Origin: Blastocladiella emersonii ATCC 22665
Taxonomy: Eukaryota > Fungi > Blastocladiomycota
Reading direction: 5' to 3'
NCBI GenBank assembly: GCA_025594325.1
Contig: JANHCV010000011.1
Span: 124,001-188,000, forward strand
Length of the DNA stretch: 64,000 bases
Shown here: positions 1-64,000 of the stretch, in pieces
Numbering within the stretch: position 1 is the first letter of the stretch
Layout: every line of letters begins with the position of its first letter
The notes under the pieces: generated by a model
Seen by the model: only the letters and a program-made list of their open reading frames with translations
Databases searched by the model: none
Told to the model about the DNA's origin: nothing
Program-made: the position numbers and the translations under genes

Positions 1-659
1 GAGACCCGGGCCAACAACACGTGCAAGACTGCTTGGGAGCTTGAAGCTCGGCGGTGCCTGCACGCAGCGCGAGTCGCGCCAAGAACGCAAAGGAGAAGAA
101 CCGTACCGTGTGGACTTGAGCGCGTTGTGAGCGAGTCAATGCGAAGGGCAACGGCGCAACCCTTGTCACTGCGACATGGCGTACTCGGCGCGCTAGTCAT
201 GGTGTCAGCAAACATGTTAGTCTTGGCTTGTGAGGGCCGAGTTGCACACCGCGTACCATGTCGCGATCTTGGTCAGTATTGACGCAAACACGTTGCCGCG
301 GACCCCCACAAGCGCTGCTTCAGCTTGAGGTGCTTTTTGAAGGCTAGAAAGCAGGGCAAAGCGGTCGTGGCGTGGGGCACGTCAGTGAGCGAACGGACAG
401 CTGGCGCTGAAGGCGTGGGAATGCGGCGTGACCCTTGAGAGCGGCGGGCGCAAGTCCTGTCAACGTGTGCAGGGCGTGTTGGCGGAGTTGAGGTGTGACT
501 GTGGATGCACATCGCAAGGGAGTACAAGGTGCGGAGAAGGCGAGAGACGCGTACCGTGGAAGTCACCGAGCGGCGCGGGCCCATGGCGGCGTTGGTTGGA
601 TGCGATGAGGTACATGGAGGCTAAGGGGTGATAGTGCAGGCGGTTGCGCTAGGTCGCAA
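1..659 (-). pseudogene. Decayed, inverted copy of the multi-exon gene inside TIR element E3; runs off the left edge
   Basis: The reverse complement of 1-659 aligns by eye with 58367-59037. Example: GTGGAAGTCACCGAGCGGCGCGGGCCCATGGCGGCG at 555-590 matches the complement of 58443-58478. The GACTAAC branch-site intron is retained. Many differences are CpG to TpG/CpA. Confidence 0.85.
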
Positions 660-753
660 ATTACTTCTGAGAGGATCACCGCCGGCCTCGCCTATCTGAC
701 GTTCTAGCCGGACCACTGACTCGCCCAGCCTACTCACCTACTGCTGAGACAAA

Positions 754-777
754 GTGTGCAACGCACACACCCCCTAG
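754..777 (+). other. Possible Helitron 3' terminus (hairpin plus CTAG)
   Basis: GTGTGC-AAC-GCACAC stem-loop (754-768), then CTAG (774-777) followed by T. No matching 5' TC end was found. Confidence 0.3.
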
Positions 778-967
778 TGCTGTGTTGGTGAAGCATTGCA
801 GGTCAAGTCCCTGCCTGCAACGTTTGTCACTGCTCTATTGAGTGACGGAGCTGAAACACCTCAATAAATTGAAAAGAAATGCCAATATTTAGCTGGCTAA
901 ACATCAGAGAGTGTGAAAAGCAATCGTTCCAAATGCAAACAACACGCTATAAACTGAATAAAATGTC

Positions 968-1039
968 AGGTCCTACTGAGATTCGAACTCAGGTTACCAG
1001 ATTCAGAGTCTGGTGTGATGACCGCTACACTATAGGACC
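968..1039 (-). tRNA. tRNA-Gln, anticodon CTG, intronless
   Basis: Minus strand reads GGTCCTATAGTGTAGCGGTCATCACACCAGACTCTGAATCTGGTAACCTGAGTTCGAATCTCAGTAGGACCT. Acceptor stem GGTCCTA/TAGGACC, anticodon stem CCAGA/TCTGG with loop CT-CTG-AA, T-arm CTGAG-TTCGAAT-CTCAG. A T4 Pol III terminator lies at 960-963. Confidence 0.96.
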
Positions 1040-1295
1040 TCTGTTTAAATGCGTGAACTGCTGAAGCTAAGCTGCCCGGAACATGGACTCGGCTCAACCC
1101 AGACTCCAGTCATGAATCATCGCCGAGTGGAAAGCGCCTTGTTTGACTAGGCTCACTGGGATCTCACATTAAAATCACCGCTAATCCCTCTATTTGGCCG
1201 CCTGCTCAGAAAAAAGCCTGAGCACCACTGCTCCACTGCTTGCACGCACCTTGCGTTCACCTCTCCGTTCACTTTCCTCGGCCCAGCTGCCACAA

Positions 1296-1340
1296 AAATA
1301 TAAATATAAATATAAATATAAATATAAATATAAATATAAA
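1296..1340. repeat. (AAATAT)7 microsatellite
   Basis: Perfect hexamer array; the KYKYKY in ORF 1194..1517 is an artefact of it. Confidence 0.95.
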
Positions 1341-2339
1341 CGCAGCTCTACGCAGCAAAGTACAATAAAATGTATTGACCCAACTGGACCAGCGCTCCCT
1401 TGGCACCTTGAACAAAGGTCGCCGTCCGCTTGTACAGGCGTCAGCTGTGCAGCGACGGTCCTAAACTACAACAGGGTCGCGTCCGCATGGATGGAGATGA
1501 TGTCAGGCGAAAGGTAACGCGGACTAGAGATATGCAAATGGGAAGTACTTACTCCCACGCCTATGTGAGGGCTGCTGTGTACACGCTTGCACTCCCCTGC
1601 GCTTTGCCCGCTCCCCCGCGTCCGTCAGACCGCGCAGCACTCTTTCGAACACCAAAGCAATGATTAACGTTGCTACCTACAGCACCGCTACGTTTACTCT
1701 TAAAAGCGGAACGCGCGCCACGGCCCTTATCATTCCATTGATGATACGCCTGATGCGTCCTCCAAGCTCAAGGAGGTCAGCGTCCCTGGCAAAGACAGCG
1801 CGCTACGACGTCCATAAACGACGTATATCGTTGTTGCGTCCAGCACAGCTGAAAGGCAGTTTGCGCCCTGCGTAATACTGTCAGTGCTGAGAAGCGTTAA
1901 GGCAAACCGCCAACTGCGTGGTTCATGCGAGCCCTGACCACAAAACAACCGCATACACACTCACTACCTCGGCTGTTTAGGCCTCAAAGTAGCGATAAAA
2001 GATCATGATAGAAGCGCGCTTGTCCATTCTGGCGGGGAGGTGAAGAATGGGAACAAGACTGAGCGCAATGTCCGTATCTGAGCTGAACACGCTCTATCCG
2101 CTGATGCAAGTGCTGATAGCAACAAAACCGAGTATATGAAGGTGATAAAAGGCATACTGAGGCATATTGTAGCTTGAGCGCTTCTGTTGGGTCGCAGCGA
2201 GCGTTCTCAGTGAGTGTGAGAATAAAATAGGGCAGTGACGTTTGGGTTACGGTTCTGATCAGAACAGGCTGGAGCGGAACGAGCTTGTTCTGGCGGTTTG
2301 TTGTGATGTGGCGTCAGAACGCTTTTTTGGACCAAACGG

Positions 2340-2815
2340 GCCCTGACATTGAAGGACAATGAGAGCCTGCTGTAAGCGAAGTTGTTGAGCCCTCGTACTG
2401 GGCGTGCTGTCATGTTAGCTCCTTGGCAAGTGCGCATGGGATGGTCGCTCAACCAACGAAAAACACCCACGGCACTGAACTGGTACGCTTCAAACCTTCT
2501 GGACTTGAATCGAGTGCATAGGTTTTGTTTTAGTTGGCGCAATTGAGCAAATGGAACGCGTGATGGGCCACTTTGGAGAGCTGCGAAGGATGTTATTTCT
2601 TCGCTCAACTATGGGGTCATAGAGGGGCTGCGCTTGAGTTGCTGCTACGAGCACATGTAGCCCATCGTAATTGAGCTCCACTATCTGCCACATGGCGGCG
2701 CTCTTAGAGCCGCCATGCTACTTGTTTGCTGCCAGCTTCACGATAGATAGAGCCATGAATCAGCGCGCGCAACGTATTGCTCATTGCTCAAAGGCAGGTC
2801 TCCAACCCACATTGA
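2340..2815 (-). pseudogene. Decayed homolog of the minus-strand gene inside TIR element E2
   Basis: WQIVELNYDGLHVL matches WQIVKLDHGVLHVL. LKRTSSVPWVFFVG*ATIPCALAKELT*QHAQYEGS matches LQRAGSAPWTCFTGWATVPRALAEALNCEQAKYQGS (about 14580-15035). DNA similarity continues to GGTCTCC at about 2810 and 15030. Confidence 0.72.
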
Positions 2816-3040
2816 TCCTCTTTGCTCACACTTGAGTGAGTGCGCTGGCCAGACGGACGGATAATACCATGCAATATTTAGACAGCCAAAACAAGGACAA
2901 AAAAATATACAACAGAAAAAAGAAAGAGAAAAATATAAATTCAAATTCAAATAAATAAGAAAAAAATAATTTAGGTAAAAATATGCCATGCCAGATCTGG
3001 TGGATTCGCGACTCAATAACCCAACCACGTGCTTTACAGC

Positions 3041-3117
3041 GGCTGTAGGGGGAATCGAACCCCCATCATCCACTTAAGCACAGTACTCAGGCGCCTACGC
3101 ACCAGTTGGCACGCTGC
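3041..3117 (-). pseudogene. tRNA-like remnant (tRNA pseudogene or tRNA-derived repeat head)
   Basis: Perfect T-arm/B-box GGGGG-TTCGATT-CCCCC (3048-3064) and an A-box-like GTGCCAACTGG upstream. The acceptor and anticodon stems do not pair canonically. Confidence 0.35.
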
Positions 3118-3119
3118 TG

Positions 3120-3545
3120 ATAAGGGTCAAATTTTGGAAAGATTCACACGTCCACTTGGAGTACCTCACTCTACCTCAGCGCAAATGGAAACAGGCGACC
3201 TTGGCAGCCTGCAGCCCTTGGACCATTCATCCAGAGGTTTACTGCCAGGTTGCACCATGTTGCTGACCTGGGGGCCCCCTGGTGGCAGCAGATGGCAGTT
3301 GGAGTGGTTCTTGTACAGCTGCTTGGCGGACTCAACCTTCTGCTGCAGCTGGCCCTGGATTGGATGATGAGGATGCAATTGGCAAGCGCTACTGCCAACA
3401 GAATGCAAGCCAACCACACTGGCACAGCTAAGAGGCGTCAGTCAAACTTGTTGTGTTTGGGGCCATGAATGGTGGCAGCACAACACCCCTGTCCAGCGTC
3501 AAGCTGTTGACCAAGTTGCTGATGGCCATCTTGGTGTAAGGTGCC
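3120..3545 (-). mobile_element. Second, more degraded Ty3/gypsy integrase fragment
   Basis: QKVESAKQLYKNHSN resembles KKVERVKQLYKKHAN (ORF 3793..4305). TTGCTGATGGCCATCTTGG at about 3516 resembles TTGTTGATGGCCATCTTGG at about 4404. Confidence 0.6.
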
Positions 3546-3564
3546 AAGGGGGAGGGACTTGCGC

Positions 3565-3716
3565 TGTAACGGAGCGCCCAGGGAGGGCTGAATACACAAT
3601 GACTAGCGAACAAGGATGTATGTGGTTGAACAGCAGGGAGCGAGAACAGAGTGCGAACAAGCGGCGGCTCAACAATCCGAGACATCACGGCGCATGTGCC
3701 AAACGCGCACGTGACA
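3565..3716 (-). mobile_element. 3' LTR of a Ty3/gypsy chromovirus
   Basis: TGTAAC...GTGACA ends. It abuts a polypurine tract (minus strand GGAGGGGAGGGGGGGGGGGATAG, 3717-3739). About 90% identical to 21043-21197. Confidence 0.8.
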
Positions 3717-4722
3717 CTATCCCCCCCCCCCTCCCCTCCTGCGGCGAGGGTTGGGGGCCGACGGGTGTGCAACGTTGAACTTGGCGAGCATCTCAAGGTG
3801 CTTGAGGTTCGCGTACGGCCCCCACGTGTTGTTGGTCTTGGGGCAGCCGTGCCACTTGACCAGGTACTTGACACTGCAACCCAAAGCGCGTCAACAATTG
3901 CCTCGACCGACCACTCCTTGCGCCTGTTGACGATGTACAGCGCCAGCGGCGGCAGCGTGCGGCCCGGGAACGTATCCTTGTCATGCGCAACCACTGGCTT
4001 GATGAGCGAGATGCGGAACACCAGGTGGATGCGCGCCATGGTTGGCGGCAGCTTGAGCTCAACGGCCAACTTGCAGATGAGGCGCACAATCTTGAGCGGC
4101 TCCGTGTACTTCTGCCGAGCTTGGCCTTGGGCACGTCAACGCGCAGGTTCTTGGTGCTCAGCAGCACCATGTCGCCAACCTTGTAGTCAGGGCCCTTGCG
4201 GCGGCGTTGGTTGGCGTGCTTCTTGTACAGCTGCTTGACGCGCTCGACCTTCTTGAGCACCTTGCCCTGGACGTTGGCGATGCGCTTGGCCAGCGTGGCG
4301 GCCAATGGGACCCGATCTGACTAGTCTGTCGCCACTGCCAGCCGCGGGTCAAAGCCATAGTTGACCTTGAACAGCGTCTCACCTGTTTACTTGTTGCACG
4401 CGTTGTTGATGGCCATCTTGGCGTACGGCAGCAGCTCGACCCAGTTCGTCTGGTCTTTGTTGACAAACATGCGCAGGTACACCTCGAGGGTCTGGTTCAT
4501 GCGCTTGGTCTGCCCGTTGGTCTGCAGGTGGTACGCAGTCGAGAGCTTGGCCTTGATCTCGAGCGACTTGCACATGGCCGACCAGAACCGCAACGTGAAC
4601 TGCGACCCGCGGTCCAAAACAATGTCGGTGGGGAGCCCGTGCAGCCGCACAACGTGCTGGATGAAGGCCTCGGCGGTTGTGGCGGCCGTTGGGATCACGG
4701 CGAGTGGGATGAAGTGTGTCAT
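3717..4722 (-). mobile_element. Ty3/gypsy integrase core, GPY/F region and chromodomain (frameshifted)
   Basis: MTHFIP...VRLHGLPTDIVLDRGSQF...STAYHLQTNGQTKRMNQTLEVYLR; KVGDMVLLSTKNL; RIHLVFRISLIKP; chromodomain EWSVEAIVD...YLVKWHGCPKTNNTW. Confidence 0.92.
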
Positions 4723-6928
4723 CAAAATACCATTAGGCACGCCCTCAAATTCGTTGCGGGCCCCGGTTGGCCGTCCACCCCTCCCATTGGCTGCGAGTCA
4801 GCTGATCATGGCATCACCCTGGCCAGCCAACCGATTTTTTTCTCCCCACCTCCAGCACCCTCCCCTTCTCGCTTGCGACTCCCTCTCTCTCCCCCCAACG
4901 TCGTTCCCCGTATACACCATCAGCTTAAGAACATGCATCTGCGAGAGCCACCGCCGCTCCCCGCCGCTGATCTGGGCCACCTGGCCAGCGCGCCCCCGCT
5001 GCGCGCGCTGCTCCCACCGCCAACGACTCGGCCCCTGCAACTCGCTCCCCCTCTTCGCCATCCCCCTTCCCTTATGCTCCTCTGGACTACGACACTCGAC
5101 CCTCGACTTTGTGCATCCCCAAGTTGGCTCTCGCGCGCAGCGCGCCTGCCGCTGCAGCCGCCGCTTCGCTCGCTTGCGCTTCGCCCTCCCTTGACGCTGT
5201 GCACCTCCTCTCTCTCAATCCTTTGCACGTCGGCACCTCCCTCTCAGCATCTGCCTGCGTCTGCTCCCGTATATACAGCGTCTCCGTCTCCCGCAGCGTG
5301 TTGGCCCACGTACTCCTCGCCAACATTGTTGCACTCTCCAACTGTGCTCTCCTCTTCCGCCAAGTACGTTTGCCTGCGGCCTTGGGCTCAGGGTCGCGTG
5401 CTCACGCTTCTTACCACATGTCTAGCTTTGATGCTCCGCTTCCTTCTGGTATGAGTCAAACGATCTGTGGCGGCAGTGAACGTCGCCTGTCCGCTGGCCG
5501 ACCCAAACCCGTTGCCATCCATCCTCATGTGGACCCGCTGGCACCGGCGTCTACCCCAATCCAGTCGTCGGAGCCCATCGTCGACCCCACTTCGTCTTCC
5601 ACGCCGCTGTCAGTCGCGGGCTCGCCCGCGTGCTGCTCCCCAAGACGCCCGCTCCCGCGCCCTCTGTCCACCCCGAGGTGCTGCCGCTGCCCGAGTCGCC
5701 CCCGTCACCGCTTTACTTTCCCGACGTGCCGCCGCCTGAGATCCCCCTGTCGCCCATCATTCTCCCCGACCTGCCGCCGCTAGATCCCCTTGCGCCGATC
5801 CCGGACGTTGTGTAGGCCGCCCTCAACGCGCGCCCAATCCGTTTCGCGTGGAAGCGGTGCAAAAACTGCACGTCCCCGCTGCTGCACCGCGTCCGCGCCA
5901 ACACCAAGATCCGCGCCAACAGCTCCATGACCATCAACCAGAAGTCAGTCAAGCCCGACTCCATGTGCTGCGGCAAGGACGGCGACGTGCGCGCCTTCTT
6001 TGTGGATCAGGGCATTGTGCCCAACTGCCCGCCTGCGCTCCTCGAGCTCATTGCCCGCAAGGCGGACCTGCGTTGATTTGTGCGCGCCTACAACTCGCAG
6101 CTCGCCATGACCGCCGTGCTCACGCCGCCAGGCGCCTGCACCAACACGTGCGACGTCCACAACTCGCGCCTCAGCTTCTCAATGCTGCGCAGCGCAACGT
6201 GGCCACGTCGCGCTCCGACCGCCTTCTCCAAGAGCGCGTCGCCAGCGGCGACCTCGCCGCAGGCGGCCCTGATGCTACTTCATTGTGCTCTGTAGCTGCG
6301 GGCGATACAACGGACGCCGCGCTGGGTGAGAGCTTCTTTGCCAACGGACTTACGCCGCTGCTGTTCCCGTTTGGTCAGCTCGGCTGGTCGCTGGAGCTCG
6401 TGAACAGGTACCGGTACGCTGTCTTCCTCGCCTGCCGCATTGTGAACCGTGCGGTTGATGCTGCGCGTACCGGGTCTGAGCCACCGCCGCGTCCGTTGCC
6501 TCAACGCGACCCTGCCCCAACTGCCGCTGCGACGCTCCTCCTTTTGTGATGGCTGTGGTTGCCCTGACAACATGATCCCACTACGGCGTTGACGGTACAC
6601 TGTGTGTGACACCAAATTGACGTCATCCGGCGTTCCCTGTGTGCCTCGATGCCTCATAGCTACTGTTTGTGCTTCCCAAGTCTCTCATAGCGCGCTGGCT
6701 GTGTGACGTGTTGCTACTTTATGACCGGTTCCCAAGTGTCTTGCGCTCACGCGTTCAGCCACTCAGATGACTGCGGTTCCTGTGACACGCCGCTCCTCCA
6801 TGTCCCCAACTAGCCTCCCCCATGTCCCGTTGCTGCTTTCTGCGATTCCAAGTCTCGCCGACTCTCGCAACGCCCAATCTCCCTTCCAGCACCCTCCTGT
6901 TGGGGGCGTCGCGCAGCGCAAAACTTGC
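4723..6928 (+). mobile_element. Helitron-derived 2206-bp insertion that splits the gypsy integrase
   Basis: Removing it joins DRFSK (6929 onward) directly to MTHFIP (4722 down) with no TSD. Subterminal inverted repeat ACGCCCTCAA (4740-4749) / TTGGGGGCGT (6900-6909), then a short CGC-GCA-GCG hairpin near the 3' end. It contains Helitron N-terminal coding remnants. Confidence 0.7.
5815..6450 (+). pseudogene. Helitron N-terminal (Zn-binding / pre-Rep) coding remnant
   Basis: KRCKNC...SMCCGKDGDV...PPALLELI...FVRAYNSQLAMT and LTPLLFPFGQLGW resemble the Helitron C..C/CC..GK, IR.YNS.FA.TS and YPLLFP.G..GW motifs. It has a stop and a frameshift. Confidence 0.65.
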
Positions 6929-7597
6929 CTTGGAGAACCGGTCGACCACGACCATGATGCATGTCATGCCCTTGCTGCGCGGCAGGTCCGTGATGAAGTC
7001 CATGGAGACCAACGACTACGGCCGCAACGGCGTGGGCAGCGGCTGCAGCTCGCTGTCAGATTGATGACACGGCACCTTGGCCCGCGCGCAGGTGAGGCAC
7101 GACTTGACGGACAGGTCGACCTCGCGGCGCATCCTGGGCCACCAGTACGACCGCTCGACCAGGTTGATGGTGCGCGCGACGCCGAAATGCCCCGCGACCC
7201 GCGTCAAGTGCGCCTCCTCAAGCACGTGCGTGCGCGCGACGCCTGCGGGCATGTACAGCTTGGCCTTGCGCCAGATGAACCCGTCGAGGTCGACCTCGAG
7301 CTGCGGGTACTTGGCCTGGTTGCGCCGCACCTTCTGCGCGTACTCGTCGTTGCGCATGCCGTCCAGAATCGCCACGCGGGTCAGGTTGTCGTCCCCCTCC
7401 CCCTTGCTGTTGCCCGCTGACGTGCCCAGCGTGGCGCCGACCGTGAGCGACGTGGCGGGGACGATTGAGCGGCCGAGCATTGGGTTGTTGCGCGCCTCGT
7501 AGTTGGCGCGGCGCAAGAGCGCGTTGGCGCGCCTGTTGATGGCGCCAGGCTGGTACGTGAACCGGAACTCAAACCGCTCAAACGCCCACCGCTGTAG
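6929..7597 (-). mobile_element. Ty3/gypsy pol: end of RNase H, integrase HHCC zinc finger and start of core
   Basis: FRFTYQPGAINRRANAL; EAHLTRVAGHFGVARTINLVERSYWWPRMRREV...SCLTCARAK; SMDFITDLP...VVVDRFSK; internal stop at about 7016. Confidence 0.92.
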
Positions 7598-7695
7598 GGG
7601 GACCAAGGATCGAGAGGTACTGCAAGAGGTCTATTACAGAATCTGCGCGACAAACAACGTGAGCACTGGAGCTCCAAACCGACGCTCCAATTGAC

Positions 7696-7933
7696 TGTTA
7701 CGTGTGATTTGTAGAACAGCAGACGGAGAGAAGGCTTGGTTTGAGGCTCGCGGCCAAGTCGAGGGCTAAAGCCCTCTATTTTTGCCTAGGTGACGCGCCC
7801 AGTAGGAGCGTGACGTGTCTTCCTGGCCCACGTGCGTCACCCACGTGTTCCACGCGTTTCACAGGATAAAACCAACGCGTCCAAGTCTCCCACCACCAAG
7901 CTCTCTCGCCTGCAGTCAATCGTGATAGTAACA
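7696..7933. mobile_element. 238-bp LTR-like segment of a different family
   Basis: Perfect terminal TGTTAC...GTAACA. The flanks (TTGAC / AAAAA) are not a TSD, so it is not a clean solo LTR. Confidence 0.5.
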
Positions 7934-8158
7934 AAAAAAATCAAATATTGTGAATGAGAGGACAGCAACAACAAAAGAGGGAAACGGATGAGGTGGAGAG
8001 AGGAACACAACGTCGTTCAGTTAACTGCAGCCGCCGCCATGGCGGCGGCGCTTGGGGACCGCCTCAAGCTCATCCTCGTTGTTGTCACCGCCCTCCTCGG
8101 CGGGCATGGCGGCCGTGCGCTTGGGCGCGTCAGCAGGAACGGCCTTGGCCGACGCGAC

Positions 8159-8959
8159 CTACCAATCCGTCGTGCCCGCCTCCTTGATGATGGGCGCCGT
8201 GAGCGCGACTGTTGCACTTGAAGTTGATGACAACGACAACGACGCGGCCGACGAGCCGACCAGCGGCCCGGCGGGCTGTATGGCGGTCGAGAGCGTCGAG
8301 GTCGACAACGATGAGGCAACAGTTGCGTCGACCCGCGAAACGGCGGGCTGCATGGCGGTTGAGGACAACGACAACGCGTTGGTGATCTGTGGTGCGGCGG
8401 TCTGCACGGCGGTTGTTGAGGAGGACAACGAGGCAACGCCGTTGTTGAGCTCGCGCAGGATCCCCGCCATGCGCGTTGTGAACTCGGGGTCCAAGTCGCC
8501 CTCCTCGTCAGACACATCAAACACGAACCGCGGCTGGCGCACGGGCGAGGACAGCGTCAGCCCCGACAGCTGCGTGGCTGGGGTTGGCGGGATGGACTCC
8601 TGCGGGCGGGCGCCGTACGGGTTGCTGCGGCCCGCGGGACCGCTGTGATGGTGCGCCGGCGGCGGCAGAACGGCTGCCGACAACAAGCCCGCGGGACCAC
8701 TGTGATGGTGATGGTGGGCCGGCGGCGGGACGGCGGGCGCTGACAACGAAGAGGGGGTCGATGGCGGGTTGAAGGACGCGGCTGTTGACGGCTGCTGCGG
8801 CAGGACGGCGGGCGTCGACAAAGAGGCGGGCGCCGACGACGAGGAAGAGGGGGTGGAGGGCGGGTTGAAGTACAAGGCCGGCGGGGGCATGGCGGGCGCC
8901 GTGGGCGCCAAAGGCGGCGGCGCCAGCGTGGTGATCTGCTGCTGCTGCTGCGGCTGCAC
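8159..8959 (-). pseudogene. Low-complexity Pro/Ser/Ala ORF fragment with internal repeats
   Basis: Repeated units FNPPSTPSS x2, HHSGPAG x2 and S(T)AMQPA/STAIQPA. No ATG start and no recognisable domain. Confidence 0.3.
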
Positions 8960-10502
8960 CTGCGCAATAAAGTCACACGGCGCCCGCCGGGATCTTCTCG
9001 CACAAGTTCGCGCCGCTGCTGCTGTACCAGGCGATGCGATGGCTCGACCTCGCGGGCGTCGCTGCTGGCGAGGTGACCGAGCAGGATGTTGAGTGCATCG
9101 CGAGCACCATCAACGTCAACGGCAAGCCGATGCTCAACGTCGCGCTGCACGACTACGTGTTCCGCCCGCCCAAGCTCGAGAACCTGTCGTGGTACGAGTT
9201 TATCTCCTCGTGGTCGCGCGTCAACATGCCGCCGAAAATGCGCGAGGTCCTCGCCAACGGCGGGCGCGTTGTGCCCGCACAAGCAGAACTCGGACCAGCT
9301 GCCGACATGCCGCCCGGCACGAGGCTGTCCTTCATGGCCGACCACCCGCTGGCCAAGACGCACGAGCTGCGCAAGAACATTGTCGAGGTCGTGCCCAAAA
9401 TCGCCGGCCCGCACATGCCCGACCCGCGCAAGTTTGGCGACGTGCCTGGGTCCAAGGAAAAGTACTCGCGCATGGCGCTGCTACTGCTGCGCCATTTCCG
9501 CGTCTCGAGTGACATTTTCGACGAGAACGGCTTGGCGATCGCCAAGTTCAAGGCGTTCAAGGAGGGCCTCCAACCCGGCGACCCTGCGCTCAACCACCTT
9601 GAGTACGCCCAGGAGTACTACTTCAGTCTCGACGGTGCGCGCGCGTACCGTGAGTGCCGCGATCGCGAGAACGCCGAGCTCTCGGCCAGGCTGTCGCAGG
9701 AGGAGCGCGGCGAGCTGTTCGTTCCAACTGGCGACAGCGACCGCAACGCGTCAAGCTCGCGCGCCAAGGCGACCGCCAATGAGGACCCGACTGCAGAATG
9801 GACCATGTTCACTCAGTCGCAGCAGGATACTGCCCTCGATCCGGTCATTGCTGACAACGCCATGAACGGTGCTGGCGCCGAGGTCGCGCCCACCGTTAGC
9901 GAGCAGAACTTCAAGCTGTATCGACGCGCTGGTCCCTGGTGCTGCTGCAGACCTGGTCGACCACCTGCGCCTCCCTCCAGTGCGCCCGTTCGACGTCAAG
10001 GCGGCCGTCCCACCAACGACGCTCAAGGAGCCCATCTCGGCGAACACGCTGAAGAGGTTCCTGGCGCAGCACCGCAGCGCCGCATCTGCAGCACCGCAGC
10101 GCCGCATCTGCATCGGGAAATGGGGGGTCACCCCGCTGCGGTGGATCACGAAGATCTTCCTAGATCACTGTGATCTACGAAGATCTTAGCCTTGCAGAAA
10201 TCTAGCCCCGCTCGACCAGTCCGGAGTGGTTCCGCTCGCGAAGATCTTGGCACCCAACATAGATCTACGAGTAATCTATCGTGCTCGACCACAAATCTAT
10301 GAAGTAGTCGAGCGCTTGCACTCGCGCAGCGAACGGCTTTGAGACAAAACTCGCGCGACGCGTCCTTGACTGTCAAATCACAACACCAATCATCGCTGCC
10401 TTTGTCCTCCATAGTCGCGTTTGGAATAAATCAAGCAGTTCACTGGACTATCTCTCAGTCGTGCACCAGCTCGTCGCACAGGCGGGTCGGGAGAACCGTG
10501 GT

Positions 10503-10856
10503 TCAAGTGAGCAAACAGGGAGCACCACACATGCAGCGTGACCAACGAAGTGGGAAGGGGAGAGGGCCAGGGGCATCGATTCCCTCGAGGCGGTGTGCAG
10601 GATCGGCGTCAAGGAACGTGAAAATGGAGCTGTTGAAGAGCTGCACAGGCACGACAGGAATCAAGGTTGCGGGTGCCTGCCAGTGTGCCTTCAAGCGGGA
10701 GCGAGGTCGTAAGCGGGCGTAATCACGATGTTGTAGAGCCGCCAACAACCTTGCAGGACGGATCAGCGAGTTCCGGCTCGCGCATCTCACCACGTAGCAG
10801 GTCGGGCAGAGCAGCGACGGCCAGGATCCGCAGCTGTTTCGAGATCGTTTGACCAC
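10503..10856 (-). pseudogene. Weak minus-strand coding remnant inside E1
   Basis: Protein-like stretch VPVQLFNSSIFTFLDADPAHRLEGIDAP; no family recognised. Confidence 0.25.
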
Positions 10857-11138
10857 GGAACCACGCGGCGAGGGAGTTGCAGCGTGTCAGTAATGAGATC
10901 TTCAGACCTGCGTTGTGTATGCTTGACAAGAGGGGAGGAGGCATGGACCAACGCGACGCGGCGAAGCTGTCAAGCGAGGCGGCGGTCAAGCGCACGTGAG
11001 GATAGGCGGCGTTTGTTTTGGGCAAAGTCCTTCGCTCAGTCGCCACTGCCCACCGTCCACCCTTGCCGCCGCCGACTTCCTCTCTCCTCCCCCGCCACCC
11101 GTCCTTCCCCCCAACTCCCCTACGACGCATCCAACTCC

Positions 11139-12270
11139 ATGCACTTGCTCCAGGACTGCATCGAGCACATCGCCAAGGCCTGCGCCGGGTACGAGCCAGA
11201 CCCTCCTTGCGCCGTCGTGTGCGCGCCACCTCGCCACCTCGTTACCTCGCACGAACGCCACCCACTGCTGCATCGCGCCGCGCCGCTGACGACGGCACCG
11301 GTCTGCCCTCACTGACGCCTCTCTCGTGCTCCCGCTGTCCAGGTCCCGCCGCGGCTGATACTGCCCGCCCAAGCCGGCCGACGCCACCCTTCGCCCCCTG
11401 GACGCTCTGAACCTCGCTGGCGTCGGCGACGTGGACGCTCTCGTCGATCCTGCCGTCCTACCCTTCCTCGGGCTCGAGACGGCCTGCGGTCGCATGCTCA
11501 TGGCGCCGCGTATTGTCGCCGCCATCGAGATCCCGCACAACGTGGCGCGCGCGCGGCGACGGCGCCCAGCAATCGCAAGTCCGAGGTGCTGCTCAACCTC
11601 ACGTTCGACTGGAACCGCAGGGCAACAACGTATGTTTGCGATCGTCCGCTTTGGGCTGCTTCCCGACCAGCGATCTGACCCGGACCGCCCCGCCTATAGA
11701 ACCTACGCCCGCGGCATCGTCAAGCTGATTGCCCATGGCACCCGCTCGCGCACCCTAGGCGACCTGTCCCCCTCCCCAAGTTGTGCGTGTGTTTTCGCGT
11801 GTCTGGTCGCCCACGCTAACGCCACCGCTGGCCGACGTAGCAAAGCTGCCCGGGCCGCACCTGTTTGCCATCGTGGATTGACTCGCACCTGATCGCACGC
11901 TCGTCGACATGGTGTACTTCATTGAGCTGGTACGCGTCGCGCACAATCCTGACTCGCTTCGTAGCTCACGCCCCAACGTGTCTGTGTAGTTTGCTCCCGT
12001 GGTCCAGTCGTACGTGCAGGGGTCGGCGGCGCCCATCGTGGATGTCGACATGTTCCGCCGCAGCTACTTCCACTCGCTGGTCGCGAGCATCGAGCGTCGC
12101 CGGGCCGCTCAGCCGTTTGTCCGCATGACACGGAGGAGGTCGTGCGCCGGTCGTTCACCAAGTCCACTGCCGCTGCCGCTGCCGCTGCGACCGCAGCCTC
12201 GGCGGCGGGTGCCCGAGGCGCGAGTCCGTACGGAGTAGCGCTGGATAGCGACGACGACGACGACGCGTAG
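11139..12270 (+). pseudogene. Multi-exon gene remnant inside E1
   Basis: ATG at 11139. Introns at 11189-11342, 11630-11699, one ending at 11840, and 11930-11989, with CTRAC branch sites. The spliced frame reads MHLLQDCIEHIAKACAGSRRG*YCPP...EVLLNLTFDW...YARGIVKLIAHG...KLPGPHLFAIVD*LAP...FRRSYFHSLV. It has two in-frame TGA stops and frameshifts. Confidence 0.7.
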
Positions 12271-14349
12271 ATTTGATGCACAATACAGATCTGTTTCTCA
12301 CCCATCGAACTCTCCCGTTGTGTGCTGAGATCTCTGGCTTGACAAAGATCGCTTGAAAATCTCACAGATCCCCTCAGCGGCGGGGAATCTACGTTCGTTG
12401 CAAAGATCTATCTGCCCTGACGGAGTCGAGCTCGGCTGGACGGGAGGGATAGATCTATGGTGAGATCTATAGAAAACATAGGTTTGCAGTGGATTTCTAC
12501 CTAGATCTTCCCCAGCTATTTTGGCCCCCGAAACCCTAAGATCTATGAGAGATCTAGCTAGATCTCTTTGAGATCTTAACCCCCAATTTCCCGATGTGCA
12601 GCACCGCAGCGCCGCATCTGCAGCGCCGGCCGCTGCTGGAACAGCTCCTGTCGCTCCGCAAGGCGGGCAGTCGCCGCTCGTCGGCGCGTCAACCACGTCA
12701 GACGCTGCTGCCGAGTCGCAGATCGGCGTCGATCCCAAAAACGTTGTTGAGGACGGTCCAGAAGCGCCAGAAGTACCCGCCGCCGACGTTTGGCGCGGTA
12801 CCTTCGCCGCGAGATCAACGGAATCTGCAGCGAAGCGCAAGCGGTTCCTCGTCATGAAGGCTGCAGACTCGCTCAACAACTTTGACCACGCGACTCGCGG
12901 CAAGGAGTGGACGGAGACGGAGCAGCGCACCAAGCACACGCCGGCGTACGCGAGCCTCGCGCAGGTTTCGCTCAAGTTCAACCTGAACAAGGAGCAGCAC
13001 CGCGCGTTCGTGCTCTTCCTCATGCCGCTCATCGCCACGTTCATTGGCGGCGACAGCGGTGTCGCCGAGGCCGCCGCGTCATTGGATCCAGGCGCCCTCG
13101 CGTCGGGCCGCGACCGGCCAAACGCACCAGCTCTCGCCTCGCTTCCGCCCATGAGCAAGGATCGCTCGCCAATCATTCTCACAGGCTCAGGCGGCACGGG
13201 CGGCACGGGCAAGTCGCGCGTCATTGACGCGATCCGGTACTTTCTCGCGTCCTGGAACCGCGAAAAGTGCATGATGGTCATGGCCATGACGGGCATCGCT
13301 GCCGCCAACATTGTTGGTACCACCATCCACGCTGCGTTCCGGCTCTCGCTCAAGGGGGAGAGTCTCAGCCCCAACATCAAGCGCATCCGCACCGACTCTG
13401 CTGGCGCCAGCGCGTGGCAAGGACGTCACGCCGTGATCATCGACGAGTTCTCCATGTGCAACGCGCAGCTGCTCGGACGGGTCGATGCGAGCCTTTGCAA
13501 CCTGCGTCGGTGCGACAAGCCGTTTGGCGGCTGCATCATCATGCTCGCCGGCGACCATTTGCAGCTTCCACCAGTGAACGGCACGGCGCTGTTCCAGCTA
13601 CCCGAGGTGCTCAACAATGCGCCAGACTCGTTCTTCGAGCGGCTGCTCGCGTATGACACCACGGGCGCGAAAAAAAAGCACTCAGGCCAGCTCATGTACT
13701 GGCGCGCCCAACGTGTTGTTCGACTCGTGCGCAGCAACCGGTTCGTCAACGACCCATCATGGGGCAGGTGCATCGGAAATCGCGGATCACAAATTGTGCG
13801 GCCAGCTGCAAATTTGCACTCAATTCTTGGGCCGGGTCGGGTGAGGGTCGAAATCGCATATCAGGATTTCTGGTGAATGCGATACATGAGCGTGATGGGT
13901 GAGGTCAGGGGGATTTTTTGCTGGTGGTCGTGGTGGTTATAGTCGCCCTTGAAGTAAGTTGGACTTTTCATCACAACGGCTCAGTCGATTGCGCTGTACT
14001 CGAAGGTGATGGACTGACCGTGCTAAGAGCTACAAAAGAGATAATTAAGCGTTGGGGTGGTTGGAAGCCGGGTGTCAAGACAAAAATGGCGATCGGATTC
14101 TCAACGCTAACACACCGCCAGGGTTGATTCAAGAAGCTAACCTCGAAAGTCGTTCCTGCGCAACGGAGTGAAGGATGTGACTCGCGCAAATATATTTAGC
14201 GCTCAGAGGAGCACGGAAACGATAGACACAGTTTGAATTCATGGGGTCGCAAATCGAGTACAGCATCCAATCCAGAGGGTAAACAGGCTTTCTCCTTGCG
14301 GCAAACTGGTCAACTACCTCTACCTCGGTAGATAAACTTGGTTTCCTGG

Positions 14350-14976
14350 CCGGGATTGCAGTTTAAAGAGGTCGAAACCTATGTTCGCCTGAAGGGGTTT
14401 GCGGCACGCATGCTGTTGCGGATTGCGCTCGCGGATCGAGCTTATTAGGTGGACGCCTACCGGCGCGGCAGGCCAAGCGGCCAAAAAAAGTTGATTTTCT
14501 TCAATTGTTTGTACGTGGCCGCATACTGGCCCGATTCGTACAAGTTGACGAGAGCGAGCGAGTGAAGGACCGCTTCCGCTAGCACGAATGGACAACAATT
14601 GCCAGCCTCGAGTAAAGCTGGTGAGCCCTGGTACTTAGCTTGCTCACAATTCAGCGCTTCAGCGAGAGCGCGCGGGACGGTCGCCCAACCAGTGAAGCAC
14701 GTCCACGGCGCTGAACCGGCACGTTGCAAATCTTTCCAGACCTGAATGAGGTGCATGCGATCCAGTCGGTGCGATTGAGCGCCTGGAACGCATCAAAGTC
14801 CACTTCAGAGAGTTGCGAATGGTGCTATTCCTTTGCTTGAACACAGGGTCGCGGAACGGCCATGCTCGAGCTGCCTCTGACGCTGGTAGAACATGTAACA
14901 CCCCGTGATCGAGCTTCACTATCTGCCACGCGACGATTTTAGAGTTGAAACGCGACGTGAACGTTTCCAGCTTCAT
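14350..14976 (-). pseudogene. Frameshifted gene remnant inside E2, unknown family
   Basis: Overlapping ORFs 14659..14976 and 14457..14756 join into one protein-like sequence, and an independent homolog lies at 2340-2815. Confidence 0.58.
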
Positions 14977-16111
14977 GGTAGAGTCATGGATCAGTAGGCG
15001 ACATTCTGTTCGTCACTCAAGGGCGGGTCTCCGACTTGGCGAGCGGCCCTATCAACTAGCTGAAGCTACCGGCGGTCAAATCCAAAGCGGACATGACTTC
15101 TTCTGATGCGCTGGGAGGGACAGGCGCGGCTCGTCAGCGGCTGGCGGTGCCTGTGCTACGGGTTCAGCGCGGCGCTCGAATCACGCAAGTAGACATAAAC
15201 TAGGCGCAATTTGGAAGAAATCCATGGGTTGAATACATTGCATCAACTGGCAACTACAGCATGCGTAAAACATGCACGGAAGGTGGATGGAGCAAATCAG
15301 CGAGCTGTGGCGAGCGTGTAAACTCCACCGTCCGACGCCACCGCAGGGTCACGTTGGCCGCGTCCGTTCACGCTTGGCCTGCGAGCTCGTTCAGGCGCAA
15401 GGTCCCCTTCAATCCGCGATGAATGACCTTTGCGGCTCGCTTGAGAACCTCGCGTCAGCTGCGGTACGATCCGGCCGCTGCGATGTGCTTGGTACTCGCT
15501 CTCGTGCGGCTGAGTCCAGCCGCATCCGTAACATCCGGCTGTCGTCGCGCAGGCAAGAGAGCCGAAGGCATGAGCTCGCTCTTAGTATGTTCGTACGACC
15601 GTTACACGGTTATCAGACCCGGCTCGCTTCTCGGCCCCAGTTCACGAAGGAAACGGTGGGTGCTCGCTGTGGACACGAATGCGTGGAATGGGACGGCGAG
15701 CTGCGACCCCAGCAACTGTCATGACAAGGGTCTCGTCGCTTCCAAAGCCTAACCAACATCTAAGCTTTGATCGACTCGAGAACAAAGGGGGGTAACCGCG
15801 CGGCCGCGTCACGACCCCGAACTCGCCATGCTTGCCCAATTCCTCTCTCCTCCCCTCGCAGTCCTGCTTTTAAGTGCAGCTTGTCGTTTTTTTTTTAACC
15901 GCGCGTTTCAAGGATAGCGAAACTGAGCGAGAGTCGTGGCACGGCGGGTTGCGAGACGGGGTGCGAGACGCGTCGCGAAAACACGTGTGCGGTCACCCGC
16001 ACGTGACACAGCTTGGCTTGGACTTTGCCGCGAGCGCGCGTCGGGGAAGCGAGTGACTCTTCGCCACGCCGCGGTCGGTCCCCGCTCTCTCGCTCATCAC
16101 CACTCGCTGCA

Positions 16112-17206
16112 ATGTATCACCCGTCCACCAAAGAAGCACACTACGATCTCGACGCGCGGCAACCACGCGGCCACCGTCAACAGGTACGCGTCACATCCCG
16201 CTGCCGCGCCCGCCGCCGCGCGCTTGGCTCCCATCGCGCCGACCGTCGTGTTGCGCTCCCGTGGCGGTGCGCCCGGTGTGGTGCCCTTCACACTCTGCTC
16301 TGGCGCGTCGACGACGCGCTGTGAGACCAGCGGTGTCGTCGCTGCCGCGCGTGCGCACCGTCGTACGCGGGCTCCGCCGCGCTCGTTCCTCGGGCGCAGC
16401 ACGGCGCAGCGCAAGGGGACCCCACCGGGCTACCAGCCGCGTGCGCGCTCGTCAAAGGTGCTGACACCTGTGCGGTGCCCATGTAGCCGCCGGCGCGCGT
16501 CCGCCACCAGGGACTCAACATTTGGCGACTCATGGACCTGAGACCATCGAGCCAGCCTCGCTCGCGACGGTACGCCGTCTCCGCGTGTCTCATGCACTCA
16601 CGCTGCACGCTCGCGCCAGTAGCGCCGACAGGCTCGCTCAAGCGGTTCGACCGCGGCCACCGCGTGCGTCAAGTCCCAGTCGCAGGTACGCTTGACACTT
16701 CTCGTCGCTGCGCAAGAGTTGGCGCGCGACTGACATGCTCGCTCGCATTGCTCCTCGTAGCCCCTCGTGATCCACTGGTCTCTCGCTACACTATCGACCC
16801 GCCGCCTCTCAACGGATGAACAACTGGCGCGCAGCATCCGCAAGCTGTACGGCGCCGTATTCGAGGCGACTCGGTACGCCCTCGTCACACGCCGCTCGAG
16901 GCGCAGCGCGACTCACATGAGCTCTCGGACCTTTCTTGCTTGTAGCAGCGATCTCTGACGACCATCTCGCCCGGCCGGTTTCTGTACTCGGGGTCGTGGC
17001 GCGACCTGACCGTGGATCGCAGCAAGTGCGACGCGCACGCGGTTTGGGTCACGGTCGGCGGCTTCGAGTGCGGAGACCTGGTGCTGGCGACGGCGTCTGC
17101 TCTCCGCTCGGGTACCTGCTTGTCGTGCATCGTCGTCGCGCATGGGCCGGGATTCCGACTCGCATGCCGCGCGACCCGCAGCGGTGGCGACCTGACCTGT
17201 ATCTGA
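16112..17206 (+). pseudogene. Multi-exon gene remnant inside E2
   Basis: GTACGC...TAG introns at 16570-16622, 16686-16760 and 16874-16945. Exons join as PETIEPASLAT|RRQAR...CVKSQSQ|PLVIHWSL. The last exon needs a frameshift. The start position is approximate. Confidence 0.55.
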
Positions 17207-17487
17207 GATCTCCCTGTACGCAATACACTCGCAAATTTGCACCAAAACGCAGTCCCCATCTTGAGAATATGCCATCAATTCGTGCACCAACCGGGTTGCT
17301 CGCCTCACCAATTGGCCATCAAATCTGCCATCAAGTCGCAACAGATTGAACGGCAATTGGTTGCAAATTTGCTGTCCTAGCCGAACCGCGGGCCGCCGCT
17401 CAATTTGGTGCAAATTTGCTCAGGTTTAAAATTTGCCTCCAAACCATGTAAATTGGCCGCAAATTCGCAAGGCCCGGATTTGCGATG

Positions 17488-17535
17488 TGTCTTGACGCGT
17501 TCCGCCATGGGGCAGGTGTCTCAACGCGTTCCGCC
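17488..17535 (+). repeat. 29-bp tandem duplication of the Helitron target spanning the E2 insertion site
   Basis: Copy 1 is ATGGGGCAGGTG[E2]TGTCTTGACGCGTTCCGCC. Copy 2 is intact at 17507-17535: ATGGGGCAGGTGTCTCAACGCGTTCCGCC. Confidence 0.85.
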
Positions 17536-19474
17536 TTGACAAGGCCCCCGACGAGCTGCGCCGCCTGCTCGACTTGCGCACGACCGCTCGCCTGCGCCAG
17601 TCGAGCGACGACAAGGGCAACAACGCGCTCAAGAAGATCCTCCAGACGTGCCGGCTCACAGTCATTGCGCCTGACAACTACACGCGTCACACCTTCAACC
17701 TGCTGTACACGCGGCTCGCCGCTGCGGACCCAGAACGCGTCGTGTTTCAGATCAAGGCCAGCATCACGCGCAAGAAGGAGCGAAACGGCGCAACCGTCCG
17801 CCTCCCAATTGGCGAAAGGGACCTGTTCCGTCTTGCCAAGGAGCCCGACTCGATCACTTGTTTGCCAACCATCCTCAAGGCCTTTGTCGGCATGGAAGTG
17901 CGCGTCAAGGTCAACCAGTGCGTCAAGAAGGGGTGCGCGAATGGCGCTATTGGCGTCGTGCACCACATTGACTGGTTTCCGGGCACGACGTTTACTGAGA
18001 CCGGCTCGCGCATGTACTGCCCATCGCGGGAGCCACATACTGTGTGAATCGACCTGCCCAACGCGCCGCCTGGCCCTCGGTTTCCTGGCATGCCGGCCAA
18101 TTGGCCAGACACGGTCATCCCGCTTGCCATGCACTTGGACGACTTTCTCTACAAGGAGGGCGGTATGACGTCGCGCGAGCGAACCAAACTCAAGAAACCC
18201 GAGTCCGGCGCACTGTGCGCCAGGATGGTCAAGAACTTTGATACTCACAAGCAGTACAAGGACCACGAAAAGGTCAAGATCAAGCAGTTCCCAATTGTGC
18301 CCGCCTTTGTGACAACGGCGCACGGGGTCCAAGGCGTGACCAAGAACGCCATCATCTTGACGGATCCGTCCCCAGCTGGCTCGTCTGGATCAATCAACAG
18401 GTCGTTGCTGTACGTTGCGCTCTCGCGGCTCCGCAAGAGCGCGTTCCTGTGGGTTCTCCATCCGATCCCGGACAGCGTGTATGACGCCATGGTCTCTGAT
18501 CCGCGGGCCGTGGCCGAAGACTTGCGGCTCCAGGCGCTAGACGTGTTGACTGAGGGCGCGTTCGCTCACAGACAAACTGTTGCGCACAACCACCCCCGAA
18601 TCGCGGAGCTCTTTTGCCACGCGATGCAAGAGCACCGCCAGATCAAGAGCGACAAGGAGGACGAGAAGAAGGCGCGTGCGCGAGAACGGTCCAGGAGGTA
18701 TCGCGAGCAGAAGCGCGCCACAGAATTGCTTCAGGAGCAGCGGAGCAAACGGCCTTGGAACATTTAGTGTACATCATATCATTCATTTTATTCAAAACAA
18801 TGTCAGTGCGTGATGGGGAGAGAGATGCGACTCTGTAGTGGCAAGCAACGTTCAGCGGTCCAAAAACTCCCACGTCAGCGTCATTCCAACGTTGCAGAGG
18901 GCTTCAGTTGAAGCGTACTCGGCTGGGAGGAAGCTCAGCACAATGGACGTGCGATCTTGGCGGAGAAGAGGTTCACTAGAGGGGACGGTGAGGAGGTTCA
19001 CGAGAGGACAACAGGCTGTATGTGGTGGCTAATACTAGCAACTGGTCAAAGGAACAAGAGAGAGAGGGGATGCGGGGGCGCGTCGTCCAATGTGAGCGGG
19101 CCGACGCGTCGCTCGGTGAGGTGAGGCGGTCCGCGGCGATGATAAAGGAGATCGGCGCGGTGCGCGTGACGCGCGTGACGCGGGCGGGGTCGCACGCGTC
19201 CGGTGACTGTGGCGCAACGCGGTCACGTGTACTTGAACTGCTTCAGCCCTCGATTGAAGACCAGACGCGAAGCGTCTAGGTGGTTCAAGTAAAATTGACG
19301 CGTCGCGCAGCGGTGACGAGGAGGGGGAACGCGTCCGAGTGGCGTCGCGTGACGCGGTGGGAAACGCGTCGCGTGGGACGTGGCTTGACTTGAAACATCT
19401 CGCACTGAGCCACGCGGCACGACCATTCACCACACCGCGCGTGCCGCTGTGACTCGACCTTCATGGTGCGGAAA

Positions 19475-19990
19475 TGCTGCGCGCCCTCGAGGTGGTGCCG
19501 CCACACCTTGAACGCGACCTTGATGGCGAGCAGCTCCTTATCAAGCACTGGGTAGTTGAGTTCCGCCGCCTTGAGCGAGCGCGAGTGAAACGCGACCGGC
19601 TGCAGCTCGCCCGCGTTGTCGCGCTGTGCCAGCACGTACCCAATGGCGAAGTTGGACGCGTCCGTCTCGACCACGAACAGCTTGTTAGGGTCCACGTGCA
19701 CCAGCACCCCACCCGTGGCGAACTGCAACTTGATGGCCTCAAACGCTGCCGCCTCTGACTCGCCCCACCGCCACGCCATGTCCTTCTGCGTGAGCCGCGT
19801 GAGCGGCAGCGCCCGCTTTGAAAAGTCGGGGATGAAGTTGCAGTAGTAGTTGGCAAGGCCAAGGAACAACTGCACCTGCTTGACCATCCGCGGCGCGGGC
19901 CACTCTGTCATGGCGCGCACCTTCCCCGGATCCATCCCAACGCCCAATGTGCTGACCACGTGCCCAAGGTACTCGCCCGTGGCGCGTCTG
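19475..19990 (-). mobile_element. Ty3/gypsy reverse transcriptase C-terminus and RNase H
   Basis: MDPGKVRAMTEWPAP...FLGLANYY..FIPDFSKRALPL...VETDASNFAIGYVL...VAFHSRSL...NYPVLDKELLAI...WRHHLEGA. Confidence 0.93.
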
Positions 19991-20860
19991 CACAGACGCG
20001 GCGCCAGCCAACCTTGGTGATGGAGGTATCAATATCATGTCGCACGCTATTGCGTGTGTGTGTGCGCGCAGGGCAGTGCAGCGCCAATGTTGAGGCTGCG
20101 GTGGAGGTTGTAGCGCCACAGCATGAGCGCAGGCGGGGACCACGCTGCGCAGGACCCGGACCGTTGTAGGGACGGGCGACAAGGACGTTGTGGCGCTGCA
20201 ATGCGCGGGTACAGGGATTACTTGGGCTCATGAGGGTGGCAAGCTGGTCTTGGAGCGGGTGCACAAGGTGCGCGCAGCTGATAGCGGCAGGCGGCCAGCG
20301 AGGTAGCAGGGACGTGCTGGGGACCAGGAGAGTTGAGGCTGAGAACGTGGAGGACAGGGAGTGGGAGGCCGGGGGGCGAAACGCAAGGAACCTGAGCAAG
20401 AGGAACGTGGGCAGCCAGCGATGATGCAGGCCAGGTGGTAGTGACGGCGACAGTGCGCAGCCAACAACAGGGTGGCGGGGGAGGTACACGGCTGGAACTT
20501 GAGCAGGCGCGCAAGCGTGACGGAGTGCTGGCGGCCATGGAACGCGAGCGCAAGCGCAAGCGGCGACGACGGGGGTGGTGGTGGGAGGTACACGGCTGGA
20601 ACTTGAGCAGGCGTGCAAGCGTGACGGAGTGCTGGCGGCCATGGAGCGCAAGCGCAAGTGCAAGCGGTGCCGCGTACGCAGCAGCGAGCGAGAGCGACCG
20701 CGGATGGCCTGGCGATCGTCACAAGGGTCGTTGCAGAGGCCGCGGGCATGGTGGTCGCGGTTGTTGCAGTTGTTGCAGTCGCCAGGCCCAGCGAGGTGCG
20801 CCTGTGGGGTGGGGCGGGGCGGTTGTTGCGGCCAGACCATTAGGAGGGCCACACGCGTAA
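19991..20860 (-). mobile_element. Degenerate gag region with a zinc-knuckle relic and a 104-bp-period tandem duplication (about 20479-20667)
   Basis: CNNCNNRDHHARGLC (CCHC-like). GGGAGGTACACGGCTGGAACTTGAGCAGG... starts at both 20479 and 20583. Confidence 0.5.
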
Positions 20861-20929
20861 GTTAACACTCAGCCTTCCGTGCATCGTGCTCAACCTTCCT
20901 CTCACACCCTGCACCTGTACGCTTCAACT

Positions 20930-20941
20930 GGTTATGAGCCC
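20930..20941 (+). other. Possible Ty1/copia-type primer-binding-site motif
   Basis: GGTTATGAGCCC resembles the copia-type PBS (GGTTATGGGCCC). No copia coding sequence follows. Confidence 0.25.
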
Positions 20942-21042
20942 TGCTCGCCCTTGAAGCTCGATGTACCTACGTACAGCCTCCGCTTTCTCCAAGTCGCTTC
21001 CACACCTCTCTGCCGCCGCGTGGTCACTGCACCCGCGCCCGC

Positions 21043-21197
21043 TGTGCTGACGTGGGCCGCGGGGAGGGCCAAATACACAATGACTAGCAAACGAGGATGT
21101 ATGTGATTGAACAGCAGGGAGCGAGAACAGAGTGCGAGCGAGCGGCGGCTCGACAATCCAAGACGTCATGGCGCACGTGCCGAACGCGCATGTGACA
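21043..21197 (-). mobile_element. 5' LTR of the Ty3/gypsy chromovirus
   Basis: Same orientation as 3565-3716, TGT...GTGACA ends, 14 substitutions in about 136 aligned bp. No matching outer TSD (TGCGC vs CCCAT). Confidence 0.78.
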
Positions 21198-21699
21198 CCC
21201 ATCAAGAGCACTATCTCTGAAGCGTGACTGGCCGCGTTTGTGCGCGCGGGAGCGCAACTTGCTCCAAGAGTAGTCGCTACATGTTGTGGAAAGGTGACCC
21301 GTTTGGCGATCTTCAGCTTGCACCGCCATGTCCGTAGTCGACGCGATCACGCTTGAGAGCAGGAAGGCGCCCGAACGGAGTGAGTGGTGGAGGTACTGGC
21401 AATGATCAGCACGGGACGCGTTTCAGCCACACCCAAGCGGTGTCCGCCACGTCCCACGTCCCACGCGGACGGCGGACGGCCAGCGGACGGCGGACGGCCA
21501 GCGGACGGCCGACCTTCGCTGTATGCACTCCCGCCCCGTCCGCCCCAACCCCTGCCTTGAGTATTCTTCTCCTCCCGCGCCGCCGACTACCTGCAACCGC
21601 TGATCGACCTACTGTCAAGCTCACCCAGCAAATCTCCGCGCACACGCATCATTCAAACCCGCACGGCCACCAGCTGCCTGCCGATCCGCGCGCACCACC

Positions 21700-24600
21700 A
21701 TGACGAAGCCCGGCCTCACGCAGAGCACGCCCCACCGGCGTCGAGTCGTGCAGGACGGCGCGACGCCGAGCAAGCGCCTCGGGTCCCCGGCGCCGTCTGC
21801 CCGCACGCCAGCGACCGCGGCCAAGGAGAACAGCCAGCCCATTGTGATCTCCTCCGAGTCCGAGTCCGAGTCTGACGCTGGCTCCGGCTCGGCCGTCCCC
21901 CGCTCGCCTCGCCAGCCGTCCATTGCCCCTGCCGCCGCCGCCTCGGCTGCGCCTGCGCCGACCTCGGGTGCCCCGCACGCACAGCCTTCACTCGCGCCGG
22001 CCGCCGAGTCGGTCTCGTCCGGTCTTCCTGCGCCTTCCACCTCCATCAAAGCTCTTCTCCGCCGAGGCAACCAGCCTGCTGCGCCCAAACCTGCGCCCGC
22101 TGGCTCCGCGGCTTCGCCGGCATCTACCCCCGCCATGCAGCGCGATCACGGCGCGGCCAAGGGCATCGCGCTGATCCAGGCCGTCGCTGCGGGCGACACG
22201 TCGTCCGTCGCCGGGATCCTCAGCAAGGCCCCCGCCGACTGGGCCTGGCCGTCCACCCCGGGCGCTCGCGACCAGGACGGCCGGTCGCCGCTCCGCGCCG
22301 CTGTCCAGGCCCGCGACGAGCCGCTTGTGCGTTCGCTGCTTGCCCACCCGGCGACTCGCGCCGCATGGCTCAACCTCGTTGACAAGGACGGCTTCACCCC
22401 GCTCGCCGCGTGCCTCGCGTCCGCCCGCACGTGGCACGCCGGCGTCGCGGCCGCGCTGCTCGACGCCTCGGCCGACCCGTTCCTCGTCCCGCCGGCCCGC
22501 TCCCCGCTCGACGTGCTCGTCTGGGCTGCGCAGCACGCGACCGTGCCCGTCTTCACGCGCCTCATGCACCTCGCGCGCCCGCTCGGCCACCTGCAGCTGT
22601 ACAACGCCCAGGGCGCCGGCATCCTGCACGAGCTCGTGACGCGCGACGCCGTCGACGCCGTCGACAAGGCGCAGGTCCTCCTCGAGCGCGGTGGCGTCGA
22701 TCCGAGCGATGCCGCCGACAACACCTGGCCCGCTCTCCATCTCGCTGGTACGCACGGGGTGGGTCTGTTCCGGCCCTTGATTCACGGCCTGACCTTCTTC
22801 CCGCCATTGTTGCGCCGGCACCCGCCGTGTCTAGCCTGCACCGGTAAACTCAAGATGATCGACGTACTACTCGCCGCCGGCGCACCCGTCGACCTCGTCT
22901 GCAAGGACGGTCGCACCCCGCTCCACGTTGCTGCGCAACACGGCAAGGTCGACGCTGCCCGCCAGCTGCTCGCCGCCGGTGCTAACCCGCGCGCCCGCAC
23001 CCGGAACGGCTGGACCGTCCTCGCCGTTGCGGCCGCCAACGCCCCGCTCACCACCGTTCAGGCACTCGTTGCGCTCCTTCCCAACGATGTGCCTGCTGTG
23101 CTGACCAACGACGGCGAGTCGCTCACCGACCTTGCCCTCTTTGCCGGCCGCGCCGACACCGCGGTGTGGCTCCTGTGCTCGGCCGCTGTACAGTCCGCCA
23201 ACCTCGCCAAGGAGACGGACCACGCTGTGATCACCGCCGCTCTCAACGGCGTTGCAGCAATGGTGCACGCCGCTGCCTCGGCTCCCTCGTCCGCTTCGCC
23301 CGCCGCCAGTTCGTCGCCTTCAGCTGCCACTAGTGGGCTCGCTGGTGCTGTGCGTGTGCTTCCCGCCGCCGCCACCTCCGCTCCCGAGGTCGTGCTTCGC
23401 CGCTCGCACGACTCGCGCAACTCCGCCGCTGATCGGTCGCACCTCGAGGCGTCGCCCGAAAACCTGCCCGGTCTGGAGCTATCGCCCATCGTTGCCGGTA
23501 GTCGTCGCCAGTCGGGCGTGAGTTCCGCGAGCCTCGCCATCAACCAATCGCGCAAGTCAGGCGCTCACGCCTCGCCTCCGTCTGCATCCAGCCGCCCATC
23601 GCCGTCCGGTGCGCCCGGCTCCGCTGCTGCTGCCGCTGCCGCTGCCGCCGCTTCCACGATCCAGGGCTTCGACTCGGCGGCCTCCACGCCGTCGTGGCAG
23701 ACGCTCGGCCTCGGCGCGAGCACCACGCTCGCCTCGCACCAGATCCGCGCTATCGGTGAGCGCACGACCGTGGTACTTCCCCCTTCATCGAGCTCGGGCC
23801 TCTCGCTGGCTATTGGAACGCCCGCCACTCGTGGTGACGTGTTCCAGTCACACCCGACCTCGGTCCCCGCTCGCCCCTCGGCCGACCAGGACGGTCCTCT
23901 CGGTACCCCAACGTCCTCCCCGTCGACGAGCGTGTACCCCGAGCGCGCCATTGCCGTCGTTTCGCGCAACGATGCCGCGCGTATCCTCATTGCCGCGCTC
24001 GACTCGCACCTCGGCGACATTGCGACGATCCACGACAACGGGCACCAGGTCGACCCGCGCGTGTTCCTCGCCCAGCACTTCTCCTTCACCCAGCAGTTTA
24101 CTTCGCTCCACGGCCTGCTCGATCGGCTGCGCGCAGCGGGCGTCGAGGACCTCGACGTGGTCGCGACCGCGATTCGCCGCGCCGAGCAGCTCGCCGCCAG
24201 CAACCCGGCGGCCGACCTCTCGAGTGCCCTCGCCGTCGCCATCCAGGCCATCAGTCACCACACCAGCGACATCAGCCACCACGCGCGCCGCCTCGAGAAG
24301 CTGCGCTCCAAGGAGGCGGGTGTCCGCGAGGCCGCGTCGCAGGCCGACCACGACCTGCGCGAGTTCCACCGGCTGTTCCAGGCCAAGGATTTCCTGGGCG
24401 CGCTGCAGGCCGAGGACAAGTGGATGGACGGGCTGCTGGACCTGATCCACCAGCGCGCGCGCCTGCTCGGCTCCGTCGACGCGGCGCTCCAGCTGCAGAG
24501 CAAGCTCCGCGACGCCGTCTCGAAACAGGTCGCCGCGGCCGACGACGAGGCCACCATCGTCAGCCGTGGGGTCGGCGAGCGGCTCGACGAGCTCGGCGAC

Positions 24601-26535
24601 CGTCTCGGGTTCCTCGCCACGTTCCGCAACCGCGTCAAGATGGCCGTCGACGCGCTCGCCGACGAGTGGCGCGCGCGAGTCCCGCCGGGCACGGGCGTCA
24701 CGGCTGACCGCTTGCCGACCGCGGGCGACGCCGACGACGAGGATGTCGTCATGGGCGAGGCGCACGGCTCCGAGCGGCAGGCCCCCTCGCGCTCGCGGCC
24801 GAGCCAGGACAGCGTGGCCAGTGGCAGCACGATGCTCGGCCTCGGGTCCGGTGCGTCGGGCGCCACGTCGATCCAGTGGTTGCTCGAGTTCTGTGCGCTG
24901 TACCTCGTCATGATCGGGCACCCGCTCGACGCCGCGCCGCTGCCGCCCCCGCACGAGGTTGTCGGGCAGCTGATGAACTGGTACCTCGAGGTCAAGGCGG
25001 GCGAGGCGCGGCGCGAGCACGACGACGTCGAGGCGTGCGTGCGGACGGCGCAGGCGCACGCCGAGTGCTGCACGCTGCTGCGCGAAGCGACGCGGCGCAC
25101 GCTCCAGGCGGCCGTCGCGCACCTGCAGAACGGCGTCCACCTGCTGTCAGGGCAGTCCAAGTACCTGCGCGAGGCGATCCCGGCGGCGTACGAGCTCCTG
25201 CACCGTCGGCTCGCGTACAACGAGGGCCTGTGCAAGGGCAACATTGCCAAGTTCAACGCCGACGTGGCGCGCGTCACCCAGGACAAGAGCCGCGCGTTCT
25301 CGCGGCGCGCCGAGGTCGAGCTCGCGCGGTACGAGGACGAGGTGGACTACTTCAAGATGTCCCTCAAGAAGGAGAAGCTGCGGCTGATCAAGATCGAGGA
25401 CCTGATCCAGCGTGCGTTCGCCGCCGCGTTCCAGTACATTTCGCAGGAGCGGCTCGAGGAGGTGCGCGCCGAGTACCTCGCGCTCGGCGTCATGGTCCGC
25501 GGCACGGGCTACTCGGCGGCGCGGTCGGCGGCGAACATGGCTGCGGCGGCCGAGGACCAGCAGCGCGCGCTGCGCCGCGCCGGCAAGCGCACGCGGACCG
25601 GGTGGTCGACGGCGACGTCGGACGGCGGCGACCTCGGGTCGGGCGATGCTGGGCCAACGACGACGGACGCGGCCAACTCGGCGTGGTCCATGCAGCGCGC
25701 CAACGAGGTGACGACGCTCCGCATCGCCCACGCCCGCCGCAAGAGCCAGGTCTTGGTCGATTCGGCCGCCATGGTCGGCCGCGGCGGCGACGACGAGGAG
25801 TCGGATATTGACCGCAAGATCGCCGAGCTCGAGGGCTTCCTCGAGGGCGGGCCGAGCAAGCGCACCCGCGCCGCGGTGCGGTCGCGCGTCTCGAGCGGGT
25901 CGCGGTCCTCGTCGCGGTCGTCCACGCGGTCGTCGAGCGTCGCGGGGACCGAGCGCACCATCGCCGGATACCGCGCGGCCGATTCGCACGGCCGCACGCG
26001 CAAGCGTAAGCGCGTGTCCAACACGAGCAGCAACGGGACGCAGTCGACGGCCACGGCGGCCTCGGCGGCGTCGCTCGGCCTGTTCCTCGATCCGCCCGTG
26101 CTCACGCGCCGTGCCCCCGCCGAGGAAGACGCGACCTCGGGCGGATCCCTCCTCGCGCGCGTGGTGGCGGCCCCGCTCAACCTGGCGCGGTCCGTCCTCT
26201 CGTTCAACCCGTGGGCGCCCGCTGCTCCCGCGGCGCCTCCGTCGCAGCCGGCCAACGATATCACTGGCACCACGGTTGGCGACGACGACCTCGCCGAGTC
26301 GGTGAACGCGTACCACAAGGCGCTCCGCAGCGCAGCCGTCGCGGCGACCTCGGGCGTGGCCGCGAGCGAGCGCATGTCGTCGCCGCGCGTCGGGCGCTCG
26401 GGCCGCGTCGGTCTCCGCCGCGACAGCCACCGCTCGGTTGGCAGCCGCAGCGCGGCGTCCACCCGGCCAGCCTCGCCCGCCGCGGCGGCCTTTGGCAGCC
26501 AGGACGACGGTGCCCAGGGCGACGACGAGCTCTAG
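21700..26535 (+). CDS. Large ankyrin-repeat protein (about 1580 aa) with a helical/coiled-coil C-terminal half
   Basis: Ankyrin motifs GRSPLRAAV, GFTPLAAC, GRTPLHVAAQHGKVDAARQLLAAGA, GWTVLAVAA. An in-frame 87-nt intron (22748-22834) restores ALHLAACTGKLKMIDVLL. Confidence 0.9.
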   Translation: MTKPGLTQSTPHRRRVVQDGATPSKRLGSPAPSARTPATAAKENSQPIVISSESESESDAGSGSAVPRSPRQPSIAPAAAASAAPAPTSGAPHAQPSLAPAAESVSSGLPAPSTSIKALLRRGNQPAAPKPAPAGSAASPASTPAMQRDHGAAKGIALIQAVAAGDTSSVAGILSKAPADWAWPSTPGARDQDGRSPLRAAVQARDEPLVRSLLAHPATRAAWLNLVDKDGFTPLAACLASARTWHAGVAAALLDASADPFLVPPARSPLDVLVWAAQHATVPVFTRLMHLARPLGHLQLYNAQGAGILHELVTRDAVDAVDKAQVLLERGGVDPSDAADNTWPALHLAGTHGVGLFRPLIHGLTFFPPLLRRHPPCLACTGKLKMIDVLLAAGAPVDLVCKDGRTPLHVAAQHGKVDAARQLLAAGANPRARTRNGWTVLAVAAANAPLTTVQALVALLPNDVPAVLTNDGESLTDLALFAGRADTAVWLLCSAAVQSANLAKETDHAVITAALNGVAAMVHAAASAPSSASPAASSSPSAATSGLAGAVRVLPAAATSAPEVVLRRSHDSRNSAADRSHLEASPENLPGLELSPIVAGSRRQSGVSSASLAINQSRKSGAHASPPSASSRPSPSGAPGSAAAAAAAAAASTIQGFDSAASTPSWQTLGLGASTTLASHQIRAIGERTTVVLPPSSSSGLSLAIGTPATRGDVFQSHPTSVPARPSADQDGPLGTPTSSPSTSVYPERAIAVVSRNDAARILIAALDSHLGDIATIHDNGHQVDPRVFLAQHFSFTQQFTSLHGLLDRLRAAGVEDLDVVATAIRRAEQLAASNPAADLSSALAVAIQAISHHTSDISHHARRLEKLRSKEAGVREAASQADHDLREFHRLFQAKDFLGALQAEDKWMDGLLDLIHQRARLLGSVDAALQLQSKLRDAVSKQVAAADDEATIVSRGVGERLDELGDRLGFLATFRNRVKMAVDALADEWRARVPPGTGVTADRLPTAGDADDEDVVMGEAHGSERQAPSRSRPSQDSVASGSTMLGLGSGASGATSIQWLLEFCALYLVMIGHPLDAAPLPPPHEVVGQLMNWYLEVKAGEARREHDDVEACVRTAQAHAECCTLLREATRRTLQAAVAHLQNGVHLLSGQSKYLREAIPAAYELLHRRLAYNEGLCKGNIAKFNADVARVTQDKSRAFSRRAEVELARYEDEVDYFKMSLKKEKLRLIKIEDLIQRAFAAAFQYISQERLEEVRAEYLALGVMVRGTGYSAARSAANMAAAAEDQQRALRRAGKRTRTGWSTATSDGGDLGSGDAGPTTTDAANSAWSMQRANEVTTLRIAHARRKSQVLVDSAAMVGRGGDDEESDIDRKIAELEGFLEGGPSKRTRAAVRSRVSSGSRSSSRSSTRSSSVAGTERTIAGYRAADSHGRTRKRKRVSNTSSNGTQSTATAASAASLGLFLDPPVLTRRAPAEEDATSGGSLLARVVAAPLNLARSVLSFNPWAPAAPAAPPSQPANDITGTTVGDDDLAESVNAYHKALRSAAVAATSGVAASERMSSPRVGRSGRVGLRRDSHRSVGSRSAASTRPASPAAAAFGSQDDGAQGDDEL

Positions 26536-26990
26536 GCACACTTCCCCCTCTCCGCAATAACTCTCCATTCACTTGTTCCACGCATTCCATAACCCATTTG
26601 TCTATTCCTCGTTCCATAATATCGCCTATTTATCACGCTGCTTGGTTCCGGTGCTCAGGTGACGCGTTGCGAGGAGGTCGGCAGACCGATGGCGATGGTC
26701 GCTCCGCCGCCGCGGCCGCTCTCGTGCCCGCTCTCCTCCACTCCTTCGCCGTACCCCATCTCGAGTCCCATCGACTCTGTGCAACGTCATTGACAACAGT
26801 CCAAGAGAGTGAATCCCCCTCGAGCAGCCTCGGCTCGCATGTAACTTGTCCCCCTCGCCCGCAAGCCGTCCAGATACACTGCCACGCTTTCTTCCTCCCC
26901 ACGCACGCCAGGAGAGCACTCGGCTTCAACTGCCTACCATTCAGCCTTCGTCAGTGCTACACATCAACCATTACGACCACCACCGCCACC

Positions 26991-28303
26991 ATGTCCTCGC
27001 TCCACGACCCGAGCGCCGTCGACGCGGCGCAGCTGCAGCGCGTGGCGCGCGTGTGCTACGACTCGCCGTTCGTGCTGATGCGGTCCGACTCGCTGTCCGT
27101 GTGCTACAGCAAGCACGTGCCGCAGGAGAAGCTGAAGATCCACGCGCACACGGCCTTCGACCTGATGGGCGCGTGCGGCCGCCACAAGGAGGGCGTCGTC
27201 AGCTACTACTTCTTCCCGTGGAAGCTCGCCCACGCGCGCCGCCACCCGCCCGCCTCGCTCGACCTGCGCATCCAGTACCTCGGGTGGCCCGTCAAGTACC
27301 TCGTCAAGGAGTTCCTGGTCCTGTACCGCCTCGTCTACGGCGACCTCGACAGCGACGACGCCGTGCGCGCGCGCCTCGTCGCCCTGTGCGCCGCCGCCGG
27401 ACCGGGCAAGGTGCAGATGCCCGGCTCGCTGTGGACCTCGCGCTTCGCGTGGCCCGAGCCGTCCGCCGAGCCGCGCGCTTTCGAGTGGCCCGCCGGCACC
27501 GCGCCGGGCGAGCCCATGCTTATGGGCGCTCGCTGGAAGATCGTGCCGCTCGCTGACGGCGCGGGACGGAAGCGCGCGGCCTCGGCGTCGGCGCAAAAAC
27601 AGCAGCACCAAGGTTACAACGGCGGCACCGACGAAAACTTCATCGCGCTTGATTCCGACTCGGAGTCGGATTCGAATGCGAGCACGAGCGCCAGCGCGCA
27701 TTCCCGTCAGAGGCGCGTTCGCGTCCACCCGCACCGTGTCGGCGACCTGGACTGACGCTTGCCTGCCCGCGCGTAGATCTAACCCTCGTGAACCCGATCG
27801 CCCGTACAAGAAACAGCGCTACGACACCGTGTCCTCGACCACCTCCTCGTCGTTTGCGTCCCCATCGTTCCCCTCCTACGACCCGCTCAACGCTCAGGAA
27901 CCATGTACGCCTCTCGCTCCGCACGCCCGCCGCGACCCGGTCCCTGACTCTTTGCTGCGCGCGCGTGCATCTAGGGCTCACCCACTCCTCATCGTCCCCC
28001 TCCCTCCCCGTCTCCTACGCCTCGTCCAAGTCCGCCTCGCCGCTGCACCCGCCCACCCCGCTCCTCACCACGGACCCGCGACCCGGCCTCCCGCCCATGC
28101 ACAAGCTGCTGCGTGCCATGTGCGACCGTCGGCGGCGCGTCGAGCGCAACCGCAACGGCGACATGGACATTGACAGCCCAGCGCTGGGCGTACGGCACCG
28201 CGAGTCCGAGGCCGAGCTGCGCGCCAGGGACACGACGCGCGCCGCGTGGTCGATGCCGCGGCGCAAGCTCGTCGCTAGCGACTTTTTCGTGCGCGTCGCG
28301 TAA
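26991..28303 (+). CDS. Hypothetical protein, probably two introns (one ending at 27776; 27906-27974)
   Basis: ATG at 26991 in ACC context, strong GC3 bias, globular N-terminal region (YYFFPWKLAH). Branch/acceptor signals join to the frame ending at TAA 28303. The first donor is uncertain. Confidence 0.65.
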
Positions 28304-28517
28304 GCCGGTCTCCATGACCTCGGCGGAGAATGCAAGGCAGTCAGCCTCGATTCTGCTCCTGTGCCCGCCTCCTCCCCTACCCCTACCCTCTCCAACAGCA
28401 ATACACCGAGCCATCATACCCCCACTCTTGCGCTGCGTTGCGTTGTGAAGAACCCCGTCCGTCTCATGTATATTCACTATGTTGCCGTGCCGCTCGCGCC
28501 TGCACTGCGAGTCGATC

Positions 28518-31271
28518 TCAGTCCTGCGTGTGCTGCCACAAGACGCGCGGGATCTCGGCCCACTCGGGGGGCTTGACGCCGCCGGTGCCCGCGAGCCTCA
28601 CCCACTCTGGCCGGAGGAGCCCGACCGCAACGATCGCCGCGACCGTGTCGAGGACCTCGGCGACGGGCGCGCCGAAGACCGCGATCCCCGCGATTGCCGC
28701 GGCCGCTGGGTGCGCGGTGCCCGGCCGGAGAAACTCGGCGTACTGCGCGATCGCGTCGCGGTAGCTAGCGGCGGCAGCCGCTGCCGCGGACTCGCCCTCG
28801 CCGGCGGCGCGCGCGAGGAGGAGCGCGGCGCGGACCGCGGGCCACGCGGCCTTGAGGTCGCCGTCGAGGAACGGGTGCACGCCGGCGGCGAGCTGGCACG
28901 CGTCCGCGAGGGTGGCCGGGGCAACGGCCGACGCCGACGACGCCGCGACCGCGCGCGCGGTCATGAGGACCGACGCGGCGCCACATACGGTGCGCGTGGC
29001 GGACCGGTTCGTGGACCGCCCCGTGGTGTTGAAGGCTTCGGACCACGTGTGCGCGAGCGACAGGAGCCGGTCGCGCGGGACCGCGGGGACGCGCGCCGTG
29101 TACGGCCCGTGGATGGCGGAGACTGCGGCGAGCGAGACGGGGAGCGGGACGGGCGCCGTATACGTTGGTAGCGGCGGGAGCGGTGCCGATCGCTGGGCGG
29201 CGGCGCGGTGGTGTGGTGGGTGCGCCGAGGGCGGCGGCGACGGCGAGCGCGACAGGGAGCGCGACCGGGACCGCGTCCGCGCGCGTTTCCGCGACGGGTA
29301 CATCGACGACGCCGCCGGCTCGCGCGTCCGCTTCGCAGCGGGCGAGCGCAGCGGCGCTGGTGGCGCGAGGTGGTTGTTCGACGCACGGGCAGACGCGGTC
29401 GATGCCGTGAGCTGACCGGACTCGGGCGTCGACGCGGCCGTGTGGCCGTTCCCCGACTCCTCGGGGACGACCTGCATCGCGTCGACGTGGCTCGCGAGCG
29501 ACCCGTTGGGTGCCGCGGGCGCACCGCTTCGTCCCCGCGGAGCCCCGGGCGTGCTCTGCGGCGACGCGAGCCCGACGCTCGGCGAGTTGCGCACCGAGCC
29601 TGGGCGGTGGCCGGGGACGGGCGGGATCTGCGGCGAGCGCAATGCGGATTCGTCGCCGGCAGAGGCGCGACCGTTTGCGAGACGGTGCGCGGGGCCCGCC
29701 GACGCAGTCGCGGCGGCCGCGACGATAGAGTCCCACGAGATGCCCGCGGGGAGGCGCAGCGTGACGCTCATCGGCACGGGCACGGGCACAGGCGCGGCGG
29801 CAGGTCCTGGCGGCTGGCGCGGCACGGCGCGCTGGCGGCTCGAGGCTGGGAGCGGCGGGAGCTGGTCCGGGACGGCGTAGCCGAGCGCGGTGCACAGCTC
29901 GATGGCGTCGGCGCGCGAGAGCATGGGTGGTGCTGGCGGCGCAGCGGGGACGACGGGCGGCGGGGACTGTGCTCGCGCCGCCGGGGCGGGGGCGGTGGGG
30001 GCAGGCGCCTTCTTCGCGACAATCCCGTTGCGCGGCTTAGGCGCAGCGGGCGCCGCGGCAGGCGGTGCAGAGCGCGGCTCGGCATTCGGGAGCGAGGAAG
30101 CGGGAGCCTGCTGCGCCAAAGGCGCGGGAGCAGGTGCTGGCGCGGGCGCGGGGACCGGGGCCGGAGGGGGCACCGGTGCAGTTGCAGCAGCTGCAGGAGC
30201 GGCAGATGGTGGAGCAGTTGGCGGCGGAGGCGACTTTTGGCGCGAGGTAGGCGCGTTGGGCGCCGCTGCAGCGGGAGCGACGGGCTCGGCCGTGGCGGGT
30301 CGCGGAGCGCCACCGCGGCGGACGACGAGGCCGGACCCGGTGCCCGTGCGAGGGGGCGCGGGCGCCGACGCGGTCTCGGCCGAGGTGCGCAGCGGCGCGA
30401 GCGGCAACGGCTGTTGCGGCTGCGGTCGGGCCGAGTTTGCGCTGGCGCTGAAGAGAGCGCGGAGGGACGAGGGCGTTAGAGGGGAAGGGTTGAGTCGCGC
30501 GGGAGTCGACGCACCTGGGCGATCGAGACCGCGGGCGAGGCGGCGGCGGCTGCGGGGTTCCCGAGGCGTACGGCGCGGCCGAGGGCGGGGTCATACCAGC
30601 CTGCGGCAGGGCGGCGTTGCGGCGGCGCCTGCGCTCGAGGGCGGTGGGGCCGGAGCGCGGCACGTCGCCGTCGCCGATGCGGCCGCTGAGGGCAATGTCC
30701 TGGTCGAAGGCGCGCGGGCCGAGCTCTACGCGGTTCCGCGCCACAGATTGTCAGTCCCACGTTAAGGAGAAACCCTGTTCACTCGCGTGCACGCACCGAG
30801 CAGGCCGTCGCGGTAGGTGCCGACGCGATGGAACGTTTGCGCGGTCGGGTTGACGCGGGGCGGCTCGGGCCAGAGCTCGGTGGTGATCAGGTGGCGGCAC
30901 CGCTGGACCGACGAGTCGGAGGGCCGCACGAACACGGCGTACTCGGGGCGGCCTTCGTAGGCGAAGGCGCGGGTGAACACGCCGGCGCGGCACAGGTCGT
31001 CGAGGCGCACGTCAATGCTGGCCTCGAGCTGCGCGCACCGCGCCGCCGTCGACACGCCGTTGGTCACGGTCGCGGCAAAGGCGCCGCCGGACGCGGCGAG
31101 CGGCGTGCTCGTCCCGCTCGTGTTCACGCTGACGCTTCCCGTCGCCGTGCCGGTGCCGCCGCCGTTGGGCAGGGAGCCGGGCGACGCGCGGCGCGAGCGC
31201 ACGATCGACGGCGTCCCGCCAGCGGCTGCGGGTGGCGGCGGCGGCGGTGGAGGGCGCGTGGCGGTGTTCAT
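28518..31271 (-). CDS. Hypothetical Pro/Ala-rich protein, at least two introns (about 30750-30800 and 30449-30515)
   Basis: ORF pieces 30762..31382, 30037..30744 and 28518..30407 are linked by GT-AG introns with CTRAC branch sites. No domain recognised. Confidence 0.6.
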
Positions 31272-31787
31272 GGCTCCGTCTTGTCTGGACGACGACAGCG
31301 AGTGCGCAACAGTGGTCAGGTCGGCGGATCCACGACTGCTTGACCGGCAGGCGCACCTTGGTCGCCGCAGACGCGCCGGCAAGTGTGTATAGTTCAGCAG
31401 AGAGCGGCCGCCGGTGGTGCGTCACGGGCGAGTCGATACGTGTGGATGGGCCGAGGTCAAGGGTCGCCGCAGCCGCAGGAGGCGCCGGAGAGAGCGCGGG
31501 CGGGCGGGCGATGCGAGTGCACTGCCGCAACTGAGTAGTAGTGCGAGTAGGCTGGCGCGAGAGGGGGAGCAAGAGCAGAGAGCGGCGCGAGCGACTCGAG
31601 ACGGGGGCGACGGCGCCCGAGCGGTGTGGCCAATCGCGCCGCATCAGCTGACGGCCACCCGCTCATGTGCGACGCGCTCGCCCAGACGAAACGAGGAGAG
31701 CGAGAGGAAAAAACGAGGGGGATCAAATAACGAACGAGAGATGAGGAATAACAGCAATCGGGAAACAACAGAGATGCGGCAACCATC

Positions 31788-34276
<2,489 letters not shown>

Positions 34277-34836
34277 CTACTGCTGCGTTGCGTTGCGCGG
34301 ATCGGGGCGGTGCGGTCGCGGGGGCGGTGGAGGAGGAGGATCAGGGCGGCAGCGGCGGTGGTCGGCGGCGGCGGTGGTCGGCGGCGGCGACGCCCACGCT
34401 GGCGTTTGCCTTCGCCTTTGCCGTTGCCGTCCGACGTGGCGCGCGCGACTTTCAATGTGGCGAACAGCACGCCGCTCGGGTGCCACTCCTGTCGCATCCG
34501 CCGCTCACGCCATGCGCGACAGGCGTGGCAGGAATTGCAGGGCCCCACCAGGATGGAAGGGATGACGCACCGCGGCCGCCGCCACAAACCCGCTGATCAG
34601 CCCAGCGTGAAATCAGGCAGGTCCGAACAAGAACGCTCCAAGCATGCAGCGCGAGCGATGACCTGCTCCACCTCATCGCGGCCACGGAGCACCACGCATC
34701 GACTGCACCGTGCCCTAACCTGGTGCAACGCACTGCCGCCGCGGCCGCCCTCCCGCCGCACCCCATGTATCGAGCCCACCGCCGCCTTCTTGCACTTGCA
34801 CCCGCACCCGCACCAGCACCCGCACCGAATCAGTGA

Positions 34837-37272
34837 ATGTGGGCCGCCCGGCTGCTCTCCGCGCGCTTGCGGAGCGGACTCGGCGGCACTGCGACCAACG
34901 GCAGCAGCAGGAGGATAGCGCCGTCCCTGTCTCCACCACCACGCTTCCTGCTGCTGTCGCCGTGGCCGCTCCGCTTCCGCGCACCCCCATCACCACCATC
35001 ATCCCTGTCCCTCCGGGCGCCGTCCTACCGCCCACCACCACCACCATGGGCCGCCCTGCGCCGCGCCTTCTCAACAACGCGCACCGCCGCCCCAAGGCGC
35101 GCCCACTCGACGTCGATCCCGCCCGACCCGCCGTCGCTGCGCTCCTTCTTCCGCATCCTGCGCTGGCGCTTCAAGGTCCTGTTCCGCCGCACCTCGCGCC
35201 CGTGGACCGCCGACGAGCTGCTCGCCATGTTCTCGTGGCTGTTTGTCGGCAACTCGCTCTTCATCCTTGTCGGCACCACCTCCTTCACCAGCGTCGCCCT
35301 GTGGCTCGCCAACTCGCTGCAGTTCCAGGAGTTTGTCGCCTACGCCGTCGGCTGGTACCTCACCCGCTCCACGGGCGCCACCGTCATCTTCGAGTCCGCC
35401 ATCGTCCCCAACTGGAAGGACGGCAAGATCTCGCTCAAGAACGTCACCGTGCGCCGCATGCACGCCCTCGACGAGTCGCGCCTCGAGCCCCACTACTACT
35501 ACTCACACGACCCCTTTGGCGATCCCGACGACGACGATGATGACGACGGCGGGATCACTCTCTCGCGCGGCGCCGCCGACCTCGCCCACGCCGACCCCGA
35601 CCTGCGCCCACCACCGCGCGTCGCCGCTGGTGCCGCCGCCAATGCGCCCGCGCCCTGGACCCGCTCCACCACGGGCCCTGCCAACCCGCAGCCGCTGTCG
35701 CGCGACGAGAACAACTTCACCAAGTACGAGCTCAAGATCCAGTCCATCGACGTGACCCTCGACCTGGTGCGGTGGCTCGACGGCAAGGGCCTGATCCGCG
35801 ACGCCGTGATCCGCGGCGTGCGCGGCATTGTCGACCGCCGCGACGTGTTCTGGGACGACGACGCCCCCGCCATCCCGCCGCGCCGCGTGCACCAGCCGGG
35901 CGACTTTGAGCTCGAGCGCGTCGTCCTCGACGACCTGTTCGTCACCGTCTACAACCCCGAGTTCCGCCCCTACTCGCTCTCCGTGTTCCAGGCCGACCTC
36001 CCGCGACTGCGCAAGCAGTGGCTGCTCTACGACATCATCTGCGCCACCTCTCTCGTCGGCCTCTTCGACAACTGCCTCTTTTCGCTCCACACCCCGCAGC
36101 GCGCAGAGTACGGCCAGGTCCTCGCCTCGCTCGCCCACCACCACCCGTCCTCGGCGTCGCAGCACGCGCGCTCGCCCCTGCGCGGCACCCCCGTCGAGGG
36201 CGACGACGACGACCCGTTCGGCGCCAGCCACCACGAGATTGCCGCGTCCAGTCGCATGGTACTACTCTTAGCTTAACCCCTACGCTCACTCGCAGTGACT
36301 GACCCCGCTGTGGTGTAGACGCGGTTCAAGATCGACGGCGTGCCCATCGAGCACCTCAACTACGGCACGACCGGTCCGTTCGGGTGGATCAACGGCGGCA
36401 CCCTCGACATCTCGGCCCTCATCCACATCCCGCGCATGCGCCGCCCGCAGGAGGTGGACGAGCTGCTCGCCCAGCTCATGACCGAGCTCAAGGCCACCGC
36501 CATGGACCGCATCCGCCTCGAGGACGTGGCCGACCTGCCCGACCGCGCCCAGCAGCTCATCCGCGACAAGGTCAACTGGGCCGTGTTTGCCGTCAAGGAC
36601 CGGTCCAACCGCCGCAACTGCTCTCCGTCCTCGTCGGCGCCGGCGAACCAGCACGCCTCGAGCAACGCGACCCGGGCTTCCTCCACGGCACCGCCACCAG
36701 CGACCGCGGCGCCGACGCTTGCCGAGATCGCCGCGTCGGCCGCGCAGCCCGTGCTGTGCATGGACTTTGACCTGCGGTTCAACAACATCCGCGCGTCGGT
36801 GCCGCTGTACTCGGAGGACCTGTCGTACCTGACGACCAACGCGCTTGTGCGGCCCGTGGTCGCGTACATGAACGCGCACCGGACCTTCATCCCGCTGCGG
36901 TGCCGCGTGGCGCTGCCGCTCGGCAACTTTGACGGGGCGTGGACCATCTACGACTCGGAGCTGTCGGACGCGCTCGCCACGGCCGTCGGGCGCGCCATGG
37001 TCAACAACTTCGTCGACGACGCCGAGCGCGCGCGCCGCATCCGCAAGGTCGGCCTGTGGTCCGTGCGGACCGTGGCCGAGTCCATGACGGGGCTCTGGCA
37101 GTACGTGTCGGGCGCCAAGAACCTCGTCCACTTCCTCGAGTCGGTCCTGCGCACCGAGGTCAACGCCGCCGCCGCGTCCAGCGTCGCCGCCCACCCGCCC
37201 GGACACTGGGACGACCCCGCCGTCACGGCGTACTGGATGCAGCGGTCCAACGTCGACATGTTCGCCGCGTGA
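34837..37272 (+). CDS. MDM31: Mitochondrial distribution and morphology protein Mdm31/Mdm32
   Basis: RPWTADELLAMFSWLFVG...LVGTTSF...NSLQFQE...VIFESAIVPNWKDGKI; RLRKQWLLYDI; FKIDGVPIEHL. Intron 36259-36318. Confidence 0.93.
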
Positions 37273-37517
37273 TCGACGGCCGCCGGTCCAGTTTTGCTTC
37301 TTACCCTCGCATCCCTCCCCCTCTTCCCTTGTTTCTTATTATTTTGTGGTTCGGGTGATAGGCGCCCGCGCGGCCACAAGCGTTGCGCGGGCGCAAAATA
37401 ATGAATTTGCATACCCTAGGCAACTCTGACAAGAAACGCGACTGGTCGGGGAGGGATCACCACGCGAGAGCGAGCCACACCGCGCTCTCTCTCTCGTCTT
37501 GCACCTTGCACACTACC

Positions 37518-38842
37518 ATGTATCTCATTACCGCCCGGACCGCGGCACTCGCGCGGCCGATCGGCCAGCGCACGCTCGCCACAGCAGCGGCCTCTGTCGC
37601 GAAGCCGCCTGCCGGGAAACCCTCGCCCGCGCCGCCGTCGCCGCTCGTCCTGTCCGGGATCCAGCCGACGGGGATCCCGCACCTGGGCAACTACCTCGGC
37701 GCGCTGCAGCACTGGGTTGCGCTGCAGTCCGGGACCGCACCCGTGCTCTACAGCATCGTCGATCTGCACGCGCTGACGGCGCACCCGCCCGTGTCGCCCT
37801 CCGCGCTGCGCGACTCGATCGCCGACACGGCGCGGCTGCTGCTCGCCACGGGCATCGACCCTGACCGGTCCGTGCTGTTCCAGCAGTCCCGCGTCGCGGG
37901 CCACACGCAGCTGCAGTGGGTCCTCACGTGCGGCGCGTCGATGGGCTGGCTCGCGCGGATGACCCAGTGGAAGGTGCGTCCGCACCTGTCAGCGTGTGAC
38001 GGCTGTGCTGATGATACGGCGAGGTTGGAGTAGACCAAGGCAGGCACGGCCGTCGGGTCGGACGCGGTCCCGCCTGGCCTCAAGATGGGCCTGTTCGCGT
38101 ACCCGGTGCTCATGGCCGCCGACATCCTCATCTACCGGTATGCTACGTCGACATCCTGGAGAGCAAGCGGCCCTCTGATTCCCTCGATGTAGCGCGACGC
38201 AGGTCCCCGTTGGCGAGGACCAGCACCAGCATCTTGAGCTCGCGCGCACCCTGGCCAAGCACTTCAACGCCACGTACAAGACAGACCTGTTCCCGCTGCC
38301 CAACGCCATGACGAGTACGCTCCCCCCTCCCACCCACCGCCAACCAACTCACACTAACCTTCCACGCGACCGCAGCCCCGTCGTCCAAGCGCATCATGTC
38401 GCTGACCGACCCGACCGCCAAAATGTCCAAGTCGCACCCCTCGGCCTTCTCGCGGATCCACCTGACCGACACCGACGCCGAGATCACCAAAAAGATCCGC
38501 CGCGCGGTCACCGACGCGGACCCGGCCATCACCTGGTCGCCCGCGTCTCGCCCGGGCGTCGCGAACCTGCTGTCGCTGTACGCGGCGTGCGCGGGCGTCG
38601 CGGACCCGGCGACGCTGCTCGAGACGGGCGGCGAGCTCGCGGGGGTCTCGGGCCACGCCGCACTCAAGGCGCGCGTCGCGGATCGGATCGTCGCAACCGT
38701 CCAGCCCGTGCGCGACGCGTACGTGCGGCTCGGCGACGACCCGGCGTATGTCCAGGCGGTCCTCGAGAAGGGCAACGGGCGCGCGCGCGAGATTGCGGAT
38801 CAGACGTGGAGCGAGGTGAGTAAGGTGATTGGGATTGCGTAA
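37518..38842 (+). CDS. MSW1: Mitochondrial tryptophanyl-tRNA synthetase
   Basis: SGIQPTGIPHLGNYLGA (HIGH), YPVLMAADIL, VPVGEDQ.QH.EL, KMSKS. Introns 37974-38033, 38138-38192 and 38315-38375. Confidence 0.95.
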
Positions 38843-38903
38843 GAGTAGTAGTAGCTGTATTCTGGGACGGGGTGGCGATTGCAAGGGGAGGGGACGAACG
38901 AGC

Positions 38904-40454
38904 TCAGCCCTCCTGGCCGAAATCGGTCGTGAACTTGACGTGGTTCTTGAGGTCGTCCTCGGACACGGTGGGCTTGGACGTCGCGAGGGCCTTAATAAAG
39001 TCGTTGACGGTGAGCGGCGGCTCGAGCAGCTCGTCGGACCCGACGCGCATCCAGTCCATTTCGATGCCCTCGGGGTCGCCGGGCGAGCACGGCGTGAGCA
39101 TGGGCTTGCCGTTGGGCCCAGCGACGCGCTTGAAGTGGGTGGCGGTCTGCACCTTGCGCACGGGGAGCATGAGGGCCTCGCGGACGACGATGCCGATATC
39201 CGATCCCGAGTACCCCTCGGTGCGGTCGGCGAGGACGCGGAAGTCGTTGGCGTGCAGGCTGCAGGGCGTGTTGCCGACGTGCAGCTGGAACATCTTGGAC
39301 CGGGCGTGGTGCTCGGGCAGCGGGATGTAGATGCGCTTCTCGAAGCGGCGGCGGATGGCCGAGTCGAGCTGCCATGGGATGTTAGTCGCGCCCAGGACCA
39401 GGATCTGGTCCATGTCGTTGCCGACGCCGTTCATCTGCACGAGGAACTCGGTCTTGATGCGCCGGCTCGCCTCCGACTCGCCGTCGCCGCGCGACCCGCA
39501 CAGCGAGTCGATCTCGTCAATGAAGATGATGGCCGGCTTGGCCGCGCGCGCCATCTGGAACAGCTCCTTGACCAGCCGCTCCGACTCGCCCATCCACTTG
39601 CTGACCAGGTCCGACGACGACACGGAGAAGAAGGTCGAGTTGGCTTCGGTCGCCACCGCCTTGGCGAGGTACGACTTGCCGGTACCCGGGGGCTAGAATC
39701 GCGCGCGCGAGTGAGTGACGAGTCAGCGCCGCTGCCATAGTTGAGCCGATAACGTACGCCGTAGAGGAGGATGCCGCGCCACGGTGTCCGCTTGCCCGTG
39801 AAGAGCTGCGGGAACTTGATGGGCAGGATGACGGCCTCCTTGAGCGCCTCTTTGGCGGCGTCGAGACCGGCAATGTCCTCCCAGCGCACGTTGGGCTTCT
39901 CAGTCAGGATGGCCGAGTTGAGGGCGCCGCGCAGCTTCTTGGTCTCGGCGTCGTTCTCCGACCCGCTGTCGTCGCCGTCTCCATCCCCGCCGCCGCCACC
40001 ACTCCCGCCACCGCCGCCGCCCTTCTTGTTGAGATTGGACGACGACCCGGTGCCGCCGCCGTTGGCGCTCAGCACCTTCTTCTTGGGTTTCGGTTGGCTG
40101 AGGAACTCCTTGAGCTTCTCGGCGCGCTCCAGGTACTCGGTGAACTTTTTGCGGATCGACTCCTTGACGCGCTCGTTCTTCTCGTCTAGACAGCGGTCGC
40201 GGGGTGAGTCTGCGCATCGGTCGTGGTGCGTACAGCGCCAGTGCGTACACTTGAGCGCGGTCATAAAGTAGTCGAGCGCATTCTGGTACGCCTTGTACGC
40301 CTCGTCGTAGTTGCCCTCGGCGTCCAGCTCGGTGGCCCTCTTTACGATCTCAATCGCTTTCTAAGGACGACGTGATGCGTCAGGCGCTGCGTCGGCGTGG
40401 GCGCGGATGCATCGGGGGCAGGCACGCTACCCCGAGAAAGTCGACGCCAGACAT
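38904..40454 (-). CDS. VPS4: AAA+ ATPase Vps4 (MIT + AAA + Vps4_C)
   Basis: MIT domain [13 protein letters not shown]...Y..A...Y; [13 protein letters not shown]; [20 protein letters not shown]; [10 protein letters not shown]; [18 protein letters not shown]; TPCSPGDP. Three introns. Confidence 0.97.
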
Positions 40455-41038
40455 GGCCAGCGGGGAGTGTTGATGTGCTCGTTACGTTGCAGTAGGTCGC
40501 AATGCGTTGCGCGCAGTCAGATGCATGGGCTTTCGTGGTGCGAGGGAGAGCGGGCGGTGGCGAGGAGAGCGCCGCAAAATCGAAATCAAGGCGGCCCATG
40601 ATCGCGCGAAAAACGCGTGGCTCACGCATCATGTGGGAGACGACATCCTTGGCAGGAACCGTATATCAGGCGATATATCACGCAGACTATTCCGAAATTA
40701 TTCTGGACCTCGAAGCAGGCTTGCCAGGTCACGGAGCAGCGTTCTCGACCCGTACGGTCCGCGAGCGCGGCTCGACCGGTTCTTGAGGACCAACACGATT
40801 CTCGTCGATGTCCTCAGCTGTCCCGTCGTGCCGCTACTAGTATCCTGTCCAACGTCCCATCATCGAGAACGGCCCATCGCCGGGCCTCGACGCGTGACGC
40901 GTTTGCCCGCCGTGACCGGATCAGGCAGCGTCACATGACGCGGGCAGCATCAAAACGTCTCGCACATTTCGGCCGCGCGCAACAAGGCCCTTCACCCCTC
41001 CGCTGCACCGCTCCGCCGATCACGACGCTCACCCGACC

Positions 41039-42226
41039 ATGTATCGCTTTCGATTTGCCGGCCAGTCGCTGCACCGGCAAGCGGCATGCCGCCTGGGCCA
41101 CCTCGCCGCTCCCCATGGCCCGGCAGCCCGCCAGGCCCCTGCCCTGTGCGCCGGACTCTCCGCGGCCGCTCGGCCAAGACCCTACTCGTCTTCAGGATCC
41201 AGTTCTGCGGATGAGCCGAGTGCACCGTCCTCCGAGGACACGACCCCATCAACTTCGCGCAAACTCTTGTCCCATTCCTCTCCATTGGACTTTGTCCGGC
41301 CCGCCTCCCCCGCGGAGCCCGTTGACGACGTGCCGCCGCCGCGGTCGCTCGGCTCGTCGACCGTGCTGGACCAGCTGGGCATCAGCGTGGACCCACGGGA
41401 ACTCGCCAACACCCGCGTCCGCTCGCGCGGCGCCCGGTCCGACCGCGGGCCGCGGAAACCATCGTCGCGCGACTTTGACCGGTCCGCTGCGCCGCCACGA
41501 CGCTCCCGGAGGGCCGAGGCCGACGATGACGACTTTGGCTTCGTGTCGCTGTCCGGCTCCGACTCGCCGTCGCCCAGCAATACCCCGCGCGACCGCGAAC
41601 GCGCGTCTGACCGTCCGCGCCGCGAGTACCCAAGGTCCGGCAACGGCGGCCCACGGAAGCCGCTCGAGGTGCCGACGCCCATGCCCGACCGGTGGGACCC
41701 GTCCAAGAAGCTGCCGCGGTCCGCCATGGACCGCATCCGCTTCCTGCACGAGCAGGACCCGAAGACCTTCTCGGTTGCCGCGCTCTCGACCTCGTACCGC
41801 ATCGGCTTCGAGTCGGTCAAGCGCATCTTGCGCTCCAAGTTCGTGCCGTCGCCCGACCGCGCCCGCGAAATGGACGACCGCCGCGCCGACATGAAGAAGG
41901 CGTGGCGCGCGCACCGCGCCCGCGAGGTCCAGGCCCAGCTCGTCCGCGAACGCCGCGAGCTTGTCGAACTCGCCAAGCAGGCGTCCGTCGAGGAGGAGAT
42001 GGCACGCAAGTCGGCCGCCGGCCGCCGCGTCCTCTCGTCGCCGCAACTCGCGTCCCCGCCGGCGAGCGCAGTGCCCGAGTCGACCGCGCCCGCGGCGCCA
42101 GCACCACCCGCGCGGCCGCCTCGATCCGCCGGCCCCAAGCGGGGCAGCAGCAAGAACGAGGACTCGTGGGACTGGCTCGGCGGCGGGAGCGGGAGCGGCA
42201 GCAGCAGCTCGAGCGGAGAGAAATAG
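41039..42226 (+). CDS. RRG9: Neugrin-domain mitochondrial protein (Rrg9-like)
   Basis: Arg/Ala-rich presequence and WDPSKKLPRSAMDRIRFLH...ESVKRILRSKFVP. Confidence 0.8.
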   Translation: MYRFRFAGQSLHRQAACRLGHLAAPHGPAARQAPALCAGLSAAARPRPYSSSGSSSADEPSAPSSEDTTPSTSRKLLSHSSPLDFVRPASPAEPVDDVPPPRSLGSSTVLDQLGISVDPRELANTRVRSRGARSDRGPRKPSSRDFDRSAAPPRRSRRAEADDDDFGFVSLSGSDSPSPSNTPRDRERASDRPRREYPRSGNGGPRKPLEVPTPMPDRWDPSKKLPRSAMDRIRFLHEQDPKTFSVAALSTSYRIGFESVKRILRSKFVPSPDRAREMDDRRADMKKAWRAHRAREVQAQLVRERRELVELAKQASVEEEMARKSAAGRRVLSSPQLASPPASAVPESTAPAAPAPPARPPRSAGPKRGSSKNEDSWDWLGGGSGSGSSSSSGEK

Positions 42227-42268
42227 GCTTATTGTACTGTATACTATGCTAGTTTGGCGTGTCCACGA

Positions 42269-43045
42269 TCACAGATTCGACAGGAAGTCGGTGAGGTTGA
42301 GCGACTTGTTGCCGCCCTCGTTCTTCTTCTGCATCGACAGCAGCCCGCGCAGCGTGCTCTTCTTCTTGCTCAGCGCGCGACGGCTCGGTGTGCTTGCGTC
42401 CGACGCCTCCGAGGGTGATGGTGACGCGGCCCGCGATGAAGATGCGCTGCTGCTAGCGCTGGCCTTGCCCTTGCCTTTGGCGGTGGGTTTCTCCTTGCTC
42501 GCCGAAAGCGCGGGCGAGGCCGTCTTGGACTTCTCCTTGCCCTTGGCCTTGTTTGAGCTTGTCGTGGGCGTCGAGACCTCGGTGGCGTCGGCAACAGCGG
42601 CCTGCAGCACGGGGATGGCGATCGGCTTGGGTACCGCCCGCCTTGGCTTCTCGACACGGCGCAGCGTCGTCACGGACTGGCAGTTGAGGCACGTCGTGTT
42701 TAGCTTCGCCCGCAACGTCTTGCCGGGGGCGGTCCCCTTCTTCTTCATCTCCTTCTTGACGACAACCCGCCGCCAGGCTCCCCGTGGCGTCAGCAGCGAC
42801 ACGTCCTGGTTGACGCTCGGCATGATGAGGACGCCGCAGCGCGGGCAGATGGTCTTGGCGACGCTCTCCGTGATCTGGACACCGTCCTCGTAGGCGCGCT
42901 CGACAAACTGCAGCCCGAGCCACGCCGCGACCGGCGCGCTGGTGCGGTTGTACAGCTCCATTGCGCCCTGGAGAAACTCCATGCGGCGCAGCGCATCGGC
43001 CGTGTTCGCCGCGGCGATTGCAGCAGGTGTGAGATCAGAATCCAT
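42269..43045 (-). CDS. Rpr2/Rpp21/Snm1-family RNase P/MRP subunit
   Basis: RRMEFLQGA...KTICPRCGVLIMP...TCLNC zinc-ribbon pattern; Lys/Ser-rich tail ending LTDFLSNL; ATG at 43045. Confidence 0.75.
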   Translation of the reverse strand: MDSDLTPAAIAAANTADALRRMEFLQGAMELYNRTSAPVAAWLGLQFVERAYEDGVQITESVAKTICPRCGVLIMPSVNQDVSLLTPRGAWRRVVVKKEMKKKGTAPGKTLRAKLNTTCLNCQSVTTLRRVEKPRRAVPKPIAIPVLQAAVADATEVSTPTTSSNKAKGKEKSKTASPALSASKEKPTAKGKGKASASSSASSSRAASPSPSEASDASTPSRRALSKKKSTLRGLLSMQKKNEGGNKSLNLTDFLSNL

Positions 43046-43573
43046 GGTATGGTGGGTGCTTACGGGTGCTGAAGTGGCCCGCGTTAAGGAAATTTTGATC
43101 AGCGAGTAGCAACGCATCACGTGAGTGGCGAACGCGTCAACAGCGCGTCGCTGTCCCACGCCGCTCGTCCCGCCCTGGCTCGCCGGAGCTCTCGGGTTTT
43201 TGCTCCGCTTACACGTTTTGGAGACCTTTTACGAAACGATGTGGCAGAGAACCTGGGGCCAGGCTCGAGCACGCGATTGCTCAGCCACACCGCCGCCGCC
43301 GTGTGTCAAGCGGCCGCTCAGCCGAGTGCTAAAACTTGCGACGCGTCGCTCACATGCCCGGACATTCTTCGAAACATGACCTGCTTCCGCATAAGTACCT
43401 GCAGCTGGCGGTGCCACGTTTTCTTGCTGAGGGTCCGCAAGTAAATGAAGGACCTCTCGATACAGCTTCCTCAGGGCCGCCATCGCGTTCGGCTGGCCAG
43501 TATAAACCGGTCCACCACCTTCGCCTCCCTGCTCCATATTCTCAACGAGACACCGAGACGCAACGATTGCAAC

Positions 43574-44365
43574 ATGAACCTGTCGACCTTGCGAGCGGCC
43601 ATCCACCTAGCATTTTTCGTACGCCAATGGACCCGAACAACGTTACGGCGCCGGGTGCTCATCGGTGGCCTCGATTGTAGACCATCTCCGTGGTCACCTT
43701 CGCCTTCACGGTGGCTAGCATCACCGACTTCGCGCGCAGCTACCCCGAGCTCCCGCTCATGCCCGATGGTCACGTCGCTGGAGACGACGAGTCATGGCTC
43801 GGCACCACGCAGAACGACGTCGTTGCGCTGCTCGTCCTACTCTCCATCTGGCTCCTGCTGTATGCGCTGGACTTCTTCGCCCAGATCTACTTTCTCCTCA
43901 CCGAGCTCCGCGGTCGCGCCTCAACCTGCTACCTGCGCAAGTGGAAGGTCGGCCTGGCGCTCGTGCTCCTGATCACCGAGCTGATCTGGATTGCGCGGCT
44001 CCCGTTCGACCTCCTGACTCCGAGCACCGAGGTGTTCTGGCTCGGCAAGGACCTGTTCATCGTACGTCCTTGTCGTGTTTGACGCGTGGCCAACACTCAC
44101 CAAGAATCCCACTCTAACCGCTCCGCCTCGCGTGTAGCTGGTCCTCGCATTTGTCGCCGCCATGACGGCTCCGGAGGCGCAAGAGTTCAACAACTACAAG
44201 CTGCGCACGCATGCCGCGCGGCCTCGTGTCTCAGCTGAGCCATATGTACGCGGTAAGGCTCAAGTCGCAGCGCCGCCGCCGGTGCACGCCAAGGCCGAGC
44301 GCCATTCGAGACTCGAGCAGAATCCCGAGCACTTCTATATGTGCTCCGAGGAAACACAGCAATAG
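43574..44365 (+). CDS. Multi-pass membrane protein, tandem paralog A (about 217 aa)
   Basis: Exons 43574-43618, 43681-44061 and 44138-44365 join in frame and give several hydrophobic helices. Confidence 0.75.
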
Positions 44366-44633
44366 ACGCCCATGTTCTGCTGACTCAGTCCGGGAAAACG
44401 CGTCAACACGGGCACCGGCGTGCGCAGTTACGCGATGCGCCTCTTAACCTCGCATCGGAGTTGTTTCAGGCTATTCCCGTTCCAGAACTTGAAAACGTGC
44501 GCCACTCGGCCCCGAACCGCGCTTCACCTGCATGTGCCGGATCGCCCTTGATTTTGACGGCGCCGGCGAAGCGCCCTCGCTCTCCTCTTCCTGCTCAGAC
44601 TCCTCGTAAGATAGACTAGACGGACACCATACC

Positions 44634-45550
44634 ATGGCGAGGCTACCCGAAGTCACGCCGCCGTCGCGCCCATCGCGGCCCTCGACTGGACGGTGGTTCT
44701 ACCACTTCCTCTTCCTCGTACGGGTGCTAGCTGCAGCTGACTAGTCTGGGATCACTAACGCCATGGTCATGCTGTCGACTAGGCGCTGACCTTGTCTGGG
44801 TTCTACTTCTCGATCCGCACCCTCATCTCGTTCACCCGGACCTTCCCGTCGCTTCCACCACGCGCCGACGGCGCCTCCAAGCGGCCATGGCTCGGGACCG
44901 AGCGCGCCGACGCCGTTGTGCTGCTGATCCTCCTCGCGTCGTGGCTGCTCTTGGCCGCAATCGACCTCACGGTCCATGGCCAGCTGATCGCAGACGAGGT
45001 GTTCCGCAGCCAGTACTCGCTGCGGCTCCGGTCGTGGAAGACGGGGCTCGGGACCTATCTGCTGGTGACCGAGATCATCTGGCTCTGGCGGTTGCCGGGC
45101 AACGGCCTGGTCCCGAACTTTGCGTCGTACTGGGTCCTCAAGGACATCGTTATGGTACGACGCTCGCCTCTTGTGCTGCTGGTGTGAACGAACCGCACTC
45201 ACCTCGATGACCGTGTGTAGATCGTACTTGCCGTGACCTCGGTCCTCTCGATGCCGACGGACGGCGTCGACTTCAATACGGACGACCGCCAGCGGACACG
45301 CGACCGGCGCGCGCGCGACGTCATCCTGACGACGCTGCCCGTCAGAGTCACGCCTCCGCCGATCTCTGCTCCGGCCCCAGCGTACACGGCGACGCGAGCG
45401 CCGACGGGCGAGGTTGTCGTGATCCCCGTGGCCATGGTCGCGAACGATGCCGACTTTGTTACCGTGCCGCTGTCGCCGCCTCCACCGGCGTACGATGCTG
45501 TCGCGGCAACGGCACCCGCTGCAACGCCACGAACTGAGGCGAGTAGTTGA
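44634..45550 (+). CDS. Multi-pass membrane protein, tandem paralog B (about 261 aa)
   Basis: Exons 44634-44717, 44783-45154 and 45221-45550 join in frame, with the same two intron positions as paralog A. WLGT..D.V.LL.L...WLLL and LR.WK.GL...LL.TE.IW..RLP are shared. Confidence 0.75.
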
Positions 45551-45594
45551 GAGAGGGGATGTATGGGTGAGAAATATACCCATCACTCGCTCTA

Positions 45595-47823
45595 TCACAA
45601 CATGACCATCATGGCGGCAACGAGAAGCGCTGCGCCACCGTGGCTCAGCAGACCCGCGAGCCCAGACTCGCCAACGCGCGAGCGAAGACCGCCCGCGGCC
45701 CCCGACGTGCTGTTGGTCCCGTTCCCGCTCGACCTCGTCGTATACGAGGCCGTCGGAACTGCCGATGGACTGTTGGTCCCCGCGGCCGCCGCTGCAACCG
45801 TGGGCGTCGACTTGGTGACGTTGACGCACGTCCCCGACAGACATGTCCCGTTGACGGTCGCCGAGATGCGGCACGGCGCAAAGTCGGGCGCCGGGATCGT
45901 GCCTGCCGAGTTTGAATACGAGTAGCACGTCGACCCGACCATGCAGAACTGGGTGCAGCTCGACGCGGACCCGCAGGTACTCGAGAAGTTGAGCCCGCGG
46001 TCGAGCTCGCAGTACGCGGCGCGCGACTTGCACACGCCAGTCACGCAGTTGCCCGGGTACTTGTTGGTGGGCGGATCGACGAAGCACGCGGTGCCGTTGG
46101 GCTTGATGACGTCCAGGCACGTCGACGAGGTCCCCGAGCACACGTCGGCAACGTCGCACGTCGACTTGCGCGTGTCGAGCGTCGCGGGCCGGCACTGCGT
46201 GCCCTGCGGGCGGAACTTGCACGTCGTCGGGTCGCAGCACTTGCCGTTGCTCGTGTCGCACACGGCGCCCGTGCGGTACCGGCACGTCGGCGTGCAGCAC
46301 GCGTTGCCCGTGGCCGAATTGCCCGAGTCGCAATGCTCTCCAGGGTCGAGGATGCCGTTGCTACACGCGCGGGCGGCCGTGGTCAGTCATGGTGCTCGCG
46401 CGTTCGGTTCACGATCAGAGCGAAGCGCACCCGCACAGACGCGCCGGCGCGTCGAGACACGTTAGGTTGGTCGAGGTGAGGTGATCGTTGATGTACGTCT
46501 TGGAGCAGTTGGAGAACGTGCTGGAGACGGACGCACACGAGATGCACGCCGACGGGGCCATGATGAAACCCGATGCGGGGCACGCGTTGCCGCTGCCATC
46601 GTGCGACATGCCAAGGTTGTGTCCCATCTCGTGCGCAATGACAGCGCCGAGCCCGCTGGCCGTGGCCGAGGTCGGGACGATCTCGACGCCGCACGCCCAC
46701 GCGCCCGAGCACGCGACGCCGACGTACGCGAGCCCGAGCAGACTCGCCGACGTGTAGGCGCGGCCGGTCAGGACGTGCGCGAAGTCGTTAAACTCGAGGA
46801 AGGTGCCCTTGTTCGCGGCCAGGCTCCGCTGCTGCTGGCGCCACGTGCAGAAGGTCGAGAGCAGGTTGCCGGCCTCGACCGTCGTCACGTTCTCCTTGAG
46901 CCAGCCGGGCTCGGACTCGAAGTAGGTCCCGACGAGCGATACGGACACCGAGTAGGGCGCCGGGAGCAGGACGCTCGACTTGTAGAAGGCGTGCACCGCG
47001 TTGGTCGCCTCGAGCATCACCGACACGGACCGGTCGCCCCACCGCTGCACGTACGCGTAGTCGCCCGCGAGCATAAGCTCGATCGACTTGTTGGAGCGGA
47101 TGGGGAAGTCGCCGGGCGCGCGACCACCGAGTCCGTGCCGCGACCGAGTCCGCGGGATCAGCGGGGCCACGGTGTCCGCGGGAGGTGCCGATGGGACCCC
47201 GCAGGTGCCGGGCGCGGTCTCGGGCGAGTCGGGATCGTCGCGGACCAGGACGTGGGTCGCGCCGTTGACGGGCGAACCGTCCGCGCTTGACACGCCGGCC
47301 TCCTCGACGGCGTGGATCGTGTACTTTTCTTCGGGCCCGAGGTGGATCATGCCGTGCTACACGCGCTCGCGGCCATCAGCCGCCGATCCGCACCGTGGCA
47401 TCGCTGCAGCGAGCGCACCAGCCCATCACACGCCGAGACCGCGACGAGCGACCCCTGGACGCCATCGACGCTCCCGTAGTAGTAGCAGTTGACGGGCGCC
47501 GGCGTCGAGACCACGCCCTGGCCGCTGACCATGTGTTGGTACCGCGGGCTGATGAGCGCGTCGTTGCGCTTCAGCTGCAGCGTCCACGTCGCGTCGTCGC
47601 CGCGCAGCACGACGCGGGCCGTCGACGCGTACTCCACACCCGGACCACGAGGGGTTGACTTGCGGATCGAGGACCCGCCCAGGATCTCAGCGCGGACGCG
47701 GATCGGAGCCGCCGCGGCCGGGAGCGGTGTCCGGCGGCGAAGGGCCAGCGGTTCGGCCTCGGCCGCGATCGCGAGCAGGGTGACGAGACCCGCCACGACG
47801 ACGAGCCAGCGTTGTTGATTCAT
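45595..47823 (-). CDS. ADAM-type metalloprotease/disintegrin (M12B)
   Basis: Signal peptide, prodomain, HEMGHNLGMSHD zinc motif, Met-turn FIMAP, disintegrin CGNGILDPGEHCD...CC...C, Cys-rich region, hydrophobic C-terminus. Two introns near 47400 and 46400. Confidence 0.93.
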
Positions 47824-48025
47824 GGTTCTATCGCGCTCTCTCTATAAACTTCTATGATGATCGCTTACCCGGGAGAGAAGGAATGCGGAGACGACGCGTG
47901 CTGTGCAAGGAGGGGGGACGCGTCGGGAGACAACCGTCTCCCATCGCGCGCGCGACCGCTATATTACGTGCGAGAATGTGTGCCAAAACCTGTGCAAAAC
48001 GCAACCGTCCCGCGCCCGCCTCGGA

Positions 48026-48991
48026 TCAGCGGAACAGGGACGCCGAAACCGTCGAACGCCGCCGTTGACCATGGCCGTCTGTGGCAGGCGACGACTTGGC
48101 CGCCGCAGCTGCGAGCCCGCTCGGTCCCCGTGCCGTCGTCCGTCGCGCCGACTTGCTGGGCGTCCCGCCCGCGTTCTCGCCGCAGTCGGCGGCAGCCGAG
48201 CCCGAGGTCCGCGCAATGGTGGGTGCAGGCGACGCGAGCGAGCTCGCGGAACTGGTGCGCGCGCGCTTGGGCGACTGCATGAGGAGCATCAGCGAGCCCG
48301 ACGACGGGACACGCGGGCGGCGGAGCGAGGGTCGGGTCGACGTCGGAGTTGTTGTGGTCCGGTTCTCGAGCGCTGGGAGCGGGGCGAGGACGGCAGCTGC
48401 GACGGCAGTCGCCGCCAGGCTGAGCGTCACCGCCGCATCTTCGTCGCCAGCGACGATAGACGCGGATAATTCCACCTCGGCGGCGGCGGCGACGGGCAGC
48501 GAGATCGCGACGGCCTCCTCGGGCGGCGACCGCTGCGTGCGGCGGCCCGGCTTGGCGAGCCACAGCGGGCGGCGCGGGGACGCGTTCGGGTCCTCGTTCT
48601 CCTTTTCGTCCGACTCCGTGTCCCACTCGGCGACGAGCCGCGAGCGGCGGGGGCGGCGCGGCGATGTGCGTGCGGGCGACGGGGACGACGAGGAGGGCGG
48701 CGGCGACGCTGATCGCGCTGCTGATCTCGCGGCAGCAGCGAACGCGGCTCGCGGGGTCGACGGGCACGGCGAGTTGTCGTCCGCGTGCGCGAGGTCCGAC
48801 GAGGAAAGATCTGTCAGGGGCGAGGACGGGCGGTGCGAGTGGTGGTGTGGCTGCGCGACGGGGAGTGGGAGCGGCGGCGACGAGTCGGGTGGAGTCAGGA
48901 CGACGTGCTCCGCGGCGTCGTCGCCGGCGTGAGGGTGCGGCGGCGACGGGCTGCCGGCAGTGCTTGCGTGTTGCATCGGGTGAGAATCCAT
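48026..48991 (-). CDS. Hypothetical disordered protein with a KEN sequence and many S/T-P sites
   Basis: ATG at 48991, GC3-biased codons, EKENEDPN and SPRR motifs. Low complexity makes the call uncertain. Confidence 0.45.
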   Translation of the reverse strand: MDSHPMQHASTAGSPSPPHPHAGDDAAEHVVLTPPDSSPPLPLPVAQPHHHSHRPSSPLTDLSSSDLAHADDNSPCPSTPRAAFAAAARSAARSASPPPSSSSPSPARTSPRRPRRSRLVAEWDTESDEKENEDPNASPRRPLWLAKPGRRTQRSPPEEAVAISLPVAAAAEVELSASIVAGDEDAAVTLSLAATAVAAAVLAPLPALENRTTTTPTSTRPSLRRPRVPSSGSLMLLMQSPKRARTSSASSLASPAPTIARTSGSAAADCGENAGGTPSKSARRTTARGPSGLAAAAAKSSPATDGHGQRRRSTVSASLFR

Positions 48992-49193
48992 GGTGCGCGT
49001 CGTTGCTGTGCAGAGTGTGGGAGAGGGAGTCGAGTCCCGACTCGGCGAGCGCACTCATCCAGTGCAGATCGCGTCGCTCATCCCACGTGGATGACTCTCG
49101 CCGACGTTGCTGCTGCTGTGTATCAAAGTTTGTGTATCATATGCTATTTAGTTTGCTAGTTCGACACGCCCATATCTCGACCTTCCATCATTC

Positions 49194-52100
49194 TTACATC
49201 AGCGTGGTCCAGTCAGCGACCACCTCCTTGCCGTCGTCACTCGCCGCGTCGCGGTCGCCAGCCGCGTCCATGAGCTCGGCGAGCCCCGCGAACGCGTTGT
49301 TGCTGACAAACGACGGGCCCGCGGGCTTCTCGGCAACGAGGACGGGCGACACGACGCGGCGGATCTCGGTCGCGGCCGCCGACGCCGCCGACGATGAGTC
49401 CTCGCCGTCGCTGCTGCTGCCCGACTCGCCGTCACTCGACGACGCCGCGACCACGGGCCGGCGGCGCTGGACGACCGTGAACCCGGCCTCGCGCGCGATA
49501 CGCCCGTGCTGGTCGATCCAGCACTCGCGGACCGCCGCGGCCTTGCCGAGGTCCGACAGCAGCGAGTGGAGCGGGCCGCGCACGTCGTGGAGGAACGACT
49601 GGACCGCGGGCGGGCCCATGCGCGCGGACGGGTCGACCTGGACGACCGCGTCGAAGAGCTGGGGCGCGCCTGGCAGGGTGTCGAGCGGCGCGGGCGCCAT
49701 GCCGGTCGCGGCAAACACGCCGTCGAGCGTGGTGGCGGGCCCGTGGTGGACGACAGCGAACGGCGTCGCGCCAAAGTACAGGCGGAGGTACGGCTCGAGG
49801 TCCTTGCGCGCGAGCGGCGTGCGCACCACGCGCAGCGCGTTGTACGCGGCCGACGGCTTGGGCGTCCTGCGCGCCGCGAGCGCCGCCGCAACGGCGGGGT
49901 CGGCGCTGCTCGGAATCGGACTCCCGTCGGCGGCGACGCGCGCCGCAGCGGCAGCGAGCGAGACGACGGGCGCGCGTGCGGTGCGGCGGTGCGCCGTCAG
50001 GACCACGTTGCGCTTGGGTTCGGGGTCGACCGAGACCGCGTCGATGCCCCACACGGTCGCGAGCGCGTGCACGAACGAGCGCGCGGGCGCCTTCATGGGC
50101 GGGAACCGGTACACGGCCGCGTCCGACGCCGCCGAGCTCGATGACGCCGAAGACGACGAGGACGCAGCGGCGAGCGGCAGGAACCCGAGCTCCTCGACAA
50201 GGTTGCTCATGATCGCCTCAATCTCGCGGGCGGCCGTCGGGTGGGCGCGGTAGTACTCGAGGACCTCGGCCGGGTACGCGTTGCGCGCGGCGGTCGCGAG
50301 CTCGTCGGCGTCGCGTGGCGCGATGCGCAGGGCCTCGGCGATCTGGCGGTTGCGCTGGACGAGGCGGCACCGGTCGTCGCACTCGAGCGGGACCGTGTTC
50401 CCGTTGAGCGTGCACGTCGCCGTCACCGACTGGCGCCCGCACGGGCACGTCCGCGTCACCTTGGCCGAGCACGCCCCCATATCGTCGCACGCCGTCCCGA
50501 AATGGCAGGGGAGCGAGCAAACGTGACCGCACGTCCTCGCCCGGCGTTTCCCGCAGTTTTCGCGGCACTGGCACGGCGTGGACGTCGCGGTAGACGCGGC
50601 GGGCGCGGTCGCCGACCCGTCGGACCCGTCCTCGGCCTCGGGGTCGGTGAACAGCGGCGCGTGGCACCCGAGCGAGCACCGGTGACCGCAGGGCAGGTCG
50701 AGGCCGCACCGCTCCCCGCAGGCGGGCGTGGTGCGCTGGCTACACCAGACCGTGACCTGCATCTTCCCGCACTGGCACGTGCGCGAGACGAGGACGACGC
50801 AGGGCGGGCACGGCTCCCAGTCCGGGTGGCACGCGTGGTAGCTGACGACTGGGTGGCCGCACTCGCGCTCGCGGACGCAGGGCGACGAGCAAGCGGCGTG
50901 GGTGGTGCCGCAGGGGACGGGCGCCGGGATCACGGTCCGCCCGCAGTGGCACGCGAGCGGCTCGGCCGACGCCTCGATGCACGAGTTGCAGTTGCCCGCG
51001 TGGCATGGGAATGGGCATTCGTGGGCGCCGCACGTCAGCGTGCGACCGCAGGCGCGATCGCACTGGTGGTGCGCGGCCTCGAGCTGCTGGCGGAGCCCCG
51101 CGGCCACGTCGTAGTGGTTGTTGCGCCCGCCGCCGTTCTGCTGGCGCCGGCGCCGGCCGCCGCTCGACCCGCCGCCGTCGTTACCGCCCGTGAGCGCGGC
51201 GCGGAGGGTCTCGATCGCCGTCCGCGACGCGGGGCAGCACGTGCGCTTGCACCGGTGGCCGCGGCGGCACAGGAACGCGCCGTTGCACACGGTTTCGCAC
51301 CGGAACGGCGCGGCCGCGGCGTCGCCGCCCGAGCAGGTGCGGACCTGGGTCTCGGCGGTGCACTCGCACGTCACCTCGACCTCGACCGAGCACCGGCACG
51401 GCCCGTCGTGGCACCGCATTTGGCACGCGTGGCCGCACGCCATGGTCTGCCCGCAAACGCTGTTGCACGGGGTCCGGGCGGGGTCGGCGCACGAGGCGCG
51501 GTGGAGCTTGGTCTTGCCGCACGGGCAGTAGTCGGTGAAGGCCGGGTCGAGCGGGCACTGGACGTGGTCGGCGGGCGCGAGCGGGCAGCAAACGGCCTCG
51601 CAGACGTGGTCGTTCCCGCACGAAAAGGTGGCCGAGCACGTCGTGGTACAGGTCCAGGTGGTCGACTCCTGGCCGCAGGCGACGGTCCGCGACGCGTGGC
51701 CGCACCGGCACGCGACCTCGACGGTCACGGGGCATTCGGGATGCTCGCCGGCGTGGCACGTGGCCTCGCACCGGTGGTTGCCGCAGGCGAGGGGCGCATC
51801 GCAAACGCGGTCGCAGGGGATGGGCGCGGTGGCGGCGTCGCTGCCGCACACGACCTGGCGCGTGGTGTGGCCGCCGGGGCACGGGACGGCGGTGATGGCC
51901 GAGCATGGCGAGCACGGGCCCGGGTGGCACGGCAACGGGCACGTGTGGGCGTCGCCGGCGACGCACCCGAGCGGCTTGTCGCACCGGGCGCCGCACGAGT
52001 GCGGGATGAGGAAGCGGTTGGGCTCCGGGTTGACCGTCTTGGCGCAGAAGCACGTGTAGACGCGGGCCGACTCGGCTGGCTGCATGGTGTTGCACGACGG

Positions 52101-53300
52101 GCAGCGGAGCGTCTGGGTCTCGGGCGCGTCCGTCGAAGCCGAAGCCGTCGCGGTTGGGGTGGGGACGGGCACGGCCGAGGCGCGGACCGTAGTGCGGACG
52201 GTGATGGCCGAGTTGGTGATGATGGTGAGGTTCTCGGTCGAGTTGGCGTTGCTGGCGGCGGCGCTGGACGTGTCGGTCCACTCGCGCACGCAGTGGAGGT
52301 GGTGCGGCGCGAAGCAGACAGTGCACGACCAGAGCTTGTGGTGGCGGCGGATCTCGTCCATGCAGATGACACACTCCTTGGTGCCGCGGATGAGCTCGGT
52401 GGCGAGGGAGCGGGCGAGCGGGGCAAACGAGTGCTCGTCGACGAGGGCGAGGGCGGGCGGGGCCGAGACGCGGGCGGCCTTGGGCCCGGCGGCGGCAGCA
52501 CCGGATGCGGCGCCATTGCGCGGCGGCGAGGGTACCTTGGGGTGGCTGGCGTCGCCGGCGTCGGTCAGGCCGGCCTGGAAGCCGCGGACCTTGCCGCCGC
52601 GCGGGTGGTGGTAGGGCGCGCGCGGGACGTCGACCTCGGCGGCGACGTAGGCGCGCTGCGGGTTGACGGGCGGGGTGGGCTTGGGCGGCTTTGCCTTGCC
52701 CTTGCCCTTGGCGTTGGTGCGCGACACGGTGGGCGGGATCTGGCCGTTGGCGGGCGAGGACGACGACGAGCCAGCCGTGGCGTCGGGCGCGGGGCTGTCG
52801 CGGCTGCGGTTACGACGCGGCGCCTTGGGTGGCGACGCGGTGGGCGGCCCGCCGGGCGCACCCGCAGCGGCAGCGGGGTTGCGCGGGACAAACGGCGCAG
52901 CGTCGAGCGAGAGCGCGGCGGCCTTGGCGGCAGCAGCCTTGGCGCGTTTGGCGGCATACCTGCTCTTACCCTTTGGCGAGGTGCCGCTAGAGACGGGGAT
53001 CATGGGAAGATCAGTGGTTCTGATCGGCATCACAAGGGCGGTGCGATCGCGATCGTACTCGGCAGAGACAGCAGCAGCAGCCGCGGGAGACGCAGATGGG
53101 GCCATGGTGGCCGGAGCAGAGGCGGAGGAAGCCGTAGAGGCGGACGGGTCGGGGTGGGCCATGGTGGACGTAGGGGACCGGTCCTTGGGCGGCCGCGGGG
53201 GGCGCGGCTTCTTTGAGGCCTTGGCCTGCGCCGTGCGCGGCTCGGCCGGCGCGCCCGCAGCGGCGGCAGCGGCAGCGGGTGGTGTCTCAGCGTGGTTCAT
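49194..53300 (-). CDS. FAP1: NF-X1/Fap1 (shuttle craft-like) protein: RING/PHD-like domain, NF-X1 zinc fingers, R3H
   Basis: CVICMDEI...WSCTVCFAPHHLHCVREW...CPSC; repeated CG.H.C...CH.G.C fingers; R3H FPPMKAPARSFVHALATVWG...DPEPKRNV; single exon of 1368 aa. Confidence 0.95.
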   Translation of the reverse strand: MNHAETPPAAAAAAAGAPAEPRTAQAKASKKPRPPRPPKDRSPTSTMAHPDPSASTASSASAPATMAPSASPAAAAAVSAEYDRDRTALVMPIRTTDLPMIPVSSGTSPKGKSRYAAKRAKAAAAKAAALSLDAAPFVPRNPAAAAGAPGGPPTASPPKAPRRNRSRDSPAPDATAGSSSSSPANGQIPPTVSRTNAKGKGKAKPPKPTPPVNPQRAYVAAEVDVPRAPYHHPRGGKVRGFQAGLTDAGDASHPKVPSPPRNGAASGAAAAGPKAARVSAPPALALVDEHSFAPLARSLATELIRGTKECVICMDEIRRHHKLWSCTVCFAPHHLHCVREWTDTSSAAASNANSTENLTIITNSAITVRTTVRASAVPVPTPTATASASTDAPETQTLRCPSCNTMQPAESARVYTCFCAKTVNPEPNRFLIPHSCGARCDKPLGCVAGDAHTCPLPCHPGPCSPCSAITAVPCPGGHTTRQVVCGSDAATAPIPCDRVCDAPLACGNHRCEATCHAGEHPECPVTVEVACRCGHASRTVACGQESTTWTCTTTCSATFSCGNDHVCEAVCCPLAPADHVQCPLDPAFTDYCPCGKTKLHRASCADPARTPCNSVCGQTMACGHACQMRCHDGPCRCSVEVEVTCECTAETQVRTCSGGDAAAAPFRCETVCNGAFLCRRGHRCKRTCCPASRTAIETLRAALTGGNDGGGSSGGRRRRQQNGGGRNNHYDVAAGLRQQLEAAHHQCDRACGRTLTCGAHECPFPCHAGNCNSCIEASAEPLACHCGRTVIPAPVPCGTTHAACSSPCVRERECGHPVVSYHACHPDWEPCPPCVVLVSRTCQCGKMQVTVWCSQRTTPACGERCGLDLPCGHRCSLGCHAPLFTDPEAEDGSDGSATAPAASTATSTPCQCRENCGKRRARTCGHVCSLPCHFGTACDDMGACSAKVTRTCPCGRQSVTATCTLNGNTVPLECDDRCRLVQRNRQIAEALRIAPRDADELATAARNAYPAEVLEYYRAHPTAAREIEAIMSNLVEELGFLPLAAASSSSSASSSSAASDAAVYRFPPMKAPARSFVHALATVWGIDAVSVDPEPKRNVVLTAHRRTARAPVVSLAAAAARVAADGSPIPSSADPAVAAALAARRTPKPSAAYNALRVVRTPLARKDLEPYLRLYFGATPFAVVHHGPATTLDGVFAATGMAPAPLDTLPGAPQLFDAVVQVDPSARMGPPAVQSFLHDVRGPLHSLLSDLGKAAAVRECWIDQHGRIAREAGFTVVQRRRPVVAASSSDGESGSSSDGEDSSSAASAAATEIRRVVSPVLVAEKPAGPSFVSNNAFAGLAELMDAAGDRDAASDDGKEVVADWTTLM

Positions 53301-54400
53301 TGCAAGTCGGTGCCGAGAGCGCGGGGGAGCGGGGATCGCGCTCGGTTGAGTCGGTCGGCCCGCCCGCGCGGTTGAGTCATCGCAACGGCCTCAGCGAGCG
53401 TCAGGTGATGCAGCGTGAGGCATGTGCGTCGCGACGTCAGCACGGGCGGCAGGCCAAAAGCGGGCGCGGCTGAAACGACCGGCTGCCACCCAAGCTGCCA
53501 CCCCTTGCACTGACGCGCGCCCCTCACGCGCGCCCCTCACGCGTCGCAACGCCATCAGCCTCGGTCCCCTTTCTGTTCCAGCGAAACGACGACGTGCAGC
53601 AGCGGCCCGCTCCCGACCGGTCCCCGCTCCCCGCACCTCATCCTACGCTGGCCCCACTGCCAGCCAACCTGACGCATCAACGCCCCGCACCGATCCCGCC
53701 GACGCCGTCGCCCCCACCGACGACGCGCGCTGCTGAGCCCGAGCCCGATCCCGCGCCCGGCCCTCCTCCAACGACCGCTCGACCGCTCGGCCCCGCCGCC
53801 GCGAGCCCGTTCCTCACCCAGTCGCTGCTCCGCGCGCTCCCCGGCATCGCCTGCTGCGCCGCCCCGCCCCTCTTCCGCCTCCCGCCGCTCCCGCTGCGCA
53901 CCCTTGCCGCGTCGCCTGCCGCGTCGTCGCTGTCTTCCCGCCAACTGCCGGACCCAACACCCGAGCAGCAGCAGCCGCCGCGCCTCGCCCGCCGCCGCTC
54001 CTCCATCTTTGCCCGCATCGTCGCGTCCCGCGTCCTCGACGACGTTGACGACGAATCGCCCGCCGCTGCCACCGCTGCACCGCACCTCGCGCCTGCCGCC
54101 TGCCCGACCCCGTCGCCCATCGACGCGTCGCCGCTGTCCGCCTCGCCCTCGCTCCTCGTGATCTCCGAGGAACCCAAGTCGCCGCGCGTGCCCTCGGTCC
54201 CGCTCTCGCCCCTCGCCGACTCGGCCGTCGACCTCTCCTCCTCCGAGTCGATCCCGCTCGTTGCGCCTGCCGCCGAGCCCGCTCCCACTTCCACGTCGTC
54301 GATCCGCCGCCGTGCCGTCCGCCCCCGCCGCGTACGCACCCCGTCGCCTCCTCCGCCCGCCCCGATCGTCCCCCTCGCTCGCTTCGATCTCGACGTCGCC

Positions 54401-55234
54401 ATGAGTTCCACCGCCAACCCCGCTGCCCTCGCCAACGCCGCCAAGGCGTACGAGCAGCTCAAGGCCGCCTTCTTCGCGCCCAAGCCCGACCTCGCCCAGT
54501 GCGCCGCCCACCTGACCCAGGCCAAGCTCGCCCTGGCCCAGCTCGGCACCTTCCTCGTCGCCGACCCGTCCAAGCCCTCGGCCCAGCAGGAGATGGTGCT
54601 CGCCCGCGACACGCTCGAGCTCGCCGCCCTGCTCAGCATCCGCCAGGGCGACATTGTCGCCTTCGAGCGCCACTACGCCCAGCTCGCCACCTACTACATT
54701 GACTACGCCGCCGTGCTCGCCGAGTCGCCGCGCCACCTCATGCTGCGCGGCCTGCACCTGCTGTCGCTGCTCGCCCAGAACCGCATTGCCGAGTTCCACG
54801 CCGCCCTCGAGCTGATCCCGCCCCAGCACCACCTCGGCAACGTGTACATCCGCCACGCCGTGCACCTCGAGCAGGCCCTCATGGAGGGCGCCTACAACAA
54901 GGTGTGGCACGCGCGCGGCGACGTGCCGGCCGAGGAGGCCCTCTTCTTCATCGACATGCTCGTCGGCACCATCCGCGACGAGATCGCCTCGTGTGCCGAG
55001 CGCTCGTACCCGTCGCTCCCGCTCAAGGACGTGGCCACGCTGCTCTTCTTCCCCGCCGGCGCCTCGCAGGCCAGCGACGTGCTCGCCTTCTGCAAGGCCC
55101 GCACCTGGGACGTGAACGCCGCCGACGGGTCCGTCCGCTTCGCCGGCAACGAGCAGACCGAGTCCGCCCTCGACGCCCACATGGTCATGCACAACGTCCT
55201 CGGCTATGCCCGCGAGCTCGAGCGGATCGTCTAG
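54401..55234 (+). CDS. RPN12: 26S proteasome lid subunit Rpn12/PSMD8
   Basis: ARDTLE.AALLSI...FERHYAQLATYY...GLHLLSLLAQNRIAEFH..LE...LEQALMEGAYNKV...TIRDEIASC.E.SY; the first in-frame ATG is at 54401. Confidence 0.95.
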   Translation: MSSTANPAALANAAKAYEQLKAAFFAPKPDLAQCAAHLTQAKLALAQLGTFLVADPSKPSAQQEMVLARDTLELAALLSIRQGDIVAFERHYAQLATYYIDYAAVLAESPRHLMLRGLHLLSLLAQNRIAEFHAALELIPPQHHLGNVYIRHAVHLEQALMEGAYNKVWHARGDVPAEEALFFIDMLVGTIRDEIASCAERSYPSLPLKDVATLLFFPAGASQASDVLAFCKARTWDVNAADGSVRFAGNEQTESALDAHMVMHNVLGYARELERIV

Positions 55235-55382
55235 GCGGTTTTTGTTTTGGTGGATGACGCGCGTGTCTTGCACAGATTTGAACAGTTTTCTTTCTCTCCC
55301 CCACTCTCGTTCGTTGCATCTATGACCATGGCAAGTCTGTCTATTCGATTTCACACACACGAAGGGCCTCGGGCCGTGGGCA

Positions 55383-56108
55383 TCACGCGCGCTGCGCCTG
55401 CGAGTCGGCGGCCTCGCCCAGAGACGGCTGCTCGAGCGCCGGCGTCGTGACCGTCTTGACGGCCGCTGCCGCCTTGGCGGCGCTGAACAGCGCCGAGTAC
55501 CGCTCGCGCCGTGCACGGAGATCGTCCGACCCGTCCTCGTCGCGCGGCGGCAGGTACACGGCCTCGAGAGCTGGCTCGCCCGTCGGTTCGGGGGCCGCGG
55601 CCTCAGGAACGCGATCCTTGGCGTGATCCGCGGCGGCCGTCGGCGAAGTCGGCGAGAGGTACACGGCCAGCTGCGCGGCCAGCGAGTCAAACGACGCCTC
55701 GTCGCTGTCGCCGTCGCCGTCCGTCTCGCGGCTCGTGGCGGGCGCGGACTTGGCGTCGCCCTGGTCGCCGACCGCGACCGTCGGCAGGTACACTGTGTCC
55801 GAGCTCGCGCGCGTCACGGCTGCCTTGCCGTTAGCCGGCTTAGCGTTGAGGTCACGCTCGAGTCGCGACAGGTTGCAGCCGCCTTGCTTGCCGATCCAGC
55901 AGCACAGCCAAATCGACGCGAGGACGAGCATTACGGCGAAGATGACGACGCTGGAGGGGGCATTGTTCGGTGGGTCGTCGGCCGCCAGCTGGGTCAGCGG
56001 CTCGTCGCTGCTGGGCGTCGGCGCCGCGAGTGCGGACTGGATCACGCCCGTTGCGAGGAAAGCGAGCACGAAGGACGCGCCGGTAGCAAGGCGAGTAAGC
56101 GGTGACAT
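55383..56108 (-). CDS. Hypothetical single-pass membrane protein
   Basis: Signal peptide (ASFVLAFLATGVIQSALA), one TM helix (VVIFAVMLVLASIWLCCWI), acidic cytoplasmic tail. Confidence 0.65.
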   Translation of the reverse strand: MSPLTRLATGASFVLAFLATGVIQSALAAPTPSSDEPLTQLAADDPPNNAPSSVVIFAVMLVLASIWLCCWIGKQGGCNLSRLERDLNAKPANGKAAVTRASSDTVYLPTVAVGDQGDAKSAPATSRETDGDGDSDEASFDSLAAQLAVYLSPTSPTAAADHAKDRVPEAAAPEPTGEPALEAVYLPPRDEDGSDDLRARRERYSALFSAAKAAAAVKTVTTPALEQPSLGEAADSQAQRA

Positions 56109-57521
56109 GGTTGATGCGTCGAATCTGAAGCGAGAGGAGGAAGAGCGCGGTCCAGCTCAAACTCGAGTTCGTTGGTCGGTTTGCTCGCCCACCTCTCGCG
56201 GGAGGAAGCGGGATCACAAGGGTCGTGTCCAGCTGTGTGTGGCCACCGTGGCCTCAGCACTCGAGACGGTGGACAGATTCGCTCTCTCGCTCCTCAGCAG
56301 CCTTCGGGCAGTGTGGATTGCTGGGCAGCATCAGTCTCGTGGTAGACCAGCGGGCCAAACCGCGGCCGCTCGTCCGTGGCCGCGCCTGTCGGAAGGGGTA
56401 CTCCTGCGAGCCTGGTCCCACAGACATTTTTGAATACGCACCGCTCCGTTCCGAGCTCTCTTCTTGCCTGAAACGTGTCGATGAGGCCGAGGGACTGACG
56501 GCGTGAAGTGAGAGAGGTGAGGAGTGTCCGCCGCCGTCGTTGAAGGACAGGTCGAGGGGTCCACATGGCCACCGAGCAGGCGTGCCCTCAACACAGACTC
56601 GTCGCGGCTGAGCAAGAACTTGAATCGGAAGTCAGATCACGCGTGCCATCACGTCGTCCATCAGCGCGCTGTTTCAAACATGTACGACGCGCAGGTCGTC
56701 CGGCTCGTCCTTGTCAATCGGCGGGAGGTACACGGGCTCGCTTGCTGCGTCCAAAGGTAGTTTGGTCGCCTCCTCAGGCGCGCAAACGCAACAACGGCCG
56801 TACGTGTCCAGCGACGCCGTGCCACCGTGGCCACGGGTAAACAACTTGTTAGACAGGTGGCATTACGCTTCACAATTTTTCATAGTTCTATGTGGAAGTC
56901 CCGGCCGGCGTGATTATCAAGTCGGTTGGCCGTTTGATCGAATGTAAGATCGCAGTCGCGCGACGCGTCGCAAGCAAGCAGCTAACTCAAACTTGGGCAG
57001 CCGCAGTAGGCAAGAGCTGACAAGCAATCTATTCACAAAGGGAGAGGGAATAGTCGCGCATAGAGTCTGTGGCCCATGTCTATGGTCATGAAAAAGAAGT
57101 AGGGCCAGGTCCGCGCGAGGAAACACACACACACACAGCATCACCAAACCGCGCCGAACCCGCCAAGTCGATCCAGAGTCGATCGACTTGTTCTCGTTCG
57201 AGATGGCCGAGAAAATCGATCCACGCGTCGAATGAGTATCGATTAGCGTGAGCTCAAGTCATTCGACCTGTTGATCGACTTGCTTGTCATTCGACCTATG
57301 GACATGATTGATCGATCAAGTTAAAAGCTAGAACGACTCATCGAACGAGTGTGGATCGAGATATGCCCCGCGCCGATTGATAAAATGCCGATCTGTCCCA
57401 GCAGAATGTCAGACAAGTGGTCGAGCGGCGCGAGACGTGCCTCAAATGACGTCTCCACTCGCGCCGATTGAGTTCCAGCTAATTTGCAGCTCCAAATCAA
57501 CTGATGAGAATGAGCTATCCG

Positions 57522-58165
57522 TTAAGTAGCGCATCGACTTTGCACTGTATCGCCATGCTCAGGCTCGTGCGCTTCCAGCGCGTCGCCACACGTCGGGTTC
57601 GCGCCTTCGGGATCGCGGCGGTCCACAAAGTCAAGAAAGTTGGAGATCTGCGGCATCATGAGCAGCGTGAGGCTCGCGTCGTCGTCGTACACGGCGATGA
57701 GGTACTCGGTGTACCCGCCCTAGTGCGCCAACGAGGGGCGGTTCCCGTTCGGCGCGACGTGAAGGAAGGCCGAGATGGCCGACAGCGGCACGATGTGGAA
57801 CTCACACGTGGCGGGCTGCGTGGGACGGAGAGGAAACGTCTGCACGACGTAGAGGCCCGGCGGAACGACGTGCGGCACCGACTGGTACAGGTGGAAATGC
57901 TCAACGACCGTGCTTTCGAGCTGCATGCCGTCCAACTCCAGGTTGACGAGCCAGGTGCGCGTTTCCGCTCGACCAAGCGCGACGGAGGGCAACAACGCGC
58001 TCAAAACACCTCACTTGCGACTCATAAAGCTTCAAGATGTGAGAGCCCTCACGACCGCCGTGGCGACCTTCTCCACGCGAGAGGAGCGCCGCGGCGCGGC
58101 TTGCTTGCCAGCCAGGTCTGTATCGACCAAATTCCAGAGCTCACGGCGCAGCCACATGCTTGCAG
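57522..58165 (-). pseudogene. Gene remnant inside E3; by eye a BAH/BAM-like domain as at the C-terminus of Plavaka-type transposases
   Basis: TVVEHF...PPGLYVVQ...FHIVPLSAISAFLHVAP...H*GGYTEYLIAVYDD; in-frame TAG at 57720-57722 and two more stops upstream. The family assignment is recalled pattern only. Confidence 0.45.
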
Positions 58166-58344
58166 CAAGTAATTCATGGATCAGTCATAGGTGCGACGTC
58201 GTGGTGCTGTCGCCAGGAGGAGAGAGCGCCGCTGCAGCGAAGGGAGGAGCGAAACGCGTCAAAGCAATCGTCACGTGAGCTCGTCGATCGTTTCGGGACT
58301 TCGCTCGCGGCGGCTCGCGCTCCCTCGCCCCATCACCACCAACC

Positions 58345-60140
58345 ATGCCATCGACCCGCTCGATACCTGCGACCTCGTGCAACCGCCTGCACTATCACCC
58401 CTCGACCTCCATGTAACTCATGTCGACGCGCATCCGCCCGACGCCGCCACGGGCCCGCGCCGCTTGGTGACTTCCACAGTATGCGTCTCTTGCCTTCTCC
58501 TCCCCCGCGACGTGCATCTGCAGTCATTCCTCGAGTCCGCCGAGACGCCCTGCACGCGTCGACGGGACTCGCGCCCGCTGCGCTCGATGTCCACGCCGCG
58601 TTCCCACGCCTTTCGCGCCGGCTGTCCGTTCGCTCACTGACGCACTCACCTTACGACCGCTTCGCCCTGTTTCTTAGCCTTCGACGAGCACCTCGAGCAC
58701 CTCAAGCTGCAACGGCTCTTGTGGGGTCCGCGGAGACGCGTTGGCGTCGATCCTGAACAAGGTCGTGACAAGGTACGTGATGTGCGACTCGGTCTACCTC
58801 TCCTGTGGACCGAGACTAACACGTTCGCGGCCGCCATGAGTAGGGCACCGAGTACGCCAAGCAGCGGCAAGTGGGCTGACCCTCACCTGCGGCATCAACT
58901 CGCGCACGACGCGCCCAAGCCCGCGAGGTACGGTCCTTCTCCTTCGCGTTCTCGGCGCGATTTGCGCTGCGTGCGGGCACCGCCGAGCTTCGAGTTCCCG
59001 AGCGGTCTCGCTCGTGTCGTCCGTCGGTGCGGGTCTCGGCGACGTGGCTCGCGTGCTCGCGTCGAGCAGACTCTTCGCCTGACTTTTTGCTCACTTGTCT
59101 CCGCCACGTCGCCCATAGCCTCGGTCAACGACAAAAAACCTCAACTATGATCAACAACACGCTGTGAGGCGCTGCTCGGGTCGTCGCTGGCCTCAAGCAC
59201 GCGCTCGGCTGCGCGTGCGAGTCCCAGTTCTAGGCATGCGACTCGGTCGGCGTCCTCGCGGACCGACACTGACACGGCCGGCTCGAGTAGGTCATCAAGT
59301 ACACCACGCTGCAGCGGCAAGGTCCGCCTCGTCGTCCGCCCTTGCGGCACGCCCGAGGTCATGCGGTACGGGCTCCATCCCTCTTGTACTCGTTGTGATT
59401 AATCGCCCGGCACGTCGGCGCTGTCCGGTTCTACCGCACGCGAGCTGGTGCGCTCGGGTTCTGACCTGGTGCCTGCCGACACGACCCGCTCGCCCAACAC
59501 CTTCTTGATCATCGCTCACTCGTCGCCGCCACGTCACCCATAGGCTCGATCTACCACGGCAAGCTGCTGCGGGGCTCGCCCACCGACTGGTCGGCGCTGC
59601 CCTCGAGCCCGCACTCGGCCGCGTACTCGTTCATGGTCAAGGTCTGCGACCCGGTCCGACCTTCCCGTATCCCGACTCCTGGTTGACCGTTACACATTCG
59701 CAGTAGCTGAACAAGCCGGGCTCCTGCTGCACTCGCTGTCGAGTCGGGTTGCGTTCACGGCCGGGTCAAGAACTCAGACTCACGCTGACGTACGAGATCA
59801 ACTCGGTCCCCGCGCGTCCCCACCACCTGCTGCTCGAGTACCTCTTCAAGTCAACCAGCTGCACCGCGTGCCGCTGCCCTCGCCAACCGCCTTCAAGGTC
59901 CACCTGCTCGAGTCGGCCGTCGAGCAGCTCAAGTCCTTCAACGACGCGAGCAGTCAAGAAGCAGGACTGACGGCGACCGCGGCCAAGGCGACGGGGCTCG
60001 CGGCGTGTGTCACGGTCAACTGCCTGCGCGCCGACGCGTCGCTCGTCGCACGGGCGGGTCGCCGACCAAGCTGCGGCCTTCGCCGTCGGCTCTTCCTGTC
60101 CCTCCCACCTCATCCTGCGCGTGCGGCCGCGTATATATAT
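58345..60140 (+). pseudogene. Multi-exon gene remnant inside E3
   Basis: Introns at 58479-58523, 58773-58843 (GACTAAC branch) and 59642-59703, among others. Exons include GSIYHGKLLRG...LPSSPHSAAYSFMVK and VPLPSPTAFKVHLLESAVEQL. A second copy lies at 1-659. Confidence 0.6.
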
Positions 60141-60454
60141 CAAATTGCGTCTCATTCGGTGTGCCGCTCAAGGTCAGGACTTGGTCATGCGAGTGATCGT
60201 TCGACGCTTGCAGCGGACCCGATCAACATGTTACTTTTATCAATCGGGCAGGAAAAGATCTCGTTCGATAGTTGGAGTGGTCACACGACGCGTCGTTCAA
60301 GTGCACGTGAAATCTCGATCGACGCGTCAGGTCAAGTCGATTAAAGGGTCGATCAAAAAAGTAAAACATCGGTTCGACGTCGATCGATTTTATTTGACTG
60401 GGGCGCGGTTCGGTGATGCACACACACAATGGGAAGAAATGAAAGGCGGAGTCC

Positions 60455-62166
60455 TCACGCGCGGTACTTGGTCATCGGGGCAGCGTGACGGTTGACCTGC
60501 GAGACCTGCACTACGGTTGCGCCAGCTGGCGTAGTTGGGTCCGCCGTCGACCCGGGCAGGAAAAGCACGTCGTCGCGTGGCACAGCCGCCACGGGAGCGG
60601 CGTAAGCTGCAGTCTGCATCGACTGTTGCGGATACGTGGCCTTGAAAGTGTACTCACCAGCGTCCATGGACGTGGTGGTGGCGATTGGCCCTGCAGCACC
60701 AGCGTTGGTCGAGGAAGCCGTGGCGGCCTTCTTGCGCTTCAAGATGACAAGCGCGGCGCCGCACAAAACCACAGCCGCGCCGCCAACCGCGGCAGCTGCA
60801 ATGATCCCAATTGGCGCACCAGAAGCCGCACCGTCAATGAGCGGCGTGGTGGACGGCGCGCTGGTGGCGGTCGGTGTGACCGTCGCGGTGCCTGTGCTGA
60901 TCGTGCCAAAGCCGAAGGCGACGGCGAGCTCGGCGTCAGTCGGCGGGGTGAACGTGTCCGACCACTCGAACTTGAGGCCAGAGTCCTCGGCAATCACGTT
61001 GAGGATGTACAGATGGCGCTTGTCGGTCTGGTCGCCGCCCTACCATTCGAGAGTGCATAGTTGGTCAGTCAGCGCGTTGAGCGAAGCGAGCGTAAGGGGC
61101 ACAACAATCCGTTATACTGTACCAGCTTGCCGCCGACGAGGAGAATCTGGTTCCCAACCACGACGAGCGACGTCGAGTCGATTGACCTGGGCCCAGCAGA
61201 CGCGTTGATGATGGTGCCAGCCGTGGCCGGCGCCGTGCGCGAGAGGTCAAAGTACTCGACAAGCGGATCAGCGTCGCCAATCGTGATCGCGTAGCGCGTG
61301 CCCTTGGCCGACATGAAGCCGACGATCCGGTGCAGCTCGCGAGGTTTGAGCATGCGGTGCGGGTACAGCGACCACAACGCGGACGGGATGTTGTAGAGCC
61401 AAGCGTCGTCCTGCCGCTGGCCCTTGGCGATGCCGCCGCTGACCATGAGGTGGGTCTGGTTGAGTCGGCCGAGCGCGCCGCTCTCGCGGGGAGGAACACC
61501 GCTTGGCGGCTGGGCCTGCAGCTCGCCCTTGACGCGAAGCACGCGCAGCGTGTCGGTCGCGGGCTGCCCGTCAGTGCCCGGCAGATTCCCACCGAAGCAG
61601 TAGGCTGCGGGATCCGAGGGGAGCTGCGCGGCATTGGGCCCAAACCACTCTTGAACGGGCACCATGGCCGCCGAGCGCGCGCACCAGCGGAAGTTGACGT
61701 TGAGCTGGTCGGGCAGCATGGCCGTCGTGTGGTCGGGAACCTCGTAGCGCCACGCATTGCGGTTCGGCGTGAAGGTCGAGCCGCTCGCGTCGCGAGTCCA
61801 GCCGGCGGCGAGCTCGATGACAAAGTTGCCGGCCTTGGTGCCCTTGTACACGAGCGGGATCAGCTGGGACACGTTCTTGGACAGGGGCGTCAGGTCGCGC
61901 GAGAAGGGCACGCTGTCGAGCTTGAAGGGCGAGGCGAGGTCGACGTAGAAGACGTTCGGGCGAGGGCCTTGGTCGTCCTCGCCGCCAAACACGTAGAGGC
62001 GCTTGAGCGACGGGACGTGGGCGAGCGCAAAGTTCCGCGAGTTGGACGGCGGCGGCGTCGACTGGGCAAGGCAAAGCACCGGGAGACAGGCGACCGCGAC
62101 CAGGAGCGCAGACACGACAGAAAAGCGCGACGGCACGTTGGCACGGGCGTGGGGCGACATGTTCAT
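60455..62166 (-). CDS. Kelch/galactose-oxidase-repeat type I membrane protein
   Basis: Signal peptide, kelch GG motifs (LYVFGG, YCFGG, LMVSGG, ILLVGG), Ser/Thr stalk, TM helix IGIIAAAAVGGAAVVLCGAALVIL followed by KRKK. Intron 61040-61122. Confidence 0.85.
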
Positions 62167-62549
62167 GTTGACGGAGGCGCTGGGCCCAGCAAGGATGGTC
62201 GACGAGGATCGGCGTCAAGGTCGGGCGACGAGAGCAGCGTGAAGCGGGCCGCCCACCATGCCGCCGACCGTGCCGCCGTGTCAAGACGCCCTCCAAGGAT
62301 GTCCGTGGTTTGCTCAAAGCGGGATCACCCGGGACATCAGCTGCATGGCGAGTGACGGGAGTGAGAGGACCCATGTGGGCGACGCCGGTCCGACCAAGCA
62401 GGAAAGAGCGAAGGGCGCGAGGACAAGGGCGGCCACCGACGTCAAGGCCGCTGGCGGGTTTCAGCCTCGCTTGTCGAGCCTGGACAGTTGCGCTCTGTCC
62501 GTTCTCTTCGTCGCCCGCCTGGCTTCTGTCTGGCCTGGTAATAAGAACA

Positions 62550-63765
62550 ATGCAGACCAAGGAGCGGTATGCGGTAGCGGGCCTGGCCCTGCTGGTGCTT
62601 GTCGTGCTCATGTTCCGTGCGTAGCCGGCCCATCCGCATCACACACGTCAAAGCTAACACAGGCGCGTTGCAACCTGGTGTAGAGTACTCGGCCCCGGCC
62701 GGGACTGCCTCGGCACGCGTGTATCCTGTCCCGCTCAAGGAGAAGGTGCTTAGCGCAACCGCGCGGCCCGACTCGGACGAGCTGCAGCGGTCCAACGCAA
62801 CGACTGAGGCGAGTCCTGGCGACCGTATCAGCCATAACATCACGGCCGCGCCGACTCCGCCCCCTCCCCCGCCGGTCGTGCGGTCGCACCCGCTCACGCT
62901 CGCTGCAGCTGCCCTCGACGAGTGGGCCGAGGCGCACGCGCGCAACGCGACCGACGCGCAGTGGCCGCTGCCCAAGGTGGTGCACAGCAAGTGGTCGGCG
63001 GGCCGCGCGCTGCCGTCCAAGGCGCAGGCGTGCGTGGACCGGTGGAAGGCCATGAACCCGGGCACGGCGGTGCTGCTGTGGACCGACGCGGACGCGGACG
63101 ATTTCGTGCAGCGGTACCACCCGGCGGTGTGGCCCGTGTACCGCGACGTGCCGCGGGCCATCATGCGCGCCGACCTGTTCCGCGTGCTCGTCGTGTACAC
63201 GTTCGGCGGCGTGTGGGCCGACGTGGACGCGTGCCCGCTCAAGCCGATGCGCGAGTGGCCGGTGCAGCGCGGCGACCAGCTCGTTGTCGGCGTCGAGGCC
63301 GACATGGAGTCGGATACGTGGCCGCAGCACTTTGCGCGCCGGTTCCAGTTCTGCACCTGGACGTTTGCCGCGGCGCCCGCGCACCCGGCCATCGCCAACA
63401 TCCTGCACCTCAGCCTGACGACGATCCTGCGCCGGCGCGTGCCCGGCACCGGTGCCGCGGGCGAGGCGCCGCAGTGGGACCCGCCCGTCACTGACAACGA
63501 CGTGCTCGACCTGACGGGGCCCGGGATCTTCACGGACGGCGTGTTCCCGTACCTCGGGCGGTTCGGCGACACCTCGTTCGCGGCGATGCACTTCATGGAG
63601 GCGCCGCGGCGATTCGGCGACGCCGTGGTGCTCCCGCTGTGGCAGTTCTCGCCCGGCAGCTGGCAGGCGCTCACGAGCCGGCCGTCGTACTCGCGCTCCG
63701 ACGCGGACCCCGACGCCCTCATCAAGCACCTCTTCCTCGGGTCCTGGCGCAACGGTGGGGCCTAA
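62550..63765 (+). CDS. GT32 glycosyltransferase (Och1/Hoc1-like alpha-1,6-mannosyltransferase family)
   Basis: Type II N-terminal TM (YAVAGLALLVLVVLMF), intron 62617-62662, LPKVVH..W, RADLFRVLVVYTFGGVWADVD (DxD), QFCTWTFAA...HP, LDLTGPGIFTD, IKHLFLGSW. Confidence 0.92.
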
Positions 63766-64000
63766 AGCCCTCTCTGATCTTCATCCATAGACGTTTTCAT
63801 ACGCCGTCGGCGCGACGCGAGGCCCCGGAAAGTGATGTCAGGTCTCAAGGTTTGGGGCGGAGGGGATAAATGCCAGCTCGCGTCTCGCTCACGTGTGCCC
63901 GTCGCCAAGCTTCGCGCTTGGGCGTTGCTCGCGGCGCCACCACGCCGCGCCCTCCCAGGATTCGGTCGCCGCCCCCTCCCTCTCCCTCTTCGCGCTCACA

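Follow-up and report, generated by a model that had tools for sequence, protein, structure and literature searches.

The window, that is, the whole 64,000-nucleotide stretch of Blastocladiella emersonii DNA analyzed here, contains a Helitron Rep/helicase copy that hosts two DNA elements, E1 and E2, and, further downstream, a third element, E3 (Table 1). E1, E2, and E3 are genuine mobile DNA transposons of the cut-and-paste class, and none of them carries a transposase gene. E1 and E2 represent two gene-less families with CATCG ends, and E3 is a decayed copy from a family with CATCACC ends. They are new families in an early-branching fungus and no new kind of element. Their ends, target site duplications (TSDs), multi-copy status, and empty paralogous sites were observed directly. 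Copies and empty sites were sought in loci of assembly GCA_025594325.1 and in contigs from sequencing runs, which do not provide independent evidence because runs and assembly share one sample of origin. A preliminary description of this DNA had placed inverted ends, all beginning with CATC, at the boundaries given in Table 1, with TG flanks around E1 and E2 and with interiors that lack mutual DNA similarity. All of this was confirmed (the interiors by comparison among the three elements), whereas its proposal of TG as a common target rule was not. A tblastx comparison of the elements with the window returned compositional noise only, real matches being without frame preference.

Table 1. Positions of the transposons, their target sites, and associated features in the window.
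Feature	Position	Strand	Remarks
Ty3-type LTR element around Helitron	3581-21198	-	
Helitron Rep/helicase copy hosting E1 and E2	8971..19240	+	nested in Ty3-type LTR element
E1	10111..12596	.	2486 bp; non-autonomous; CATCGGGAAAT termini; no coding signal
E1 TSD, TG	left 10109..10110; right 12597-12598	.	
22-mer GCAGCACCGCAGCGCCGCATCT array	two copies 10066..10109 left of E1; third 12598-12619	.	target tandem array
E2	13771..17487	.	3717 bp; non-autonomous; termini CATCGGAAATC / CATCGCAAATC; no coding signal
E2 TSD, TG	left 13769..13770; right 17488-17489	.	
29-bp E2 target, second copy	17506..17534	.	tandem duplicate, uninterrupted
E3	57139..60418	.	3280 bp; old rearranged CATCACC-family member; termini CATCACCAAACCGCGCC / CATCACCGAACCGCGCC
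E3 flanks	CAG 57136..57138 left; CAC 60419-60421 right	.	probable 3-bp TSD, one mismatch, in (AC)n tract
Small orphan gene, pseudogene in E3	57525..58010	-	strong GC3 signal; in-frame TAG where paralogs have Q
Large orphan gene, remnant in E3	59078..59365	+	approximately first 90 N-terminal residues
Partial second CATCACC-family copy	1..661	-	truncated by window start

Insertion sites and their duplications

E1 has terminal inverted repeats (TIRs) of 18 nt that match at 17 positions, and 14 of its 15 AGATCT palindromes lie within the terminal 450 bp, grouped at both ends. In the sample contigs, approximately five distinct left flanks per run stop exactly at 10111, which indicates that E1 is multi-copy. 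One sample contig bypasses E1 entirely, joining 10065 to 12598, and represents an empty paralogous site. The three copies of the 22-mer at the occupied site preserve the Helitron frame, and the empty contig has a single copy. Assembly collapse is an unlikely origin of this single copy, as a three-copy array of the 22-mer collapsed at k=31 should retain at least two copies. A TSD of 24 bp was also considered for E1 and was rejected because deleting E1 together with 24 or 46 bp breaks the Helitron frame, whereas the deletion of E1 plus 2 bp preserves it.

The TIR of E2 is weak (12/15), and its subterminal CAAATTTG palindromes are inverted at both ends; like E1, it has no codon-position signal. 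A second E2 copy starts exactly at 13771 in a sample contig. In one sample contig, a loose end behind 13770 runs directly into the post-E2 sequence (...GGTG, then TCTCGACG), and the empty site in that contig is a single TG, as had been anticipated. The paralogous Helitron in L001 is likewise without an insertion at the E2 site. E2 splits the first copy of a 29-bp target (13758-13770 plus 17490-17505), which is followed by the second copy listed in Table 1. This second copy puts the Helitron coding sequence, as recognized from its codon composition, out of frame and is missing from both the L001 paralog and the E2-empty contig. Deletion of E1 with TG, and of E2 with TG and 29 bp, restores a continuous Helitron frame of 946 aa. 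A long TSD for E2 was rejected, as the required 31-mer does not occur in the left flank. The hAT, Mutator, and P superfamilies (TSDs of 7-11 bp) were rejected on the E2 empty site, where TG alone is duplicated beside the termini.

According to the eight complete copies, the duplication is 2-3 bp long and variable in sequence, which contradicts a fixed TG/CA target. It is perfect in five of the eight (TG for E1, E2, and L009; TC for L002; and TCG for L010), has one mismatch in two (CAG/CAC for E3 and TC/GC for L007), and is missing from a complete CATCACC copy in L005. Other members of the E3 family are flanked by TC/TC, TG/TG, TCG/TCG, TC/GC, and CA/GC, and the left flanks of other E1 and E2 copies in the sample contigs are not TG. 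E3 had been described as lying at a TG target with one extra base; the most suitable reading of its flanks is a 3-bp duplication in which one base differs, and the G of CAG interrupts an otherwise perfect (AC)n run. Tc1/mariner elements, which require a TA duplication, were rejected on the TG, TC, and TCG duplications.

All three elements in the window lie inside tandem repeats, namely three copies of a 22-mer (E1), two copies of a 29-mer (E2), and (AC)n (E3). Similarly, the 9 junction bases of the CATCACC copy in L002 recur 25 nt past its opposite end. These longer repeats at the insertion sites are tandem copies of the target and not flanking TSDs.

Terminal motifs and their likeness to PlavakaB

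PlavakaB elements are defined by 5'-CATCA..TGATG-3' termini and TSDs of 2 or 3 bp (Kojima 2025, Biology 14:1741, PMC12730594; December 2025), and the Plavaka DDE transposase corresponds to Pfam PF18759, with C(2)C and H(3-4)H motifs. Figure S2 of that paper prints the termini CATCAGAAATTTGG, CATCAGTAAATG, and CATCACGAAAC (PMC12730594). In the elements described here, CATC is the invariant start, and the end signatures of the families are CATCGGGAAAT, CATCG(G/C)AAATC, and CATCACCAAACC. The likeness to the printed termini continues well past CATC, over 11-14 nt: E1 (CATCGGGAAATTGG) resembles PlavakaB-1_SLL (CATCAGAAATTTGG), and E3 (CATCACCGAAC) resembles PlavakaB-1_AuSu (CATCACGAAAC). The extended ends are CATCGGGAAAT(T/G)GG for E1 and CATCACC(A/G)AAC for E3, whose TIR matches at 16 of 17 positions, or 17 of 18 with the flanking G..C included. 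E3 and all CATCACC copies have CATCA..TGATG ends. E1 and E2 end in CATCG..CGATG, which agrees with four of the five bases of the PlavakaB CATCA, and their next bases, AAAT(T)GG, match PlavakaB-1_SLL. The TSDs also have the length of 2 or 3 bp that defines PlavakaB. Further inside, E1, E3, and the L002 copy each have GATC-core palindromes at distances of approximately 33 and 44 bp from either end, those of E3 having the form (T)CGATC(G).

Taken together, the ends and duplications indicate that E1, E2, and E3 are probably non-autonomous PlavakaB-type transposons (CMCT clade), mobilized in trans by a Plavaka transposase. A dead or non-autonomous CMC/Plavaka-like lineage with CATC ends had been proposed earlier, and the PlavakaB termini and TSD size bear this out (PMC12730594). 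The group is not undescribed, as had then been suggested, because the same pattern of ends and TSDs was published in December 2025 (PMC12730594). Every sizeable internal ORF of E1-E3 was without a Pfam match, to PF18759 or otherwise, at E-values up to 10, and no Plavaka transposase was found in the window or among the other loci examined. A full-length copy bearing PF18759, which the preliminary description had proposed to look for, was absent from the ORFs of E1-E3 and from the CATCACC family proteins, none of which is recognizable as a Plavaka DDE transposase. Membership in PlavakaB is therefore judged solely by ends and TSDs, as E1-E3 have no transposase.

For mobilization in trans, the gene for a Plavaka DDE transposase would lie at another place in the genome. 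The enzyme could recognize the terminal CATC-N2-3-AAAY motif, as well as family-specific palindromes (AGATCT, CGATCG, GGATCC, or CAAATTTG), whose arrays start approximately 33 and 44 bp inward from each end. It would then cut the element out and insert it with a staggered cut of 2 or 3 bp, which would leave the short duplication.

Some features fit PlavakaB less well, namely CATCG in place of CATCA in E1 and E2, the weak E2 TIR, the copy in L005 that has no TSD, and the imperfect TSDs of L007 and E3. An alternative assignment is to another superfamily with short TSDs (Mirage or EnSpm within CMC, or an ISL2EU/PHIS-type element), the likeness to PlavakaB ends being convergence. Neither E1-E3 nor the CATCACC copies carry a recognizable transposase, and CA..TG termini with TSDs of 2-5 bp are general in CMCT lineages. 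However, the similarity spans 11-14 nt and not CA alone, PlavakaB is reported to have exactly this mixture of TSDs of 2 and 3 bp (PMC12730594), and EnSpm differs in its CAC..GTG ends and 3-bp TSDs, all of which makes such convergence unlikely.

Orphan genes of the CATCACC family

Further copies exist for each element, as had been predicted: those of E1 and E2, with the same left boundaries, in the run contigs, and those of the E3 family, which numbers at least 12 copies, in GCA_025594325.1. The CATCACC copies, found in L001-L011, all begin with CATCACC and end with GGTGATG, E3 included, and several share 94-96% identity with the reference copy (L002:4086-7854). The reference copies are 3.8 kb long and carry two divergent orphan genes, encoding proteins of approximately 390 aa (large) and 145 aa (small), without a recognizable transposase. 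Both genes are retained in most copies, and the small gene shows moderate constraint (dN/dS of approximately 0.46 at a dS of 0.24). Word-based and profile searches with both genes returned only B. emersonii paralogs, and an exhaustive HMMER search with the small-gene piece of E3 matched one protein, also from B. emersonii.

Retention of both genes, constraint on the small one, the close similarity of several copies (suggestive of recent activity), and the lack of homologs outside B. emersonii in these searches would suit autonomous 3.8-kb elements, in which one orphan protein is a new kind of transposase or the pair forms a complete transposition module. Yet neither protein matched Pfam at E-values up to 10, no catalytic motif was identified, and their AlphaFold models are unusable (pLDDT 29 and 33). 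For the large protein, a predominantly helical structure is predicted, and language-model neighbors in the protein atlas are weak (DUF6532, score 0.71, unconfirmed by Pfam). Moreover, the family that the ends match is known to use a large DDE transposase. Autonomy of the CATCACC elements is accordingly quite improbable, and mobilization in trans by a Plavaka transposase remains the preferred reading.

Relation to known transposons

It is very improbable that E1, E2, and E3 are unrelated and owe CATC to a coincidence of boundary drawing, despite their dissimilar interiors and the different palindrome and weak TIR of E2, as other copies and empty sites set the boundaries independently, E1 and E2 have CATCGG(G)AAAT in common, and the GATC-core sites of E1, E3, and L002 are spaced identically from the ends. 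PlavakaB-type elements, so far defined in mushroom-forming fungi, are placed in Blastocladiomycota, with three non-autonomous families documented, one of which has two species-restricted orphan genes. Conservation of the outermost 11-14 bases across fungal phyla provides a simple marker with which the many TIR elements still unclassified in this genome could be annotated.

More tentatively, PlavakaB-type insertion might be tied to short tandem repeats, either through a preference for repeat-distorted DNA or because integration sometimes makes a tandem target copy of 20-30 bp. RAG transposition prefers distorted target DNA, and RAG is a distant relative of the PlavakaB transposase, so that the insertion sites in tandem repeats may have a parallel there. 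If true genome-wide, the link to tandem repeats could inform target choice or processing in the RAG/Transib-related clade.

The published PlavakaB families are autonomous, 6-9 kb long, and known from Agaricomycotina, whereas the elements described here are 2.5-3.8 kb long, lack a transposase, and occur in a blastocladiomycete. Their dense subterminal arrays of 6-8 bp palindromes are not described in the PlavakaB paper (PMC12730594). With EnSpm/CACTA elements they have in common short TIRs starting with CA, subterminal repeat arrays, a short TSD, and frequent non-autonomous derivatives. EnSpm/CACTA elements, on the other hand, have CACTA or CAC..GTG ends and a 3-bp TSD, and this assignment was rejected on the CATC termini and on a TSD that is usually 2 bp (four of the five perfect cases). 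Transib/RAG1 belongs to the same wider CMCT clade as Plavaka (PMC12730594) but differs in its CACAGTG-type ends and 5-bp TSD.

Ends, surroundings and empty sites

Three insertions whose ends begin with CATC, E1, E2 and E3 (Table), lie in two different settings. A plus-strand Helitron Rep/helicase copy houses both E1 and E2, and is itself nested within a minus-strand Ty3-type LTR retrotransposon, near the end of which a 104-bp unit (1.9 copies, 93% identity) is found at 20470-20667. E3 is flanked on both sides by ordinary high-GC genes and is inserted within an (AC)n tract. The terminal inverted repeat (TIR) of E1 is 18 nt long (17/18 matching), and that of E3 matches at 16/17 positions, or at 17/18 once the flanking G..C is included. 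The E2 TIR is weak (12/15), and CAAATTTG palindromes are inverted at its two ends. TG stands on both sides of E1 and of E2, and comparison of the three interiors found no DNA similarity among them. The preliminary description was accurate on the ends, these TG flanks and the dissimilar interiors. An AT-richer stretch at 662-3560 lacks coding signal; within it, 2379-2806 shares 67% identity with 14615-15035 in the interior of E2.

Logan contigs from four runs of the same sample as the assembly were aligned to 10001-16000. Approximately five contigs per run stop exactly at 10111 with unlike flanks, representing further E1 copies, and one contig with a different flank stops exactly at 13771, a further copy of E2. 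Sample contigs also skip 906 bp (10143-11050) and 443 bp (11239-11683) of E1, indicating that shorter deletion derivatives of its family exist. An E1-less site is present in one contig joining 10065 to 12598, while another passes from 13770 directly into TCTCGACGCGTTCCGCCTCGACAAGG, such that the empty E2 site reduces to a single TG. The E2 site is also empty in a more distant Helitron paralog at locus L001. A second Helitron paralog, at L001 7313-10768 and 14188-16436, is likewise interrupted, by ~6.8 kb that includes a CATCACC-family copy without its left terminus. In silico removal of E1 plus TG and of E2 plus TG plus 29 bp yields an uninterrupted 946-aa frame from 8971 to 18044.

Features of the window and of the CATCACC reference locus (L002)
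Feature	Coordinates	Strand	Remarks
E1	10111-12596		2486 bp; terminus CATCGGGAAAT(T/G)GG
E2	13771-17487		3717 bp; terminus CATCG(G/C)AAATC
E3	57139-60418		3280 bp; terminus CATCACC(A/G)AAC
PIF1 domain of host Helitron	12596-13873	+	domain match
UvrD_C_2 domain of host Helitron	18048-18764	+	domain match
Integrase of Ty3-type LTR element	7019-7630	-
RNase H of Ty3-type LTR element	19288-20028	-
LTRs of Ty3-type element	3581-3717 and 21062-21198		90% identical to each other
Three-copy 22-mer array around E1	10066-10109 plus 12598-12619
29-bp tandem duplication of E2 target	13758-13770 plus 17488-17534		first copy split by E2
Fragment of another CATCACC-family copy	1-661
CATCACC reference copy	L002:4086-7854		3769 bp; termini CATCACCAAACCG
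Divergent orphan gene pair, CATCACC family	L002 4617-6296 and 7001-7441	- and +	paralogs P0001-P0018

Target duplications and tandem repeats

Target duplications (TSDs) were read from eight copies: E1, E2, E3 and the CATCACC-family copies at L002, L005, L007, L009 and L010. Five are perfect, comprising TG/TG at E1, E2 and L009 and TC/TC at L002 (all 2 bp), and TCG/TCG at L010 (3 bp). E3 (CAG/CAC, 3 bp) and L007 (TC/GC, 2 bp) each have one mismatch, and L005 (CA/GC) has no duplication. Since only ~8% perfect matches are expected per copy, the duplication is real; it is 2-3 bp long and variable in sequence. A TG target rule shared by all three elements, as first proposed, is contradicted by these other flanks and by the further E1 and E2 copies in the Logan contigs, whose left flanks are not TG. 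TG accounts for 3/5 of the perfect TSDs, possibly a sign of slight preference for it.

After in silico element removal, all three insertion sites are short tandem repeats: a 22-mer (3.4 copies) for E1, a 29-mer (2.0 copies) for E2 and (AC) (11.5 copies) for E3. Such repeats make up ~2% of the window by a rough sum of arrays. At the E2 site, the second 29-mer is missing from both empty paralogs (L001 and the Logan contig), and it shifts the Helitron frame bearing the GC3 coding signature. The two copies differ at 17493-17494 and 17522-17523, with TG versus CA where the empty contig has CG, a pattern that reads as CpG decay on opposite strands after duplication. At the E1 site, the Helitron frame is open with three 22-mers but not with one or two, so that the array may be older than the E1 insertion; the single 22-mer in one E1-empty contig speaks otherwise. 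In L002, the 9-mer CACGGGCTC adjoining the left junction (4077-4085) recurs 25 nt past the right junction (7880-7888), resembling the arrangement of the E2 target; no similar repeat was seen at the other five CATCACC copies. The elements may prefer to insert into repeat DNA; alternatively, a tandem copy of the target may occasionally arise on integration. This association is the only part of the analysis that merits genome-wide attention.

The CATCACC family and its orphan genes

Codon-position signal in E3 is clear only at 57525-58010 (minus strand), a piece of a small gene with no Pfam match. An exhaustive HMMER search with this piece retrieved just one representative protein, which is from B. 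emersonii, and a further search yielded six paralogs, whose loci, all of B. emersonii ATCC 22665 (assembly GCA_025594325.1), revealed the CATCACC family. Its reference copy, with TGGATCCA palindrome arrays close to both ends, carries two divergent genes, one small (~145 aa) and one large (~390 aa). Neither orphan protein has a Pfam domain, no homologues of either gene were found outside B. emersonii, and structure models were uninformative (pLDDT 29 and 33). The small gene has a dN/dS of ~0.46 at dS 0.24.

Copies at L003, L004, L006, L007, L009 and L010 are 94-96% identical to the reference, and others 84-89%. E3, with 76-82% identity over 1.7 kb, is an old relative; its small gene is interrupted by an in-frame TAG, only the first ~90 residues of the large gene are left, and its palindromes are CGATCG-type versus GGATCC-type in the L002 family. 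Within the family, copies have diverged much less in the large-gene half (1-2537 of the L002 element; dS 0.03-0.06) than in the small-gene half (2538-3769; dS up to 0.24), and several copies have an extra 85-100 bp segment at the 2537/2538 boundary. These data suggest that the copies are mosaics, or that a small element is nested within them.

Proposed mobilisation and relation to PlavakaB

The ends, TSDs, copy number and empty sites are directly observed. A transposase is absent from E1, E2 and E3, and a Plavaka DDE transposase encoded elsewhere in the genome would move them in trans, potentially by reading the CATC terminus and family-specific palindromes. In E1, E3 and the L002 family, GATC-core palindromes sit ~33 bp and ~44 bp in from each end, and this equal spacing points to one common, predicted mode of end binding.

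Plavaka belongs to the CMCT clade together with EnSpm, Mirage, Chapaev and Transib (PMC12730594). Its PlavakaB families are characterised by 5'-CATCA..TGATG-3' termini and by TSDs of 2 or 3 bp (PMC12730594). The published PlavakaB termini, CATCAGAAATTTGG in PlavakaB-1_SLL, CATCAGTAAATG in PlavakaB-2_SLL and CATCACGAAAC in PlavakaB-1_AuSu (PMC12730594, Figure S2), share with E1, E2 and E3 a core of CATC, 2-3 variable bases and AAAY. This likeness bears out the earlier assignment to a Plavaka-like lineage with CATC ends; the group is not undescribed, as PlavakaB had already been published (PMC12730594). The three are, judged by their termini, unremarkable members of a kind of element already known, apparently new as families and for Blastocladiomycota. 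A 2017 survey recorded almost no DNA transposons in the sole blastocladiomycete then sampled (PMC5751038), and set against it, their presence in B. emersonii widens the known range.
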